Shown: positions 1-64,000 of the stretch, one piece after another
Layout of the letters: each line of letters begins with the position of its first letter
How positions within the stretch are numbered: the first letter of the stretch is position 1
IMG/VR virus record: IMGVR_UViG_3300009370_000007
Span: 32,001 to 96,000 of that record
Source: a virus
Length of the DNA stretch: 64,000 nucleotides
Direction: 5' to 3' (one strand)
Translations under genes and position numbers: made by a program
The notes under the pieces: model-generated
Databases searched by the model: none
What the model was told of the DNA's origin: nothing
Seen by the model: the letters and a program-made list of their open reading frames with translations, nothing else

Positions 1-179
1 CCTGCATTGTCTTTACGAAATTGTCTAAAGATTCCCGTTAACCCGAAGGCGGCAAAGGGGGGAGGAAATGAACGTAAATTAGTTGTTTTGTTTATACAAG
101 TTATTTCATCGTTTTCTTCGGTGCATTCAATAAAAATTAACAAATGATCTTGTGAGGTTATAATCTTAACTTTTCTCAT
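1..179 (-). CDS. hypothetical protein, partial (runs off the window start)
   Basis: Hand translation from ATG at 179 gives MRKVKIITSQDHLLIFIECTEENDEITCINKTTNLRSFPPPFAAFGLTGIFRQFRKDNA with no stop before position 1. It starts 5 nt after the stop of 185..409. Absent from the ORF track because it is truncated. Confidence 0.6.
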   Translation of the reverse strand, partial: MRKVKIITSQDHLLIFIECTEENDEITCINKTTNLRSFPPPFAAFGLTGIFRQFRKDNA

Positions 180-184
180 ATTAA

Positions 185-409
185 TTATCCCATATCTATA
201 TTGACATTTGCCTGGGGAGTTGCCGTCCTATAAGAAAGAACCAAAGTTGAAATTCTCTTATGCAAATCTTCAATATCAAGAGTTCCATCTTCTTTTAATT
301 CACATCCAATATTTTTTTTATCTAATATAACATTACCATTATCTTCAATGGTCACAACATACTTCCTCTTATTTAAATTTTCTTTATGTTTTGTTATTAT
401 AATGGCCAT
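185..409 (-). CDS. hypothetical protein (74 aa)
   Basis: ORF packed 2 nt after the 412..1629 gene, same strand; no recognisable motif. Confidence 0.65.
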   Translation of the reverse strand: MAIIITKHKENLNKRKYVVTIEDNGNVILDKKNIGCELKEDGTLDIEDLHKRISTLVLSYRTATPQANVNIDMG

Positions 410-411
410 TA

Positions 412-1629
412 TTAATGTTCCGTTCCCGCATCAAAATTACTATCCGAAGAACTGTCTCCGTCTGATCCTTTCATTGTGCCAGCCTGTAGTTTAATTATAT
501 ATTTACTTTGATCTGAGTCTGCCTGATCCCAAAAACTATGGTGATAAAGACATTCTCCTGCGGCACCTGCGGCTCCACCTGAGCTTCCTCCACCAGAAGT
601 TCCTGCCTGGCCAGCCCCTCCGAGAACTCCTCCGTCACCCCCGGCAGTACCAATGTCGGCAACTGCAACTCCACCGCCGCCGCCGCCTCCTCCTCCGTAT
701 ATTTTTCCGGTCGAGTGATTATAAATTTGAATTATTTGTTTTTTAGAAGTTGTTCCAATTCCATGACCACCATACTGACCATTAGTTGGTACATGAGTTG
801 CAGTAGAACCAGAAGAAGTAACTCCATCTGGAGCATTTGTTCCCGCCGATCCATCAGCAGAAGTAGTAGAAACTAAATTTCCTTCCCCAAAAACGCCATT
901 TGCTGCCCTTGTTTCGCTAACAGACATATCGGCCAAGCCAAGAGACGAACACCCGGCAGACCCGGAAAAGGGGAAATCTGGTAACTCTCCTCCAGGCGAT
1001 GTTTTATTTGAATCTAATGGATAGGGCCCCCAATTATCTCCCTGTTCATGGGCATCAACGGGCAAATCCCAATCTTGCAATCCAGACCCCCCGCCACCAC
1101 CACCACCAATTGCATTTTTGCTTACGGTAGCATGGTTATAAAAAGCACCACCCCGACCCGCCAAACCACCACTTCCAGCAATAATACCATGATTATGAAT
1201 AATAACTGTTGATCCATACGGAAACTCTCCAGTTAAAACTGCTGGTTCGGGAATCCAATATCCATTAAAGACATTATATGTATGTTCTTTTGTTCCCATT
1301 GCAACATCGGAAGGGATATTTATCACATAGACTCCTGGTGAGGTTACAGCAGAAACAGAATCTCCAATAAATTTTTGTCTTAGTGTGTTGTCTGCCCAAT
1401 TATCATATCCTTCTGATGCATATGAATCTGGACTTTCCCACCCAGGAAAAGAAGTTCTGGTCCATGTTGATCCGGTTGCATAATCTCTTCGCCAATGAAA
1501 TTTAGCAATTCCAGATATGACAGGAGTTTTTGCCCCATAGTTAGAATCTCCACCAGAGGATTCGGGAACTGTAGTGGCTTTTATTTCATAGTAAAAATGA
1601 GGAGGGCTAAAGTGAGTGCCTGGAAACAT
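412..1629 (-). CDS. glycine-rich fibre adhesin, T2/S16 gp38-like
   Basis: Motifs VIIHNHGIIAGSGGLAGRGG, GGGGGGGSG and IQIYNHSTGKIYGGGGGGGGG resemble the alternating beta-strand/polyglycine pattern of gp38-type adhesins. Directly follows a fibre gene. Confidence 0.6.
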   Translation of the reverse strand: MFPGTHFSPPHFYYEIKATTVPESSGGDSNYGAKTPVISGIAKFHWRRDYATGSTWTRTSFPGWESPDSYASEGYDNWADNTLRQKFIGDSVSAVTSPGVYVINIPSDVAMGTKEHTYNVFNGYWIPEPAVLTGEFPYGSTVIIHNHGIIAGSGGLAGRGGAFYNHATVSKNAIGGGGGGGSGLQDWDLPVDAHEQGDNWGPYPLDSNKTSPGGELPDFPFSGSAGCSSLGLADMSVSETRAANGVFGEGNLVSTTSADGSAGTNAPDGVTSSGSTATHVPTNGQYGGHGIGTTSKKQIIQIYNHSTGKIYGGGGGGGGGVAVADIGTAGGDGGVLGGAGQAGTSGGGSSGGAAGAAGECLYHHSFWDQADSDQSKYIIKLQAGTMKGSDGDSSSDSNFDAGTEH

Positions 1630-1639
1630 TTATGAACTC

Positions 1640-2962
1640 CTATTGATATGTAAGTCCTGTTGTTGCATATACAAAAGTTGAATTTGCAACAACCAAAGAA
1701 ATTATATCACTAGATCGTCTAGCTGTAGAGAGTGCCGTAACATATCCGCCAGGGTACTTTGGTGTTGTGCTACTATGCCATTCCCAAGTTCGATTTCCTG
1801 TAGTATCTTGGGTAATAATAAAAGTGAATGCACAACCAACTACATTTGCAATATTTAAAAGCTCCACAGTTACATTATGCCCGAGTGTAATATGAAATAA
1901 GTTTGAATCTTGTAAGTCTATTTGCAAAGCTGAACCTGAACTACTAACAACTGTTGGCGTGGCTCCCTGTGCCTTACCCCAAAGGTTGACTGTACTTGTG
2001 CTATTGAAGGTTGCCGTCTGGGCAGTTAAACTTGCAAGCTCGGTGTCTTGAATTGTGTTTGCCGCAGCAACAGCAGTATCAACATAAGATTCTGTTGCAA
2101 AGCCTGTTGCGCCATCAGCAGAAAGAACAAACTTACCATCTGAACTGCTATACTTTAGGATTTGACCATCGGAAGGAGTACCAGACTTGACATCATCTTG
2201 ATCCATGATGCGAACAACACCAGTACCAGGGCCATCTGCAAGAGATCCCATAAGAGATCGCCTTGCCTGTCTTACCTGAACTGCAACGTCTTCTCTTAGT
2301 GCATCAAAATTTTCTTCTATTTTTTTGGTATTGCCCGATTCTCCGGGTTCGCCCTTGTCGCCTTTCGCGCCCTGAAAGCCCCGTTCACCTTTGGGACCAA
2401 CGGTTCCAATGTCTCCCCTGTCTCCCTTTGGCCCGTCATCGCCTTTTTGTCCGCGTTGTCCTCTGGCACCTCGATTACCGGGAACACCTTGCAGACCTTG
2501 TTCACCTAAAAGACCCCTTGGCCCTATTTCTCCGCGATCACCCTTGTCTCCCTTTTCGCCTCTTTCGCCACTTTCACCGGAATCTCCAGTAAGTCCTTGA
2601 ATGCCCTGAAGACCCTGTTCGCCCTGTGGGCCCTGTTCGCCTATGAATCCTCGTTCTCCTCGTTCGCCTTTGGGTCCGACATCTCCAATTTCTCCGGGGC
2701 GTCCTTGTTCACCAAGAAATCCACGTTCACCACGTTCGCCTTGTGCGCCAACATCTCCCTTCTCGCCCTGGGGGCCAGGAGGGCCACCAGGATCTCCTTG
2801 GTCGCCCTTGGGTCCGCGTTCACCCTGGGCTCCAACCTCCCCCTTTGTGTCCGTGGGAAAAGATTCTCTAAGTCGTTCTTCTGATTTTTCTACTTCTTCG
2901 TTTACATATTGAACAATAGGACGAAGAAGATTTTTAAGATTCTTGTTCTCGTTCATGGCCAT
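1640..2962 (-). CDS. collagen-like fibre protein with C-terminal fibre-tip-like domain
   Basis: About 57 Gly-X-Y triplets, then the fibre motif [18 protein letters not shown] and a C-terminal domain ([10 protein letters not shown]...[14 protein letters not shown]...YPGG...DIISL). Start placed at ATG 2962 (GAAGGA upstream) rather than 3013. Confidence 0.85.
2327..2842 (-). repeat. Gly-X-Y collagen repeat tract (6 + 51 triplets, one interruption)
   Basis: Counted in the translation: [25 protein letters not shown] ... GEP GES GNT. Confidence 0.95.
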
Positions 2963-4679
2963 TTCCTTCTTCTGAAACAACTTCTTCAAAAATTTCTTCA
3001 ACATCATCTGCATCTTCTAAGACTGAAGAATCATTATAGAGGTTAAGAACTTTAGCTGATTGACCATGAATTTTTTCTGCTGCAATGGGCTGATCGGGTT
3101 TCGGTGCTGCTGAAGGTCCTGGTGGTGGTGGTGGTGCTGCTGCCGGGGGTGGGGGGGCTTGTTGCATAGGCATTTCTTCTGGATCTATTCCAACACCATC
3201 TTCTTCTCCTTCTTTTTCTTCCTTTTTAATTTGTGCAGCAATGACTTCAATGTCTTCATCAGTCTGACCAAGAATATTTTTTCGTACCCATTCATTTGAA
3301 TAGTATTTTCCAATATACTCATCCATCGTTTGAACAATTTCAAGTTTTTCGCGCATCATTTCAGTTAGTTTTAATTCAGAGAAATGAGAATCATTAATGA
3401 AATTATATTGAATATCATCCTTGATTAAAATCCAGTCTTCTTCTGTCAAGACTCCCCTTAACCGAAGTTGAGTTTTTAGAAGATTATCAAAAAGAAGAGA
3501 GAACCTCTTTCGCAGTCTAGAGATAAACTTAGAAAACTTGACTTCATCCCGAGTAATTTCTGTTGCCCGTCCTAGACTGAAAGTTCCTTCTGGCTCCATT
3601 CGAGATATTGGAATACCAAGAGCCTTATATAATTTCTTTTGAAAGTAGATGATGTCTTCAATCTCTCCAAGATTAGTTCCACCGGGAAGAGTTGTGATCT
3701 CTGTTCCTCGTCCACCTTCACGTCGAGGTAGCCAATAGTCTTCAAGCATGGACATGAACTTTCGATCATCCCGAACTTCGCCAGTTTGTGCATCATATAC
3801 AATCTTGTTCTTGTACTGATTCATAATACCCTTGAGGTATTGTTCTGCCTTCATCTTGGGAAGATTGCCAACATCAATATAAAAGATTCTTCGTTCAGGT
3901 GCCCGGGAAATTCGATAGATGACTGTTGCGTCCTCTAACATACGAAGTTGATTGAGTGGCTTGATTGCCTTATGAAGATGAGAAAGAATTAAAGTTTTAT
4001 TTGAATTTAAAATTCCAGAATGAACATAACAAATCGAATCCTTTGCAATCTTAAGGCCCTGTCCACCTCCCTTTATGCCTGCCGGATTAAACATGAAATA
4101 TTCAATAGAAGAGGGGGCAGTAATTGTTTTGGCTGTTTGGTTAGAAATATCCTTTACTTCACGAATCTTTTTAATCTGTCTTGGATCTATTGGTCGAAGT
4201 TCATATATACCATTTTTGGGTTTTGTAGTATCAATCATAATATGATAATATAACCTTCCATCTACATACCATCGACGGAAAATATCATAGGCATAATCAT
4301 TGAAATCTAAAAGTTTAATGACCTCTTCAAATTCATCTCTTATTTTAGTTTTAATAGATTCTTTCACGTCAACACGATCTAGTACAATAGAAACTGGTGG
4401 CTTTCCACGATCATTCATAATAATTGCTTCATTGACAATATCATCAACGGCAAGTTCCGCTTCTGGGTACAATGCCATTTCTCGATATTTTGAAATCAAC
4501 TCTATTTCGTTTTTAATGTTTCCATCTAAATCATAATACTGACCATATGCGGCAGCCGATTGAGCAATCGTTGCTGCGGCATCATCGTTATCGGGTAATG
4601 TAAATGATTGAACTGCCGGAGGAGTTTCTTCTACTACTTCATCTCGGCCTATTGTAAAGCCAAATAATTTAATTGCCAT
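2934..4679 (-). CDS. gp20: portal vertex protein
   Basis: Signature motifs [41 protein letters not shown] and [22 protein letters not shown]; follows gp19. Confidence 0.98.
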
Positions 4680-4728
4680 TTTTAATTTTCCTCATACGAA
4701 CGAATTAATATTGCGTTCAAGTGAATTT

Positions 4729-4764
4729 AAAAAAAAGGAGCCCATACTATAATATATAGGCTCC
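4729..4764 (-). terminator. intrinsic terminator between gp19 and gp20
   Basis: Minus-strand RNA GGAGCCUAUA-8 nt loop-UAUGGGCUCC (10 bp stem, one G-U pair) followed by U8. Confidence 0.8.
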
Positions 4765-4817
4765 CTCTTATTACACTTTTTTATAATAATATAATAATCA
4801 ATCCAACAAATATAGAA

Positions 4818-5366
4818 CTAGTGAGTTTGAAGGTCAGCATCTTCAATTGCCCAATAATCATACATCCAAGTTACTGCAAACTCTTCTAGAACATCATTGG
4901 TATCCCAACCAAGATCAATTGGTGTTAATGACGAAGGCCAGAGATTGATAAAGTTAACCTTTTTAATGATTTCTCCAGTTTTTCCGTAATGATTTACTTG
5001 GGCATCAACTTGATAGTCCGTGGTAGATTCTACGCCACGGGCATTGTTAGAGTGTTGATTGATTAAATCCATCCAGCCTGTGATTGCAGAATGAACTCTG
5101 AAGTCTTCATCATTAATTACTGTAGTTGACCATTCGGCAAAGGTTCTATTTCCTGCATACTTAATCATTCGACCGAAATAAGGAACTTCTACTGTTCCAA
5201 TATCTCCGCCAGGGATTTGTGCAGCCTTACACATGAAAGTCATTTTTTGTGATGCTGTTGAATTATCAACAACCCCACTAGGAAATGGAACAACGACCTC
5301 AAATAGATTGGGTCGGGCTCCACCACCAGTTAGGTTTGATCTAAAATCTTGAACTGAAAAAGGCAT
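4818..5366 (-). CDS. gp19: tail tube protein
   Basis: GGARPNLFEV, FMCKAAQIPG, VPYFGRMIKYAGNRTFAEW, EEFAVTWMYDYW; follows the sheath gene. Confidence 0.97.
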   Translation of the reverse strand: MPFSVQDFRSNLTGGGARPNLFEVVVPFPSGVVDNSTASQKMTFMCKAAQIPGGDIGTVEVPYFGRMIKYAGNRTFAEWSTTVINDEDFRVHSAITGWMDLINQHSNNARGVESTTDYQVDAQVNHYGKTGEIIKKVNFINLWPSSLTPIDLGWDTNDVLEEFAVTWMYDYWAIEDADLQTH

Positions 5367-5392
5367 TATTGATTCTCCTTATATTTCTAATA

Positions 5393-5400
5393 TATTTATT
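5393..5400 (-). promoter_or_regulatory. probable late promoter variant (AATAAATA) for gp19
   Basis: 7/8 match to TATAAATA, 26 nt upstream of the gp19 ATG and ahead of an AGGAG ribosome binding site. Confidence 0.55.
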
Positions 5401-7339
5401 AGAATTGCCCAACTATTTCTGCAAAATCAACTCCAGTTCTCACCGCAACAAAATTTAATTGAATGAAATTGATTGATCGGTTAGGCTTGATGTAGATGTC
5501 CCCAACAAACTCGTTTCGATCAATTACCCCCGGAGTATTGTTTGTTTCGTCACAAACAACCCGGAAATCCGTCACGCCCCTTCGTCCTTGAATATCCCGA
5601 AGGAATGGCTCTACCATGTTTCGGAATTGAGCCCGAGTAAACTCGTCGTTGAATTCAAAGAGTGAGAATTTAGAAGCAGTTGAGATTGCCTTTTCTAGAA
5701 CAATGAACAGCCTTCGTACATTGATTCGATCAAATGCACTTGGCTTGCTCTGTAGTGTCTTATCACCAAATAGAACTGTTCCTTGACCGGGGAAGGTCAC
5801 AACCGGATTAATTCCCTTACGATAGAGATCGTCTCGATGTGCCTTCTTTGGATTCCATGCGAGGCGAACAACATTCTTTAGTTGTCCTCGATTAAATCCA
5901 GCAGGACTCCACCATGCATCCCTCTGATAATCTGTTCTTGCACAAAGACCAGCAATATCAGCATTTAGAGGAACCCAACGATACATATTGTTATACCGAT
6001 CAAACTGATACTTCCAGCCACTATCCATTGTTGCATAGGAACTGTCAACATGACCGGCGCGATGCGCCAGAACTTCTGTCAATACCAACGAATCAGTAGC
6101 CCGTCCTTGAACATCAGCCTTGTCCGGTGAAATAAATGCGAGACAGTCCTTACGTTTTTCTGCAACACTTTGAATCACATATTTCTGATCGGTTACGTCT
6201 AGTTCTCCAGCAATAAGCATTGAAACGTCTACTTCATCAGCATCTATAAATTTTGCATAGGCGGATTGCCATTCTGCTGAAGACGTTGCGCTCGCAGTTC
6301 CATCATTTCCACCAACAAGTGAATATGCCAATGGAACATGATGAGTTTCAAATGGAGTTCCGTTTGCAATTAATTCCCTTGCATCCAAGCCCCAAGTAGT
6401 AGTTGCCCGAGGATCTTTCCCTGCATAGCTAACGCCATATCCTGTACCAACATTTGCAACTCCAAGTGTGGGCGTTGGCATGGTTCCATTATTTGCCAAT
6501 GTAATATTATCTTGATAAACCTGACCGGCAGAATTTACCCAAATATATGGAGATGTGGCATTAATTTCGTCTCTCCAATAGCTTCCACTACCATCCTCAT
6601 GTTGTCCTTGAATAGACTTTGAAAGATATTGATATTTCTCAAGAATTGTATTCTTGGTTCCTGTGATGAGCCCATCTTCGTCAATAACAAGAACATGAAG
6701 TTCATCTTTCACTCCGTCACTAGTACCATCAACGTGTCCAAAACTATTGGCCCAAGAAGAAGTACCGGGAGGTCCATCAAATATGCTATTGGCGTGAATA
6801 CCAGTAGCTCCAACGCCACCATCGGCTCCCTGTCCCGTGTATGTATCAATTCCTCCCTCGGATGTCTTACTTGCATCTGTATTAAATGCCTCGTTGCTGT
6901 CGAAGACAATAACCTTAAGAGAATTTCCTAGTGCCCCAGGAAATTTTGCAATAAAAGTACCAGAACCAGCCGTTACACCATCATCATAATCTCTTCGAGT
7001 TTTAACTTGAACTCGCTTTAATTTTTGATCTCCATGAAAAGTTGAATTGATAGCGTTAGAAGATGCATTATATGATCCTGCCAAATTGGTACGAACTGCC
7101 TTTAGGTGATTTGCATATTGAAGGAAGTTTGCTGCGGATAGCCATTGAACTGCCGTATTACTATTTGGCTTTCCGAAAATGCTTTCCAATTCATCTTCAC
7201 TAGTAATAGTGGTAATTTCTTCTACCGGACCCCAAACAGCAGGCAGAGCAATACCCGCAACACTAGTAGATACTGCGGGAACTATTGTAGTCAAATCAAC
7301 TTCTGATACATTAACTCCCGGTGATACTTGAAATGCCAT
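5399..7339 (-). CDS. gp18: contractile tail sheath protein
   Basis: MAFQVSPGVNVSEVDLT start; WWSPAGFNRG, SAFDRINVRRLF and FEFNDEFTR motifs. Confidence 0.98.
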   Translation of the reverse strand: MAFQVSPGVNVSEVDLTTIVPAVSTSVAGIALPAVWGPVEEITTITSEDELESIFGKPNSNTAVQWLSAANFLQYANHLKAVRTNLAGSYNASSNAINSTFHGDQKLKRVQVKTRRDYDDGVTAGSGTFIAKFPGALGNSLKVIVFDSNEAFNTDASKTSEGGIDTYTGQGADGGVGATGIHANSIFDGPPGTSSWANSFGHVDGTSDGVKDELHVLVIDEDGLITGTKNTILEKYQYLSKSIQGQHEDGSGSYWRDEINATSPYIWVNSAGQVYQDNITLANNGTMPTPTLGVANVGTGYGVSYAGKDPRATTTWGLDARELIANGTPFETHHVPLAYSLVGGNDGTASATSSAEWQSAYAKFIDADEVDVSMLIAGELDVTDQKYVIQSVAEKRKDCLAFISPDKADVQGRATDSLVLTEVLAHRAGHVDSSYATMDSGWKYQFDRYNNMYRWVPLNADIAGLCARTDYQRDAWWSPAGFNRGQLKNVVRLAWNPKKAHRDDLYRKGINPVVTFPGQGTVLFGDKTLQSKPSAFDRINVRRLFIVLEKAISTASKFSLFEFNDEFTRAQFRNMVEPFLRDIQGRRGVTDFRVVCDETNNTPGVIDRNEFVGDIYIKPNRSINFIQLNFVAVRTGVDFAEIVGQF

Positions 7340-7396
7340 TAGTTTTCTCCTCGTTATTCCATAGTTTACTAAAACATAAACCCATGATCCTAACGA

Positions 7397-7404
7397 TATT
7401 TATA
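7397..7404 (-). promoter_or_regulatory. T4-type late promoter TATAAATA upstream of gp18
   Basis: Exact consensus in the gp17-gp18 intergenic gap, within the palindrome TATTTATAAATA (7397-7408). Confidence 0.85.
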
Positions 7405-7416
7405 AATAACTAAATT

Positions 7417-9051
7417 TTAGACTCTAAAGATAGGATCGACCACAGACCACGAAGTCCCATCTTCGTCAGTCCAGTCGGAGGCATCATCTACTCCGTCGTC
7501 AATGAATCCAAATGGAAGAATTTCGTCTTCCATTAATTTCATCTTTTCATCATACATCATTCTTCGGACATCAAGATTTGTGGTATCCTTGAAATATTGT
7601 TGAGTTGTGAGCCATGCAAACAATACCAAGGTCATGGCGAGGTCATCAAAACATCCTGCTTCGGCCTGGTAAGATTGTCCTTGGGCAATAAAAGAAGTCA
7701 ATTCAGAAATTGTATCAAAATCATATATCAATAATTTATCTTCCTCAATCAAAGTTTTTAGATTGCTGCATCCAATTTGTTTTACTTTTTTTGTGGTCTT
7801 AATTCCATATTGTGATTGTACAGAAAATCCTCCGGTTAACATTTGACCGGCTCTTCCCTTCACACTAACCTTTAAAAGATTTTCATATTCAAAATCATGA
7901 TGAATAATATCAGCTACCTGTTGACCAATATCATTAATTTCAATAAAAACAAAGGCCTCATTATATTTTTTGGCAACATTATGAATTACTGTTGGATACA
8001 TTAATGGGGAAATTTTACTGTTCTTATATTTGGCAACCTGTTTATAGGGAACCTCAGAGGCATCAATCACAGAGAATGCAGAATAGTCCATGCCTTCCCC
8101 ATGAGAAACATCCACTATAATTACATAGGATCTTCCGGGTTCTGGCATTTCATAAATGTCCAAGAAGTTTTGACTCGACAAAGGAACCTTAAAGGGCATT
8201 GCTTTTAATTTATTGGCAGCAATTAATGTATTGACTGATCCAATAAAATCACACTCAAATTCCTGTGCAAATTGTTCTTCACTCGTATTCGATATGGTTT
8301 CAAGTTTCCATTTTAAATCTCTGCCCGGTACTTCGTTCCATGCAACTTCGATTGGTACATAGTGGCTTCTTTTTTCTACTGCATCTGTCCACATCTTATA
8401 GAAATGATTCATTCCATGAGGGGTACTGACAATAATAACCTTGGTGGACTTACCAGAAGAAATCGTAGGATAGACTGAACTAAAGAATTCGTCTGCAATG
8501 TGCTTGGGAACGAATGCAAATTCGTCCAGCATGATGATGTTATATGTTCCACCACGAACTGCACTAGAGGATGTTGATGCAGCCACAATTTTAGATCCAT
8601 TTTCTAAATGAATATCTCCTCGATTCCAAATTTTAACCCCTTGCTGTAAAAAGATGGGAAGATTTTCATAGGCAAGTTGAAGTCTGCCCAGAATTTCCCG
8701 AGCGAGAGAGCCCTTATTTGCAAGAATGGCAATATTAACATCTTGATTGAATAAAATATACCAAAGAAAATATGAAATAACCATTGTGGTCTTCCCACTC
8801 TGGCGTGGAAGTTTTGCAATTGAGAAGCGATTCTTGTGGAATGTCTTGACCATCTTTTTTTGAAAGCCATACATCTTAAGGGGAACCAACCCCTTGTCCA
8901 CATTGACAATCTTCATATAATTTTCAATAAAATAAACCGGATTTTTAGAACATTTAACGTACTCTTGTAGTTCTTCTTCAGTCCATTCAGAAGTAACTCC
9001 GACGGCCTTTAGCAATGGATTGCCCATATACCGATCTGTCATTGTTGCCAT
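7417..9051 (-). CDS. gp17: terminase large subunit
   Basis: YMGNPLLK, Walker A PRQSGKTT, Walker B IIMLDEFAF, IIVSTPHG, nuclease residues VDVSHG and DDLAM. Confidence 0.98.
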   Translation of the reverse strand: MATMTDRYMGNPLLKAVGVTSEWTEEELQEYVKCSKNPVYFIENYMKIVNVDKGLVPLKMYGFQKKMVKTFHKNRFSIAKLPRQSGKTTMVISYFLWYILFNQDVNIAILANKGSLAREILGRLQLAYENLPIFLQQGVKIWNRGDIHLENGSKIVAASTSSSAVRGGTYNIIMLDEFAFVPKHIADEFFSSVYPTISSGKSTKVIIVSTPHGMNHFYKMWTDAVEKRSHYVPIEVAWNEVPGRDLKWKLETISNTSEEQFAQEFECDFIGSVNTLIAANKLKAMPFKVPLSSQNFLDIYEMPEPGRSYVIIVDVSHGEGMDYSAFSVIDASEVPYKQVAKYKNSKISPLMYPTVIHNVAKKYNEAFVFIEINDIGQQVADIIHHDFEYENLLKVSVKGRAGQMLTGGFSVQSQYGIKTTKKVKQIGCSNLKTLIEEDKLLIYDFDTISELTSFIAQGQSYQAEAGCFDDLAMTLVLFAWLTTQQYFKDTTNLDVRRMMYDEKMKLMEDEILPFGFIDDGVDDASDWTDEDGTSWSVVDPIFRV

Positions 9052-9405
9052 TTATTTTTTGCCATCCTTTAATAGCTTTTGAAGATCAAGCGTACTCCCT
9101 ACGAACAATGCATTGGTTACAGACTTAGGGCCTTCCTTTTCCTTTAGGGTCTTCATCTTCTTCTGTAGTTCAATTAAATCATTATTGGTATCAGAAACCG
9201 TTTTGATGATCTGTCCCACGACTTCATATGCCCGGGGATGATCGCTTTCCTTAGCTAATTCTAGAATCCCGTCCAGAGCTTCGGTTCCTTTATCAATAAG
9301 TGATTTTAAATTGTCTCTTGTGTATTCGTAATCTGAATCTATGTCTTCTTCGCGATTTGTTGCCGGAAGAACAGCATCCAGCACTTCAAGTTCTTTGCTT
9401 TTCAT
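9052..9405 (-). CDS. gp16: terminase small subunit
   Basis: DYEYTRDNL...HPRAYEV...NALFVGSTLDLQK; immediately upstream of gp17. Confidence 0.95.
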   Translation of the reverse strand: MKSKELEVLDAVLPATNREEDIDSDYEYTRDNLKSLIDKGTEALDGILELAKESDHPRAYEVVGQIIKTVSDTNNDLIELQKKMKTLKEKEGPKSVTNALFVGSTLDLQKLLKDGKK

Positions 9406-9420
9406 AAAATAAACCTTTTA

Positions 9421-10332
9421 TTATACGACTACCGTATTTGCAATCATAATGGTTAAATCTGTTGCAATTCCAAATGGATCATTTGCATCAATCTTATCTA
9501 TGCCTACAGAATTTGCAGTATTTGTGGTTGCTGTCTTTGTTCCATCAATTGCAACATTCATTGCCGGTCTGGTTGTTATAACAGACATAGTAGCATTGGA
9601 AGTAGATTGATAAGTGGTTCTGGTATTACTCACAGAACCATTGCTCGCAATAACTTCCGATATTGTATTTCCACTAACAGGTCGAAGATTTATAATAGCT
9701 TTCTTGATAACCTTGGCATCTGCAACAGAACCATAAAGCATTCCCTTAAGAATAAAATCAAGTGTCCATGTAATAATTCTTCGGTCATCAAATCCCCCTT
9801 CAAAATTATCTTCCAACGTAACTGCGGATAAAATAATTGGAACATCGACTTTTATTCCAAGGTCGGTTGCTCCCTTTAATGTAACTGTAAATTCAGGAGT
9901 AAAATAAGGAAGAATTTGCTCAATAATATTTGTGCCATCTTCAATATTTTTAATATAGATGTTCAAACTAAATCCAACATCATAGGGCACCGGAGCATAG
10001 GTTCCTGTTACATAACTATTGCCCGTTGTCGTAGTAATTCTTTTTACTGTTCGATTTACTGTATTTAATTTTCTCTCAGCAGAATATGTCACCGAAGTCA
10101 TTTCAAATGACATTCGGGGCAATGTAATTTGAGATCGACGATCCAAATTTAAATCATGATTAATTCTTTGAATAAATCGTTGTTTTGGTGCATAGGTTAA
10201 TGGAACTGCGATGAGCTGTGTTTCTGTCGCACTTTCGCCGGGGCGCTTAATTCTAATGTTATTGAATAGTGTGCCAAAGGCAGTAACATAATCCCTAATT
10301 AAACCATGTGAAGTTGAATTTGCTGCCAACAT
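9421..10332 (-). CDS. gp15: tail sheath stabiliser and completion protein
   Basis: FGTLFNNI, VPLTYAPKQRF, LPRMSFE, PVPYD, IIEQILPYFTP motifs; synteny. Confidence 0.95.
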   Translation of the reverse strand: MLAANSTSHGLIRDYVTAFGTLFNNIRIKRPGESATETQLIAVPLTYAPKQRFIQRINHDLNLDRRSQITLPRMSFEMTSVTYSAERKLNTVNRTVKRITTTTGNSYVTGTYAPVPYDVGFSLNIYIKNIEDGTNIIEQILPYFTPEFTVTLKGATDLGIKVDVPIILSAVTLEDNFEGGFDDRRIITWTLDFILKGMLYGSVADAKVIKKAIINLRPVSGNTISEVIASNGSVSNTRTTYQSTSNATMSVITTRPAMNVAIDGTKTATTNTANSVGIDKIDANDPFGIATDLTIMIANTVVV

Positions 10333-10976
10333 TAGAATGAACCAAATGGATTGGACTCATCAAAATCTAAAATAGAATCTGCTTCGTCTTCAATCTTCTT
10401 ATTATCTGAAATTGCATTATCCGGCATTGAAGTTTCATCGTCTGCTGTTACTACATTAGAAAACTCATTCTCTAACTTGTCTATATCATCAATTCCAGTA
10501 TCAATCGCTTCGCTGCTATATCGGAAGAGTTCGCAACGAAGGTCATATACAGGAAGTTCGCCGACTTGATAAAATATAGATTCATGTTCAACGTGTAAAA
10601 TTTCAAATAATTTTTTGTTTAATGGCATATAGATTAAATCGCCTTCGCGGGGCCTGGGGTATCCAGACCCAAGCTCTTCAAATCTTCGCTGTGCCATTGT
10701 TAATGTAACTTGATCGCGAATCTCTAATCCAAATCGAGAAATAAAATCGCCTTCGCCTTCAAATCCTTCTATATTTTTAATATAAAGCTCAATGTTATAA
10801 GTAACATCAAATTTAGAAAGAGTGTCTTCTCCGAAAATTTGATCTTCGTTGACAGACTTTCGAGGAATCCAATGCATATCCTGTCCATAAAATTTAATAG
10901 ATTCAATAATTAAATCTTCAAGAAGTCTTTTTTCTGGACTGCTTTCAAAATTGTTAACGTAAACATTAGTGGGCAT
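10332..10976 (-). CDS. gp14: neck protein
   Basis: EDLIIESIKFYG, FGED, SRFGLEIRD, RPREGDLIYMP, C-terminal DFDESNPFG. Confidence 0.95.
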   Translation of the reverse strand: MPTNVYVNNFESSPEKRLLEDLIIESIKFYGQDMHWIPRKSVNEDQIFGEDTLSKFDVTYNIELYIKNIEGFEGEGDFISRFGLEIRDQVTLTMAQRRFEELGSGYPRPREGDLIYMPLNKKLFEILHVEHESIFYQVGELPVYDLRCELFRYSSEAIDTGIDDIDKLENEFSNVVTADDETSMPDNAISDNKKIEDEADSILDFDESNPFGSF

Positions 10977-10979
10977 TAT

Positions 10980-11750
10980 TTACCCCGTATAAAAATCAAT
11001 TGGAAGTTCATATTGTAGTGATGCAGTTTCTTTGAGTCGTTCTATTTCTGCTCTTGCATCTTCTAATACTGCCCTTCCGTTTAATGTTACTCCACCAGGA
11101 AGTTGAACTCCTTCAAACTTTGAAAGATTCATTCCCCATTGTTCTTTAAACAATGCAGTACAATAATCTCGTAGAAGTCGGTCCTGCCAAACTTCCGCAT
11201 AAGCGCCTGGATCTACAGCGCGATAGGCATCTAATACGACGTATTGATCTTTATTAATATCCTTGCTCCAATTCCAATCAATAAACAATTTATCTGTTCT
11301 TCGATTAAATCGAATGGTAGGCTCTCGATCAATCATATCTTGAATCATTTCAAGATTGCTCATTCTCATCCAATAATATTGCATTTCTGCTGTGGCCATC
11401 GAACCAAAAGTTCCAGTAACATCATTAAGTCTCATTTGATATTGAACATCAAAAATACTTGAATCGCTTTCAGCTCTGGCAATTTTAGTTATTCCTAAAA
11501 TTGTATCTGTAGTTCCTGCGAGCGACCCTTCTGTAACAGTAAGAAACTTATTGTCTAAATCTGTTTGAGTAATTTGATGAGAATAAAATACCCGTTCAAC
11601 GCCATCAAAATTAAACTCCTGAAAAAACTCAACGGCATCATCAATGCGATCTTCTAATTGATCGTCATCAACATTAATATCAACAACTGGCTTCCCGAGG
11701 CGTCGTAGACAATATTCTTTAAATTCTGCTCTTGTTGAAGGTTGTGCCAT
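10980..11750 (-). CDS. gp13: neck protein (head-tail adaptor)
   Basis: YCLRRLGKPVVDINVDDDQLEDRID and QWGMNLSKFEGVQLPGGVTLNG. Confidence 0.96.
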   Translation of the reverse strand: MAQPSTRAEFKEYCLRRLGKPVVDINVDDDQLEDRIDDAVEFFQEFNFDGVERVFYSHQITQTDLDNKFLTVTEGSLAGTTDTILGITKIARAESDSSIFDVQYQMRLNDVTGTFGSMATAEMQYYWMRMSNLEMIQDMIDREPTIRFNRRTDKLFIDWNWSKDINKDQYVVLDAYRAVDPGAYAEVWQDRLLRDYCTALFKEQWGMNLSKFEGVQLPGGVTLNGRAVLEDARAEIERLKETASLQYELPIDFYTG

Positions 11751-11754
11751 AGTC

Positions 11755-12111
11755 TTATACCTTTGTTACTTCTGGAGAAACGGTTAAAATTCCTTCTCGA
11801 ATCCTTGTAATTTTAGGAGGAGTGTCATTAGACACAATTTCAACATCATATACATATCTACCTTCGGTTATTGCTGAAGTGACTACATTATTCATTGAAA
11901 GTCCAACAATTCCACTCGTATTAGAAACCCAAACATTAACAGATAAATTTGCAGTATGAGTAGTAGAAGAATATGATTTTCTTATTTGACCATATCCTGC
12001 TGTATAACCAGACATATTCAATACTGTTGTTGTTGAAGCATTTGCATAGGCAACCACGTTCGCACTAAAATCTGTCCCCTGATCTATTAATAAATTGAGT
12101 TGTTTTGCCAT
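11755..12111 (-). CDS. small virion structural protein upstream of gp13
   Basis: NLLIDQGTDFS...QIRKSYSS...GRYVYDVEI...TRIREGILTVSPEVT, a pattern I recognise from T4-like environmental phages; has its own late promoter. Confidence 0.8.
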   Translation of the reverse strand: MAKQLNLLIDQGTDFSANVVAYANASTTTVLNMSGYTAGYGQIRKSYSSTTHTANLSVNVWVSNTSGIVGLSMNNVVTSAITEGRYVYDVEIVSNDTPPKITRIREGILTVSPEVTKV

Positions 12112-12145
12112 GAGTTTAGCTATTCCCCGAAAGTAATGTCTATAC

Positions 12146-12153
12146 TATTTATA
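12146..12153 (-). promoter_or_regulatory. T4-type late promoter TATAAATA for the neck/packaging cluster
   Basis: Exact consensus, intergenic, 34 nt upstream of the ATG at 12111. Confidence 0.85.
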
Positions 12154-12175
12154 AGGGTACAGTATTGAGGGAGTA

Positions 12176-12505
12176 TTATGAATTTTCAGTTGGATTATGA
12201 GAAGAGGTAAAGGGACTGGTATTCCCCCCCGGATGAAAGGTCGATAATGGAACTGCCTCCTTAACTTGTTTAACGTGCTGATACCATGTATTTGCAGTTT
12301 CAGTATCTGCCACAATTCTACCATCATTAATATCGTGCCAAAGTTTATCAAGCTGAACTCCAATAGAACCGTATAATGCTACTCTACTATTAATTTCTTG
12401 CTGTTTTGACACCCTATTTAATTGTTCGTCAGTAGTAGTAAATTTTCCAGGGATTCTTTTATGCGGAATAAGTGGATTTTTTATTTCTAATTTAAATTCT
12501 GCCAT
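12176..12505 (-). CDS. fibre-associated protein (tail fibre assembly chaperone-like)
   Basis: RVALYGSIGVQLDKLWHD...TWYQHVKQVKEAVP resembles the R..YPSI.DQLD.LWHD...W...I..VK...P motif of small proteins that follow phage fibre genes. Confidence 0.6.
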   Translation of the reverse strand: MAEFKLEIKNPLIPHKRIPGKFTTTDEQLNRVSKQQEINSRVALYGSIGVQLDKLWHDINDGRIVADTETANTWYQHVKQVKEAVPLSTFHPGGNTSPFTSSHNPTENS

Positions 12506-12520
12506 GTCATATTTTCCTTA

Positions 12521-12988
12521 TTATTGTGGATCGCTAATCATTTCGGTAACTAGCGGTGGAGGAGGCAATGTTGCAACTTGATATTGTGCCTTATGGTATC
12601 CATATTTTTGAAATCTAATTGTATAATTAGTTGTAGAAAACCCATTTACTGAAAATGCAAATGAAGTGTCTGTTGAGTTTGCTGTCCAGACAAATTGCTT
12701 ATCCACACTAACTGCTGTCCCAGGAGCAATTCCAGTAAATACTACTCTATCGTTTCCATCAGCAAATATTCCTTGCTTATCTTGAGCAATATCTTGATGT
12801 TGAATCTTATCAAATCCTATTGGTTGACCATTGGCTGTAACCACATATTGATTTAACAAAGCAGCCCTTCGGGCAACAATAAAAGCAATTCCCTTTTTTT
12901 GTAATTTTTCTATTTTTTCTGGAGTTGCATTATCAATTGAATATAAAATAAATCCAGTATTTCTATCATATACATAAATGTTGTCCAT
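12521..12988 (-). CDS. hypothetical structural protein
   Basis: ORF track 12521..13036. ATG 12988 (MDNIYVYDRNTGFIL) is preferred because it removes the overlap with the upstream gene. Beta-rich C-terminus. Confidence 0.65.
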   Translation of the reverse strand: MDNIYVYDRNTGFILYSIDNATPEKIEKLQKKGIAFIVARRAALLNQYVVTANGQPIGFDKIQHQDIAQDKQGIFADGNDRVVFTGIAPGTAVSVDKQFVWTANSTDTSFAFSVNGFSTTNYTIRFQKYGYHKAQYQVATLPPPPLVTEMISDPQ

Positions 12989-13008
12989 TGATACGTCTAC
13001 CTTTTCTC

Positions 13009-16000
13009 TTAATCGTGTAGTGGTTGACCCGTCCAAGGATCAATCGGCCAGTTTGGTCTTGCTGTTGTAACTCCTGCCTCATCTGTTTCAAAAGCACCAA
13101 GGGTTCCAGTAGCAGTTTGTGGTGTCGCGGGATCGTGAACAATTCCGGTTCCTTGATTAAATACTATATAGCTCACAAAGAAATAATCCCATTCTAATGG
13201 GTCAGGATACGGAGCCCCTTCACCGTCAACTTTGTCCATTGGATTAAAATGATTAGTTGAAATTGTGGTAACTTCAGTATTTGGAACAATTGCCTCCCTA
13301 TATGAAAGATACCCAGTTCGCTTACTGTCAATTTCAATCCAAGGACGATACCTAAAGTCATGTGTATTATTTATTCGAGCACCAGGGCCAACTGGAGTAT
13401 CAAATCCAGTAATTTTATTTGGATAAGTTGGTTGAATTTGATTATCAAATGTCATTGCACCATAGGCACCTCCCGATACTGATGGAACATCTTCAAAGCG
13501 CGGACTCTCAGTTGAAGCAACAGAGGCAGAGTAAGATTGAAAGTTAAATGGCTGATTTCTTCCTTCAAGTTCTCCCTTAAGGAACCACCACATACTACCA
13601 TATCCATGTCTGGTATCTTCTAGACTTGCTTTATACCATAATGGATACCCATTGGGCCATAATTCCATGTTTTGAAGACAATTTGAAAAAGTCATCCACG
13701 GGGAAATTTGAGAATAGTTTCCAGTATTCTGGGTGGTATAAGTATCACTATCCCACATCTGAGTAATGAAAAAATTCTTTAATGGAACATTATCCCATAG
13801 AAAATTATCCCAGCCACCCATATAGGAACGTGGCATATGTTCCTGCTCTGCTGGATTAATTGATTGGTTCGGTCCTTCTTCGGTCCCGCCAGTTCTCCAA
13901 CCTCCCGAGGAATCTCCGGCTGGAGCGTCGATGTTAACTCCCAGTTTCCATCCATCATTGTCTTCTGGATGCCCAAAATTACTTGAAAGATTTCCTCCTG
14001 GGGTCGCATTAAGAACTCCTGGGTGGTCCCCTTGACCGGATGCAGTTGAAGACCGATTATATTTCATTTCGGCACCACCATTACCATATTGACCAATCCA
14101 TGTTGGATCATTATGAGGGTTGCCCGATCCGCTTATAAATGACAAAACTGTACCACCAGTACCCCCTCCACTTGGAGTGCCAATAGGAAAATCCCAAGAT
14201 TCCGGCCCTGGTGGAAAGAAATTATAAATGTCACTTACATTAACAGAAGGAATATCACTTCGCGGAGATGTTGACGGCCAACGGCTAGCTGTGCTCGTGG
14301 CATTGCGCGCAGAACCTCTCGCAAAACCAAACATAGAAGACATCGGCATTTTGATTGGAACTGTGCTAATGCCACGATAATTATAGCTTCCTGTTTTTAA
14401 ATATTCTTCAAGCATGATCCTATGTTCCGGCGGCCAATATCGGACATCAGAAGGAGCCTCATTATCGAGCTGCATACCGTTCCGAGCCCCCGCCCACCCA
14501 GACCGAGGAAGATAATACTTATCGCGTCCATACAAAGTCCACATATAATTACCACCCTGATTATAAGAACCAACAAAATTGGGATCATGATAGTAATCAA
14601 AAATAGAACTTCCGGCTCCGGCTGGAAACTCTGACGAATTTTCTTGAAGAGCAAGATCATGATTAAATGCTCCATGACCAGTATGTTCTTTATAGTGTCT
14701 AGTAGGCCATTCCCCCGTAAAGGGGCCATCATCATGTGCCGTGCTTGCATCCATAATATTTAATCCATGATTTGGATACTCGCCCGAGCCTGCTGAACCG
14801 TCACCAGAATAATCAGATGCAATAATTCTTCCTCTGTCCCCTTTGCCAGTATTCCATGCATTATAATGAGCATTTGCATTGTTTGTAGAAATCATTGCAT
14901 TTGAAGTTGATTTGTCGTTCCAGGCCTGAATAATTAATTTATCATTATCAACATAATATATTAGCCCCCAAGTTTTTTGTTTCCAATAGCCCGTTCTACC
15001 GGGAGTCTTATATTGAGTTTTATTAATAGATTTATCAATTCTACGATCAATGCTTCCAAAGGGAGCATCCATTTGGGCATAACTTTGGGGAGTAAATGCA
15101 TTTAAATTTGAACGGTCGAGATTCAAATTAACGTGCCAACCATCTGGACGAACCAAGGTTTCCCATTGAGTTCTTGGATAATTATTTGGTTTTGACCGTG
15201 AGTTTATTGCGGCCCAGGGATGTTTTCCATAATGATCTCCTAGTTGATGCGTCTCTGGAGCCCCAGTAAGGTCTTCACCGACAATTTCTCCTGTGCCTAC
15301 TCCAAATGACATTCCATGAATTGTCCCATGTGGAAATTCGCTCCCTGGATAATCAGGACCAGAACTATCTTGGCCTTCATCTTCTCCTGAAATTGCAGCC
15401 ATATTACCATATTTAAATACATCTGTTATCGTTCCATCAGGATTTTTTTGCACCTTTCCTTGTTGAATATAATCATCTATAAATTTTAATGATTGATGTT
15501 CTGTGTTTATTGTTCCTCCAATTACATTTAGTTGCTTTATCCAAACAGAATCCATATATTTCAATATCTGTGAATTTGCAGAGTCGGCATAATTTGGATG
15601 AAAATGGCCTGAACTATTACATACTGCAAATTGTAACATTACCATAGGAATTATATTTTCTGTACCCGGAGTTTTAGATGCACTAAAATCTATAGATACA
15701 TTTGTACGATTTCCTGCATGAAAAACTGGATCTCTTCTATGCTTATATCCAGCCAAGATGGCGCTTCCTTGCTGAACAACAAACATAGAGCTTTCCACAT
15801 AGGTTGAACTGTCAAATATTAAATTTCCTGAATGTGCAATCTCATTATCAGTTACATCAATGCCCGGAGCAGAAACAAACAACCCCGCTGTTCCTTTTGA
15901 AGACAAAGAATTGTTTTCTACTATAATAGGAAAAAAATTTGTATTAAGCGTGAGCTGCCCGGGGATGTTAGGGTATACATCTACCCAAGGACCCTTTATC

Positions 16001-16221
16001 TCATCAAAACCAGTTGCAAGGACAATTCTTTCTTCAGGGTCGCCTGAACTAGATTGCCTAAAGTGAACTTCATGGCCTATTCTCCACCCGGCAGCCTGAT
16101 CTTTACTTATTGTCAAATAATATTTGATACGAGCCGGGGAGCCTACTGCATTATCATTAGATGCAATTGTTGATTCTGTAGGAAGGTCTTTATTTCCAAG
16201 TATTATTCTAGGGATTGCCAT
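13009..16221 (-). CDS. fibre-associated paralogue 3 (1070 aa)
   Basis: Shares RIILG, GLFVSAPGIDV, LIFDS, PMVMLQF and VSYIVF blocks with the two upstream genes; G/P/W/N-rich insertions. Confidence 0.7.
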   Translation of the reverse strand: MAIPRIILGNKDLPTESTIASNDNAVGSPARIKYYLTISKDQAAGWRIGHEVHFRQSSSGDPEERIVLATGFDEIKGPWVDVYPNIPGQLTLNTNFFPIIVENNSLSSKGTAGLFVSAPGIDVTDNEIAHSGNLIFDSSTYVESSMFVVQQGSAILAGYKHRRDPVFHAGNRTNVSIDFSASKTPGTENIIPMVMLQFAVCNSSGHFHPNYADSANSQILKYMDSVWIKQLNVIGGTINTEHQSLKFIDDYIQQGKVQKNPDGTITDVFKYGNMAAISGEDEGQDSSGPDYPGSEFPHGTIHGMSFGVGTGEIVGEDLTGAPETHQLGDHYGKHPWAAINSRSKPNNYPRTQWETLVRPDGWHVNLNLDRSNLNAFTPQSYAQMDAPFGSIDRRIDKSINKTQYKTPGRTGYWKQKTWGLIYYVDNDKLIIQAWNDKSTSNAMISTNNANAHYNAWNTGKGDRGRIIASDYSGDGSAGSGEYPNHGLNIMDASTAHDDGPFTGEWPTRHYKEHTGHGAFNHDLALQENSSEFPAGAGSSIFDYYHDPNFVGSYNQGGNYMWTLYGRDKYYLPRSGWAGARNGMQLDNEAPSDVRYWPPEHRIMLEEYLKTGSYNYRGISTVPIKMPMSSMFGFARGSARNATSTASRWPSTSPRSDIPSVNVSDIYNFFPPGPESWDFPIGTPSGGGTGGTVLSFISGSGNPHNDPTWIGQYGNGGAEMKYNRSSTASGQGDHPGVLNATPGGNLSSNFGHPEDNDGWKLGVNIDAPAGDSSGGWRTGGTEEGPNQSINPAEQEHMPRSYMGGWDNFLWDNVPLKNFFITQMWDSDTYTTQNTGNYSQISPWMTFSNCLQNMELWPNGYPLWYKASLEDTRHGYGSMWWFLKGELEGRNQPFNFQSYSASVASTESPRFEDVPSVSGGAYGAMTFDNQIQPTYPNKITGFDTPVGPGARINNTHDFRYRPWIEIDSKRTGYLSYREAIVPNTEVTTISTNHFNPMDKVDGEGAPYPDPLEWDYFFVSYIVFNQGTGIVHDPATPQTATGTLGAFETDEAGVTTARPNWPIDPWTGQPLHD

Positions 16222-16222
16222 T

Positions 16223-17272
16223 TTATCCTGATGCTCCCGGTTCTCTATAAATTATATATCCAAGTTGAAATTTACATTCCGTACTTGCATTATAAAAATA
16301 TAAATCAATTTGTGGTAGACTTCCATCTGTTGCAGTAGTATCAATTGAAGTTTGAGCCCAACAAAAATCACCGGGCATCTTCAATAAATGTGACGATCTT
16401 CTAAAAATGGGACTCGGCTGGCCGCCAACAGGAATAAAATCTCCGCCGCCTCCGGCCTCCCAGTTTTCCCAACCCGGAATTCTAATATGCGATACATCGG
16501 GGACGGTCGTGAAAACGGTAGAATCTCCTATTGAAAACAGAGCTTCCATTACCCCCCCAACAAAAACATCGAAACCACCAATATCAATATTTTCTTGTAT
16601 CATTCCAGGCCCGGCATCGGGGTCATATGGATCAAAGGTGTCGGTACTAAGTCCCCAATTTAATGCATCTTCTAAATTCTCCGGCGAAACCGGAGTTTGC
16701 CACCAAGCAAAATTAAATGCAGAAGGATCATTTGTGATACAAGTGTTACTTAAATGATATGGATGATCGTTTGGATATTGCCAAAATGCCTTTCGTCCTC
16801 CATGTTCCCATTCTCCAGTATGAAGTGGATTATATCCATTTGGAAGTCCATAACTATCTACACCATCTCCATCCCAAGAATCTGTTCCTTGTCCTCCCAT
16901 TGCATCATATACGTTTGAACCAAAATCTTTTCCTAATCCAGCAGCAATAAACCATTGAACCATTACTGGAGAATCTCCTCCGGTTCCAGGGCCAGAATGG
17001 CGAGGGGCTTCAATGTCAAGTCCTTCTATTTTAAGCTCAAACGGCGTACCAAGTTCCGGCGACACGTCAAGAAGAGCACTACCCGACGCCAAAACTTGAA
17101 GAAAACCAGATTGTGTTCCATCAGTAGAAAATAACAAGTCCGTTGCATTACAAGTCAAGGCATCAAAACCAGGCCTTGAAATATAAACTCCGGTATTATC
17201 TTGACGATGATACTCTTCGGGAAAATCTCCAGTAGATGATCCAGTATTTCCAATTAAAATTCTATTGGGCAT
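16223..17272 (-). CDS. fibre-associated paralogue 2 (349 aa)
   Basis: RILIG, GVYISRPGFDA, LLFST, PVMVQWF and LGYIIYR blocks; start overlaps the upstream stop. Confidence 0.7.
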   Translation of the reverse strand: MPNRILIGNTGSSTGDFPEEYHRQDNTGVYISRPGFDALTCNATDLLFSTDGTQSGFLQVLASGSALLDVSPELGTPFELKIEGLDIEAPRHSGPGTGGDSPVMVQWFIAAGLGKDFGSNVYDAMGGQGTDSWDGDGVDSYGLPNGYNPLHTGEWEHGGRKAFWQYPNDHPYHLSNTCITNDPSAFNFAWWQTPVSPENLEDALNWGLSTDTFDPYDPDAGPGMIQENIDIGGFDVFVGGVMEALFSIGDSTVFTTVPDVSHIRIPGWENWEAGGGGDFIPVGGQPSPIFRRSSHLLKMPGDFCWAQTSIDTTATDGSLPQIDLYFYNASTECKFQLGYIIYREPGASG

Positions 17273-20200
17273 TATACATCAATTCCTCCCATAGCATCTA
17301 AATTCGCCGGAATTCTTAATACATAATATCTATATCTACATTTTCCTGTTGATTCATTATTGTTAACTAAATCATAACTTTGATTTTGCTTCCACACTTC
17401 AGTCCCATCTACATTATCATCATCTCCAGAGAAATAATTTTCTTCATATTGACTGACTCCCCTTGGATGAAATATTCCCTCGGTTGCCCTACCAGGATAT
17501 TCCTGTTCTTCATCATTTCCCTGTACCCATCGAACCATTGAAGAATATCCTCCGGCTGGAGATACCCCCTTAAGTGTTGGTTCATATGCCATATTTACCA
17601 TTCCCCCAGGAGGCCAGAATTGAACATGACAACCATAACCAGTCCCAACTCCTAGTTCTGGCGTAGCAACTCGATATTCTGCTTCATTAAAAAAATAATA
17701 ATTCTCTCCCCAGGGGTCGGAAATGCCGTTAGGCATTAGTGGTTCATTACTACTATTGTCTTCAACTAGTATCTGCCGAGGATCTCCCCACCCCCAAAAT
17801 TTTGCAGTATTACCCACAGTATTATCTCCATCTCCTTCTGCATACCAGTTATTATTTTCATCATTATAACGGCCTCCACCTTTAGGACATATATCTGCAT
17901 TATTTTGGTGCAATCTTGCATTGCGACCATATAGCATATCATCTCTACCCCATGATACTTTACCATATCGCGTCATTCGACTAGAATACGGTTTCCATCC
18001 AGATTTAAGTGCTCCAACAGCAGGAACATTAACATTTTGCATTGTTCCCATAGTACCGAATGCTTCTGCAATAGAACTATCTAATTGTGCTTGTGGAGAT
18101 CCGTCGCCGGTCTCGGGGCCTCTCCAATCCGTAAATACCTCTGCTAGATATTGAGTATCTCTAGATGTGTAAACCGGCGTCTCAACTCCATCAATGAACT
18201 CTAAGCGGGTGATAATACTCTCATTAGGATCGCGCTGACGAGCCACATGAATAGATTCGCTATTCATTGGCTCTACTGGCCAAGTTTGGGCTCCTCCCCA
18301 ATCCCAAGGTGGTTTTGAATTTTGATAAAATCCAGCAGTTCCACCATAACTAAATCCGGGTAACATTTCATGACGCTGATCTCCTTCTGTTCTTCTGCCC
18401 GGAGCCACCACAGTTCCAGATAAATTTTTAAAGAAATTAGTTCCATACCAACCCCAATCACTAATATGTTCGGCAGTATAAATGCTAGGGGGCAATACTC
18501 CATTTGCAGTATGATCTTTTTGGTCCCACATTATTTCTAATGACGAGGGTTTCGGGGATTTCCCAGGAGCAGCATTTGGATCACCAGCAGCAAATTTTCT
18601 ATATGTTGGTCGAGTCCAAGTGCCATGTGATTGTTCTTCGTATCCTTCTCGGCCCAAAGCCCCTCTTGCAGTAATTTCAAATTTATCGCTTCCGGCTCTA
18701 ACATATGCAAATGTTCTCATTTTGAGTGTTTCTATAATCATCCATTTATAAACTGCTCCTGGGGAAACATTTATTTGAGCCAAATTTGGATACCCTTCTT
18801 GAGTTGTCTGATCGCCAACGCCGGAGTTGTCCTCTCCCATAGTGTCGGTTTTTGATACATAGTGTAAATCTCCCCAAAGACTAAAAAATCTTGGGCCCTC
18901 ATTTGGTTTTTCACCAGCCACGAAACCCATTGGAGATACCATACGACCTCCCAAATAATTAGAATCTCCCCATTTTCCGTGGCCCATTGTAGGTCCGTAT
19001 TCTATTCCAGTATAAAAATGATTTTGGCGGCTGCTTACGGACTGAGGAGGATATATTGGCCTCCCGTTTTCATCTACAGATCCGTAGTCATATCCTAATG
19101 CTTCGAGTTCGGCTTGCAACGCCGCGAAGAAGACTCCGTTCGTCCCGTCAATAGGAAATCCCATTGGATGATTCACAGTAGCTCCTGTTGGGACTTGTGG
19201 CCAGCCATCCCTATAGATTCCACGACTCCCTTCATCGCCCCAAATATTTTCAGAGGGATTCCGATTACCTCTATCGCCATTAATATTATCACCCCTAAGA
19301 AAAGGATTATCATAATCGGGTAATGGTTCTCCTATTGGATTATTATATTGAGATTCACTTCCAGAATGCACAGATGAACCACCAATAGGATACCCAGGCC
19401 TCCATGATCTTTGTTGTCCCCAAAACATAGGAGACATAAAAGAAAAATTTTGAGTTAGAGCTTGATGGCCGGTTTCAGATAAGTCCGTTTCGCCCCAAGG
19501 AGACATGGGATGGGACTCATATCTATGACCGTAGGCCGTGACGGACGAAGAGATATGCCTCCCCCCTTGAGGCATAAGACCAAACTGAGATGCTTGATTC
19601 AATCCCTCATGTACTGTTCCGGGTCGTGGATCAATTGGACTAAAGTGCGTGGAAGACGACCAAGGAGCGTCTGCAAGAACCTCATCGGGGTCTATCCCAG
19701 AATATCCATATGGTGGGGGCATTCCAACTGCATTCGGACCGAACCAACGACTACGAAAAACATCTGCAAAATATTCCGCTGTCACCCCGCTTGTATCTGA
19801 AGGCATCGCGCCGGCCGAGAGGGCCCCCCATGCGCCTGCTCCATAGGTATATAATTTATTATAGGGCGTGGCGTGTGAGCCAGAAGGATAACGGCCATCA
19901 TACTCAGTATCATAATCCCAACACGTTGGAGTTTCCAAGGCACCAGAAGGAAAAGAAACAGCACAAGGATGTTCATATATATCTTTAAAATTATTGCGAC
20001 CGACTACCGGGCTATTTAATCTGGTCCAGATACCAGAAACTTTCGGTGGGCGACCAGTACCATCCCAATTAGATAATGCAAGATTTCGACCGGCAATGTC
20101 ATTTTGATATTGCACATCACTCCACCAAGCATCATATCCGGGGTGCCAGGATTCCGATGGGGATGTCTCTCTTTGAGCTTTGTGATCGGGATAATCTGCT

Positions 20201-22524
20201 CCTTCCCCCCGATTCATAAAATTGCCGAGCTTTCCAAACCAATTAGTTTTACCCGGAGGAGAAAAATCTTGACTGTGACGAAGAGTGTTTCTGTGCAGCT
20301 TATAATGATTTTCAAAAATTCCATCCCGGCCTGTTGACTTAATTCTCCTCATTGCCCAAGAATATGACATTCCTCCATGACCACTCGGCAAAGTTGGATC
20401 AGTATGGGAACTTTTATATTCTAATAATCCCATATTAAGTTTGTTGCCCAAAGTACCACAATAAGAAATATCCAATATATTGCTTGGATATGCAACCACC
20501 GGATCTGTAGATTGCCCATCATATCGTTGAAATAAAATAAAAGGAATATAAGGAAGTGGATCTGCAAGATGAACAACTCCTGTTGGGCTGCTTCCTTCAC
20601 TTCCCCAATCGGATCTTCCTCCTTCTGCTCCAACATCTGTTGCATCCGTTCCTACTGTGACAATTCCTGTTTGGTGAATAAGTCCAGAAAACTGCGGATC
20701 AATACCACCAACTTGCCCCGTGGCAAACTGTAAATTTTTCCATGAGTTTGGATGGGCAGGAAGCCCATATGGCACGTCGGCTTTTTTTGCTCGAATAGAT
20801 GCAATTTCATAATGAGTTCCGCCAGCTTCACCACCGGCATCAGCATTAAATTGAAACCTAACTCCTGCAATTTTTGCAGGTTGAATTGTTCCTCCATAAC
20901 CATTAGTAGCCGGAAGCCGTTCTCTCGCTGAAAGATATGGAAATCCATAAAGATCCGATCCATTAAGGGCACTATCATCCTTGCTATTCCAGTTCACTCC
21001 ATTAGGAGTATAAACTGCATACTCAGGCAATGTCCAATTACTAATTTCTTTTTTTGATCCAATATAAGAACTGGAAGTAGAAGACACATCAACTTCATTC
21101 GTTTTGATTAATTTATCAATTTCAGTAATGGTAATAGCTGCGCCTCCCTGAGTGTTATAACTTAAAGCTGGAGTATATCCGTAAAGGTATGTTGGTTCTC
21201 CAGCGTTCGCAACATCTACTGGGCTTTGCGTAAACACTATTCGATTAGAATTTGTAAGGGGATATTCTTCAACAAAAGCTGCTGTTACCGTGTCAACTAT
21301 ATTTGAATTTTTATAATGAAGTTCAAACGTATCTCCTACGTTGATTCCCGATATATCAGTTTCTCCTTTATCTCCATTTAAAATATAATAAATTAAGTCT
21401 GAATTAGTACCTTGCCATGACCAATATGCATCACGAACTTTAAATACTTTATCAGTCAGACTTGATGATGGCACACCACCACCATATGCAGGATCTATTC
21501 TAAAATCCCATTCAAGAGTTTTCCATTCCCCGGGTGTTCCGGCTTGATCTCTTTCCTTTATAGAAAGATGTTCATTAAGAGTATATGTACTATTTTTATT
21601 AAAGTGAGGAACAGATATGCTAGAATCCAAACGAGAATCATAATTATGTGGTTCAGACTGAAATGACCTACTTCGATTTACAACTACTGTATCAGAATTT
21701 AAAAGTTCTGCATACGTTATGCTCGGCGTTACATCTGGAACGGCAGCATTAGGTATAAAAGTATCATAATAATTCATAAACCCAATATCATCTGTTCCAA
21801 CTGGAGGAAATGCCCAATTACAAGCAAGATAAATGAATCCCCCGGCAGTACGAGTAATTCTACTTCGATATATTATTTTTTCGCCGGATTTATCATACCC
21901 CTTTGGTATAGTCAAAATAAGATCAACAACATCCCCCCGATACCACCAATCATCCACATCATCTGAGTAGGGCCAGGTTGCAAGTGTGGTACTAAGATCA
22001 GTTCCACTAAATTTTAATTCAATTTCCTCTGATTGAAGTCCTTGAATTCTATAATAAGTATATTCTCCAGGCGTTGGTTCAAAGTGTCCCAATTTTGAAT
22101 TCATGTAAGAATGACGAACAACCGACACACTCATTTCACTCGTTGCCGGTTGACCGTATCTAATATTTCTCACATTCATTTCAAGAATTGGATAAGTATT
22201 TCCATCTGCTTCAAATGTATGTATTGTATCTCCAGTCCTTTCAGTAGGCCACTCAGGACTATAAAGAAATGCGCCATCTCCAGTTTGCTTGAAGATCAGA
22301 CTTCCGCCACCATTATAAACTGGGTTATTAGGATTGTCCCATTCTATGGTTGCATTCTCGGCAGTCCAACCTGTAGTTGCCTCCATCTCTGCAAAATCTT
22401 TACTGGCAGTTTCGTCAAAGGCCCCAGGGATGGACACAGCTCTCACATTGGAACCGGGTTTTGAAATCCACAGCCCATGATCTCCGGCATCATTTCTTCC
22501 TAGTATTACTCTATCAGTAGACAT
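17272..22524 (-). CDS. fibre-associated paralogue 1 (1750 aa)
   Basis: RVILG, GLWISKPGSNV, LQFAT, PFILFQR and YRYYVLR blocks separated by very long insertions; directly follows the giant fibre. Confidence 0.7.
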   Translation of the reverse strand: MSTDRVILGRNDAGDHGLWISKPGSNVRAVSIPGAFDETASKDFAEMEATTGWTAENATIEWDNPNNPVYNGGGSLIFKQTGDGAFLYSPEWPTERTGDTIHTFEADGNTYPILEMNVRNIRYGQPATSEMSVSVVRHSYMNSKLGHFEPTPGEYTYYRIQGLQSEEIELKFSGTDLSTTLATWPYSDDVDDWWYRGDVVDLILTIPKGYDKSGEKIIYRSRITRTAGGFIYLACNWAFPPVGTDDIGFMNYYDTFIPNAAVPDVTPSITYAELLNSDTVVVNRSRSFQSEPHNYDSRLDSSISVPHFNKNSTYTLNEHLSIKERDQAGTPGEWKTLEWDFRIDPAYGGGVPSSSLTDKVFKVRDAYWSWQGTNSDLIYYILNGDKGETDISGINVGDTFELHYKNSNIVDTVTAAFVEEYPLTNSNRIVFTQSPVDVANAGEPTYLYGYTPALSYNTQGGAAITITEIDKLIKTNEVDVSSTSSSYIGSKKEISNWTLPEYAVYTPNGVNWNSKDDSALNGSDLYGFPYLSARERLPATNGYGGTIQPAKIAGVRFQFNADAGGEAGGTHYEIASIRAKKADVPYGLPAHPNSWKNLQFATGQVGGIDPQFSGLIHQTGIVTVGTDATDVGAEGGRSDWGSEGSSPTGVVHLADPLPYIPFILFQRYDGQSTDPVVAYPSNILDISYCGTLGNKLNMGLLEYKSSHTDPTLPSGHGGMSYSWAMRRIKSTGRDGIFENHYKLHRNTLRHSQDFSPPGKTNWFGKLGNFMNRGEGADYPDHKAQRETSPSESWHPGYDAWWSDVQYQNDIAGRNLALSNWDGTGRPPKVSGIWTRLNSPVVGRNNFKDIYEHPCAVSFPSGALETPTCWDYDTEYDGRYPSGSHATPYNKLYTYGAGAWGALSAGAMPSDTSGVTAEYFADVFRSRWFGPNAVGMPPPYGYSGIDPDEVLADAPWSSSTHFSPIDPRPGTVHEGLNQASQFGLMPQGGRHISSSVTAYGHRYESHPMSPWGETDLSETGHQALTQNFSFMSPMFWGQQRSWRPGYPIGGSSVHSGSESQYNNPIGEPLPDYDNPFLRGDNINGDRGNRNPSENIWGDEGSRGIYRDGWPQVPTGATVNHPMGFPIDGTNGVFFAALQAELEALGYDYGSVDENGRPIYPPQSVSSRQNHFYTGIEYGPTMGHGKWGDSNYLGGRMVSPMGFVAGEKPNEGPRFFSLWGDLHYVSKTDTMGEDNSGVGDQTTQEGYPNLAQINVSPGAVYKWMIIETLKMRTFAYVRAGSDKFEITARGALGREGYEEQSHGTWTRPTYRKFAAGDPNAAPGKSPKPSSLEIMWDQKDHTANGVLPPSIYTAEHISDWGWYGTNFFKNLSGTVVAPGRRTEGDQRHEMLPGFSYGGTAGFYQNSKPPWDWGGAQTWPVEPMNSESIHVARQRDPNESIITRLEFIDGVETPVYTSRDTQYLAEVFTDWRGPETGDGSPQAQLDSSIAEAFGTMGTMQNVNVPAVGALKSGWKPYSSRMTRYGKVSWGRDDMLYGRNARLHQNNADICPKGGGRYNDENNNWYAEGDGDNTVGNTAKFWGWGDPRQILVEDNSSNEPLMPNGISDPWGENYYFFNEAEYRVATPELGVGTGYGCHVQFWPPGGMVNMAYEPTLKGVSPAGGYSSMVRWVQGNDEEQEYPGRATEGIFHPRGVSQYEENYFSGDDDNVDGTEVWKQNQSYDLVNNNESTGKCRYRYYVLRIPANLDAMGGIDV

Positions 22525-22543
22525 ACACTATATATTCCTATAA

Positions 22544-25500
22544 TTAATCTGAAACTATGATACGAGAATTTTCACCATCGAGCGTCATTTTACCACTAGT
22601 TCCTATTCCATATTTAGATTTGAAATCTCCGAGCGTAATACTGCCTGCATTAATTTCATCAACATCCAGGGTTCCGACTGCCCTTGCGAGTTTCGGTCCT
22701 GCAAGGAAGTAATGGGCTCCTTGAGCGTTCGGGGAGATGTTGTCACCAACAGTTCCCCAGGTTCCTACTCTGGCACCAAGAGAAAATTCAACACCCACAG
22801 TCATATATGAAATTTCTGGTCTGACTGTTTGTGGAATTTGGTCTGGACTAATAATTCCACGATCTCGAATCGACCAAACTCTATTGATTTCATGCCCAGA
22901 CCTTCCATATTCTACTGCTGCCCCGTTTCCTGTAAAGTTAATTTCTCTCCATCCATACTTATATCTTCCAAAATTTTTGGTTAATGGATCTGCGTCTGTT
23001 GTTCCTGCTGAATAAACACTACCAGACACATGAGAAAGTCCGGCCGAGGGCTGATGGAATGGTTCTGTCCAGGGCCCTACAATCTTTCCACATCGGGTTC
23101 CATCGGCAGCAAAGAATTCTGCACAGGCTCTAATGATGTTGTTTGCCTTGCCTGTACGATTCGTTCCTGCCCCATCTTGTAGAGCGCCGTACCTATCCGT
23201 ATCAGTATCCCAATGATCTGGGCCCCAGATGTTTTTATCGTCGGGCCCGGGATCGACGGATCTATACCCGGGGTGATTATATCTATCAGTATTTCCGGCC
23301 TGCGGGGGTTTTGGTGTGCCATCATGGTATAAAGTTCCATGATCCTGAGAATCAAGTTTTCTTGCCCATATTGAGAAAGAGAAAACTGTATTTGCCGGGG
23401 AGACAAGTCTTCGATTTGCCGGGTTGGTCACATCAGTTCCTACATTGGATGTAGGACCAATTGTATATCGCATTTCGTTCCGGCCGGAACCGCCGACAAC
23501 GTATCCCTCCCCCATTAATTTGACTGGATTTTGTGCTTGACCATGAGTACCAAACATTACCTTGTTGTGAGAGATCGCGACTCGCGCCCTGTCGGCCTCC
23601 CAATCAGATTGAGAACCAGTTTCCCAATCAGATTCATACCACCATCCTACGCTTCCTCCATTACTATGGTAGCCAGGGGGAAGCCATACAGACATGAACA
23701 TCTTACTGTTATCTGCACTCAGGGTTACTGTTCCCCCGTCTGATGAATATGCATCAGGGTGTGTAATGTGATCTGCCCCATCCTGATAGTCAATAAGACT
23801 CCAATGCGTTCCTGCACCACCATTGAGTCTGTTAACCTCTGCAACTGTCCAATGTAGATTTGCAGTAATAATATTGCCCGCGGCCGGGTTGAGGTACCCA
23901 CTAATATCAGGATGACTATAATCAAATGTAACATTTGCTGTACACTGGCCATCATTATGACCATTTGCCCATCTATCATAGGCACAATGCGCCCGAATCT
24001 GTTCTTCAATTCCATATCCAATTGATTCTGTGAGTCCACTATCTACTCCTGTGACTCGATGAACTCCGGGGGATGGATACTGTAGATAACCATGAATAAA
24101 ATCTGGATCAAAGATTAGATTGTTATATCCACCGAGAACTTCAAGGTGTCCTGTGAGGATGGCACCCGATCCAATAGATTGACTCGTTAATGTTCCTGCA
24201 TTAATCTTTTCTCCACTAAGACCCTCAATCATTGTGTCGGTAATCTGTACATCACCAGTATCCGCAATCATATCTGCAATTTCGCTGCCGGTGCCGCCTA
24301 GTGCTTCAATAACGGACGCATAATTTACTGAAACATCACCAATCAATGAATTATCAGTTTCAGGTCTTCCGGCAAAGTCGCCAGCATAGGAGTCCCGTCC
24401 TGCTGATCCACGCCAAATTTCAACTTCATGAATACTTGGTATTGTTCTAGAATCTGATGTATCGCTAGCAATATGCCAATGCTGTGGGGCCCCGCCATCG
24501 CTATCTTGGATTCCGTCAGTCTCGGCGGCACTAGTCCACCATGTATTACCCACAAAGATCCTCAATGTTCCAACAAATTGACCGACAGGATCTATGGTTG
24601 GAAGAGAAATTCCTTCTGGATTTCTTCCGGCATATTTTGCATTTGTTGGATCTTGTTGTTCTATGGTTGGAAAAAATACTGCATCAGGTCCTGTATTTGC
24701 AAGAAGCAACGGTCGAGAGTTTGCCCATGATTTTGGATCTTCAACAGAACTTACTGTAGGATAATCAGTATCAAGACCAGTAAAGACTCCTGCAACATTT
24801 GTCCAAGTTGCTCCGGGGGAATCTGCCTTTGCTATGATTGCATATTGATATTTTGTTACTCCGTCTCGTATTCCCGTAGTAAAATCAGTAATATTCTGCC
24901 CCCAATAGATATGTATTGAAGTTGCCCAAAGATGATTATTATAATCTTCCTCATTATTAACAAATGTTGGATGTTGATTTGCTCGAAATTCAATCCAGCT
25001 ATCTTCGCCATCTTTACCGTGACGAGCACCCCGGGTCCAATGGGGTTGATGAAGATATTTGTCACCATCTGCTAATCTATCTAATATTGTTGCAGTCGTT
25101 TCATCCTCATAAACAATTCCACCACCAGCACCACCCGACGAAGATAACTCTCTGGCCCAGTTACTACTTACCCCCGGTTGATCGACATCCGTAATAATAA
25201 CATCAGAACTGTTTCGTATGGTTCTTGGAGAGGCAGGCGCGAGGGACCAAATATCAATAACATCAAAGTCGGGATCTTTAGAAACTCTTGCGTCTCCAAT
25301 AACTAATATTTCTTTATCGTTCGGATAAATGTAATGCCAATCCCCTTCACCATCATCATATCTCCATGTAGACCACCCACCAGAACTATTTGCTCGACGA
25401 GCCGTGGGCTGGGCAAATGCAAAATGTCTTGATTCTCCCCCGGTGGCGGGTGAAAAAACTCCTGCCGTTCCAGATATGGCATTAGTCTGATAAAGAATGT

Positions 25501-28500
25501 ATCCATCATCCTTTGTTCCAGTTATTCCAACCTTTATTGGACCATGCTTCGCTTCGGTAAGTTTGTGAACTGTAAGGTCGTCGCCAAATTCATCAGTAGT
25601 CTCTTCTCTTGTTTGAATAAATCCATTTACTGGGGCAGCCTGGGCGTCTTGATTATATCCATGTAGATATGCATATTGGTCATTCACTTGGCTAAAGCCG
25701 GGCCCACGTTTGTTCCTAACTGAAAGGTACAAATGCCGACCATCAGTTGCGCCGGGTTGAAATGGTTTCATCCTATCAATAGTATCACCATCTTCATATA
25801 CAAACCCACCAAGATCAAGATCCTGATCTCCGGGGTGAGTAATAAAGAGCCCCTGAATTTCTGGGACTGTCAATACTCGATCATAGTATCTTGCCTCGTC
25901 AAAGTTTGCTACCATCTCTTTAGATGTACCAAAGCCTGATGCAATTCCTCCAAGGTGAACATTAACCGATGGAGCAGGCTGGCTAACTGTTATAGTAGTA
26001 TTGGTATTTGCATATACAAGACCATCATCAACATTATAGATAAAGAATGATTGTTTTGATTTATTGAAATCCCAGGTTGTAACAACAAAATTCCAGGTAT
26101 TCTGTTTTATGGCACCTGTTCCGGTAAATGTTCCTCGCTGGCCAGGGCTCGTTCCAAATCCAATATAATGTTCTGGTCCTCCTCCCGCTTCCCAAAACAT
26201 TGCATTAGAATAATGACCGTTTGCGCGTCTATCATTAGAAGAATATTCAACCCAAAGGTCTTTTTGCTCTAGTGTGGCATAAGAACGACCTGTTTTATTA
26301 GCATTTCCAAATCTACCATAGTTAGTGTACCCAGCATCCCAAATTGCCGACTCAGTAGCTATATCATCATAGGCAATTGGTTTGAACCATACTGCAAGGG
26401 TTCGTTCTTTGGTGTCCTGTCCCCACAAGGGTTCATCCTCATCAATTAAGTCAACAATTACTCCGGCACCATCAGTTGAACTATTAATTTCGGCATTTGA
26501 AGTAAATGAATGTCCTATGATGGCATCGGTACTCCTATGGAGTTTATTGACCACATTGGCATACCCGTTTTGGTTCGTCCCCGTCACACGAACAAGTGCC
26601 GGTCCCATATCTCCTGCATAGTCATGGAAGACGTTTGCCACCAATCCCTTCGTTCCATTATAAACCTTTGTGGTGCCACCGAATGCCGGGCCACCTCGTT
26701 TCAATGCACCTTCTTTGAATGCTCCATCAAACTTCCAATGCCCCCGAAGACCGTCTGAATCTGGAGCAGCAGGAGGTTGAATTGTTCCAACCAAATACCA
26801 ACCAGATTTTGCATCGGAACTTGTATTTGCAAACATATAAATTGAATTTGAAGTTCTATTTGTTGAATTTGCCTGATATACAAATTCAAGATTGAGATCC
26901 GTATTCAGCCAGCGATCTCCATCGGGCGCAGGATTGGCAATTCCCGACTGTGTTTTTGTTGGATCAGGGCCCCAAGGATTCCAATTTCCTCCACGTTCAT
27001 GCGACATTCCTTCATAGATCCGTACTGCGCCATCAGAAAGTCCACGATTCCAATTGATCGACGGACCTTCGTCGGGAGCCATGAAGAAAGTTGGTTCTAG
27101 TGCCGAAGCCCCAGCATACGAAGTATCGCCTGCGACTTGTTCTAATTGGAGTCCTGCAAAATGCCAATTTGTTATAGCACCGGGAGTTGCTGAAAGATGT
27201 TGACGAATATCAAGTCTTGGAATAATCCGAGTAAATGTATTTGCATATAAATTGTGCGAACCTGTATCATTGGTATATTCATCAATGTCTCCGCTAAGAT
27301 CAAATAACCAAGATAGACGTTTCCATTCGTTAACTGCATCGGGGCCCTGCCGTAATTGACTGAGGGAAACATCAGAATATTCCAGCCCCCAAACATAACC
27401 ACCATGAAAGGCATCCAAAGAACCATCTATGGTTGATGAATTTGCCCCAGTAAATGTGGCTCGAACACCATGACCGACTTGAGGAAGAACATCTGTTTTA
27501 ACATAGGCAGAGAATAACCACTTACTTGCCTTTGGAATATTGATAGCAAAGTCGGAACCGAAACGCTTTCTGGAGTCTGTGCCCTGAAGCATTGGATTTG
27601 TTGTGTTTGCAAATGATAATGCAACACCATAATTTGGCGAGGCATTAGCAGTCACTACTACCTTTAATGTCCTTCCTCCAACGGGAGATTCTTGAGTATC
27701 ATCGAAACCAACTGAGGTCACAATACTCGAAACTTCTGTGCCCGAATCGGGGACGAGTTCAAGTGCTTGATGAGTAATCGGATAGGGTCGTTGAATTGCT
27801 GTTGCAGGAGCATGGGTTAGTGCGCCAACAATACTATAATCATCATCGCGAGAATCAAATAACGAATATCCCCGTGGCATATAATTCTTGTTGCTGCCCA
27901 AAGAAGCCAAATAATTTGTTAGAAAGAATTTACCGAATGCTCCAAGGGGGGCATAACCGGGGGTACTGCCTGCGCCAATATCATATGTATAGGTATTTGG
28001 ATTAGCCCAATACCCATCCGGCCCGGGAGGAATTGTGGCACTAGTATTCTGCCACCGCGAAATGCTCCAACTATTTACTGTTGGATACCTTCCCGTATCT
28101 ACCCAAATATCACCATTGGCTACATTTGGATATGGATTAGTAGGCTGAATAAATGCTACAATTTCGTTGTCATCTAAAATTTCAACCTGTTTAAGTCTCT
28201 CTATTAATCCTCCAGAATGATCTTCACCACTACCAAGAGGTCCAAGGAGACTGTCAAGACCATCTCCGGTAGTCAATGCAGCAGTCACACTCTGAAGAGA
28301 TGTTTGGGCAGTTTCAAGTCTTCCTGCATTTCCAGAAAGATTTCGCTCGATCTCAAGAACAGTCTGATCTCTTATTTCATACCAACCAGAATGTCCCTTT
28401 GTGGACTTGGGGAATTTTTGACCAACAGCAAGATCAGCACCAGGAAACGGATTCGTCGCAGACACATAATAAAATGCTTCACAACCAAGATTCGCCGTAC

Positions 28501-31500
28501 CTGTATCATTGGACACTGCCCAGACGGCACTATCATTTGCATGGTATCGGAATACCGCAAAATTATTTGCAGTATCACACCAAAAATCTCCATGAGGATC
28601 TGCAACAACTCGACCGTTTTGATCGTAACGAGGATCAGGTCCAAAATAATTCGGATCAGTTCCCCGATGATCGGCCAAGTGGGAAATCATTGCTCTATCT
28701 GTGAGGCCCCGGCTCCAGCTCATTCCCGGTCCTTCGTCCGAAGTAATGTAGGCGCTCGGCAATAGGGCTTCAACATCTGGATGAATTTCTTCTAATTGAA
28801 ATGCATCAAAATTTATATGGGATGCAATATGATCTATTTGAATCCCCGGAATAAGATGAGTTACATTCGCATTATGGCTCTTTGTCAAATCAATAATACA
28901 TGAATATCGGTGAAATGTCACTCCATCGGTTGAAGCTGGAAGGTCAACAGCAGAAACGCTATTTGCAAAAATATGAGAAGCCGATCCCACGTTTGAAGTA
29001 TACCAAGAGAATTTCAATCCATCTGTTATTGCTGTGTCTGATTTAACATATGCAGAATAAATCCATTTTCTTCCCTTTGGTACAAGAATTCCATATTTCC
29101 TAAAGGTTGCAATATCTGGGGTTGCAACTGGTTCAGCCGCTCTGGTACTTCTGGTATTTGCAAATAGAATTTGCATATAACTAGAAGTAGTGCCAGCTAT
29201 TGTCATCTTCAAACTGTTTTCGCCAATATGTCCTACTGTATCGTCAATTGTAACAGTAGTCGAGTATTGGGGAATACCAATGGCATATGGCGTATTTGAT
29301 GCCTTGCTAGTCTCTGTTATTAAATAATCATAATGCTGCTCATCAAACAAAGAGATTGGGCGAGGGAAGTAGTTCTTGGATCGGTTGGTTGCCTCTAGGT
29401 ATGCCTGTAGATAGAATGAACCCAGGCCAGAAATCTCATAGTCAGGCGGGCCTTCCCATCTAACCTTTTTTGTCCCTGGAGGAAATCCTGTGTCTGGATT
29501 AGTTGGATCGTAAGTAGTTTCTGAATAATTATTAACAAATGTTGACACGCTCCATGTATTCACACGATCAAAATCATCCAAAACAGAGGTATTAATCCAA
29601 ACATCATTATTGCCCAATGGAGTAGGTTCAGTCGGTTGAATGAATGTTTTAATATCTCGATCTGCCTTGGCTGCTGCATCAGCAGCATCTTGAATTCCTT
29701 TAAGTGCATCGGATACTGCCGAATAGGCTGTTGCATTAACAACATAAATTGATGCATCACGCATCTCATACCAACCCGATTTTGGATTGCTTTCGGCAAG
29801 TTTATTATTTGGATAACGGAATACATAGGGAGTGAGATTTGCCGTTCCAGTTCCTTGATATGTTCCAACAGCATTTTGATAATATCGGAAAAGCTGATTA
29901 TTATTTGAACCGGGTTCTGTATTAAGCCACATATCTCCATGAGGACGTTGATTCGGCTGACCCGTAGGAGTGGTTTCTGGAAGTGGTCCGTATCCTCTCC
30001 ACTTTGCACTAGAAGGATAAGTCGCGACTTGGATTTGAGCCGCTGAATTTGCAAAGAAGGTAACAACCTTACCAGAAGTTTCACTATAACTTTGTAGATA
30101 CATCAATCCAATTGCATTGTTCGGGGCTCGATGCCACGTTAATGTGTTGCCGCCTCCGTCTTCATGGTCAGTTGGGATCATCCCCTCCGAGTCGTGCGCT
30201 CCAGAGTTTGCAACAAAGATTGCACCGAGATTTGCTGTTCCATTTGGATTAACAGTTTTATTTTGATGAATCCAGACATCACCATTTCCTGTTGGCTTAA
30301 AATCATCAACATCTGCATTATGATTTTCAAAGAATGCAATGATTTCTCGATCTGCTGCTGCCTGGGCGGCGCTAGCAAGAATTTCTGCCGTATAAACTTT
30401 TTTATCACGAATATCATACCAACCGGAATTGCTGGAGGCTGTTGGAGTTTCTCCTGGTCCATGAATTGCAGCATAGGTATGAGCATGAACTCCTGTTCCT
30501 TGATATACTGCACTACTGTTTGCAAAGTATCGGAACATCATATTGTTGTTTGCACCGGCCTCAGTATTAATCCAGAAATCTCCATGTGGCTCTGGATTTG
30601 GATACCCCGAAGGAGTTATTTCTGGATTTGGACCCATAGGCCCTGGTGCTTCATTCCCATAGAATGCAACAAGTTTTCCGTCTGTAATCCTTCTTCCAAA
30701 GATGACTGCTACACCATCGGAAGGCTCTTTAAATTCAGATGCAGTTCTATTATCCCCAACCGCTTCTTCCAATTGGAATGCATCAAGATTTACAATATTG
30801 GCTGTTCGTTTTATTTGAATCCCTGGAATAATATGAGTAGAATTTGCGCTATCGCCACTCGTTAAATCAATAACACATTCATATCGAGTAAAAACTGTTT
30901 CATTATCCTGTTCTATAAGATCGAAAGCAGAGGAAGTAGCCGGGTATCCAGATGCGTCATACTCACCATTTAAGCCCAAAATATGAGAAGCCGAACCTAC
31001 ATTTGAGGTATACCAAGAAAATTTTAATCCACTTGCCAGGGCTTCATTCGATTTAACATAGGCAGAATAAATCCATTTTTTCCCCTTTGGAATAGGAATA
31101 CCATATTCTCTAAAGGTTGCAATATCTGGAGTTGCTCTAGCCAAAACATCACTTTCAGTATTTGCAAACAAAATTTGTAACATAGTACCGGAAGAACCAA
31201 CAGTTGTTAATTTTAGACTGTTTTCTCCAATATGTCCTACTGTATCATCAAGAGTAACTGAACCATAGGCATCGTTAAATGTACCAATGACATATGGTAT
31301 GTCTGATGCCTGTGAATCCTCTGTTATTAAATAGTCATAAGTCGGTGCATCAAATAACGAAAGTCCACGCGGCATAATATTTGTCCCACGATTAAATTTG
31401 CCCAGGACCCCAGCCGCGTAACTTTCGAGATACATTCTTCCGATGGCACTATCTGGAGCAGTATTCCAATAAAGTATTTGTCCATCGCGGGTGACGCCAG

Positions 31501-34500
31501 TATCAATTGAAGGATATTCTCCTGCCATTGAAAGTGTATTTGCAATAAAGATTGCATTCAGATTCTTTATTCCTGTTGAGTCAATAACCTTATCTGTTTG
31601 AATCCATACATCGCCATTTCCCGTTGGAGTAAATGTACTAACAACTGTATCGGAGTCATAGAAGAATGCAAGAATTTCTCTATCGGCAGCATATTGGGCA
31701 GCCTTGCCTGCACTAAGGGCGCTAAGTGAAAGCGCGTTAACAGAATCTATTGCAGAATAACGAACCTCATACCATCCAGATTTTGCCTCTGCATATTGAG
31801 ATGGTGGCACACCAAAGGTTCCCCCGGATGGAACATTCTTATATGGTGCTAATTGCTGACCATATTCTCCGTCTAATGTTCCGTGGTATCCTCCGTTATT
31901 ATAATAATATAAATCAGAAACAAGATTTGCAGAACCAGTTCCATCATACACAGCAGAATTATTTGCATGATAACGATATAGTGTATTATTGTTTGCAGTA
32001 TTATACCAAAGATCACCATGAGGGTCTGCATTAGGAATCTGAGTTTCCCCATCAGAAAAGACAGGACTTAAAGTTGGGTCAGGACCATTATAACGATACT
32101 TCTCTATGTCGGTCGGGGCAGATCCATCAATAGTCCTACGTCCATGTGGCTGAATATATGTAAAGACCTTGCCGTCAGAAAGCCCCTTTAAATTAGTAAG
32201 TCCTACAAAGCTGTCAGCAGACATATAGTCAGAGGGTTTGGGGTTTTGTGATTCTATAGAAACTTCTTCTAATTGAAATCCATCATAATATACCGTCTTT
32301 GAACCAGCAAGAGTTGGTTTTAATTTTAGTATAATTTTATTTAATTCGTCCTTTGGAGATACTGATAAATCAAGAATTACATATTGTCTCAACCAGCCCC
32401 GCAAACCTGCTGTAGTTAGATTGCTAATATTAGTGGCAGTATCAGTAACAACATTGGCATCTTTGGTATAATCTTTAGAGTTTTCGGCAACAATACCGGC
32501 AACCTCAGAAACGCCTCCAGCCGAATCCGTTTCTTTTGAAAAATATGAAAGTATCCACTTCTTTCCCTCTGGAATATCAATTCCATATTTTTCAAAAGTT
32601 GTAGTGTCAGGAGTTCCTGTTGCAGTTGTATTTGAAAATATAATATCATATGATCCGGCACTTCCCGATGCAACTTTTAGACTACGAGGACTGTTCCAAA
32701 ATTTTGTAGAATCTAAACTAACTGTCCAACTACCACTTGCATCATAAGTTATTGCAAAATCTTTTAGAGATCTACGATTTGCCGTATCTATAGAATAAGC
32801 AGCTTCGGGTGGAGTTCCCCCAAATAATGAAAGTTCAGTTGGAATATAATTCTTCGTTCCAGACTTGGCTTCTGCAAATAACTGAAGATAAAGATCCCCC
32901 ATGAATCCAGCCGATTGATTCCCCATAGTAGCATGGTCATTGGCATTATACCAAATTCCTGCGCTGCCAGCATCAGTATTTTGCCAACGAGAAACAATCC
33001 AACTATTTGCAGGGCCTCTATTCGTATCAATCCAGATGTCTCCATTGCCCGTTGCAATTGGTTCACTATCTGAGAAAAATCCTACAACAAAATGATCTGC
33101 TGATGCTGCCTTTAATAGACCTTGATTGGCTGTTAATTCAATTCTTTCTAATTGATTATTCGCAAACAAGGCAAGATTATATGCATTTGCAGCAAGGCTA
33201 TTTGCTGCATAGGCAACTGCATTTACCGCAAGAATAGATAAGTCTTTTCCTTCATACCAACCAGTCTTAGAAGAAGCTCTATTAAATTCATTTGTATAAT
33301 AAACCGTTTGGGCCCAGGTTCCTGCATTGTCCTCGCCGAGCCCCCAAGTTTTGGAGAATGATGTATTTGTTAAATATACAAATGCAGCAGTATTATTAGA
33401 CGTATTAAACCAAAGGTCGCCTCTTGGATTTGGATTAGCTGTTCCATCTTCCGATATTGCAACATTAGGTCCATAGGTAGGGGCGGGTTGATGTGGGTAT
33501 GGATACTGATGATCCCAAAAAATTAATGATCTTCGATCTGCAACATTTTGGGCAGCATAGGATTGTAGATAAATTCGACCAAAGGCATCGTTTGGAGCAT
33601 GACGCCATGCAAGTGCTGTGGTATGATCGGCTGGTGTATTGGCAAATCCACCAATAGAATTTTGCCAACGATGAATTGCCTTTGTGCTTAGAGTTCCATC
33701 GGGAAGAACGGTTTTGTCATCGCCACCAGTATTTGCATTAATCCAAACATCACCATATTGGGCAGTCAGATGTTTCCATGAACCAGCATAGAAGGTATCT
33801 GTATCTTGTGCGTCGGTATAAATGGTAACTTCATGGAGGCTTGCATTTGCAGCAAGACGTTGGGCTTCTCTTGCTGCTGCGTCGGCATTGGAAATGTCAA
33901 TTCCCAGCTTAATAAGTTCCTCTTCAAGTGTAAGACTTCCAACAGAACTTCCAGATACTTGGAGAGCCGAGTTGGCAATAATGTTAACATCTATTTCACA
34001 CCATGCACTCGGATCATCGTCTATCGTTCCGCTATAGGCTTCGGCTCCTCCATCGGCCCCAATGCCGGGAGTTCCTACAAGAATATATGAGGCATTACTC
34101 TGAAAACCTAATGTTGCCGTGTCTGTATTTCCGGCACCAAAGACAGTATTCGATGCACCACAACGTACCATTGCTTCTAATAATTTGCCACCCTTTGTTG
34201 TTGGGGTTCCATAACGATTATCTCTTAGTTCACCTGAACCAATAATAAAAACATAACAATTTGGCCCTAACAGATTCAAGTCGTCTGCCAACTTGTCGGC
34301 ATTCGTATGATTATCTGGAGTTGTTATATTATAACGCCAACGCAGAGGGGTGACTCCCAGTGCTGCGGGAACTGTTTGAATTCCATTTTCAGTTGAAGAA
34401 GCTGGTGCGTTCGGCATCATTGTGGTATCACCATCATCAATCGTTGCACCACGGAAACCACCAACTACTCGATCCCAAATATATACGTCAAACTCTCCTT

Positions 34501-36865
34501 GGTCTGCCAGTTTAGTGGCCCCGGTATCAACCCAATATCTAGCGGTGGCGCTTTCAGCAGCTTCAGGATACAAACCAAAACCATAGGTTGGTATACTAGG
34601 ATCTGCAAATGGAGCCATATTAGCTGGATCATCAAAGCCGTTGGTTATATTTTTTCCGCCTTGAGAAATAAGTCTAAAGGAATAATGATCTTTTTTCCAT
34701 GAAGGATCTTCAACTTCGCGAAGCCTTAAAGATTCAACATCGAGATGCTGGTCTGTTTGATGAAAAGCATTGGTAATTTGCAGACCAACACTCATCATTT
34801 TGGTACCCGATGTTGGATAATAACGATAGAAATATTGAGTATGTCCAGATGCAGTTAGAGTAACTTCATCAGCAGTTATTACCCGATTTCCAGTTACAGT
34901 ATTTGCAGAACCACCACCATAAGAAATATGAGTTTTAGTTTTATCATCTAAATCAGCATCATATTCCACAATCCGCAATATGGGCGCTGTAACATCCGAC
35001 CCGGAGCTGACCTTTGCACTATATGTAATTGCCCAATGTGTTTCTCCGGGTTTTAATGCAATGGCAGGAGTCACAACACCAACGGTCTTATCTGACACAG
35101 AGGCAAATGCAGTATTTGAAATTCGTAGAACTCGATTTCCTCTGAATCTTGGATCTGGATTTACATATCCATAGACATCTTCACTATATGATGATGTTGC
35201 ATCATATCTAAATGCCTCAAGTCCAGCGGGAACCCATCTTCGCTTGTTTCCATGCTGCGCGAACTTCCCTATATTAAAATTCCAATTCTTGAATGCCATT
35301 TCACCAGCAGTTGTCAGATCAGTTCCTTGGGTATCATCTAAAAATTGTTCTTCAATCCAATCCAGAGAAGCACTAAAATTGGAAATAGACGCGCTTTCAA
35401 CATGAGTTGCATTTGTAGAAATAGTACCTAAAGCAAGATATTCTTCTGGGGAGGGAAGAACAGTCCATTCATCTGCCCCGCTAACATACATCCACCCAAG
35501 CTCAAGTTCGTTAATAGCCATTTTGAAATCATCACCATGACCGTGATTTCCAATACTATCGGAATCATAAGGATTCGTTGTATCGGATCTCCAAATAACC
35601 CACGCATCCGTATTTCCGGCAATTGAATTAACAACCCCGGGAATAACATTCTGCCGAGTCCCGTCAACGCCAACAGTGAATCCGTTTTTTGTCGCAGAAG
35701 GTTCGCCATCTGAACCAAAGGAATGAACCCAAAGATATTTGGCAGTATCCACATTAAATTTACTATGGTTTAGTTTAAATCCTAATGCGGGAGAATTAAT
35801 ATCAACTGTGGACGTAACATTTTCCAGTACATTAATTCGACTTCCATGAGAACTTAAAGCAGTCTGAAGAGATCCGGCGGGGCCACCGCCGCCGCGAATA
35901 ATAGGTTGATTATCACCATCATAGATAATAATTCCACCCGCCTGTATATTTCCATCCTTATCAATATGCCATCCCGAGCCGGGAGTAGATTGATTCCACG
36001 AAATGCTATGAATTACATTTGCAACCTTTTGATTTGTGACAGTCAGGTCTTTAATGAATGCACCAAAAATAGAGCCTTCGTTATCAATTCTTAAACTTGG
36101 ATGATTGAAATCAAATATAATATTATCATATTTAATTGAACTTATGCCTGTTGCCAAACTAGTCTCAGGTGTTGGATAGGTTAGTGTTCCATCTGTTGCA
36201 TCTGTTCCCGTTAACCCACGACAAGGATCAAGTTCAATTCTAATTCCAATAATTTCTTTATCTTTAGGAGTGACAGCCCTCCAATTAATAGTCTGCCACA
36301 CATTAAGAGTGTGGTCGGGAGCAATTGGAGCAACAAAAGTAGTGGAGCCCTTTGAGTCTTTATTTGCTGCATCTCGATAGGAAAGCGTAATTGAAATTCC
36401 AGGGGTTCCATCTGTATATGAATCTAATTTATAACTATAACTTCCCGTAAGGAATATATTCTGATAGAGTGGTTCATGATTTTCGCCCTGGCCATCAAAG
36501 TCAATATTACGATACCAATAATTTGTAGATCCTGTATTTTCAAAATCTACACTATAGGCACCAGTAAAGGCGTCTGTACTTCTGGACCAATTTGATCCGA
36601 CAGCCGTCCATCCATCGGCAGGCGAAGAGGGGTCTGCCCATTGATTAAATCGAGGATTAAATCCATAGATGGTTGCAGAATCTTGCTGGGTGTCTGTATC
36701 CCTATCAACAATGAGAGCATCTGCGGTGATAGTGCCAGCAACATGAAAGGTAGAGTTAGGAGATGCCGTATGAATACCAACACGGCCATCATACCCAACA
36801 GAAATTGATGGTTTGGTTGCCTCAAAGGTGGATCTAAATTGTGTATTACCAATAAATTGCGGCAA
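22544..36865 (-). CDS. giant modular tail fibre/adhesin (4773 aa) with CBM-like repeats, ILEI-like, LamG-like and GpJ/DUF1983-like motifs
   Basis: TTG start with AAGGA upstream. Contains VGIHTASPNSTFHVAG (fibre motif), AFIKDLTVTNQKVANVIHS...GWHIDKDG, repeated GD(V/I/L/F)W motifs, repeated KW(I/L)xSAYVK...FQLEE domains, and GHWKFD...FDEARYYDRVLT (LamG-like). Confidence 0.8.
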   Translation of the reverse strand: MPQFIGNTQFRSTFEATKPSISVGYDGRVGIHTASPNSTFHVAGTITADALIVDRDTDTQQDSATIYGFNPRFNQWADPSSPADGWTAVGSNWSRSTDAFTGAYSVDFENTGSTNYWYRNIDFDGQGENHEPLYQNIFLTGSYSYKLDSYTDGTPGISITLSYRDAANKDSKGSTTFVAPIAPDHTLNVWQTINWRAVTPKDKEIIGIRIELDPCRGLTGTDATDGTLTYPTPETSLATGISSIKYDNIIFDFNHPSLRIDNEGSIFGAFIKDLTVTNQKVANVIHSISWNQSTPGSGWHIDKDGNIQAGGIIIYDGDNQPIIRGGGGPAGSLQTALSSHGSRINVLENVTSTVDINSPALGFKLNHSKFNVDTAKYLWVHSFGSDGEPSATKNGFTVGVDGTRQNVIPGVVNSIAGNTDAWVIWRSDTTNPYDSDSIGNHGHGDDFKMAINELELGWMYVSGADEWTVLPSPEEYLALGTISTNATHVESASISNFSASLDWIEEQFLDDTQGTDLTTAGEMAFKNWNFNIGKFAQHGNKRRWVPAGLEAFRYDATSSYSEDVYGYVNPDPRFRGNRVLRISNTAFASVSDKTVGVVTPAIALKPGETHWAITYSAKVSSGSDVTAPILRIVEYDADLDDKTKTHISYGGGSANTVTGNRVITADEVTLTASGHTQYFYRYYPTSGTKMMSVGLQITNAFHQTDQHLDVESLRLREVEDPSWKKDHYSFRLISQGGKNITNGFDDPANMAPFADPSIPTYGFGLYPEAAESATARYWVDTGATKLADQGEFDVYIWDRVVGGFRGATIDDGDTTMMPNAPASSTENGIQTVPAALGVTPLRWRYNITTPDNHTNADKLADDLNLLGPNCYVFIIGSGELRDNRYGTPTTKGGKLLEAMVRCGASNTVFGAGNTDTATLGFQSNASYILVGTPGIGADGGAEAYSGTIDDDPSAWCEIDVNIIANSALQVSGSSVGSLTLEEELIKLGIDISNADAAAREAQRLAANASLHEVTIYTDAQDTDTFYAGSWKHLTAQYGDVWINANTGGDDKTVLPDGTLSTKAIHRWQNSIGGFANTPADHTTALAWRHAPNDAFGRIYLQSYAAQNVADRRSLIFWDHQYPYPHQPAPTYGPNVAISEDGTANPNPRGDLWFNTSNNTAAFVYLTNTSFSKTWGLGEDNAGTWAQTVYYTNEFNRASSKTGWYEGKDLSILAVNAVAYAANSLAANAYNLALFANNQLERIELTANQGLLKAASADHFVVGFFSDSEPIATGNGDIWIDTNRGPANSWIVSRWQNTDAGSAGIWYNANDHATMGNQSAGFMGDLYLQLFAEAKSGTKNYIPTELSLFGGTPPEAAYSIDTANRRSLKDFAITYDASGSWTVSLDSTKFWNSPRSLKVASGSAGSYDIIFSNTTATGTPDTTTFEKYGIDIPEGKKWILSYFSKETDSAGGVSEVAGIVAENSKDYTKDANVVTDTATNISNLTTAGLRGWLRQYVILDLSVSPKDELNKIILKLKPTLAGSKTVYYDGFQLEEVSIESQNPKPSDYMSADSFVGLTNLKGLSDGKVFTYIQPHGRRTIDGSAPTDIEKYRYNGPDPTLSPVFSDGETQIPNADPHGDLWYNTANNNTLYRYHANNSAVYDGTGSANLVSDLYYYNNGGYHGTLDGEYGQQLAPYKNVPSGGTFGVPPSQYAEAKSGWYEVRYSAIDSVNALSLSALSAGKAAQYAADREILAFFYDSDTVVSTFTPTGNGDVWIQTDKVIDSTGIKNLNAIFIANTLSMAGEYPSIDTGVTRDGQILYWNTAPDSAIGRMYLESYAAGVLGKFNRGTNIMPRGLSLFDAPTYDYLITEDSQASDIPYVIGTFNDAYGSVTLDDTVGHIGENSLKLTTVGSSGTMLQILFANTESDVLARATPDIATFREYGIPIPKGKKWIYSAYVKSNEALASGLKFSWYTSNVGSASHILGLNGEYDASGYPATSSAFDLIEQDNETVFTRYECVIDLTSGDSANSTHIIPGIQIKRTANIVNLDAFQLEEAVGDNRTASEFKEPSDGVAVIFGRRITDGKLVAFYGNEAPGPMGPNPEITPSGYPNPEPHGDFWINTEAGANNNMMFRYFANSSAVYQGTGVHAHTYAAIHGPGETPTASSNSGWYDIRDKKVYTAEILASAAQAAADREIIAFFENHNADVDDFKPTGNGDVWIHQNKTVNPNGTANLGAIFVANSGAHDSEGMIPTDHEDGGGNTLTWHRAPNNAIGLMYLQSYSETSGKVVTFFANSAAQIQVATYPSSAKWRGYGPLPETTPTGQPNQRPHGDMWLNTEPGSNNNQLFRYYQNAVGTYQGTGTANLTPYVFRYPNNKLAESNPKSGWYEMRDASIYVVNATAYSAVSDALKGIQDAADAAAKADRDIKTFIQPTEPTPLGNNDVWINTSVLDDFDRVNTWSVSTFVNNYSETTYDPTNPDTGFPPGTKKVRWEGPPDYEISGLGSFYLQAYLEATNRSKNYFPRPISLFDEQHYDYLITETSKASNTPYAIGIPQYSTTVTIDDTVGHIGENSLKMTIAGTTSSYMQILFANTRSTRAAEPVATPDIATFRKYGILVPKGRKWIYSAYVKSDTAITDGLKFSWYTSNVGSASHIFANSVSAVDLPASTDGVTFHRYSCIIDLTKSHNANVTHLIPGIQIDHIASHINFDAFQLEEIHPDVEALLPSAYITSDEGPGMSWSRGLTDRAMISHLADHRGTDPNYFGPDPRYDQNGRVVADPHGDFWCDTANNFAVFRYHANDSAVWAVSNDTGTANLGCEAFYYVSATNPFPGADLAVGQKFPKSTKGHSGWYEIRDQTVLEIERNLSGNAGRLETAQTSLQSVTAALTTGDGLDSLLGPLGSGEDHSGGLIERLKQVEILDDNEIVAFIQPTNPYPNVANGDIWVDTGRYPTVNSWSISRWQNTSATIPPGPDGYWANPNTYTYDIGAGSTPGYAPLGAFGKFFLTNYLASLGSNKNYMPRGYSLFDSRDDDYSIVGALTHAPATAIQRPYPITHQALELVPDSGTEVSSIVTSVGFDDTQESPVGGRTLKVVVTANASPNYGVALSFANTTNPMLQGTDSRKRFGSDFAINIPKASKWLFSAYVKTDVLPQVGHGVRATFTGANSSTIDGSLDAFHGGYVWGLEYSDVSLSQLRQGPDAVNEWKRLSWLFDLSGDIDEYTNDTGSHNLYANTFTRIIPRLDIRQHLSATPGAITNWHFAGLQLEQVAGDTSYAGASALEPTFFMAPDEGPSINWNRGLSDGAVRIYEGMSHERGGNWNPWGPDPTKTQSGIANPAPDGDRWLNTDLNLEFVYQANSTNRTSNSIYMFANTSSDAKSGWYLVGTIQPPAAPDSDGLRGHWKFDGAFKEGALKRGGPAFGGTTKVYNGTKGLVANVFHDYAGDMGPALVRVTGTNQNGYANVVNKLHRSTDAIIGHSFTSNAEINSSTDGAGVIVDLIDEDEPLWGQDTKERTLAVWFKPIAYDDIATESAIWDAGYTNYGRFGNANKTGRSYATLEQKDLWVEYSSNDRRANGHYSNAMFWEAGGGPEHYIGFGTSPGQRGTFTGTGAIKQNTWNFVVTTWDFNKSKQSFFIYNVDDGLVYANTNTTITVSQPAPSVNVHLGGIASGFGTSKEMVANFDEARYYDRVLTVPEIQGLFITHPGDQDLDLGGFVYEDGDTIDRMKPFQPGATDGRHLYLSVRNKRGPGFSQVNDQYAYLHGYNQDAQAAPVNGFIQTREETTDEFGDDLTVHKLTEAKHGPIKVGITGTKDDGYILYQTNAISGTAGVFSPATGGESRHFAFAQPTARRANSSGGWSTWRYDDGEGDWHYIYPNDKEILVIGDARVSKDPDFDVIDIWSLAPASPRTIRNSSDVIITDVDQPGVSSNWARELSSSGGAGGGIVYEDETTATILDRLADGDKYLHQPHWTRGARHGKDGEDSWIEFRANQHPTFVNNEEDYNNHLWATSIHIYWGQNITDFTTGIRDGVTKYQYAIIAKADSPGATWTNVAGVFTGLDTDYPTVSSVEDPKSWANSRPLLLANTGPDAVFFPTIEQQDPTNAKYAGRNPEGISLPTIDPVGQFVGTLRIFVGNTWWTSAAETDGIQDSDGGAPQHWHIASDTSDSRTIPSIHEVEIWRGSAGRDSYAGDFAGRPETDNSLIGDVSVNYASVIEALGGTGSEIADMIADTGDVQITDTMIEGLSGEKINAGTLTSQSIGSGAILTGHLEVLGGYNNLIFDPDFIHGYLQYPSPGVHRVTGVDSGLTESIGYGIEEQIRAHCAYDRWANGHNDGQCTANVTFDYSHPDISGYLNPAAGNIITANLHWTVAEVNRLNGGAGTHWSLIDYQDGADHITHPDAYSSDGGTVTLSADNSKMFMSVWLPPGYHSNGGSVGWWYESDWETGSQSDWEADRARVAISHNKVMFGTHGQAQNPVKLMGEGYVVGGSGRNEMRYTIGPTSNVGTDVTNPANRRLVSPANTVFSFSIWARKLDSQDHGTLYHDGTPKPPQAGNTDRYNHPGYRSVDPGPDDKNIWGPDHWDTDTDRYGALQDGAGTNRTGKANNIIRACAEFFAADGTRCGKIVGPWTEPFHQPSAGLSHVSGSVYSAGTTDADPLTKNFGRYKYGWREINFTGNGAAVEYGRSGHEINRVWSIRDRGIISPDQIPQTVRPEISYMTVGVEFSLGARVGTWGTVGDNISPNAQGAHYFLAGPKLARAVGTLDVDEINAGSITLGDFKSKYGIGTSGKMTLDGENSRIIVSD
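28968..29355. repeat. intragenic direct repeat, copy A
   Basis: Near-identical blocks with 30978-31365, e.g. aaaatatgagaagccga, atttaacata(t/g)gcagaataaatccatttt, taaaggttgcaatatctgg, ccaatatgtcctactgtatc. Offset about 2010 nt. Confidence 0.85.
30978..31365. repeat. intragenic direct repeat, copy B
   Basis: Partner of 28968-29355; both encode DDTVGHIGENSLK...ATPDIATFRxYG...KWIYSAYVKS...GLKFSWYTSNVGSASHI. Confidence 0.85.
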
Positions 36866-36876
36866 TTCGATATTCC

Positions 36877-37131
36877 TTATAGCTTATCAATAATAGTCTG
36901 AAGAAGAGACTTGACTTCCCCCATATCGTTCTTCAAAATATTAATTTCGTCTTTCATACTATTTATTTCATTTTCAGCAGTTTTGCTACGCTCGAATTGC
37001 TTGCGGCGAATTAAATGTTGTTTAAATTTATTTAAATCAGAAGGAAGGAGAGCATTGTTAGTTGGATCTTTAACAAAAGAAGAATTCTCTGTTTTTAAAA
37101 GCCGATCTTCATCTAGTTCATCATTTCTCAT
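36877..37131 (-). CDS. small coiled-coil protein following the DUF4815 gene
   Basis: FVKDPTNNALL...EINILKNDMGEVKSLLQTII; motif and position match the small gene that follows DUF4815 genes in T4-like environmental phages. Confidence 0.75.
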   Translation of the reverse strand: MRNDELDEDRLLKTENSSFVKDPTNNALLPSDLNKFKQHLIRRKQFERSKTAENEINSMKDEINILKNDMGEVKSLLQTIIDKL

Positions 37132-37140
37132 AATAGCCTT

Positions 37141-40100
37141 TTAAGTTAAAGCAATTGCTCTTAAATCTCTAATCACAGGAGTCTTATTTCCTGTAGAATC
37201 ATCAGAGTGCATCACTAATTTAATTGCAAATGTTTGGAAAGTATCATACGAATCCTCATATTTTCCTTCATAGGCAATGCGTTCGCCGGGTGTTCCATAT
37301 TCATATTCTGACACAGGAAGCATATCAACACTTTCAGGTGAACTGGGTTTAAGATCAAACCGCCCACTAGATTGAGGCTGAAGCCTGACCCAAGATTTTT
37401 GATCGAACGTGTCTGGATCTTCGGCAGCAAGAACTTTATAATAAACATGAATATTAGTTCCAATTGGTTTGTGTGCAGTAACATAAACCTTAAGATCCCT
37501 TGCGTCAAATCCCTTTCTTAAATTTACTCTCCGAGTAATATATCGGAAATCTGCATTTCCACCAGAAGGAGAAGTTTCTCCCATATATGTAAATTCTGCA
37601 TTGACCGTGGGGCTTCCCGTCTTATTTACCCAAAGTGGATTACTATGATAACCAGAACCAGCGTTTGTTAGTTCATATGTAGCAACACCATTGTCACCAG
37701 AATTATCAGTAAGAACTGTAATCAATCCTCCTGTTCCTCCACCTCCGACTGCCTCATAGGTATCATCAACTGTTGAGCTGTTGTCTCTGCCATCAGAAAT
37801 CTTTTCAATTTGAGAATACTTTAATTCGCCATTATTAATCTTATGTTCAGTATATGACAATTTAACTTGCGTTGGATCAATCATCGGACTAGTAAAATCA
37901 GTACCCTCAGAAGTCAGTCTTGCCTTTACTTCAAATGTACCAAACTCGTTTGCAGGAAAATCATCATCATTTCTTAATTTAAGTGCCTCAGTTAAAGTTT
38001 CATATGTGGAATTTGGAACAAGATCATCGTAGGCACCATAATTACCATCCTCATCCTGTCCGCGATATTGATAAGAAATGTCTGTTTGAGTTGGTTCCAT
38101 GTCAGTAAGTCGAACTGCAAATGTATGAATGGTACTATTTCCGGTTGCCATTTGCTCGCCCGCTCTTAACGTGAGCGTGGCATCAGAATTTGAGAATTTA
38201 CATCTGCGAAGTCTAAACATTATGTCTGAATATGGATCTTGTTTCCAAGGAGAATGTGGGGCTCCTTGAATATCAGATTTAAACATTGTTCCACCAACTT
38301 GATCTGAAGTTGTTGCGAGAATTGAATTTTCATGTCCACCAATAGGAACGGCTCCTGTATCAATTCCTGTTCCTACTAGATTTTCTCTTGAATCTGCCGT
38401 CCATAATTTATACTTATCGCTGGCAGAAGAAACAACAAAGCAGTAAGTTTTTCCTGGCATTAAATATGCCGGAGCATCAAATTTAAATGAAGTCCAAGTT
38501 GATGCCTTTGTCATATCTGGAACTTGATTTCTTGTGCCGTCTGGACTTTCTATGTATGGGTCTGCGTCTGTAATAACAACTTCATCAGCAGTAAGTTCTG
38601 CCCATGCATGAGAACCACCACCCACAGATAAAATGACATTATCAGGAAAATTATTAACCATTGGTCTAATATCTACCCTAACTGGAAGGTCTGCGTCTCC
38701 TCCTCCCTTAGTAGACCCAACAACTGAAACTTGTGTATTTGGTTTATCGGCAAAGAATAAATCTATTCCAGAAAGCCAAACTCCACCTTGAGCCATTCCG
38801 GTTGATGGTATAGTAAATGATTGTGCCAACGGATCTTGCCATTGTCCCTCCATTGCCCCAACTACTGTGCTCATTGCGGCATCTTGTGTGGCTTGTATAT
38901 GGCCCTTGAATACAGTCTCAATAAGATCAGGATCTGTTGTAACATTTGCCTGGGCATTGAGCTTGCCATGTGTAATCCAATTAAGAGCTTTACTATGATA
39001 AAGATCCCCTGCCGTAAGAGAAATAGTAGGAGGAATAAGATCACCTGTTTTTTGATTAACGCTGCCTATACCATGCTGTGTAATAACAATATCAGTAATA
39101 CAACCACCCGAGGTAATGCAATATCCCTCAACGCCGTCAACATCCCCTCCAGTAAATTTAACTCCAGGGAAATTAAAAGTTCCTGTCTCCGTTCCAAGTC
39201 CAAAATAATTATAATCCTTTGCCTCTTGAGAATCCTTGTGAACAATCTTTCCCCAAACATTATCTCCACGGAATTCCCCCGAGCCAGTTTCCCAGGGATG
39301 AGTTCCGCCACAAGAAGTTGAGCCGCCGGGAATAGTCACATCACTAACAATAGCAAATACTCCTTCGCCTCCATCTGATGTAGTACGAAGGGGATATATA
39401 CCATCAGCTTCTAATGGATTATTTGCAATCTCATGAAAATTTGCTTTTTCAAGTTTTGTGAAGTATTTCGTCGTCGAGACAACAGCATCTCTTGTTGTTT
39501 CTGTCCAACCTTCGGCTGAATACTCTCCATGAGCAAAACTGGTTGTGTATATTGGATTATTATCTCCACGATTTGAAATTGAAAAAGTTCTCGCACCATA
39601 TGGAAACATAATTTTTTCAGGATTAAATGGTAAATGGAACATTCCAAAAAATTCACCATGTCTATTTGTATATGGAACATTTCCACAACCAACAGGAAGT
39701 CCGCGATAATCAGAATATAGATTATTGGCTACGGGAGCCGCAGCCTTATTAATTATGGTATATGTCGAGCCAGTCGTGGGAGCATCTGACTCGACAATTT
39801 CCCGAGAATACGCATATCCCTTCTTGGCTCCGCTATCTATATACCTATCAATCATGAAAGAGGTTCCCTCACCCGGAGCTTTGACAACTCTTCCATTAGA
39901 ATCTTTTTGAGGAACTCCTCGAACAATATTAACCTGAGTTTGACCCGCAATCATTTCATTTGTGTCTAACGCTCCGGCACCAGTAAGAGGATAATAACCA
40001 AAGGAATTTGAAGTATAGATTTCGGCGTCTGGAGCAAGTTTAATCCAGCCTCCTCGATCTGTTCCAAGATCATTTTTCAATGTTGCATGAGAACCAAAGC

Positions 40101-43100
40101 GCCTATTGTCTGTATTTGCATCTTGCAGCTTTCCAGTAAAGTGACCGTTTCTTTGAAAGGCCAGATTATCTACTACAACTTCTGCACCAGAAGTCTTTCC
40201 CTTAAGAATTGCTGTGCTGGAACTAAGATATTTTCCCGCCATCCCGCCAGTTTCATAAAATAAATCTTCTGCCATATTATCATGAGACGTTCCCGACGAT
40301 GGGTCATGATTAACAGTAGGAACAATATAGGCAACCGGGTAGCGTTGAACAATCTTGTCTTCAGGCTTTCCTGTTGCATTATTTGGATCTTCAACATAAT
40401 GCTCATTATATCGAATAGCAAGCAACGTGGCTCGTCCTTTAAGATTTGCAGCACTTACACTTGGACTATAAATTTCAACTGTTTCATATTCTGTCGGCTT
40501 ATCTGCATTCCAACCATTCTGCACAGAAAATTTAGTTGTTGGTTCATTAATATAAATTTCATTGGCTCTTGATACATATCGAGAAACACTTAGATCGCCA
40601 AAAAAGGAATACACCTTAGAATATGGCTTAAGGCCTTTGGCTTCAATAATAATATCTCTATCTCTCATATAACTTTGATGCGCATACTTAGTTCCACCCG
40701 CGCCGCCAATTAGTTGAGAAGAATCTACTGCCGACATCATAAGTCTATAGTCTGAATAAGATTGAACCGATCCGGCAGGCAGGGTTGCAGATTGAGGACC
40801 TGACTCTAAAGTTGCCCCCGGCGGGGCAATTCCGCCTTCGCTTCCTGTTTCATTTTTATAAAGCCACCCGCCGCGAGAGCGCCAAGGATCGTCATAATAA
40901 TATGTCGGATGAGTAGAAATATCAACCGAAAGTTCTAGTGTTGCCGAAGGATCATATATTCCTTTAATTTCACCAATTTCAACAGCATGAGCCGTTCCGG
41001 CTTGTGTTGGCAAATCAGCATAACCCGCCGGAGTTTGAAAATTATCTTGGGCTCCAGTTAAATCAATTTGTAGGGGGTCAGGATTGTGTGTCATATCCAT
41101 CCAACGATCATCTGATGGTGTTAACTTAATAGTTCCAGAAAAACTTCTTGCAGCAAATGGATTAACTGGCATTGGAGTGGTAGCAAGTGGCTGCTCAATC
41201 CAGGCAGTATTAGAATAGTTAAACAATACTGTATTACAAGTACCATGTCTCCGAATTCCACTACTTGAAGATTCGTCAACCTTAAAATCTATTTTATTAA
41301 GAGTCTTTTGAAATGGTAACAAAACCTGCTTCACGGGATCAACACAGAATGTTCCGCGAGTATCCCTATTATATACATCAACTTCTGAAGTTCCTTCAAA
41401 ATTAACTACTAAAATTCCATTCTTAAACCGATCCATTCCATCAGCGCCAGTTATCACCATATCGGATGTATTTTTTTCTAGTGCATTTAGGGCAACATAA
41501 TATTCAACATTTTTTAATCTATTATCTAATCGAGAAATATCTTCCATTGTATATCTTTGCCGACTAAGTAATTTGACATCAACGTCATCAAGAGACTTTG
41601 TAAATGGTTTAACATTAACATAGGCCAATGTCATAAAGCCCTCGGCATATTGACTAAGAGAATCGTTTGTCTCTTCAGATCGAGGTCGGGGCAATGGTCG
41701 AGGAGAAGGCCTTCCCTTTAATCTTGTAAACTTCCCATGCCCAGTAACAATTAAGCTATCAATTCGTCCCAAATAGCGCAATACATATGCCGTAATTGGA
41801 AGCGGACTAGAGTTTTCATGAAAATCTCCAAGCTCTGCATCAAAGCTCCGATTCCAAGTAGATTCAAATGAAGTTAAAGCAATGCCAGCTTGATATTTTG
41901 TATTTGCAGCAAAATCATCTATTTTTCTGACTGGTCTAAAATCAAGAACGTCTCTAAGGGAAACACGACTTCCATCAGTCCTATTGACAAATGTTGGAAT
42001 ATCACTATAAGAAATTTCAGCATTTACATATGGTGTAGTACCACTTGTGACTTGAATAAATCTAGTAGAATCATTTGCTGCCTCAATTCGTTCTCCCTTA
42101 TCAAAAATAGTATTTCCATTAAAGGCAGAAACTCCATATAATCTTAATGCATAATTTCCATCGCCAGTAGGGGTACTTCTTTGAGTATCATAAACATACC
42201 CAGTTACCCGAGAATTTGCACCCCGAACTTTTTCATTAACGTGCAAAGTTCCAGCCCAATGAGTATCTTCAGTTCGATTATGAAAAACATCGGTAACGTG
42301 CTTATATGAATCAATAGAAAAATATGATGGGTTTAATGTATCCGAATCCCAATAATCAACAATGGCAAGAACTTCACCCAAATCTTTAAGATTTCCCTCG
42401 GCATCCTGCCTTAAAGTCAAGGTAGCATGGTCATAGATATGTCCCTTTTGTCCGTTATCAAAATCAAACCAATTTGTAATGTCTTTTGCAGTAGAATCTA
42501 TTCGAGTTGGGTTCACAGGAAGACTGGTTCCTTCCGACATCATTGCCCAAACAGTAACATTATAGGCATCAGCAATTCCAAGAGAAATTGTATCTGTATG
42601 ATCGTTTGCAGCAAGAGAATAATCAGCATAATTTCTTGGAACTCCCGAAGCCTCTACACTTCTAATTATAGTGTGCCCTGTTGATGGCGAAGAGGAAGGG
42701 AAATTTATATGTGCATCAATATCACTATGTCCCCGATGAGAATGAAAATGGGTTGAATTTTGTAACTGAAGAGACTTTAATTTAGCAGAGGCATTTCTAA
42801 TTTGAACAGGAGCAACTACTCGAATGTTTGCATCGGCGGCCGCCTGGGTTGTATCAGAAATTGCAATTACTACTCTGGGATACTGTGTAGCGGCGGATGC
42901 CGAGCTATCTCCCGTTTGAGGAGTAACCGTAAATGAACTGGCATTAATTGTCTTACCAGTATCTTTATTAAAGACCGTCCAAAAATATTGTTTGGACGCA
43001 ATTCCGCCAGCATCACCACCTAATGTGGTTGTGCCTATAGGCAAAAATTCTTCAGAATGTTTGGTTTGACTTCCAGCAGTCTGATCCCAATATTGATTAT

Positions 43101-45768
43101 CACCATAATATCCTTCATGTGGAAGAAGAGAATACGATCCGCTAGAAAGAGCAAAATCAAAAGTTCGAGTCGTAACAAACGATACATTTCCATGAGGATG
43201 ATCGGCAGTTCGCCAAGAGGTATGGAATGTTTGGGCGCTACGAATTCCTTCTTCTCGCATTGTAACAAAAGCCCGAGTTTCAGAAGAATTAAAGATAGCC
43301 TCTCCGGGCTCTCTCTTGGTTCTTTCAGAATCGTAAGCTACAGTATCTCCGGTGAGCCCAGAAACAATATCAATATTCCATAAGGTTTTTGGATTTATTG
43401 ACGAGGCTCCAAATTTAATTGTATTTGCAAAATGATTCGTATATCCTTCATTAACATCAGAAACAACTGATCGAGCCTGCTTAATTCCCAAACTAATTAC
43501 ATATTCATGATCGACATCTGGGTCAGCACTAAGTTCTCTATCCAAGACCAACAATCTTGGACGACCAATTATCCCATTACCCTCAAAATGATTTTTTGCA
43601 TCGGCTCCGTTATTAATTTGCGTATTTGCTGCAATAGCATTATTTCCACAATACCCAATAACTGTCCTCACTTCACTAGTATAGTCCGGGTTTCTTATTG
43701 TCTTTTCATCATCAGTAAATTCGGAACCTTTAGTGACCTTTATTGCTGACCCAACATAACTGTCGTTCCATTCCGAACAGGTGTTTGCATCCAACATAAT
43801 CGTTCGACGCGAAGAATATCCTCCTGTTGATCTCCTGAGCCACAGGTCTGGTGGGCTGGGGTTAGTTGAGCCGGCCGACCAATCTCCCTCAACAGTAATT
43901 GTAGTAGAAGTAGAAACTAAGACTGGAATATTTCTTAATTGATATTCTCCATCTGCATTACCATTTACTGTAATTGTATCTCCCGTGGACGTATCATCCT
44001 TAAGAAGAGGAGTTGTATACTCTCCAATTGGATCTGGATTTGAATTTGCAAACCCATGCCAGTATCGAGCGTCGGCATGACTAGCATGGCGACCAGAAAC
44101 GTCTATTGTAAATGTTGTGTTTGCGGGGTTTCCTAGTGCTGTATCGGCAGCAGTAACAGAAACTCCTGTAACTTTCAATATATTTGGTTGACTAACTTTT
44201 CCTGAAACCTTACTTGGTCGTACATCAGTCAAGTAAAGCCGATAAACATTTCCCTGTTCTCGGCCTCTATACCGTCTCCCCCTCTTCGTTGCTGCCTCAT
44301 CGTATGCAAACCCCTGAACTCTGGCTGTTGCTGCCAATGTTGAATTCCAAGCATTTGCATTTTTGGTTGAATGCTTTACAACTAAATCATGTTTTTGAGA
44401 ATGTAAATAAAGAAGTTCGTCGGCTGCCAATCCGCCTTGAGAAACATTAAATAAACCATTAGCATTTTCGGCAAGATGGTCAGAATTAACTGCAACACCA
44501 TCATCCCCAGTACCAAAGGGATTGGTATTTCCGGCGTCATACACCAAAACAAAATTTCCAGGTTCATACAATGAAGTTTCAGTCAACGCAGGTGCCAGAT
44601 TAAAGTCTCTTGCTTTTGGAAATTTTACTTTTTTGGTTCGTTGAGTTCTAATTTCATGTCCCTTTACATATGCTGTGCCGGGGGCAAGTTCAACTATGAA
44701 ATTAGGATCATCTTTATTAATAAGTTCCCGTTTGGATGGCTGAAATGGTTTAACTGTATAGTTTCCACTTTCATCATACGTTCGTCTTGCAAAGATGGCT
44801 TCTATGGCACTATATTGAGGATACTCAACGTGCCAAACTAAATGTCCTTCTTCAATTTCTGCAATTGGAAACCACTCATGCTGTGGAGTATTATCTAAAA
44901 GCTGTCCATCACCAACCTTGGTAAGTTTTAGGTTAATTCGTTTGCGGTCAGCGCCGGGGGCTGTAAAATTAGAAAATCCAGAAGCAGGATCATATAATGA
45001 TGCGTCGTCTTTTGAAGTAATTATTTCTTCAGTAACCTTAAACCCTACTCTATAAGTTGGATTATTATGATATTTACTTAAAACAATACTCTGCTTATCT
45101 GATTGAACAAATTGTCCCTTATAATAATAAACTCCCTCATCGACATCATATACGGCACAATTCCCAGAATGAATTCTGTGATTTTTAGATGTTACGGGTA
45201 TTGATTTTCCATTGAGGTCTTTACCACCCGGCTCTCCCCAAGGAAGAGTTGTTGCCTGAGCAGATACTAGTGATTGATCTTCCCCAGTTGGATCAAACAC
45301 ATAAATTCTAGTTGAATGTCCGAATCCCTTTGTACTATCCCAATCTGTAGGTTCTATGTCATAAGTAATAAACAAGGTATCTGGCTCTGCAATGGTATCA
45401 TTGACTCCAGTTCCTACTCGGGGAGCAACATTACGAATAGTTGCAACAATTGTGCCTTCCCTATTTCTGATCTTTTTACCAACCCACCCAGAAACATCTA
45501 TATCAACTCCATCCGGCCCATATCTATCCAATGCAAGATATTGAATTTGATCTTCTTGATGACGATACATTGGCTCGCCCTTGAACACTCGGGAGCCATC
45601 CTTGAAAATATGTTGCCCTTGCCGTTCAATTTGATTCTGTAAAATACTCTGAAGTTGAGTTAATTCTCTTGCCTGTACGGCACGGCCTGGGCGAAATAAA
45701 ATCTTTAAAAATTTCTTGGCTTCATCATAATCATCATAGTATGGAAATTTGTTGTAGTCGATTGCCAT
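37141..45768 (-). CDS. DUF4815/VrlC-like baseplate-associated structural protein (2875 aa)
   Basis: PYYDDYD...ILFRPGRAVQARELTQLQSILQNQI, APGADR, ARRTYDESGNY, RYTMEDI, DRFKNG, DPLAQSF and C-terminal PVIRDLRAIA. Confidence 0.9.
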   Translation of the reverse strand: MAIDYNKFPYYDDYDEAKKFLKILFRPGRAVQARELTQLQSILQNQIERQGQHIFKDGSRVFKGEPMYRHQEDQIQYLALDRYGPDGVDIDVSGWVGKKIRNREGTIVATIRNVAPRVGTGVNDTIAEPDTLFITYDIEPTDWDSTKGFGHSTRIYVFDPTGEDQSLVSAQATTLPWGEPGGKDLNGKSIPVTSKNHRIHSGNCAVYDVDEGVYYYKGQFVQSDKQSIVLSKYHNNPTYRVGFKVTEEIITSKDDASLYDPASGFSNFTAPGADRKRINLKLTKVGDGQLLDNTPQHEWFPIAEIEEGHLVWHVEYPQYSAIEAIFARRTYDESGNYTVKPFQPSKRELINKDDPNFIVELAPGTAYVKGHEIRTQRTKKVKFPKARDFNLAPALTETSLYEPGNFVLVYDAGNTNPFGTGDDGVAVNSDHLAENANGLFNVSQGGLAADELLYLHSQKHDLVVKHSTKNANAWNSTLAATARVQGFAYDEAATKRGRRYRGREQGNVYRLYLTDVRPSKVSGKVSQPNILKVTGVSVTAADTALGNPANTTFTIDVSGRHASHADARYWHGFANSNPDPIGEYTTPLLKDDTSTGDTITVNGNADGEYQLRNIPVLVSTSTTITVEGDWSAGSTNPSPPDLWLRRSTGGYSSRRTIMLDANTCSEWNDSYVGSAIKVTKGSEFTDDEKTIRNPDYTSEVRTVIGYCGNNAIAANTQINNGADAKNHFEGNGIIGRPRLLVLDRELSADPDVDHEYVISLGIKQARSVVSDVNEGYTNHFANTIKFGASSINPKTLWNIDIVSGLTGDTVAYDSERTKREPGEAIFNSSETRAFVTMREEGIRSAQTFHTSWRTADHPHGNVSFVTTRTFDFALSSGSYSLLPHEGYYGDNQYWDQTAGSQTKHSEEFLPIGTTTLGGDAGGIASKQYFWTVFNKDTGKTINASSFTVTPQTGDSSASAATQYPRVVIAISDTTQAAADANIRVVAPVQIRNASAKLKSLQLQNSTHFHSHRGHSDIDAHINFPSSSPSTGHTIIRSVEASGVPRNYADYSLAANDHTDTISLGIADAYNVTVWAMMSEGTSLPVNPTRIDSTAKDITNWFDFDNGQKGHIYDHATLTLRQDAEGNLKDLGEVLAIVDYWDSDTLNPSYFSIDSYKHVTDVFHNRTEDTHWAGTLHVNEKVRGANSRVTGYVYDTQRSTPTGDGNYALRLYGVSAFNGNTIFDKGERIEAANDSTRFIQVTSGTTPYVNAEISYSDIPTFVNRTDGSRVSLRDVLDFRPVRKIDDFAANTKYQAGIALTSFESTWNRSFDAELGDFHENSSPLPITAYVLRYLGRIDSLIVTGHGKFTRLKGRPSPRPLPRPRSEETNDSLSQYAEGFMTLAYVNVKPFTKSLDDVDVKLLSRQRYTMEDISRLDNRLKNVEYYVALNALEKNTSDMVITGADGMDRFKNGILVVNFEGTSEVDVYNRDTRGTFCVDPVKQVLLPFQKTLNKIDFKVDESSSSGIRRHGTCNTVLFNYSNTAWIEQPLATTPMPVNPFAARSFSGTIKLTPSDDRWMDMTHNPDPLQIDLTGAQDNFQTPAGYADLPTQAGTAHAVEIGEIKGIYDPSATLELSVDISTHPTYYYDDPWRSRGGWLYKNETGSEGGIAPPGATLESGPQSATLPAGSVQSYSDYRLMMSAVDSSQLIGGAGGTKYAHQSYMRDRDIIIEAKGLKPYSKVYSFFGDLSVSRYVSRANEIYINEPTTKFSVQNGWNADKPTEYETVEIYSPSVSAANLKGRATLLAIRYNEHYVEDPNNATGKPEDKIVQRYPVAYIVPTVNHDPSSGTSHDNMAEDLFYETGGMAGKYLSSSTAILKGKTSGAEVVVDNLAFQRNGHFTGKLQDANTDNRRFGSHATLKNDLGTDRGGWIKLAPDAEIYTSNSFGYYPLTGAGALDTNEMIAGQTQVNIVRGVPQKDSNGRVVKAPGEGTSFMIDRYIDSGAKKGYAYSREIVESDAPTTGSTYTIINKAAAPVANNLYSDYRGLPVGCGNVPYTNRHGEFFGMFHLPFNPEKIMFPYGARTFSISNRGDNNPIYTTSFAHGEYSAEGWTETTRDAVVSTTKYFTKLEKANFHEIANNPLEADGIYPLRTTSDGGEGVFAIVSDVTIPGGSTSCGGTHPWETGSGEFRGDNVWGKIVHKDSQEAKDYNYFGLGTETGTFNFPGVKFTGGDVDGVEGYCITSGGCITDIVITQHGIGSVNQKTGDLIPPTISLTAGDLYHSKALNWITHGKLNAQANVTTDPDLIETVFKGHIQATQDAAMSTVVGAMEGQWQDPLAQSFTIPSTGMAQGGVWLSGIDLFFADKPNTQVSVVGSTKGGGDADLPVRVDIRPMVNNFPDNVILSVGGGSHAWAELTADEVVITDADPYIESPDGTRNQVPDMTKASTWTSFKFDAPAYLMPGKTYCFVVSSASDKYKLWTADSRENLVGTGIDTGAVPIGGHENSILATTSDQVGGTMFKSDIQGAPHSPWKQDPYSDIMFRLRRCKFSNSDATLTLRAGEQMATGNSTIHTFAVRLTDMEPTQTDISYQYRGQDEDGNYGAYDDLVPNSTYETLTEALKLRNDDDFPANEFGTFEVKARLTSEGTDFTSPMIDPTQVKLSYTEHKINNGELKYSQIEKISDGRDNSSTVDDTYEAVGGGGTGGLITVLTDNSGDNGVATYELTNAGSGYHSNPLWVNKTGSPTVNAEFTYMGETSPSGGNADFRYITRRVNLRKGFDARDLKVYVTAHKPIGTNIHVYYKVLAAEDPDTFDQKSWVRLQPQSSGRFDLKPSSPESVDMLPVSEYEYGTPGERIAYEGKYEDSYDTFQTFAIKLVMHSDDSTGNKTPVIRDLRAIALT

Positions 45769-45789
45769 TCGTATTTCTGCCTTTATTAA

Positions 45790-47496
45790 TTAAAATTCAA
45801 AAACTAGTTTAAATGTTTCATATTGATTATCATACCTATTAACTGCCGTAATATTTTCCAAATAAATGACTTCACCTGAATATTTAGTCAATTGTTCTGG
45901 ATAAACTGCTATAGTATTTTGAGAAACTTTGCCTCTAATATTTATATTAACTGCATTTGAACTAAGAATTTGAGCAAGATCCCCGCCGGAATTTTTGATA
46001 TATTGCCCATTTGCAAATGTTCCTTCTGTTCCAACAAGAGACAATGTAGAATTTTTAGATTCCTGCTGACCCACTCTCCATACAATTCCTGTTGCCGAAT
46101 TATTCGCATTAATAATCGTTGTGTCCGCAGGATACTTAGTATTGAGAGTTGAATAACTGTCCACCAATCCATTAAAAAATAAATGAGTTCTTAAATCATA
46201 CAACGATCCAATTGCATTTTTTCCAGTTCTTGGATCAATTGGATTTCTGAGCAAACCCATCTGCTGAAACTCCATTCCGTAATCTGGAGAAATTTTATCA
46301 TCAGAAGAACCACCCAATGGAGTTGATCCACTAACAATTACATATTTGGCATTAAGCTCTTCAAAAGAATCATATCCATGTCCACTCGGAGGAGGAATAT
46401 ACACATTTGCAAAAGCACCACCCCCATTTGCAGAATATGAATCATTTGTAAGAGCATCCCATCTATGGGCAATGTTTGCTGTCAGTTGGGTATTTGAATA
46501 TCCACTTCCAATATTTCCAACCGAAATAGAAATCACATTTCCTTTTGGATTAACATTGGCAATTGCACTAAATCGTTTTCCGCCTCTGTCGTTTTGTAAA
46601 ATAACTTCAGGACCAATTGCGATTTTATCTCCGGCGGCAACAGTTGGTTTTGCAGCAGTTAATATTTGAACTTCTGCTGCCGAACTCTTATAATCAATAA
46701 TTTTTGAAATTTGACCCGTTGCCAACCCAGAAGTAAACATTACTGCACAATTATTAAAATAATCATCTGGAATGGAAGCCTTTACTGGATCATCATCTTT
46801 CCAACCAATAGTAAGAATACTTCCATTGGTAGTTTTTGAAACCACATTTGCATTCTCTAAGGACACACCAGTCGTTCCATTTGCCCAGGCGGCACCACGG
46901 TAATTATTTCCCATTCCGAGCAAACTATTTGCATTATATAAAGGAATATTTAGAATTGATCCAGCAACAGCAGCGGCGGCAACTGTCTGATTTGTCTTAA
47001 CTGGAATCACATTTGCAGTTGCAAAACTGTACCAATCATTTTCAGAAATTGTATACATATATTTCCATGTATATCCATCATATTCTTTATATGGAGCCAA
47101 ATCTCTTTGAGTTGGTTTTACTGTAGATTTCGAGTCTCCATTATTATCTAGACACTTATAGACATCTCGATTGTTTGATCCTGCAAGAACATAATATCCA
47201 TTTGCAGTTCCTAATGTAGAAGTATTTGATTTATACTGCTCATATAGTGTCTGTGTTGTCCAATTAATTCTTTTGATTCCTTGGGCAACCTTGTCTGACG
47301 TAACTCGAAATGCCCCGGCCATATGATTCCAAACTGATCTTGCTTCGTCTACTGTGTCGCTAGCTGAATCTGGAGTTTCCGGGGTTGTCCAGGCCGTCGG
47401 CTTTCCAATAAAAAAATAAATGGAATCTGTCTCAAATGACTTTGAAAAAGCATTCGCAGCAAAAACTCCAAATTTTTTGGGAACGAGTGTGGGCAT
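45790..47496 (-). CDS. gp8: baseplate wedge protein
   Basis: YFFIGKPTAW, VYKCLDN, DGYTWKYMYTI, C-terminal SGEVIYLEN...ETFKLVFEF; synteny. Confidence 0.88.
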   Translation of the reverse strand: MPTLVPKKFGVFAANAFSKSFETDSIYFFIGKPTAWTTPETPDSASDTVDEARSVWNHMAGAFRVTSDKVAQGIKRINWTTQTLYEQYKSNTSTLGTANGYYVLAGSNNRDVYKCLDNNGDSKSTVKPTQRDLAPYKEYDGYTWKYMYTISENDWYSFATANVIPVKTNQTVAAAAVAGSILNIPLYNANSLLGMGNNYRGAAWANGTTGVSLENANVVSKTTNGSILTIGWKDDDPVKASIPDDYFNNCAVMFTSGLATGQISKIIDYKSSAAEVQILTAAKPTVAAGDKIAIGPEVILQNDRGGKRFSAIANVNPKGNVISISVGNIGSGYSNTQLTANIAHRWDALTNDSYSANGGGAFANVYIPPPSGHGYDSFEELNAKYVIVSGSTPLGGSSDDKISPDYGMEFQQMGLLRNPIDPRTGKNAIGSLYDLRTHLFFNGLVDSYSTLNTKYPADTTIINANNSATGIVWRVGQQESKNSTLSLVGTEGTFANGQYIKNSGGDLAQILSSNAVNINIRGKVSQNTIAVYPEQLTKYSGEVIYLENITAVNRYDNQYETFKLVFEF

Positions 47497-47520
47497 TATA
47501 TCTCCTAATTACTCTACTAT

Positions 47521-50500
47521 TTAGTCGCCAATTTCTGGAGGCAATGCGGTTTTGTATGGATGAGTTCCAGTATTATCTCTTTGATTTAATTTATCAGTTA
47601 ATCCATATTTGTGGGCAAGGTATCCTTCTATCTTGGCAATTTGATTATTGGCCAACTTCTTATTGAATACAAGAATTTCTGCAATTTGTCCATCATACGG
47701 ATTATATGCATCTCCATAAAAACTTGTATAGTCCATTCGTCTGGCTCCACCAACGGATGTTACGAGACTGTCAGATTCTGCTTCATTAAGCCCGTCCTTT
47801 GTTAAGTTATACCAAGTATTATCAGACTCACTAACACCCCAAGCGCTACCAAAGTCAAGTCTACTATTAGTATTACTAACCAAAAGACCATTAATATGAA
47901 AATTAATTGCCTCGGTTGGAACAGTAGTTGATGCTCCATTGTGAGCATATTCAGAATATCCAAATATATTCCATTCATTAGTATTGGCAATTTGATTGCC
48001 TTCAAATGCCACATTTGCTTTTGGTTCAATATTAATAAAACCACCAGATGCCGTAGACTTTGCTTGAGTGACAAGTGATCCATTTCTAGTAAAGGCAGTC
48101 AATCCTATAGAAAGGTCTATTCCACCCGACCCTCCAGCCGTAGGATTTCCCACCTTGCCAGCACCAGAAGAAATGAGTTGTAAATTACTGGTATAATTTA
48201 GAGAATTTGCATGAAGGCTTCCCTTACAAACCACAAAAACCGACCATGAATTTGCAACAGGTCTGGCAAGAGCATTACTATTACCGAGATGAGTATTTGC
48301 CATAAGAATACTCGAAACACTATCTCGTCGTTGGGGGCTCCATCGGTATGTGTTTGCCTGCAATCCTCTTCGACCACCACCAACGTCTGCACCAGACATT
48401 CCATGATGGGTATCTACAGACCAACTTTGTGCATTTACAGTAGGGCCCTGAAAATGAATTGCTGGATGACCATTAACTGCATTGGCAAGATATAATGGAG
48501 GGCGAACAAAATAAAGATCATCGTCTCCAGCCATGTAGGCAGAACTCGGATTGTTTCCATCCGTACCATGAGTATTTGAATATAAATGATGCTCATTGAT
48601 CGAACTATCATTCCATGACATAACATTTGCACCATTCATTCCGGGCAAAGCATAGCTAGTAGGTCGGTATCGAACATCAGAAGAATCGTGTGTTGCATTT
48701 CCATACAGACCATGAACGCTAGAATCATAATGCTCCAACTGAATGCCGTCAACATAATGAGTAATGTCAACTCCAGTTTCAATAGATCCATTAAAATCTA
48801 ATCGAATGGCTAGTTTGGTGTCATCAATTCCACTTAAATCTATAATTCCTTGAACACGTTCCCATGTATTATTTGCCTGCATCTTAGTAATAGGAAATTG
48901 GAATACTGCACTCGGATAACCCCTTCCTCCATAATTATTTCCTGTTGCAACATAGAGTTCTCCAGTATTCCCCGGAAGATGATTGCTTCCGGTGGCTTGA
49001 ACATAATCATTGTTGTCGGTCTTCCAATAGGCACTAAATAACCATTTTGTATTTGCAGTAATGGCTGTCTGAAAATAAGATTGATTGGCTGCGATTAAAT
49101 TTGTTCCAGAATTTATATATGGATTTCCGGTTATATAGGCATATCCATAAGCAGGGGAACCTGAGCTGCCCCCGGTCACCACAGCCTTAAGGGAAGTATT
49201 TCCAAATAAGAAAGAATCGTTATCCAAACTAATTGTGGCATTCTGGCTAAACAATGTTGGTAATGAATTTACTTCCCAATTTGAATATCCAACTTTAAAT
49301 AAATTCTTTGTGTCATTTATTCCGGGGACATTTACTCCAAAGTCTAGATTATCTGCCGTTATTGCATCTGCCTTCCACCATGATGCAAGGGAGTCTAGTT
49401 GGTCGGGAGAAAAGGAATCTTCCATATTTGTAGAAATTCTAGAAAATAACTCTAATATAATAATATTCTGGGCGCGGCCACCTATCTCATCCTGTCCGCT
49501 ACGATCAGCCGCATAAACAATACGATTTCCTTGCGAAAGAGAATTATGCCAATCAAGACCATAAATAGCAGAATCCCCTTCTTGACCATGACGATTTCCA
49601 TCACTAAATAAAGTTTGATTCAACCCATCCGAATCCATTATAAAAAGTTTATTCCCTGCTGTCGGATAAGATTCTCTTTCTGAAACAAATGCAATATAGT
49701 TGCCGTCTGGTGACCACACAGGAGAATGATTATCTCCATAATTTCCAGAAGATATTGGACCTTCTTTATTAGTAAGCCGTTTTAAATCAGTTCCATTCTT
49801 ATCTATTGTATAAATTTCGTGTCCGGTTCCTCCTGCGTCTGAATTAAACACAATCCTTTCTCCATCTGGCGAGTATCGTGGATTCTGAATTGTGCCGCCG
49901 TCGCTATAAATTAGATTTTCTACAATGGTGCTAGGTCCTGAGGAAACCGTATAAATTTCATAATTGCCAGATCGAGTAGAAACAAATACTATCCCTGTCT
50001 GGCCCATGGGTCCGAAACCAGTAAGGCCGGTCGTCTCCCAACTGGACATCCAATCCACACCAGAATCATCCGTAAGTTCAGTTACAGATGTACCATCTGG
50101 ATTTACTTTATATACATTATAATTACTTCCATCATGTCTCGTAAAAGTAAGTTGGTCACCAGTCGGTTTCCACCCCGGAAATGAATCATTTCCTGTAGTG
50201 ATTTGAGTAATACCACTACCATCTGCATTCATAATATGAATTCCATCTGGGTCGTTGCTCCCACCATAATAAAATGCAATTTGAGTTCCATCGGGGGACC
50301 ATGCAGGACCTCTTTCCATACCTGTATAACTGGTAGTAGGAGTATTAGTGATGTTAATCCTATCACCGGGGCGAACATCATTCAACAAATAAGAAGTATT
50401 AAGAAAAGAATTCTGAAGTTTATTCCCAAACATCTCCGTTCCAACAGGATGGACTGACTCCTTTACAAATCCTTGATACTCTGCAAGTTCTTTTTCACTC

Positions 50501-52308
50501 TTAATTTCATAGGCATAGTCATGTCGATATGTATTGTCTTGGATATAGGCACTCTTAGTTGAAAGCAATCCAGTTTCCCCAATAAATTCTCCGGCATCAG
50601 CAATTGCCGAAAGCTCTTCAATCTTTACATAGTCAATTTGAGTAATATCAGCTCCACCATTTATATTGGTTTCAATTCTGGGTCTAATATAATCAACGTA
50701 ATAATTTAATTCAACTGGAGAATCAACAGAATAATATGTTCTTGTTGCACTCGATCCTCCATAATCGCCTATTGCACCAAATGTTGCATTAGTGTCAAAT
50801 CCGCCCGAACCATTCGCAGTCGTCTGAATACCTTGGGGCACTTTTCCTTGTATGTGAGTTTCATAAACAAACCATTCTGGAGATAACGGAATCCCATTAA
50901 CCAACAAATCATGTTGAGAATATGATAATGTATCTTTATTAGTTGTGCTATTAGAAAATGCAACAACTTTATTTTGAGCAGGAAAATAGCGAGCAGCATG
51001 GCCAGCAAGACTAATTTTATTTTTTTGAATTCCTTGAATTCCCCATCTATTCCTAGATGCTCTTAGGCCTTCGCTTCCTGTGTCATACCAATCTCCATCT
51101 GGGTAAACGATTGAGGATGTATTTCCAGATTTTGCATAGTCTCTTGCTCGAACGGTCATTCGATATAGTTTTGTTGGATCATATGGAATATTTTGAGTAT
51201 GAATTAAATCTACAGAATCCCAATCTTCTCCCGATGCTATCCAAGAACTATCTGGAGCAAAATTATTTCCTATTTGAAGAACCCTTCCACCAGAAACATT
51301 ATCTTCGGCAACAAATTGAATAACTCCATTTCCTTGATAATTAAACCAAAACCCAGTATTGGAAACTCCACCCAAGGTAGAATTTCCAACTCCAGTCAAA
51401 TAAATTGGAATTGGATGAGAAGCCAAATTAACAGTATTCCCTCCCGGCCCCCAAGGAACATTAAACGATGCATTCGATAATGGTCCGCGATTATCATCGG
51501 GCGAAATGAAAAACATAGAATTTGGATAGGTACTAAAATCATCAAAGAAAACTGTGTTGGATACAATAGGAAGAATCTTGGCAACTACATTTGCCTTTCC
51601 ATCGGCACTTCCAGTAAAAATATTTTCATGAATTTGAAATGTTCCAAGCATTGAATCTGTATTTAAATACAAAGTAGTTTTATGAACTTCTTTTGAGGAA
51701 AGATATTCAGGATCATAAAGAGAAGAATTTGCAGCAAAGGGGGGTGCCGGGTGAGCGACGGCTCGTTCAACAACTGCCGTGGCCCCAGAAGATTCTCCAG
51801 TAATTTTTCTATTTTCCATAATGGCACTATTGGCTGGTGCCGTAATAAACATCTTCTTTTCAGCAATCCAATTCCCACCACTGGCCAATAGCAAATCTAC
51901 TTTCGGATAATATAATTCAACATCTTCCCCATATATAACTCGAAATAAAAATTTAAATGAATCTTCGGAACCCTTTGTATGATAAAAATCTAATAGTCTC
52001 TTATAAAGAGTTCTACGATTAATACCCGAATCTGTAATTTTGGACGGAAGAGTTGGAGAAAACTCTTTACGAGTTGATTCTAAAAATAACTCAAAATCTG
52101 TATAGTCGGGATCGCGATAATCCACCAATTTTTTGGATGCATATAGAGGGCCAGCCATATCGGATACTGCGGTTGGCTGTTCCATAAATGCATAGTATTT
52201 CTCTAAAAAAGTAATAAATTTTGGATGTTTGGCCCGAACAAATTCGGGAAGCTGCTCAGATACAACTAAAGAAATTTTATTTGTGTTTGCGGTATTCGCA
52301 TTTGCCAT
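47521..52308 (-). CDS. gp7: baseplate wedge protein (gp7-like) with C-terminal TolB-like propeller, CBM-like and LamG-like extension
   Basis: QLPEFV...FLEKYYAFME, FYHTKGSEDSFKFLFRVIYG and IQDNTY..YAYEIKS...VHPVGTEMFG wedge motifs, located between gp6 and gp8, followed by WSPDG repeats. Confidence 0.8.
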   Translation of the reverse strand: MANANTANTNKISLVVSEQLPEFVRAKHPKFITFLEKYYAFMEQPTAVSDMAGPLYASKKLVDYRDPDYTDFELFLESTRKEFSPTLPSKITDSGINRRTLYKRLLDFYHTKGSEDSFKFLFRVIYGEDVELYYPKVDLLLASGGNWIAEKKMFITAPANSAIMENRKITGESSGATAVVERAVAHPAPPFAANSSLYDPEYLSSKEVHKTTLYLNTDSMLGTFQIHENIFTGSADGKANVVAKILPIVSNTVFFDDFSTYPNSMFFISPDDNRGPLSNASFNVPWGPGGNTVNLASHPIPIYLTGVGNSTLGGVSNTGFWFNYQGNGVIQFVAEDNVSGGRVLQIGNNFAPDSSWIASGEDWDSVDLIHTQNIPYDPTKLYRMTVRARDYAKSGNTSSIVYPDGDWYDTGSEGLRASRNRWGIQGIQKNKISLAGHAARYFPAQNKVVAFSNSTTNKDTLSYSQHDLLVNGIPLSPEWFVYETHIQGKVPQGIQTTANGSGGFDTNATFGAIGDYGGSSATRTYYSVDSPVELNYYVDYIRPRIETNINGGADITQIDYVKIEELSAIADAGEFIGETGLLSTKSAYIQDNTYRHDYAYEIKSEKELAEYQGFVKESVHPVGTEMFGNKLQNSFLNTSYLLNDVRPGDRINITNTPTTSYTGMERGPAWSPDGTQIAFYYGGSNDPDGIHIMNADGSGITQITTGNDSFPGWKPTGDQLTFTRHDGSNYNVYKVNPDGTSVTELTDDSGVDWMSSWETTGLTGFGPMGQTGIVFVSTRSGNYEIYTVSSGPSTIVENLIYSDGGTIQNPRYSPDGERIVFNSDAGGTGHEIYTIDKNGTDLKRLTNKEGPISSGNYGDNHSPVWSPDGNYIAFVSERESYPTAGNKLFIMDSDGLNQTLFSDGNRHGQEGDSAIYGLDWHNSLSQGNRIVYAADRSGQDEIGGRAQNIIILELFSRISTNMEDSFSPDQLDSLASWWKADAITADNLDFGVNVPGINDTKNLFKVGYSNWEVNSLPTLFSQNATISLDNDSFLFGNTSLKAVVTGGSSGSPAYGYAYITGNPYINSGTNLIAANQSYFQTAITANTKWLFSAYWKTDNNDYVQATGSNHLPGNTGELYVATGNNYGGRGYPSAVFQFPITKMQANNTWERVQGIIDLSGIDDTKLAIRLDFNGSIETGVDITHYVDGIQLEHYDSSVHGLYGNATHDSSDVRYRPTSYALPGMNGANVMSWNDSSINEHHLYSNTHGTDGNNPSSAYMAGDDDLYFVRPPLYLANAVNGHPAIHFQGPTVNAQSWSVDTHHGMSGADVGGGRRGLQANTYRWSPQRRDSVSSILMANTHLGNSNALARPVANSWSVFVVCKGSLHANSLNYTSNLQLISSGAGKVGNPTAGGSGGIDLSIGLTAFTRNGSLVTQAKSTASGGFINIEPKANVAFEGNQIANTNEWNIFGYSEYAHNGASTTVPTEAINFHINGLLVSNTNSRLDFGSAWGVSESDNTWYNLTKDGLNEAESDSLVTSVGGARRMDYTSFYGDAYNPYDGQIAEILVFNKKLANNQIAKIEGYLAHKYGLTDKLNQRDNTGTHPYKTALPPEIGD

Positions 52309-52325
52309 TATATTTTCAATTCCTA

Positions 52326-54146
52326 TTAATAGTTAGGCGAAAGATTATCATTAGTAATTTTCAAATCATCAATCATTGTGGTGGTTAAATCTTTATCTAA
52401 AATAGTGAGAATAGAATTTTCTTTTGAAAATATATTTGTGTTTTTTGGAATGACAGTAATACTAATTACCCTGGTTCCATCTGCAATTGCAGTTGGAGCA
52501 AAATTCTCAAGGACTACCACTCCAGTTGTATAGTCGATTGTTCCTGCACTTCGACTAATCACGACGAGTGATCCATCAGAATTTCTTGAAAATATACCAA
52601 CCATGCCATTAAAATCTTGCAAAAAACAATTTGCATAGCCAGCATAATTGAAGTATGTCGATACAATAACTGACATATGCGATGAATGGGGATGATATAT
52701 TTCATTATTAAAATTTATTGTATAATACAAACTCGTATTTAATGTGGGCAGGATTTCCTTTCTCAAACGAACCGACACAGAACTATTTTTAATTCCAATA
52801 TTGGTGGCATCAATCTTTTTTAATAAATTTGAATGTCTAAAATAATTATCAAACTTATTCAAATCTGTCAGGGCAAATCCAGTCACGGTCGTTGTTACAT
52901 CAGACTTTAATTGGGCCCATTTTCTAGTTGTTGCCCTTTTATCATAAGTAACTTCTGCATTTAAAACCAAATACATATACTCAGGATCAACAAATACTGG
53001 TTCTACAGTAACCATATTTCTGCTGCTCAGGGCAGTTTTAATATTTTCTTTTTCTAGCCTAGATAAATTAAATCCTTCCTTCACCTTAATTGCAATATAA
53101 ACTTTTCCATATGAAGGAGGATTGTTTTCTTCTCCTCCCCAAACTTTAATTGCATCAATCGAAGGATAATCATTAATTAGTTGTGTTTTATAATCCTGAG
53201 AAGTTACTATTCTTTTTTGAGTTTCAAATCCTCTTGGGGCCTTCAGTTTAATTGAATGTGTTGATTCTCTCGATGTCCCCCCTGATGCCGGATTTGCAAG
53301 ATTACTAAGAACAAATGTTGGATTTTTTCCTGCAATGTTTTGGGCAGCAGTAAACTCCCTTGTATAATTTCCTTCGACCCCAAGTAGAGAAATGCCATAA
53401 TCAATTTTAACCGCATCCCCAACATCAATTGCCATTCCAACTATACCGTCTCCAAAGAAAATTTGAAATAGTTCATCGTCTCCCTCTTGAAGAAAATATA
53501 CTTTGCTATTGGAATCAAGTTCTGTATAATCAGAAGCCAAATTATATTTTTCGCCATTTACAGTAACATCTAATGATCGAGTATCCACATTTATATTTGG
53601 AATTGTGAACAACTCATTTTCTGTTCCAGCAGCTACTTTGGAATATGTCAGCAATACCCCTTCTCTAATGGGAACTGACTTTGCAATGTAGGTTGTTGTT
53701 AATCCAGATCGCTTTGCAGTAACAGCCTCAGTTGTTGTAAAAATATGAAGTTTCTCATTAATAGTAGATCCAACTTTGTGTCCTTTTGCAATAGTAATTT
53801 CGGCTGCACCAGAAGAAACATCTTCAATAGTAATATCAACTACTGCCTCGGCTCCTGCCCTAGAATGAGGAACATAACCAAGTTGTTTTGCTCTGGATAC
53901 AACATTGGATCGAATAGTTGCACTATCCAAAAACATTTCGCTGGCCAACATATTTGTATAGAATGCATTATAATGTGTATTATATGCAAGAATATCTAAA
54001 AGAACTGCCATACCAGAACTCTCGAAATTATAATCTGTAAATTCATCTTGACCACTCAAGTAATCTTTGAGTGCCTCTTTAATAAGATCAAAATCAAGTT
54101 CTGTAACTTTTAATTTATTTGTTGCTGTTGTATTAATTGTTGCCAT
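52326..54146 (-). CDS. gp6: baseplate wedge protein
   Basis: ELDFDLIK, DYNFESSG, LLDILAYNTHY, FLDSA, FGDGIVG, RIVTSQDY, WGGEEN..P.YGKVYI. Confidence 0.96.
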   Translation of the reverse strand: MATINTTATNKLKVTELDFDLIKEALKDYLSGQDEFTDYNFESSGMAVLLDILAYNTHYNAFYTNMLASEMFLDSATIRSNVVSRAKQLGYVPHSRAGAEAVVDITIEDVSSGAAEITIAKGHKVGSTINEKLHIFTTTEAVTAKRSGLTTTYIAKSVPIREGVLLTYSKVAAGTENELFTIPNINVDTRSLDVTVNGEKYNLASDYTELDSNSKVYFLQEGDDELFQIFFGDGIVGMAIDVGDAVKIDYGISLLGVEGNYTREFTAAQNIAGKNPTFVLSNLANPASGGTSRESTHSIKLKAPRGFETQKRIVTSQDYKTQLINDYPSIDAIKVWGGEENNPPSYGKVYIAIKVKEGFNLSRLEKENIKTALSSRNMVTVEPVFVDPEYMYLVLNAEVTYDKRATTRKWAQLKSDVTTTVTGFALTDLNKFDNYFRHSNLLKKIDATNIGIKNSSVSVRLRKEILPTLNTSLYYTINFNNEIYHPHSSHMSVIVSTYFNYAGYANCFLQDFNGMVGIFSRNSDGSLVVISRSAGTIDYTTGVVVLENFAPTAIADGTRVISITVIPKNTNIFSKENSILTILDKDLTTTMIDDLKITNDNLSPNY

Positions 54147-54535
54147 TATCGTGCTCTCTCCAATAAAAATTCGAGTTTTCGTTCAACAGGAGAATTAATA
54201 ATAAAAAACTTCAGAAAAACATAATATCCATTTAAATTTGGCTTTGCGTCTACCTTTACTTCCGTTAAATCGACTCTTGGCTCAAAGGTATTAATTGCAT
54301 CTTTAATAATTTCAATTAAATCTAATGCAAAAGTAGGATGAATTGGTTCAAATAATGTACGATTAATATCTGATCCAAATTGAGGATTAAATGGTCTTTC
54401 ATATCTATCTGTAAACAACAAATATTGTACTGCGCGTAGGATGGCAGCATCGTCCGTCTTCACATTTAAGTTTCCAGTATTTGGATTAGCGACAAAATCT
54501 AAATCTAGATCCCTGTAAGATTGTGCATACGGCAA
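54146..54535 (-). CDS. gp25: baseplate wedge protein (sheath initiator)
   Basis: YRDLDLDF, ERPFNPQFGS, FEPRV; TTG start with AGGAG upstream. Confidence 0.93.
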   Translation of the reverse strand: MPYAQSYRDLDLDFVANPNTGNLNVKTDDAAILRAVQYLLFTDRYERPFNPQFGSDINRTLFEPIHPTFALDLIEIIKDAINTFEPRVDLTEVKVDAKPNLNGYYVFLKFFIINSPVERKLEFLLERAR

Positions 54536-54556
54536 TGGTCAACTCCTTTTCTTTAC

Positions 54557-54564
54557 TATTTATA
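54557..54564 (-). promoter_or_regulatory. T4-type late promoter TATAAATA upstream of gp25
   Basis: Exact consensus, intergenic, 21 nt upstream of the gp25 start. Confidence 0.85.
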
Positions 54565-54582
54565 CATTACTTTGCGCTGAAA

Positions 54583-55737
54583 TTATCCTGGGACTTTCAA
54601 TGCTCCAACGGCTGCTGCTCTCCCGGCGATACCCTCGCTGTAGGCTTTTCCTTCAGCAACACCGACCATTCCATCCCAATTGCCCCGAATCGTATCTTCT
54701 TCATCAATTGCTCCTATATCCACTCCAGTAACATCTGCCATCGTAATTATTCCCTTGGCTCCGATCATCATATCAGCCCCAGAAGACACTAATATAGGAC
54801 CTACTGTAGACATAAGAGTTAAATGAGATGCTGTAACCTTTGCGCCGGCCGGAGAAAATACATTAATTCCAAGTGTAGTTACAGGATTTCCTGTGGCAAA
54901 TATATCAACATCTTGTGCTGTAAATAAAGAACAACTTCCAGTCACCTGAATTTTACAAGATCCAACAACATTAAGAGAGTCGTCCCCAAGAACAGCAGTA
55001 AAATTGTCCTTGACCACCTTTGTTACCTTGCCGCCGTCAGGATGAATCTCATAAAAGGTTCCTGTCCTATGGGATTCCTTGATGCGTTCGGCTCCGGGGG
55101 TGTCATCAACTTCTCGAATGTGTCCGCTCTCGCTTTCTTCTACTGTATTAAATGGATACTTTGCAGCGTATGGGGACATCGGTTCTATTTTAAATCCCTT
55201 CATAGTAATAACTGCGGTAAGACCGTATGATTGTGCTTCTGTAATAGTATTTTTAGTTATTCCCCTCGCCAATCTAGGAGTATTCATTTCTCCTTCATCT
55301 AATGGATAATAATCAGAAGCCGGGGCATTCATGGCAAAAAGAGGCGTCATTAAAACTTTTGCCTTTTGGGGTTGGCCAGGAATGGGTTGCCCGGCCCCGG
55401 CTCGATCATCAGAAAATCCTTGGGTCCCAGGAGTTCTTGCTGGATTAGCAGAAATAACAGTCTCACCACTTCCAGAGAAACCCCCCATAATTCCAGCACT
55501 AACAGCAGTACCAATAGCTGCACCTCCAACACCACCTCCCAAAATTGCACTAGTGGCTCCTCCAGCCAAAGAAGCAGCCTGAGACTCTAAGGTTCCTTGG
55601 ACTGACCCCACCATCCCATTAAGAGAATCAGTTGCTCCCAAAACCGAAGTAGGCTGATACCCAGGAGGCAACTCACCATAATGAAGATCCTCAGGTCCTG
55701 ATGGAGTATAAAAAATATCTTCAGGGTTGCGTATCAT
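54583..55737 (-). CDS. gp5: baseplate central spike, gp5 C-terminal part (beta-helix)
   Basis: YPFNTVEESESGHIREVDDTPGAERIKESHRTGTFYEIHPDG.KVTKVV is the gp5 motif preceding the beta-helix; has its own ribosome binding site (AGGAG/GGGAG). Confidence 0.85.
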   Translation of the reverse strand: MIRNPEDIFYTPSGPEDLHYGELPPGYQPTSVLGATDSLNGMVGSVQGTLESQAASLAGGATSAILGGGVGGAAIGTAVSAGIMGGFSGSGETVISANPARTPGTQGFSDDRAGAGQPIPGQPQKAKVLMTPLFAMNAPASDYYPLDEGEMNTPRLARGITKNTITEAQSYGLTAVITMKGFKIEPMSPYAAKYPFNTVEESESGHIREVDDTPGAERIKESHRTGTFYEIHPDGGKVTKVVKDNFTAVLGDDSLNVVGSCKIQVTGSCSLFTAQDVDIFATGNPVTTLGINVFSPAGAKVTASHLTLMSTVGPILVSSGADMMIGAKGIITMADVTGVDIGAIDEEDTIRGNWDGMVGVAEGKAYSEGIAGRAAAVGALKVPG

Positions 55738-55758
55738 TTTGTAATCTCCCTTCTCCTA

Positions 55759-56625
55759 TTAGCCAATCCAATAATCTGAGTAATCGGAAGTATCAATAGA
55801 CTCTGATGAATCAAACAAATCTGAAACGGTATCCGTCGCGTCTTCAACAAACCCTTCAACTGCTTCTCCCACAGTATCCCCCACCTCTCCAATGACCGTC
55901 TCTGCTTTTACAATTACTCCTTCAGCCCACGTTGTTGCAGTTTCTCCCCACTGTTCAACAACAATCGTTGCGGGCTCAACAAGATTCATTGCGTCGTCCC
56001 ATAATTCTTCTCCGGCTTCTGTTACTACTCCTACAGCTTCATCCACCAATCCTTCAAATGCTTCTGTAAATTCTTGAACTACGCCCTCAACTGCTCCAAC
56101 AATAGGATCTATTACTGCACTAACTGTATCTTCCACAAAACCAACAACAGTATCTACCTGCTCTTCAACAAAAGCAGTGGCCACTGCCACCTGTTCGGTC
56201 AAAGCACCAAGAACAGGAATGTCGGCTGTAACTGTGGCAGCAAGGGGAACAGCAGCAGTCAACGGACCTGCAACTGCAATTGCCGTACTTACCATGCTCA
56301 TGGCTGAGAAATCTCCCGCTTCACCCGCAATATCATTTCGTCCTGTATTAATTGCCCCCAACATCACTCGGTCTTGTGCTTCTATCCCATCCCTAAAAAA
56401 TCCCAGAACTCTTGTTCCGGGTTTGAGTCCAAAAATCTTACTTGGGCTATTTAAAGGCAGCATAGGATATGCCCAAGGAAGATCCCTTGTTGGAACATCT
56501 CCTTTATTTCCACTATCCCAACCAAGACATCGAACTCGACACCTTCCAATGGCAAGCGGATCAGTATTGTCCTCGACAACACCTTCCCACCAAACAAATC
56601 CTTCAACTCCAAATCCAGTTTTCAT
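55759..56625 (-). CDS. gp5: baseplate central spike, gp5 N-terminal part (OB-fold) with acidic helical tail
   Basis: FVWWEGVVEDNTDPLAIGRCRVRCLG, LPWAYPMLP, VLGFFRDG..AQ..VMLG are gp5 OB-fold motifs; no lysozyme domain follows. Confidence 0.85.
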   Translation of the reverse strand: MKTGFGVEGFVWWEGVVEDNTDPLAIGRCRVRCLGWDSGNKGDVPTRDLPWAYPMLPLNSPSKIFGLKPGTRVLGFFRDGIEAQDRVMLGAINTGRNDIAGEAGDFSAMSMVSTAIAVAGPLTAAVPLAATVTADIPVLGALTEQVAVATAFVEEQVDTVVGFVEDTVSAVIDPIVGAVEGVVQEFTEAFEGLVDEAVGVVTEAGEELWDDAMNLVEPATIVVEQWGETATTWAEGVIVKAETVIGEVGDTVGEAVEGFVEDATDTVSDLFDSSESIDTSDYSDYWIG

Positions 56626-56629
56626 AAGA

Positions 56630-57931
56630 CTACCCCGTCCAGCCTGGATCTGGTAATTTAGACGAAAACGAATCAGTAGAAAGTTCCATAGTCATTGTAT
56701 GATTAGGAGAATTTTCAAGTGCAGCAATGGTATGGCGAAGTGCAGTAATCAAATATTTTCCAGTTAAATACTTGTCCGCTGATGGAGCAACATCCTCCCC
56801 ACCGGAAGCCTCATATGCGGGAAAAGAAAACGTAACAACATCTCCAACTGCCCTACCAGTATTCCCCGGAACAACTACTTCTGCCATAACACTATTTAAT
56901 TGTTGAAATTGAGATTTTCTCTCCATTATAACCTCGTCCAAATGATTCCCCTCATCATCTTCTCCAAAGGCATTAAGTTGCTTTGGGAGCAAAGTAACAT
57001 GACTGGTAACAAAATCCCCAAGTATCTCATTGTTTGTTAACTTTGATTTATTTAAATGACTAAAATCATCAAAGGTATCCGCATAATTAAAATACTTGGT
57101 ATCAATTTTTCGATTTACTAAATCATTAGAAATTAATTTTCCTGAAAACATTCCACGCTGAAGTCCAGCTATTGAATCTGGAGAAGATATAAATTTATAC
57201 GATTCAGCATTATAAAAATCTGCCGTCATTTTATTTTCTTTCGCATCAGCCATGTTTTTAATTCCATAAAAGTAACTAGCCAAAGGAGGAGTGCTGAATA
57301 AAGTTTCCATTGAAACAAAAACAAAGGCATCTCTCCGTTCAAAAAATACATAGTTCGCTCCGCCATGTTTATCAGATTTAGCTCCCTTTGCGAGCCAATT
57401 CAAAGTAAAAAAAGGAGTCCAACTAGGAACAAGAACACTTCTGGTAAATGTTGTAGGCTCAACGACAATTTTTTTATTTCGTACTGGTTCAAGATAATCT
57501 TTATATACTTGCTCGGCAATATCAGAGAGAAGTTTGGTTTTATATGCCTTACTAATTTTCAATCCAGTAGAATAAATTTTTTCTGGAGATGAAAAATGTA
57601 GAACGTAACCAATTTGACCATCTCCTAGCGGACCCCTATCTGAAATTTTATAAATTCTACCTTCAACTTTTAAAGCATCTTCATTTTCAAGAGACGGAGT
57701 AATAATTTCAATTTCAATTTTTTCATTTCCAACCAAAGGTGCCTTTCCAATTAAATTTAAAGAATCTGCAATGAAGATTGCCCCTGTAACACAATCCTCA
57801 TAGATGTCTTCAAAAATATCAATAGTTTGATACATATGCTCAAGTCGAAATGAATCACCAGAAGAAGAAATTATTCTTAATTTTTTTATTCTTACATCAC
57901 CAGGACGTTGGGCTCTATTCTCTTCCGCCAT
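56630..57931 (-). CDS. baseplate hub protein (gp27-like)
   Basis: IDIFEDI...TGAIFIADSLNL..PLVGNE, YVFFE, VPGNT...VGDVV...GKYLITALRH; lies between gp53 and gp5. Confidence 0.8.
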   Translation of the reverse strand: MAEENRAQRPGDVRIKKLRIISSSGDSFRLEHMYQTIDIFEDIYEDCVTGAIFIADSLNLIGKAPLVGNEKIEIEIITPSLENEDALKVEGRIYKISDRGPLGDGQIGYVLHFSSPEKIYSTGLKISKAYKTKLLSDIAEQVYKDYLEPVRNKKIVVEPTTFTRSVLVPSWTPFFTLNWLAKGAKSDKHGGANYVFFERRDAFVFVSMETLFSTPPLASYFYGIKNMADAKENKMTADFYNAESYKFISSPDSIAGLQRGMFSGKLISNDLVNRKIDTKYFNYADTFDDFSHLNKSKLTNNEILGDFVTSHVTLLPKQLNAFGEDDEGNHLDEVIMERKSQFQQLNSVMAEVVVPGNTGRAVGDVVTFSFPAYEASGGEDVAPSADKYLTGKYLITALRHTIAALENSPNHTMTMELSTDSFSSKLPDPGWTG

Positions 57932-57935
57932 ATTA

Positions 57936-58559
57936 TTACCTTACCTTACTTCTCACCAAGGCCTCAAATTCTTCCTCAAATTGTGGCAAGTAATCTCGAC
58001 GTAACAATTTAATAGTTCGTCGCTTATCATTTTCAGCAATCTCATAATCATATTGCATAACTTCCTTTCTCGCCTGTTCTACATTAAAATCATATGGTGC
58101 TGCTCCAGTACCATAAGAATAAGTAAAATCTTCTGGAACTTCAATTCCAGATTCTAGGACAACATCCCCTTGAGTATATCCAAACGAAGAATCGGGAGCA
58201 AGAAGCTCGCGAGTTTCATAATGATGAATCTTTGACATGGCAGAAGAAACCGATCCATATTTGTTTGCTATATAAGATTTCAATTCTTTATCAGATAACA
58301 TCCAATCAAATTTTGGATCTACAATATCATTAAAAAGAAGAACCACCCAAGTAAAATCAGTTGATCCATAATATTTCCATGCAACAATCTCTGGAGTCTG
58401 GCCTTCCATTACATCATAAGTATAAAATATGGCCCTATCTGATTTTGCTTCTAATCGAGCCCGAACACTAGTAAAAATATTAGTAACCACCTTTGATTGC
58501 ATTGAATCATCAAAGGCACCATATCGTATGGTAGGAATTGTTCTAAAATATTTTGCCAT
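57936..58559 (-). CDS. gp53: baseplate wedge protein
   Basis: KYFRTIPTIRY, GQTPEIVAWKYYG..WVVLLFNDIVDP..DW, HHYE, YE..END.RR.IKLL. Confidence 0.92.
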   Translation of the reverse strand: MAKYFRTIPTIRYGAFDDSMQSKVVTNIFTSVRARLEAKSDRAIFYTYDVMEGQTPEIVAWKYYGSTDFTWVVLLFNDIVDPKFDWMLSDKELKSYIANKYGSVSSAMSKIHHYETRELLAPDSSFGYTQGDVVLESGIEVPEDFTYSYGTGAAPYDFNVEQARKEVMQYDYEIAENDKRRTIKLLRRDYLPQFEEEFEALVRSKVR

Positions 58560-58561
58560 AT

Positions 58562-59842
58562 TTAATATCCACCCTTCGCGCCATCAGCCTGCTGAAAATC
58601 AGCCTTGGTCATTTGCTCTAGTTCAACAAAATTAAGAGTCAAATCAGTTTCAACAGGATGACCATCATAAAATGTTGCATTAACTCCCGCACCTGCATAA
58701 TTTACATCAACACTTGTGCAGGCGCACATTCTAATTTTATGAAGTTTTGCTTGATTCCAATATTCGATACCAAATTGATTTGGATATTGCCAAAAGGCTC
58801 CATAAGAGGAACTTTCGTAAAAAGAAGGAGCAGAATAAAATTTAAATGCTCGAATAATAGCCTGAACTTCATTGGCTTCTTTTTGATTTCTAGGAGAAAA
58901 CTTAAAGGTGAATGAAAAATTTCTAAATTCAACTCCATTAAAAAATTGTTCCATGTGAGGATTGACTGCAATCTTATCGTATTCCTTTAATCCCAGTTGA
59001 ACAAGCGATTCCTGCCCAATTATTCCGGCTGCTTTTTGAAGCCCAGCTATGGCTGCGCTGCCGGTGCCAGTCCCAACAGCAGATCCCGCAATTTCCCAAC
59101 CAGAAGCTCCCCGCTTAAATTGCTTCACTCCTTGTTTTATCATCGCCCCAACCTGGCCAAGTTCTCCTGCGGCCCAATTTGCACGATAACTTTCATTTAT
59201 TTGATGGGGCATATACAAAATAATTTGTCCAATACTTTGTTTACTGAATCCACTCAACCCACCAAGACCAGATGCAATTGCTCCAATGCTTCCTGGCAAA
59301 TCCGCTATTCCTCCAAGTTGACCCATTCCCTCGTCCACAAACCCCCCGATGGTGGCACTTCCTAAATCCCCCAACCCAACAGCAGAAGTTACGCTATCCA
59401 TTGCTCCACCGACAGCACCAGTAACAGAATCAACGGCTCCTGTTACTGCGTTAACTGCTCCGCCAACAGCATTAAGAGCACCAGAAATTCCTCCTCCAAT
59501 AGCAGAACCCACATCACTATTTTTAATTTCACTAAGAACATTATTTAAAAATCCGCCTTCGGTGTTTTCTTCTGGGGAATTTCTTCCAGAAGATTTAAGT
59601 TTTGCTCCATGAACAGAGTGAACAGTAAAGCGAACAAAATGTCCCTCTTCAGGGCCCTCGACATCTAATGGGTATCTTAAGTTTAGTCTAGCAAATTTAT
59701 CCGTATGTAGGCCTACAAATTGCCCAGAGCCGGTTACGCCTTCAAAGGCTCCACTAAAATCAGCATAGGCTTCTTTGGCTCCAGCGACGAGGCCTCCCCC
59801 TCCTCCTTCTGCCGAATCTCCCGTTACATCTCCTTCACTCAT
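58562..59842 (-). CDS. gp48: baseplate tail tube cap
   Basis: LRYPLD, IILYMP, NPHMEQFFNGVEFRNFSFTFKFSPRNQKEA, LTLNFVELE. Confidence 0.9.
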   Translation of the reverse strand: MSEGDVTGDSAEGGGGGLVAGAKEAYADFSGAFEGVTGSGQFVGLHTDKFARLNLRYPLDVEGPEEGHFVRFTVHSVHGAKLKSSGRNSPEENTEGGFLNNVLSEIKNSDVGSAIGGGISGALNAVGGAVNAVTGAVDSVTGAVGGAMDSVTSAVGLGDLGSATIGGFVDEGMGQLGGIADLPGSIGAIASGLGGLSGFSKQSIGQIILYMPHQINESYRANWAAGELGQVGAMIKQGVKQFKRGASGWEIAGSAVGTGTGSAAIAGLQKAAGIIGQESLVQLGLKEYDKIAVNPHMEQFFNGVEFRNFSFTFKFSPRNQKEANEVQAIIRAFKFYSAPSFYESSSYGAFWQYPNQFGIEYWNQAKLHKIRMCACTSVDVNYAGAGVNATFYDGHPVETDLTLNFVELEQMTKADFQQADGAKGGY

Positions 59843-59878
59843 TTCTTCCCCTTTTAACTTAAAAAATAGACCTACATA

Positions 59879-59886
59879 TATTTATG
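59879..59886 (-). promoter_or_regulatory. probable late promoter variant (CATAAATA) for the gp48 operon
   Basis: 7/8 match to consensus, 36 nt upstream of gp48; overlaps the divergent gp4 start codon. Confidence 0.5.
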
Positions 59887-60339
59887 GCATATAAAGGAAA
59901 ATGGCGACCAAAGAATATAGAAAAGTACGAAGGCAATCATGCAAAAATTGTATATCGCTCTTTATGGGAACGTCAGGCCTTTAAGTGGTGTGACGCCAAC
60001 CCAAAGGTAGTAAAGTGGAGCAGCGAGAGCGTGATAGTCCCATACATCTCAAAGACCGATGGTAGACGGCATCGGTACTATGTGGATTTAAAAATAACCT
60101 ATGATACTGGAAAAACTATTCTTGTTGAAATTAAACCCAAACGCCAAACCAAACCCCCCAAAAAGAAAACAAAAAAAACCAGAAGGTATATCACAGAAGT
60201 TATGGCATACGGAAAAAATACATCTAAGTGGGAATATGCAGAAGAGTTTGCAAAATCCCGGGGGTGGGAATTTCAAATATGGACAGAGGACACATTAAAA
60301 GAATTGGGCATCAAAATACTTAAAAATTCTAATAAATAG
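59884..60339 (+). CDS. gp4: head completion nuclease
   Basis: MAYKGKWRPKN..KY.G, YRSLWE, WSSE, HRYYVD, VEIKP, KW..A. Confidence 0.95.
   Translation: MAYKGKWRPKNIEKYEGNHAKIVYRSLWERQAFKWCDANPKVVKWSSESVIVPYISKTDGRRHRYYVDLKITYDTGKTILVEIKPKRQTKPPKKKTKKTRRYITEVMAYGKNTSKWEYAEEFAKSRGWEFQIWTEDTLKELGIKILKNSNK
60331..60338 (+). promoter_or_regulatory. probable late promoter variant (AATAAATA) for gp2
   Basis: 7/8 match ending 5 nt before the gp2 ATG. Confidence 0.55.
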
Positions 60340-60343
60340 TAAT

Positions 60344-60967
60344 ATGGCAACAGAAAGCGCATTCACTACTATTCTTCATTCCGGTCGAGGGATAAAGAAA
60401 ACAGAAGAAGCCAGGGAATGGTATAGACGCCAAGCTGGACGAGTCAGAAGAGGCCAACAAAGAACAAGACCAAATCAATTGCTCTTGGACGCAAAGGCAA
60501 GAGGAACTCTAAGACAAAGACTGAGAATGCCATTTATGATTGGCAATATGTATATGTTTAGATATAACCCAAAATTAAGAGAATCTCTTAATTATTATGA
60601 CACTCTTCCTCTGGTATTTCCCATTGAACAATATGAAGATGGATTTTTGGCAATCAATATGCATTATCTTTTTCCAAAATACAGAGCAATACTAATGGAT
60701 AAATTGTATCCTCTACTAAGAAACAATAGAATGGACGAAACAACTCGACTTAGACTTACATATGAACTTCTAAATGGGACAAGAAAGTATAAATATTTCA
60801 AACCATGTCTTCATCGGTATTTGAGAGAGCAAGTTGAATCGAGATATATTCAGATTCCAGTTGAAGAATGGGACATTGCATTATTTCTTCCGACAGACCG
60901 ATTTAAAAAAGCCACAAGAAGAAAGGTCTGGGCACAATCAAGAAAGGACATATTCTTAGGAAGGTAA
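60344..60967 (+). CDS. gp2: DNA end protector protein
   Basis: GNMYMFRYNPK...YYDTLPL, GFLAINMHYL, KPCLHRYL, WDIALFLP. Confidence 0.95.
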   Translation: MATESAFTTILHSGRGIKKTEEAREWYRRQAGRVRRGQQRTRPNQLLLDAKARGTLRQRLRMPFMIGNMYMFRYNPKLRESLNYYDTLPLVFPIEQYEDGFLAINMHYLFPKYRAILMDKLYPLLRNNRMDETTRLRLTYELLNGTRKYKYFKPCLHRYLREQVESRYIQIPVEEWDIALFLPTDRFKKATRRKVWAQSRKDIFLGR

Positions 60968-60979
60968 GGAAAAATTTAA

Positions 60980-61714
60980 ATGAACATAAATCAATTTAAA
61001 GCAAGTTTAAGGGGACAGCACTTAGCCTCTCCTTCAAACTTTAGAGTAATGTTCTCCGGGGGAGTTTTAAAGAGTGGACCGGCGAGGGCAATTGCATTTC
61101 AATGTAACCAGGCCCAACTGCCTGGGCAATCTTTTGCCACCAACGAAATTAGAACATACGGACCTATTCGCAAAATGCCATATTCTTTTATCTATGACGA
61201 TCTTCAATTGGGAATTTATTGCACAGAAGACATGGATGTAAAGAGAACCTTTGATGATTGGATGAATGCCGTTGGAGACAACATAACTGGTGATTTTAAT
61301 TATTATAGCAATTATACTACGGACATTGACATTGAACAATTAGATAGTAAGGGAAGAGTTACATATGCAATTAAAGTCTTGGAGGCATATCCGATGATGG
61401 TTCAGCCCCTTGCATTAGATTATTCTCAATCAAATTCATTTCATAATTTACCAGTAACATTTGCATTCCGCAAATGGAGGGAAGAGCCAATTCCACTCAA
61501 CCCCTTTGCGAGCAATCTTAATATTAACTCTCTTTATCCAAATTTTGATATTTCATCAACCCTAGATAGATTTGGAGTTGCTGTTGTTAGTCGAGCAGAA
61601 GGACAGGTTTCTGCTAAAATTGAACAAGGAATTAGTTTTGCAGGATCAGTTGCATCTGCATCAACATCAACAAACAAAACACACTCATCTGATAATTATT
61701 TTATTAACAATTAA
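60980..61714 (+). CDS. tail tube-fold protein (gp54/gp19-like tube initiator)
   Basis: ASPSNFRV, CNQAQLPG, YGPIRKMPY, FDDWM, EAYP, VTFAFRKW; positioned between gp2 and gp26. Confidence 0.8.
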   Translation: MNINQFKASLRGQHLASPSNFRVMFSGGVLKSGPARAIAFQCNQAQLPGQSFATNEIRTYGPIRKMPYSFIYDDLQLGIYCTEDMDVKRTFDDWMNAVGDNITGDFNYYSNYTTDIDIEQLDSKGRVTYAIKVLEAYPMMVQPLALDYSQSNSFHNLPVTFAFRKWREEPIPLNPFASNLNINSLYPNFDISSTLDRFGVAVVSRAEGQVSAKIEQGISFAGSVASASTSTNKTHSSDNYFINN

Positions 61715-61743
61715 TTGCAATTACCTTGGAGGAATAACACATT

Positions 61744-62472
61744 ATGGCATTACCGAAACTTGATGTACCGATACATGAATTGACTTTACCATCGACCGGA
61801 GAAAAACTTAAATACCGACCCTTTCTAGTAAAAGAACAAAAGATTCTTTTCATGGCAAACGAAGGGGAAGACTCAAAAGAAATGGTAGATTCTTTACGCC
61901 AAATCATAACCAATTGTTGCATTGACGACATAGAAGTAGAAGACCTTCCAATTTTTGATATAGAATATATTTTTCTACAACTGCGATCTAAGTCTGTTGG
62001 GGAACAATCTACTCTACAATTTAAGTGTCAAAATGTCATGGAAGAAAGCACTTGTGGTGGAATTGTTGAAATGAATTTAGATTTATCAAAAATTAAAGTT
62101 CATAAAGACAAAAAGCATAATCCTAAAATTCAACTAACAAAAGACCTTGGGATGATTATGAGATACCCAAAAATTGAATTGTTATCTGAAATTGAAGGGC
62201 TGACTGAAGGAAAAGAGGATATGAATGAAATTCTAAAAATTATTGTTAAATGTATTGATAACATTTATGATTCTGATAATGTATACAGCGCAAAAGACCA
62301 TACCCTAGAAGAACTAGAAGAATTCCTTTTAGGAATGACCCAAGATCAATTTGAAAAAATTCAACTCTTCTTCGAGACAATGCCAAAACTAAAGGAAAAT
62401 GTTAAATATAAGTGCAACAAATGTGGCTTAGAAGATGCAGTTGATTTGGAGGGACTGCAAAGTTTTTTTTAG
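61744..62472 (+). CDS. gp26: baseplate hub assembly chaperone
   Basis: MALPKL..P...LTLPSTG...YRPFLVKEQKIL, FDIEYIFLQLRSKSVGE, MRYP, FFETMPKL, CxxC, C-terminal LEGLQSFF. Confidence 0.93.
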   Translation: MALPKLDVPIHELTLPSTGEKLKYRPFLVKEQKILFMANEGEDSKEMVDSLRQIITNCCIDDIEVEDLPIFDIEYIFLQLRSKSVGEQSTLQFKCQNVMEESTCGGIVEMNLDLSKIKVHKDKKHNPKIQLTKDLGMIMRYPKIELLSEIEGLTEGKEDMNEILKIIVKCIDNIYDSDNVYSAKDHTLEELEEFLLGMTQDQFEKIQLFFETMPKLKENVKYKCNKCGLEDAVDLEGLQSFF

Positions 62473-62495
62473 TAGGGCTATCTCACGATAGCCTT
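62448..62495 (+). promoter_or_regulatory. putative programmed -1 ribosomal frameshift signal
   Basis: GGAGG (62448-52), 10 nt spacer, slippery T TTT TTT (62463-69), hairpin GGCTATC-TCAC-GATAGCC (62476-93, extendable to 62474-95). Confidence 0.75.
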
Positions 62496-62663
62496 GATAA
62501 TTATTATAAGGTTAATTTTGCAATGATGCAGGATCATAAATATACTTTAAGCGATTTAGATAATATGATTCCTTGGGAACGAGAACTTTATGTTGCATTT
62601 TTACTTGCTCATTTAGAAGAAGAAAGAAAAAGAACAGAAGCCCAAAACGCAAAATTTAAGTAA
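62469..62663 (+). CDS. gp51: baseplate hub assembly catalyst, probably expressed as a frameshift extension of gp26 (first in-frame ATG at 62523)
   Basis: Hand translation LVGLSHDSLDNYYKVNFAMMQDHKYTLSDLDNMIPWERELYVAFLLAHLEEERKRTEAQNAKFK* contains the gp51 motif NF.MMQ.HKY.L..L.NMIPWER..Y. Missing from the ORF track. Confidence 0.88.
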   Translation, partial: LVGLSHDSLDNYYKVNFAMMQDHKYTLSDLDNMIPWERELYVAFLLAHLEEERKRTEAQNAKFK

Positions 62664-62678
62664 AGGAATATAAATTTA

Positions 62679-64000
62679 ATGGCCCTTCCTAACCCAGCAG
62701 CAGCAGTAGATAAAAAAACCCAGGCATCCAACGATCAGCTTCTTAAATTAACTCAAGAAATGCTAAAGCTCTTGGACGTGATTGCAGAGGCCACAGATGT
62801 TGCAGCAGATGAACAAGAAGTAATTGAAGAGCAAACCTCAAAAACTGCAAAAATAGAAGCAGCAATGCTTCGTATCAAAAAGCTAGAAGTTACCAAAAAT
62901 ATAGCCAAAACTCTCTGGCAAAGAAAAGTAAATCAGGCATTAATCAAAAGAGAAAAACAAAAATTCAATATGATGATACGGCAATCTGCCTCGTTATCTC
63001 ATATTGAACAACATCTTACTGGATTTTCCGAAGGCATTGTAGGCCTTCCCGCAATTCTGGACACAAACATGAGAGGAATTACTTCTCAAATTGGAGATTT
63101 TACTCTGAAAGTGGCTGGTGGATTTGGATTAATGAGAAAGGCCGGAGAAACTGCTGCGAAATGGACAAAGGGCGGATTTAATAAATTGTTCGGTCAAGGA
63201 GAAAAGAGAGCCAAAAAAGAAGAAGAAGGAAAACTCAAAGCAGTCGAAAATGATCGAGAAAATCGAAGGTTTTGGGGAAAAATGCTTGATGCCCTTGGCA
63301 GCATAAAGGGAGAAAAAGGAAAAAAAGAAGACAATATTTGGGGGAAACTGTTTCAGGCGGTTGTTCTGTTGGGAACTTTTCTTATGGCATGGTTCGCTGG
63401 ATTATTCACAGAACTTGATAATCAATTATTGGCACTAAGAGCATGGATAAGGCAGACCTGGGTTGGTAAGTTAGTATTAAGACTAAAGAAGATTCAAAAA
63501 CTTGGAATAGGAGGACTGGTTACAAGAATTTTGGCTCCCTTTGAAAAAATTATACTATGGATAAAGGGAAAATGGCTAAAGGCTACTGAAGGCATATCAA
63601 CAATGTGGACGAAACTTACAACCAATTTGACAAAATGGTTTCCAAAACTTTCTAAAATTATAAATCCAATCCTGGGTATTGGTCCACGACTTTTAGGATT
63701 ATTGGCTAAGGTTGCCTGGCCCCTTACGATATTACTTATGGCATGGGAGGCTATTAAGGGATTTATGAAAGGGTGGGAAAAATATGCCACGGGAGGATTC
63801 TGGGATGGTGTAATGGGCGGAATTCTTGGGGCCTTTGAAGGTATATTAAGATTTTTTACTGATGACCTTTTAAACTTAGCAAAAGACGTTGTTGCATGGC
63901 TTCTAGGAAAATTTGGCTGGACAGACCTAGAAGCGAAGCTAGATTCATTTGAATTCAATATTTCTGGAATAGTAACTGGTTGGTTAACTTCTGCGATAAA
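62679..64000 (+). CDS. probable tape measure protein (gp29-like), partial
   Basis: ATG 62679 with AAGGA upstream; frame checked by hand at start, middle and end and appears open. Helical N-terminus (MALPNPAAAVDKKTQASNDQLLKLTQEML), then hydrophobic G/W-rich segments (VVLLGTFLMAWFAGLF, KVAWPLTILLMAWEAIKGF). Follows gp26/gp51. Confidence 0.8.
   Translation, partial: MALPNPAAAVDKKTQASNDQLLKLTQEMLKLLDVIAEATDVAADEQEVIEEQTSKTAKIEAAMLRIKKLEVTKNIAKTLWQRKVNQALIKREKQKFNMMIRQSASLSHIEQHLTGFSEGIVGLPAILDTNMRGITSQIGDFTLKVAGGFGLMRKAGETAAKWTKGGFNKLFGQGEKRAKKEEEGKLKAVENDRENRRFWGKMLDALGSIKGEKGKKEDNIWGKLFQAVVLLGTFLMAWFAGLFTELDNQLLALRAWIRQTWVGKLVLRLKKIQKLGIGGLVTRILAPFEKIILWIKGKWLKATEGISTMWTKLTTNLTKWFPKLSKIINPILGIGPRLLGLLAKVAWPLTILLMAWEAIKGFMKGWEKYATGGFWDGVMGGILGAFEGILRFFTDDLLNLAKDVVAWLLGKFGWTDLEAKLDSFEFNISGIVTGWLTSAI

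Follow-up and report, generated by a model that had tools for sequence, protein, structure and literature searches.

In T4-like phages of the Kyanoviridae, the baseplate genes gp6, gp7 and gp8 are followed by a giant gene for a DUF4815 protein, a virion protein of about 75-85 aa, the fibres and then gp13 to gp20, and large structural genes are normal in this slot. T4 itself differs in that its gp8-gp13 interval holds gp9-12 and wac. The long tail fibre operon of T4 (gp34-gp35-gp36-gp37-gp38) lies elsewhere and forms a single late transcription unit, in which the gene for a large proximal protein is joined by those for smaller distal or connector proteins and for small assembly factors. In the Herelleviridae (Staphylococcus phage 812 and Listeria phage A511) the baseplate periphery consists of arm scaffold, arm segment, tripod, RBP1 and RBP2, and a gp7-like arm in the baseplate of phage 812 bears a DUF4815-type protein and separate receptor-binding proteins. 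A further class of receptor-binding apparatus is the GpJ-type central fibre, represented by lambda J, PyoF10 of the F2 pyocin (25vf), 9l9p_S and 9ze4_N. Where a J-like protein ends with the PF09327 (DUF1983) motif, separate downstream genes are believed to supply the receptor-binding part (PMC13455828).

We analyzed a window of 64,000 nucleotides from an IMG/VR metagenomic contig (107 kb in full, 59% complete) of an uncultured marine T4-like myophage, whose portal protein is 59% identical to that of cyanophage S-SSM4. A first-pass annotation of this DNA had proposed a receptor-binding system of siphovirus type, grafted onto a contractile baseplate and made up of a giant GpJ-style fibre with three paralogues downstream. 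We find that the locus is an unusual form of a known kind of cassette and not a siphovirus-type adsorption apparatus. The best explanation for the stretch as a whole, which we favor with some reserve, is that a marine T4-like (Kyanoviridae-type) myophage carries here a host-recognition cassette specific to its lineage.

Results

A giant fibre gene occupies the variable slot of a conserved T4-type baseplate module

The genes lie on the minus strand in the order gp6, gp7, gp8, g2875, g84, g4773, g1750, g349, g1070, three small genes and gp13. From g2875 onward they are as follows.

37141-45768, minus strand: g2875, DUF4815 protein of 2875 aa (PF16075, phrog_358), tripod-like baseplate periphery, conserved partner 5' of the fibre slot
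36877-37131, minus strand: g84, virion structural protein of 84 aa (phrog_473), immediately 5' of the variable fibre
22544-36865, minus strand: g4773, giant modular fibre of 4773 aa, a frame open over 14.3 kb
17272-22524, minus strand: g1750, Gly/Pro/Trp-rich, with the shared N-terminal signature at residues 5-24
16223-17272, minus strand: g349, 349 aa, smallest bearer of the shared signature
13009-16221, minus strand: g1070, 1070 aa, third bearer of the shared signature (residues 5-9 and 113-158)
12521-12988, minus strand: g171, fast-evolving small protein, candidate accessory or assembly factor (155 aa if read from ATG 12988)
12176-12505, minus strand: g109, fast-evolving small protein of 109 aa (phrog_1787), candidate accessory or assembly factor
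11755-12111, minus strand: g118, conserved small structural protein closing the slot just 5' of gp13 (phrog_1084, phrog_3304)

The surrounding module is of T4 type, with sheath, tube, gp5, gp25, gp6 and gp7. The 4773-aa fibre and the closely packed genes downstream, with intergenic gaps of -1 to 20 nt, were as first described. The interval between gp8 and gp13, however, measures about 34 kb rather than 25 kb and starts with the DUF4815 gene and the 84-aa gene, both of which had been overlooked. The reported lack of gp9, gp10, gp11 and wac was borne out within the limits of the profiles: no ORF in the gp8-gp13 interval matched the Pfam models for T4 gp9/10_N, gp11 or fibritin_C. In six frames of the 107-kb contig, T4_gp9_10_N (PF07880) and GP11 (PF08677) gave no match at E 0.1 or better, a search in which the control genomes also gave no positives, and Fibritin_C (PF07921) gave none at the same threshold in a search that had no positive control.

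The two genes 5' of the fibre have clear counterparts. g2875 matched PF16075 (E 4e-60) and phrog_358 (E 2e-268), and its N-terminal part matched PDB chain 9euf_0, 'DUF4815 / ORF65' of the phage 812 baseplate entries (E 5e-28); chain counts and entry lists suggest that this chain is the tripod protein of phage 812. Homologues of g2875 are CYXG_00064 of S-SSM4 and gp057 of Pelagibacter phage HTVC008M. The small protein g84 matched phrog_473 (E 1e-12), and its homologues (CYXG_00065 of S-SSM4, gp058 of HTVC008M, and those in metagenome loci L004, L005 and L009) always sit between the DUF4815 gene and the fibre. As in the Herelleviridae, gp6-like, gp7-like, gp8-like and DUF4815 proteins are followed by receptor-binding proteins, and sandwiches of the CBM16/61 type occur in both. 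What sets the locus apart from that family is a g2875 that is 2.5 times longer, receptor-binding proteins with unrelated sequences, and hosts that are at best guess marine Gram-negatives or cyanobacteria, not Firmicutes.

Closing the slot, g118 matched phrog_1084 and phrog_3304 (E about 1e-18) and occurs in 99 phage records; HTVC008M has such a protein in the same place between its fibre genes and gp13 (gp061, 44% identity). g4773 thus sits directly 3' of the DUF4815 protein and the phrog_473 virion protein and 5' of gp13. S-SSM4 and HTVC008M have these conserved flanks in common, whereas the fibres in between are unrelated: the S-SSM4 slot holds one 1931-aa protein with another N-terminus, and that of HTVC008M holds five other proteins. 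The same flanks around unrelated fibres mark this as the family's variable host-recognition slot. The gp6, gp7, gp8, DUF4815 and small coiled-coil proteins are a conserved Kyanoviridae-type baseplate periphery, with no grafted siphovirus tip.

The cassette genes are probably co-transcribed. The element TATAAATA lies at 12146-12153, 35 nt 5' of g118, and is absent from the minus strand between 45939 and 12153; its count across the window is at chance level (6 vs 6.0). Scans for sigma-70 promoters and terminators returned chance-level hits only.

The giant fibre belongs to a small family in marine metagenomes

The g4773 frame opens with a TTG codon preceded by AAGGA, and relatives begin likewise, with MP[KQR]F. 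The order of DUF4815 gene, 84-aa gene and giant ORF was found in eight marine metagenome loci, in which the N-termini of the giant ORFs are 33-37% identical to g4773 and the repeat modules are homologous. In loci with such a fibre N-terminus, the C-terminal parts of the DUF4815 proteins are 26-34% identical. A phmmer search with the fibre N-terminus returned 37 relatives among 1.8 billion representatives. Cultured phages yielded no relative of g4773, g1750, g349 or g1070 by tblastn, and megablast and tblastn searches of 50,697 phage genomes with the fibre N-terminus, the fibre C-terminus and g1070 found no match. When viral contigs were searched for related loci, nothing was found with the fibre N-terminus, g349, P0003, P0039 or P0040 (the last three being database relatives of the fibre or of g349); P0041, a homologue of g1070, was the only query to yield one, L011. 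The comparison of gene order across relatives therefore covers the 5' side of the giant gene in eight loci, while on its 3' side synteny is known from L011 alone.

We considered whether the giant ORF or the gene order could be an assembly artefact of a repeat-rich metagenomic contig. The contig is incomplete, g4773 contains long internal repeats, and one database relative of g349 looks chimeric, all of which would fit such an origin. The frame is nevertheless open across its whole length, the order recurs, with homologous giant ORFs, in independent contigs of several projects, and the fibre C-terminus and downstream genes are confirmed by P0040 and L011. The repeats themselves are too diverged for assembly collapse, since they are only 25-56% identical to each other. 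We regard an artefact as scarcely credible.

Within the fibre, the following parts were delimited.

36101-36865, minus strand: residues 1-255, conserved N-terminal putative anchor, with a short fibre repeat (1-60) and a CBM-like beta-sandwich (61-255)
35873-36073, minus strand: residues 265-331, J-type central-fibre (PF09327 / DUF1983) distal motif
26771-33748, minus strand: residues about 1040-3365, five to six tandem super-repeats of 215-557 aa
25853-26257, minus strand: residues 3537-3671, LamG / concanavalin-like lectin domain (PF13385)
22547-24358, minus strand: residues 4170-4773, distal end, with an I-x-A-G segment, a variable insert and the terminal 43 residues

Residues 61-255 were modeled by AF2 with a pLDDT of 70-87, and their best Foldseek matches were CBM16, CBM61, CBM4 and phage tailspike sandwiches (E about 1e-5). 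In the N-terminal 330 or so residues, the short fibre repeat and the CBM-like sandwich would be followed by a beta-prism connector, the segment homologous to the distal PF09327 part of J-type central fibres, and this region most likely fixes the fibre, presumably a baseplate-anchored trimer, to the periphery formed by the DUF4815 and 84-aa proteins.

The J-type motif is N-proximal in a fibre that lacks the hub domains of J proteins

The motifs on which the likeness to GpJ had been based are present, at fibre residues 268-303, 4219 and 4734-4773. For the first of these the likeness held. Residues 265-331 scored 21.9 bits against PF09327 (cut-off 22), matching profile positions 81-125 of 139, so that the first two thirds of the domain are missing; an independent HMM built from 12 hits gave the same residues 63 bits (E 3e-20), and eight of the ten hits scanned exceed the PF09327 cut-off. 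Profile similarity to GpJ-like fibres, which the first-pass annotation had named as a check, was found with profile A4, which aligned the motif to residues 1144-1185 of 1204 in 25vf_A and 1098-1134 of 1172 in 9l9p_S; in the J-like central fibre of the F2 pyocin the same motif aligns at the distal end. Searches of PDB by phmmer with the motif segment and with the C-terminal 573 aa gave chance-level hits only, so the link from motif to structure could be made only through a profile or by way of bridging sequences. When AF2 modeled the N-terminus, pLDDT stayed below 50 in the motif region, as expected for an interleaved trimer. True homology links the N-proximal motif to the distal PF09327 region of J-type central fibres. 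The C-terminal look-alike scored a non-significant 0-3 bits against profiles of the motif.

The homology does not extend to a siphovirus-type system. It covers about 65 of 4773 residues (1.4% of the protein) and is N-proximal rather than at the tip. The J hub domains Phage-tail_3 (PF13550) and FNIII-A_GpJ (PF24801) gave no hit in the whole of g4773 at E up to 0.01 or in nine segments at E up to 1, although an identical search detected both in P0025, a true J-like hit; fn3 domains had zero Pfam hits in the whole protein and the segments. The gene lies between gp8/DUF4815 and gp13, not beside a tape-measure gene or genes of gpL/K/I type, and the tail here is contractile, with a gp5-type spike on its axis. 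Eleven of the 12 motif-bearing proteins found were without another Pfam family in the ten scanned, so the motif is a mobile fibre module rather than a siphovirus marker.

The fibre body is a probable chain of lectin-like modules

Each super-repeat has two GD-x-W-x-[ND]-T knots and a helical Ala-rich stretch, and four of them also have a CBM-like sandwich ending in FQLEE. By chunked self-BLAST their mutual similarity reaches E 2e-81. Between the CBM part and a domain of gp7, identity is 31%. For a super-repeat, AF2 gave a poor model (pLDDT 41), which was excluded from the fold search; with the fibre body so poorly modeled, the CBM calls in the repeats rest on weak PF21340 matches (E 0.001-0.06) and the similarity to the gp7 domain. 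The LamG domain matched PF13385 Laminin_G_3 with E 1.7e-6 and 28.7 bits (cut-off 27.6). The fibre body would then be a chain of lectin-like modules, CBM-like sandwiches within the super-repeats plus LamG, which may provide multivalent binding of surface glycans.

Such a composition could also belong to an accessory adhesin, a long whisker or decoration rich in lectins by which the virion would cling to polysaccharide matrices or to cells, while host specificity resides in g1750, g349 and g1070 or in the propeller/CBM extension of gp7. The many repeats of CBM-like and LamG modules suit this role, as does the presence of the same CBM kind in gp7, by which glycan binding would be spread over the baseplate, and S-SSM4 has, in addition to its fibre, a 'virion structural protein' of 6932 aa. 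We nevertheless find it highly unlikely, because the giant gene holds the exact fibre slot of S-SSM4 and HTVC008M and because g4773 has a variable distal domain of its own.

A variable domain is inserted at the fibre's distal end

At the distal end, an I-x-A-G fibre segment (4170-4246) and the terminal 43 residues (4731-4773) flank a variable insert (4247-4730). Compared with homologue P0040, the flanks are 55-62% identical and the insert 15-45%. Residues 4173-4244 matched phrog_19445, 'tail tip protein Tal' (E 0.001; E 4e-5 for P0040), and the same C-terminal ending is found in P0003, P0040, P0018 and P0010. The I-x-A-x-I repeats and the ending of g4773 do resemble fibres of the GpJ kind. We interpret the variable domain of about 480 aa, inserted in a terminal fibre motif, as the probable distal binding domain of the fibre itself.

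A contrasting model has the fibre trimer ending in a J-type beta-prism without a receptor-binding domain of its own and capped by g1750, g349 and g1070, in the manner of T5 pb4/pb5 or, as proposed, of PyoF10 with PyoF11/12. The R-[IV]-[IL]-[LI]-G strand of the three proteins would complete a split terminal motif, and g171 and g109 would serve as chaperones or adaptors. The terminal 43 residues are indeed the best-conserved distal part and form the extreme C-terminus of family members both short and long, F-pyocin J-like proteins end in a homologous motif and, it is believed, take up a binding module from a separate gene, and the genes are tightly packed and probably co-transcribed. Moreover, the motif ...D-x-x-G-x-x-R-x-x-x-G with which other fibres end would here be split between the fibre end and the start of the next gene. 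When the fibre end was concatenated with the start of each downstream protein, the alignment was as the split predicts, but neither the terminal segment alone nor the joined sequences scored significantly against the motif profiles (0-0.5 bits). The significant PF09327 copy is N-proximal rather than terminal, and the fibre already has a variable domain that resembles a binding domain. Capping of this kind is in our judgment unlikely. Its most specific form appears more doubtful still. It is improbable that the J-type terminal motif is split across genes, with swappable heads plugging onto a 4773-residue stalk by strand complementation. There is equally slight likelihood that the fibre stops before its last strand and that g1750, g349 and g1070 each supply it in an initial R-[IV]-[IL]-[LI]-G followed by a docking module, and we give as little credence to one head, or a mixed set of interchangeable Gly/Pro/Trp-rich heads, on each stalk.

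Three near-orphan proteins share an N-terminal signature

The products of g1750, g349 and g1070 had been called paralogues. What stood of this claim is an ordered N-terminal signature and a common composition (Gly 11-13%, Pro 7%, Trp 3%); as wholes the proteins are not alignable, with nothing found by BLASTP, local-alignment z scores of at most 1.8 and HMM scores of at most 3 bits. R[IV][IL][LI]G sits at residue 4-5 in each. A six-frame reading of the contig contains G[LVI][WYF][IV]S.PG three times, one copy per protein. Both patterns were derived post hoc; in g1750 the next signature element appears only near residue 596. Comparison of profiles by hhalign gave P 0.003 over 47 columns for g349 and g1070; when g349 was compared with g1750, P was 0.03 over 16 columns. 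Homology among the three is statistically weak, yet the contig-unique signature motifs and the common composition argue for a common N-terminal module.

Relatives of these proteins are few. g1750 matched no Pfam or PHROG family. Among 5.8 billion clusters g349 has no more than two homologues: P0039, at 49% identity, and P0038, which is the same as g349 for 273 aa and unrelated thereafter. P0041 (49% identical) is the one homologue of g1070. The ESM Atlas yielded no lead on g349 or g1070, and the g349 model was poor. L011 encodes a g1070 relative at 38%, followed by the same small genes. An assignment of the three as analogues of gp10, gp11 and gp12, suggested by the large-small-large arrangement and a weak N-terminal likeness (I-x-I-G-N ... 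T-G-D), was rejected for want of profile support.

Our preferred reading of the slot as a host-recognition cassette would make g1750, g349 and g1070 further fast-evolving receptor-binding subunits that dock through the common N-terminal module of about 50 residues. Docking on the baseplate arm is less likely than not, and docking on the conserved C-terminus of the fibre is slightly less likely again.

Small downstream proteins diverge at the pace of g1070

g171 most likely starts at ATG 12988; the L011 ORF, 45% identical, begins at the equivalent ATG. It matched no Pfam or PHROG family. g109 matched only PHROGs of unknown function (phrog_1787, E 2e-12), with weak relatives in 11 cyanophage records and 44% identity to an L011 ORF. 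Neither had a relevant Pfam hit to Caudo_TAP, gp38 or gp57A at E up to 10. Compared with L011, g1070, g171 and g109 are 38-45% identical, whereas g118 (86%) and the neck genes gp13 and gp14 are at 82-86%; divergence of g171 and g109 as fast as that of g1070 fits cognate accessory proteins. The earlier assignment of these two genes as chaperone or adaptor thus agrees with their divergence but found no match among chaperone-family profiles. Position and co-divergence suggest such a role, and g171 and g109 may be cognate accessory factors of g1750, g349 and g1070. The layout of the cassette, from large through smaller proteins to small factors, is that of the T4 long tail fibre operon, but no sequence similarity was found and the cassette is not at the T4 fibre locus.

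Discussion

Marine T4-like phages are abundant, yet little is understood of how they recognize their hosts, and most of their giant structural genes lack annotation. The present locus offers a dissected example, in which a conserved anchor, a J-type connector and a lectin-like array would lead to a variable tip with fast-evolving partner genes. Its giant fibre defines a small family (the 37 relatives noted above), and the three near-orphan proteins are candidates for new receptor-binding folds. If the terminal motif were truly split between genes, the phage would have a modular, swappable tip on a contractile tail and a previously undescribed receptor-binding family, whose members each have one or two relatives among 5.8 billion protein clusters. 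Current views on how baseplates are built are not overturned. The J-type connector, shared with siphovirus and tailocin fibres, indicates that fibre modules cross morphotype boundaries.

Genomic context of the giant fibre gene

The source contig, of which the window covers bases 32001-96000, is an IMG/VR virus contig 107 kb long, with an estimated completeness of 59%, and its minus strand carries every gene of the region. Pfam and PHROG scans recognised a T4-type morphogenesis module. Its portal reaches no more than 59% identity with that of any cultured phage, cyanomyophages such as S-SSM4 giving the best matches.

Genes of the module and the fibre region (Pfam and PHROG assignments; window positions; ORFs named by length in amino acids)
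Start of module, minus strand: gp48-like, gp53, phrog_350 tail protein, gp5 (two ORFs), gp25, gp6, in this order
47521-52308, minus strand: gp7, extended to 1595 aa, PD40/TolB-type propeller repeats
45790-47496, minus strand: gp8
37141-45768, minus strand: g2875, DUF4815 protein, 2875 aa
36877-37131, minus strand: g84, phrog_473 'virion structural protein', 84 aa
22544-36865, minus strand: g4773, giant ORF, 4773 aa
After g4773, minus strand: ORFs of 1750, 349, 1070, 171, 109 and 118 aa, in this order
11755-12111, minus strand: g118, the last of these, small protein family with 99 phage records
10980-11750, minus strand: gp13, then gp14, gp15, gp16, gp17, gp18, gp19, gp20

The gp5 spike (54583-56625, minus strand) is divided between a 288-aa OB-fold ORF and a 384-aa ORF matching the middle of phrog_430, with no lysozyme-domain Pfam match in either. 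Two ORFs follow the portal gene downstream: one for a tail-fibre-like protein of 457 aa with collagen repeats (1640-3013, minus strand; PF01391, E 5e-28; phrog_5073), and after it one of 405 aa without a family match.

The first-pass annotation had described this region largely correctly. Its ORF sizes, coordinates and tight packing agree with the ORFs found, and the peptide motifs it quoted lie at g4773 residues 268-303, 4219 and 4734-4773. The reported absence of gp9, gp10, gp11 and wac is consistent with the lack of any Pfam match to gp9/10_N, gp11 or fibritin_C across the whole contig, in searches run without a positive control. The interval between gp8 and gp13, put at about 25 kb, actually spans about 34 kb, the genes for the DUF4815 and 84-aa proteins at its start having been omitted. 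The start of g171 is probably the ATG at 12988, which has a better ribosome-binding site in front of it and corresponds to the ATG used by the homologue in L011, an IMG/VR fragment.

We compared this gene order with that of other phages. In S-SSM4, gp8 is followed by a 2448-aa DUF4815 homologue, an 80-aa g84 homologue, a 69-aa ORF, one 1931-aa structural protein and gp13. In HTVC008M, gp8, a 2001-aa DUF4815 protein and a 72-aa g84 homologue precede five unrelated fibre-like genes, with a g118 homologue among them, and gp13. Upstream of the baseplate genes, S-SSM4 also has a gene for a 'virion structural protein' of 6932 aa (positions 1-13586 of its locus), which shows that structural proteins of several thousand residues are nothing unusual in this group. 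Eight marine metagenome contigs, all of which end within the giant gene, carry the DUF4815 gene and a giant ORF with homologous super-repeats and an N-terminus 33-37% identical; the 84-aa gene is present wherever the frame is intact. The N-terminal part of g2875 matches PDB 9euf_0 (E 5e-28), a 1152-aa 'DUF4815 / ORF65' chain of the phage 812 baseplate entries, which from its copy number we take to be the tripod protein. The gene order of phage 812 is wedge, arm scaffold, arm segment, tripod, RBP1 and RBP2 (PMC13433997). By these comparisons, the whole apparatus is a baseplate periphery of the Kyanoviridae / A511-812 type already known, whose variable slot the giant-fibre locus fills.

Architecture of the giant fibre

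Residues 1-330 of g4773 form a conserved, family-specific head, which opens with a short V-G-I-x-T-type fibre repeat and continues with a beta-sandwich (residues 61-255) and a PF09327 motif. In an AF2 model the sandwich has a pLDDT of 70-87, and Foldseek finds it similar to CBM16, CBM61, CBM4 and phage tailspike sandwiches (E about 1e-5). Residues about 1040-3365 comprise five to six super-repeats, 215-557 aa long and with mutual identity of 25-56%; every one of them has two G-D-x-W-x-[ND]-T knots together with a helix rich in alanine. Four of them contain a CBM-like sandwich; a CBM-like domain of gp7 is 31% identical to it over 185 aa, and the baseplate wedge and the fibre thus have this domain in common. 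A LamG domain occupies residues 3537-3671.

The distal end (4170-4773) places a domain of ~480 aa between two I-N-A-G-type fibre segments. Against P0040, an 800-aa protein and the sole homologue found, the flanks are 55-62% identical but the insert only 15-45%, a pattern that points to a variable binding domain inserted into a structural fibre. The last 13 residues, TLDGENSRIIVSD, are near-unchanged at the C-terminus of relatives that differ greatly in length: the 533-aa P0003 ends in LLDGLNSRIVISD and P0040 in IIDGENSRIVITD, and the endings of two further relatives, P0018 and P0010, are similar.

A module in common with the GpJ family

In g4773, Pfam places PF09327 (Phage_Tail_Tip, the former DUF1983) on residues 265-311 with 21.9 bits, the curated cut-off being 22, and the match is limited to positions 81-125 of the 139 in the profile. 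An exhaustive phmmer search of 1.8 billion representatives with the first 519 residues returned 37 proteins in all, 12 of which matched residues about 260-340 alone. Eight of the ten motif-only proteins scanned with Pfam passed the PF09327 cut-off; one of the ten, the 1741-aa P0025, has the complete make-up of a J-like protein (Phage-tail_3, FNIII-A_GpJ and fn3), and the other nine had no further Pfam family. An HMM built from the twelve motif-only proteins, with the query left out, gave 63 bits (E 3e-20) for residues 265-331. By bridging match and profile, the motif was placed on the F2 pyocin J-like fibre 25vf_A (residues 1144-1185 of 1204) and on 9l9p_S (residues 1098-1134 of 1172). Since an independent HMM and placement in solved structures concur, the GpJ resemblance named in the first-pass annotation reflects true homology at the N-proximal motif. 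For the C-terminal look-alike, the two motif profiles gave scores of 0-3 bits. The C-terminus of the F2 pyocin fibre is a predicted beta-prism, like that of the central fibre of lambda, without a receptor-binding domain, and the binding module probably comes from downstream genes, as in T5 (PMC13455828). With this homology comes the functional connotation first intended, a binding module supplied from downstream genes.

The homologous piece amounts to about 65 of 4773 residues, near the N-terminus. Pfam finds no hub, FNIII-A or fn3 domain in g4773, its gene context is a contractile-tail baseplate, and carriers of the motif are mostly ordinary fibres of 360-800 aa without J hubs. The motif matches phrog_31 'central tail fiber J' only at E 0.023, and residues 4173-4244 weakly match a PHROG 'tail tip protein Tal', with E 0.001 here and E 4e-5 for P0040. 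Judged by domain content and gene context, g4773 is not a GpJ; what it and the GpJ family have in common is a mobile connector module. The description of the locus as a contractile baseplate with a GpJ-style adsorption apparatus grafted on makes too much of a common module of 65 residues.

Downstream proteins and small genes

The next three proteins, g1750, g349 and g1070, had been considered paralogues. They do have an N-terminal signature and a composition (Gly 11-13%, Pro 7%, Trp 3%) in common, but no similarity over their whole length. Each carries R-[IV]-[IL]-[LI]-G at residue 4-5, and G-[LVI]-[WYF]-[IV]-S-x-P-G occurs exactly three times in the six frames of the contig, once per gene; both patterns were picked after the fact. 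With shallow profiles, hhalign aligned g349 with g1070 over 47 columns (P 0.003) and with g1750 over 16 (P 0.03). None of the three matches a Pfam or PHROG family, and they are near-orphans, with two relatives for g349 and one for g1070 in 5.8 billion clusters. We read them as a putative common N-terminal docking module of ~50 residues on unrelated or unrecognisably diverged bodies.

Residues 121-200 of g349 (16673-16912, minus strand) are 92% identical in P0039, its only true homologue, against about 60% overall; they contain motifs rich in His, Glu and Trp, possibly a site of binding or catalysis. P0038 has the very sequence of g349 over residues 1-273, followed by an unrelated 91-residue tail, which probably reflects a chimeric metagenome contig rather than a variant gene.

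As to where these proteins dock, the first-pass annotation had them cap the fibre trimer at its conserved C-terminus, which we consider less likely than not. In phage 812 the receptor-binding proteins attach separately to the gp7-like arm (PMC13433997), and docking on baseplate-arm sites, in the manner of RBP1 and RBP2, is a tentative and only slightly likelier possibility.

In L011, a g1070 relative (38% identity) is followed by g171-like (45%), g109-like (44%), g118 (86%), gp13 (82%) and gp14 (82%) genes. Thus g171 and g109 diverge along with the cassette, whereas g118 is conserved like the neck genes. Neither g171 nor g109 matches a chaperone family; we infer that they are cognate accessory factors. 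The g118 family, found in cyanophages and in phages of Pelagibacter, Methylophilales and Limnohabitans, is variously annotated as 'L-shaped tail fiber protein assembly' or 'tail fiber', and g118 forms the conserved border that closes the variable slot on its downstream side.

T4-late-promoter-like motifs TATAAATA
54557-54564, minus strand: just upstream of gp25
45939-45946, minus strand: just upstream of g2875
12146-12153, minus strand: just upstream of g118, between g109 and g118
7397-7404, minus strand: just upstream of gp18

On the coding strand no such motif lies between 45939 and 12153, that is, inside the g2875-to-g109 block, the window-wide count being that expected by chance.

Proposed mechanism

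The conserved N-terminal region of g4773 would anchor the fibre to the DUF4815/84-aa baseplate periphery, and the very long stalk would display many lectin-like modules for multivalent, low-affinity glycan contact, with the variable distal domain conferring specific binding. The three Gly/Pro/Trp-rich proteins may be additional, fast-evolving binding subunits that dock via their common N-terminal module. As a whole, the locus represents a new and very large version of the variable fibre cassette known in marine T4-like phages.

Follow-up and report, generated by a model that had tools for sequence, protein, structure and literature searches.

The window, a 64,000-nt stretch of viral DNA (positions 32,001 to 96,000 of IMG/VR record IMGVR_UViG_3300009370_000007), carried near its 3' end a gp26-like gene, an overlapping -1-frame extension encoding a gp51 homologue, and the 5' part of a long open reading frame (Table 1). 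The gp26-like frame was confirmed to end CTG CAA AGT TTT TTT TAG TAG. The layout proposed for this junction from inspection of the letters (hereafter the original prediction) held in its other main elements also: T TTT TTT occupied the X XXY YYZ register, GGAGG (62448-62452) stood 10 nt 5' of this heptamer, and the -1 frame ran on for 64 open codons, giving a conceptual fusion of 306 aa. Translation of the -1 frame began FF LVGLSHDSLDNYYKVNFAMMQDHKY... Only two T8 runs were present in the whole 64 kb, and tRNA and Rfam scans of the window returned no matches.

Table 1. Features of the gp26-gp51 junction, in window coordinates.
Feature	Position	Strand	Description
gp26-like gene (short form, TAC-N)	61744..62472	+	242 aa, 0 frame, stop TAG 62470-62472
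SD-like GGAGGG (codons ttG GAG GGa)	62448..62453	+	9-10 nt 5' of heptamer; probable stimulator
Slippery heptamer T TTT TTT, part of T8 run 62463-62470	62463..62469	+	-1 shift site (predicted)
Tandem 0-frame stops TAG TAG	62470..62475	+	abut heptamer, end short form
Stem-loop	62473..62496	+	possible lineage-specific stimulator; core 7 bp 62476-62482/62487-62493, loop TCAC, extendable to 10 bp
-1-frame extension ('gp51' ORF)	62469..62663	+	64 codons, TTA 62469-62471 to TAA 62661-62663
First -1-frame ATG	62523..62525	+	start of 46-aa ORF expected from a gene caller; inside conserved domain
Putative tape measure ORF, 5' part	62679..64000	+	654 aa; continues beyond window end, to ~64643 in full record

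The gp26-like protein was matched to Pfam PF12322 (T4_baseplate) over profile positions 2-218 of 219 (E 5e-63) and to PHROG 150 (E 8e-69). The -1 stretch was matched to PHROG 634, 'baseplate hub assembly catalyst' (E 1e-25), with the match opening at its third residue, upstream of ATG 62523, where a gp51-like segment had been proposed. By tblastn the extension was recovered from 541 phage records, and the alignment began at query residue 1 in 59 of the 60 records listed. The Met encoded at 62523 was a conserved internal residue (NFALMQHHKY) preceded by 20 conserved codons. From the heptamer to this Met, entropy at the three codon positions of the -1 frame was 1.07/0.67/1.45, a pattern that marks that frame as coding. 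Upstream of the heptamer the open part of the -1 frame was short, with a median of 24 nt in relatives and 18 nt in the window. By its entropy profile and conservation, the N-terminal segment of gp51 is under -1-frame coding selection upstream of any start codon.

The 654-aa ORF, which starts 16 nt after the end of the -1 extension, gave nothing significant in Pfam, in PHROGs, by BLASTP against T4 gp29 or by tblastn against 50,697 phage records. Its look-alike cluster from a language model (Atlas) carried PF25671 T4_Tape_measure with a score of 0.94, which is a lead only. The tape measure gene originally named at this place is therefore a putative one, assigned by its position and size together with the look-alike cluster; none of the tape measure families matched the ORF in sequence.

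The junction was compared across 91 loci, drawn from P-SSM2, Pelagibacter phage Mosig, freshwater cyanophages and 86 IMG/VR contigs, and across a non-redundant subset of 42 representatives (<60% identity to each other). The phage of the window was <=49% identical to any relative sampled. In 91/91 related loci and 42/42 representatives, T TTT TTN stood in the X XXY YYZ register where gp26 ends, and a contiguous gp51 homologue followed in the -1 frame in all 91; neither an in-frame gp26-gp51 fusion nor a random frame relation was seen at any of them. Both the slippery site and the fixed -1 relation, which the original prediction had singled out for comparison across T4-like phages, were therefore kept at every locus. 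The 0-frame stop lay 0-24 nt past the heptamer among the 91 loci, and within 0-3 nt of it in 38 of the 42 representatives. A KVP40-type vibriophage, S-CRM01 and S-E7 had the same heptamer, register and -1 continuation. The first T of the heptamer falls on a synonymous third codon position and was T in 87/87 sequences, against a background of 76%; this invariance fits slippage of tandem tRNAs.

The Glu codon within the SD-like motif was GAG in 52 relatives and GAA in 17 (75% GAG, against 22% elsewhere in the same genes; p 5e-21). The bias persisted in the 42 representatives (<60% identity), with GAG in 24 and GAA in 8 (p 2e-10). As judged from this codon bias, selection at the nucleotide level acts on the upstream SD-like GAGGG. 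SD pairing is used weakly by the hosts of these phages.

The hairpin GGCTATC-TCAC-GATAGCC (62476-62493) was found as described, 6 nt past the heptamer, and the description was revised in one respect: the stem given by RNAfold (62473-62496) had 10 pairs, two of them G-U, and left a spacer of 3 nt. The region folded at -15.7 kcal/mol in 68 nt (z -2.4), with 7 of 200 shuffles equally good, and at -13.4 kcal/mol in a 45-nt test. Strong hairpins, unrelated to one another, were found at 9 of 87 junctions versus 36 of 1945 control windows (1.9%; Fisher p 8e-5), and the stem of the window was absent from its nearest relatives (<=49% identical). A family-wide stem-loop was rejected: the 45 nt past the heptamer had a mean MFE of -5.2 kcal/mol versus -4.7 kcal/mol for controls from the same genes (Mann-Whitney p 0.41). 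Conservation of the stem across gp26-gp51 junctions was thus not borne out, the family mean being that of the controls, and the folding comparisons make the stem-loop look like a lineage-specific addition, not a family-wide element. A simple scan also flagged the hairpin as resembling an intrinsic terminator whose tail is weak; this was set aside, as the tail (ATAATTATTA) is no U tract and the hairpin sits in a coding-selected frame.

T4 gp26 and residues 1-201 of T4 gp51 each matched PF12322 over its full length, and the -1 extension of the window aligned with T4 gp51 residues 207-249 (E 2e-5). A profile of 86 conceptual fusions aligned with T4 gp51 continuously over the junction (E 6e-12); with T4 gp26 the alignment ended there. 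By these alignments, T4 gp51 represents the predicted fusion in a natural, in-frame form, and the end of T4 gp26 coincides with the junction. T4 gene 26 ends GAG TTC TTT and has no T run, so a frameshift is not needed in T4. No second gp26-like gene of the T4 gp51 type was found in the 107-kb record, which is ~59% complete.

The gp26-like protein was modelled with AlphaFold (pLDDT 92.4), and residues 1-90 of the model were searched against 48,161 PDB chains. The top three matches were tail chaperones: HK97 2ob9 (Z 7.7), 3fgx (RBSTP2171; Z 7.6) and YqbN 3klu (Z 7.1), aligned over 84-85 residues at an rmsd of 3.7-4.2, and the fourth-ranked chain scored Z 4.7. According to the warning of the tool, Z 7-8 lies in the range where common structural arrangements can score. 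Foldseek of the gp26 model against the PDB gave no match at E <= 0.001, its top rows being proteasome subunits at a TM of ~0.1, and a PDB sequence-profile search from 63 gp26 sequences returned nothing even at E 10. In the predicted model the N-terminal domain of gp26 is a tail-assembly-chaperone-like fold, at an absolute Z that is moderate.

We consider it very probable, from comparative sequence evidence, that at this locus a T4-like marine myovirus carries its tail assembly chaperone gene and expresses it by programmed -1 ribosomal frameshifting. The proposal that gp26 and gp26-gp51 are the T4-like counterpart of lambda G/GT drew support from the conservation of the junction, from collinearity with T4 and from the chaperone fold.

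The pair is usually annotated as two independent genes, as the original prediction had remarked, and is so listed in the public records of P-SSM2, Mosig, S-CRM01, phi-pp2 and S-E7. Read in that way, gp26 would end at 62470 and gp51 would arise separately, with initiation at ATG 62523 (46 aa) or at a non-canonical start, or through re-initiation, and no fusion would form. A weak AAGG does lie 11 nt 5' of ATG 62523 (that this ATG has no clear ribosome binding site was a fair statement, not an absolute one), and in 19 of 87 relatives an ATG occurs among codons 1-8 of the -1 frame. However, 59 of the 87 have no ATG, GTG or TTG in those codons, and the 20 codons before ATG 62523 show protein-level conservation and -1-frame periodicity. 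Separate genes would also leave the invariant in-register heptamer unexplained, T4 gp51 has this conserved segment too, as an in-frame fusion with a gp26-like domain, and the records of DSL-LC03 and S-H9-1 have no gp51 gene annotated despite the presence of the conserved frame. Expression as two independent genes is thus considered very improbable.

Slippage during transcription would yield the same 306-aa fusion: RNA polymerase stuttering on T8 would add one U to some mRNAs, and standard translation of these would give a product identical to that of a -1 ribosomal shift. Bacterial RNA polymerases slip on homopolymer runs of about 8-9 or more, and the run is T8 in the window and T7 or longer in 31 of 91 relatives. 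It is only T6 followed by C in 58 of the 91, however, a short run for a polymerase to slip on. The X XXY YYZ register is constant and its synonymous first T invariant, features that matter to a ribosome and not to a polymerase, and the enriched GAGGG is a ribosome-directed element; we regard a transcriptional origin of the fusion as improbable. The original prediction had itself raised the concern that the run could really be T9 and the locus one plain fusion gene of 306 aa. Some sequencing chemistries often get the length of a homopolymer wrong, and the source here is an uncultured IMG/VR contig. Against this, an in-frame fusion was found at 0 of 91 independent loci, and the identical layout of T8 followed by TAA or TAG occurred in ~20 contigs belonging to nine lineages <60% identical to each other, alongside isolate genomes with T6C. 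Recurrence in nine divergent lineages means that T8 plus stop is not an assembly error, and a miscalled run in the window is hardly credible.

Under programmed ribosomal frameshifting, most ribosomes would read the gp26-like frame to TAG 62470 and release the 242-aa short form. A minority would slip back by one base with two tRNA-Phe on U UUU UUU, or else while the last tRNA-Phe is paused at the stop codon. Slipped ribosomes would then go on through 64 further codons of the -1 frame (UUA GUA GGG...), making the 306-aa long form, whose tail corresponds to the annotated gp51. Pairing of the SD-like GGAGGG with 16S rRNA would probably increase the rate of slipping, as probably would the adjacent stop codon and the stem-loop in the phage of the window; TAG TAG adjoining the heptamer may add a pause. 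In E. coli, U UUU UUY does not belong to the most efficient heptamers. On the model of lambda G/GT, both forms would act jointly on the downstream 654-aa putative tape measure protein as the tail tube is initiated on the baseplate hub, and both would be absent from the virion. We infer that ribosomes and not RNA polymerase do the slipping, that the short and long forms are made at a fixed ratio, and that gp26 and gp26-gp51 have chaperone activity. The junction peptide of the predicted fusion would run through ...SFFLVGLSHDSLDNYYK, and its tryptic form starts after the upstream Lys (...CNK, followed by CGLEDAVDLEGLQSFFLVG...); the peptide proposed earlier had a non-tryptic N-terminus.

Two further ideas were considered, which we think unlikely. 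The conserved internal Met at 62523 might give rise to a third product, a free gp51 peptide of 46 aa. The ratio of short to long form could be tuned lineage by lineage through interchangeable stimulators (the SD-like element, an abutting stop and independently acquired hairpins) placed round an invariant heptamer. If such tuning were true, the T8 run, TAG TAG and 10-bp stem of the window would imply an unusually high frameshift rate or a mixture of ribosomal and transcriptional slippage.

The practical value of these results lies in annotation. T4-like cyanophages, pelagiphages and KVP40-type vibriophages are still listed in public records with a separate gp26 and a truncated 'gp51', or with gp51 omitted; the real products are most likely chaperones of 242 aa and 306 aa. 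The results also support the view that T4 has the universal G/GT tail-chaperone device in a two-gene version, made up of its long-puzzling hub 'assembly catalyst' gp51 and its 'hub subunit' gp26, and on that view T4-like phages are no longer an exception among long-tailed phages. What has been added is quantitative comparative support, in the form of the invariant synonymous T, the enrichment of the SD-like element and the recurrent T8-plus-stop variant.

Set beside the signals of dnaX, IS911 and IS3, the window has all three parts at distances like those of dnaX: the SD-like element precedes the heptamer by 10 nt and the stem-loop follows it by 3-6 nt. It differs from them in its U-rich heptamer, which is not A AAA AAG, and the family differs in that the SD-like element alone is supported throughout, whereas a stem-loop occurs in ~10% of lineages. 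The parts of the dnaX/IS-type architecture named in the original prediction are present in the window; since the stem-loop is not conserved across the family, the full three-part signal cannot be claimed as the family design.

The frameshift of tail chaperone genes that yields lambda gpG and gpGT is reportedly a conserved -1 shift (Levin et al. 1993; Xu, Hendrix and Duda, Mol Cell 2004). Likeness to lambda G/GT is seen in the overlapping frames just 5' of a presumed tape measure gene, in a predicted -1 shift at X XXY YYZ near the end of the short form, and in a long form made up of the short form with an extension at its C-terminus. In contrast, the sequences have no detectable similarity, gp26 is roughly double gpG in size and has an extra domain with two Cys pairs, and the heptamer is U UUU UUY here and G GGA AAG in lambda. 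An SD-like stimulator is present in the gp26/gp51 system; to our knowledge, the lambda G/GT frameshift needs none.

T4 itself is alike in that its gp26 resembles the short form, with the same ...GL(K/Q)xFF end, and its gp51 resembles the long form, collinear over the junction; it differs in that genes 26 and 51 are separate paralogues that are divergently transcribed. The identification of gp26/gp51 as the T4-like TAC-N/TAC-NC pair has been credited to Vladimirov, Gautam and Davidson (Virology 2022, 566:9-15, doi 10.1016/j.virol.2021.11.003) in PMC10885494 and PMC12846349. As summarised in PMC12846349, that work places a poly-T slippery site at the 3' end of the T4-like TAC-N gene, and, as summarised in PMC10885494, the long form in T4 itself is a separate fused gene. 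Going by these summaries, the frameshift arrangement of gp26/gp51 has been known for T4-like phages since 2022, and the present reading is supported and is not new; as the proposal has been in print since then, the window is one more member of the group and no discovery. As far as the summaries describe that pair, it shares with the window PF12322 plus the gp51 C-terminal segment, the logic of a short and a long form, and the poly-T site. Nothing essential differs on the same footing, and the window is a variant in which T8 abuts the stop and a strong hairpin of its own follows.

The junction between the gp26-like gene and the gp51 homologue was re-read from the sequence, and the coordinates and counts of the original prediction, a -1 frameshift fusing the two upstream of the tape measure gene, were all correct (table below). 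Conceptual translation through the heptamer gave a gp26-gp51 fusion of 306 aa. The stem grew to ten pairs (62473-62496) in RNAfold, and the 68 nt starting at the heptamer folded with an MFE of -15.7 kcal/mol (z -2.4 relative to dinucleotide-shuffled sequence). Only three other 8-base homopolymers were present in the window (312-319, 4729-4736 and 60171-60178; one T8, two A8).

Features of the gp26/gp51 junction and the ORF that follows it (window positions; L013 is a stretch of the full record that reaches past the window end)
Feature	Position	Strand	Details
gp26-like ORF (0 frame)	61744..62472	+	242 aa; 3' end reads CTG CAA AGT TTT TTT TAG TAG
GGAGG	62448-62452	+	10 nt 5' of the heptamer
T run, 8 bases	62463-62470	+	first seven bases give T TTT TTT, 0-frame X XXY YYZ register
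Stem GGCTATC / GATAGCC, loop TCAC	62476-62493	+	6 nt 3' of the heptamer
-1-frame extension	ends TAA 62661-62663	+	FF-LVGLSHDSLDNYYKVNFAMMQDHKY... from the heptamer; 64 further open codons
Downstream ORF	62679-64000 and beyond (L013:680-2641)	+	654 aa

The 0-frame protein matched Pfam PF12322 (T4_baseplate, the T4 gp26 family; E 5e-63) and PHROG 150 'baseplate hub'. The -1 stretch matched PHROG 634 'baseplate hub assembly catalyst' (gp51; E 1e-25) from its third residue, 18 codons 5' of the first ATG (62523), and also aligned with the PHROG 150 profile at its C-terminal end; this segment is therefore in frame in some gp26-family members. The source record is a 107-kb IMG/VR virus at about 59% completeness and has a single PF12322 gene; the window has a GC content of 39.9%, and its closest DNA matches were marine T4-like phages of Prochlorococcus, Synechococcus, Pelagibacter and Methylophilales. 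Two Cys pairs at about gp26 residues 95-104 and 223-226 (C-x-C/C-x2-C-like, e.g. KCNKCG near the C-terminus) were conserved in some family members and in T4 gp26/gp51 (CPECG, CPKCK) and replaced in others (P-SSM2, Mosig) in gp26 protein alignments A1 and A2, and may be an optional zinc-ribbon-like element of the second domain.

Junctions were compared among the window, P-SSM2, Pelagibacter phage Mosig, Synechococcus phages DSL-LC03 and S-H9-1, and 86 IMG/VR contigs collected using gp26 or a gp26 alignment as query (relatives' gp26 38-49% identical to the window's protein). T TTT TTN stood in the same register at the end of the gp26 frame in 91/91 loci, window included (TTTTTTC 58, TTTTTTT 31, TTTTTTA 2), and in 42/42 representatives after thinning to <60% identity. 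The 0-frame stop lay 0-24 nt past the heptamer, and the -1 frame ran on for 55-72 codons with conserved FFxxxLSHDSLxNYYKTNFALMQHHKYSL... (two contigs end early). An in-frame fusion or any other frame relation was found in 0/91 loci; the slippery site and frame relation are thus fixed across these T4-like relatives, as the original prediction expected. The same layout was present in a KVP40-type vibriophage (Straboviridae), freshwater cyanophage S-CRM01 and S-E7, and tblastn with the -1 stretch matched 541 phage records, the alignment beginning at query residue 1 (the heptamer's two Phe codons) in 59/60 matches listed.

Column entropy by -1-frame codon position was 1.07 / 0.67 / 1.45 in the stretch from the heptamer to the conserved Met, the usual pattern of coding sequence; 5' of the heptamer the pattern followed the 0 frame. 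ATG, GTG or TTG was absent from the first eight -1 codons in 59/87 unique junctions, so the conserved segment in these could not be made by ordinary initiation. The proposal that the gp51-like segment 5' of ATG 62523 is read in the -1 frame is supported by both observations. The -1 frame had a median open length of just 24 nt 5' of the heptamer (18 nt for the window's own junction), so that a productive shift is confined essentially to the heptamer.

A homopolymer assembly error, with T9 in place of T8 in a plain fusion gene, was ruled out because the window's exact layout (TTTTTTT followed directly by TAA or TAG) recurred in about 20 contigs and in 9/42 representatives; it also points to a stop codon in the A site as a potential pause. 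Transcriptional slippage at the T8 run may contribute in the window and would give the same protein as a ribosomal shift, but the run is no longer than T6 in most relatives, a short tract for polymerase slippage, and the junctions carry ribosome-type features. The heptamer begins at position 3 of the codon that precedes Phe-Phe (AGT, AAT, GAT, TCT or GCT), and this base was T in 87/87 junctions vs 76% at comparable codons of the same genes; it is required by tandem tRNA slippage and not by the protein sequence. A conserved Glu 12-14 nt 5' of the heptamer was GAG in 52 loci and GAA in 17, against a GAG share of only 22% among the other Glu codons of the same genes (p 5e-21; 24:8 in the 42 representatives, p 2e-10), and GAG here yields an SD-like GAGGG. 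The invariant first T and the GAG preference point to the ribosome as the slipping agent, and the most likely mechanism, on these sequence patterns, is a programmed -1 ribosomal frameshift giving a short (TAC-N) and a long (TAC-NC) tail assembly chaperone.

All three parts of the predicted signal, SD-like element, heptamer and hairpin, are present in the window, but the hairpin is not a family-wide feature: the 45 nt 3' of the heptamer averaged -5.2 vs -4.7 kcal/mol in same-gene control windows (p 0.41). Strong hairpins (<= -12 kcal/mol, starting 0-5 nt past the heptamer) occurred at 9/87 junctions vs 36/1945 control windows (p 8e-5) and comprised at least five unrelated sequences (those of the window, the P-SSM2 clade, S-H9-1 and loci L080 and L090). 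The P-SSM2 hairpin (locus L001, 1539-1568: GTATGGCTCA ... TGAGTCATAC, about -15 kcal/mol, 5-6 nt after TTTTTTC) was common to L001, L072, L084, L086 and L088 and unrelated in sequence to the window's stem. The window's stem is real and is probably helpful to frameshifting; given these unrelated hairpins it appears to be a lineage-specific addition. The stem was absent from the window's nearest relatives, whose gp26 is at most 49% identical.

The window's gp26, modelled with AlphaFold from a 63-sequence alignment (mean pLDDT 92.4, pTM 0.86), had no match in the PDB by Foldseek or by sequence-profile search. An exhaustive VIA-align search of 48,161 chains ranked 2ob9, the HK97 tail assembly chaperone, first (Z 7.7 over 84 aligned residues), then 3fgx (Z 7.6) and B. 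subtilis YqbN 3klu (Z 7.1), all three on model residues 1-90; the fourth hit dropped to Z 4.7. 3fgx and 3klu are reportedly the remaining solved tail assembly chaperones in the comparison by Pell et al. 2013. Because these hits were well separated and of telling identity, the model supports a chaperone fold for the N-terminal region at moderate absolute Z. The downstream ORF, similar in size to T4 gp29 (590 aa), matched nothing in Pfam or the PHROGs, nor any of 50,697 phage records by tblastn at E 1e-5; its language-model look-alike cluster carries PF25671 T4_Tape_measure (0.94), the only pointer to a putative tape measure. For a core tail gene its divergence is unusual; the protein is rich in Trp/Gly/Leu segments, and its N-terminal part is charged and probably coiled. 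Elsewhere, a 426-aa ORF (58562-59842, - strand) has a very Gly/Ala/Ser-repeat-rich N-terminal half.

Public genome records either split the two frames into distinct genes or omit gp51, in keeping with the claim that they are normally annotated as independent. DSL-LC03 (L003) and S-H9-1 (L004) have the conserved -1 frame at about 1520-1700 and no gp51 gene in GenBank/RefSeq; the gp51 annotations of Mosig, phi-pp2 and S-E7 begin at the internal Met and miss about 20 conserved residues. The observation behind the original prediction was thus confirmed and its interpretation supported. Novelty is low because both kind and family are already published: as summarised in PMC10885494 from Vladimirov, Gautam and Davidson (Virology 2022, 566:9-15), some T4-like phages have one short and one longer fused gene in place of frameshifting, and their TAC-N/TAC-NC terms appear in PMC12846349. 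In what these texts relate, gp26/gp51 as the T4-like short/long chaperone pair is already in print.

Just 5' of gp26, window 60344-61714 holds genes for a gp2-like DNA end protector (PHROG 429, E 2e-47) and for a protein of the tail-tube family (PHROG 45; Pfam gp19-like). In the Mosig record the gene that directly precedes gp26 is named 'baseplate tail tube initiator'. With these neighbours, gene order differs from T4, where gene 51 is followed by 27, 28 and 29. T4 has two separate genes, 26 (208 aa) and 51 (249 aa), with divergent transcription. T4 gp26 ends ...GLKEFF, resembling the window's ...GLQSFF, but is encoded there by GAG TTC TTT without a T run. T4 gp26 and T4 gp51 (residues 1-201) both match PF12322 along its full length, and T4 gp51 residues 207-249 align to the window's -1 extension (E 2e-5). 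A profile of 86 conceptual fusion products aligned to T4 gp26 over positions 10-241, halting at the junction, and to T4 gp51 residues 120-244 over positions 153-284 in a single stretch across it (E 6e-12). T4 gp51 thus corresponds, in frame, to the predicted long form and T4 gp26 to the short one.
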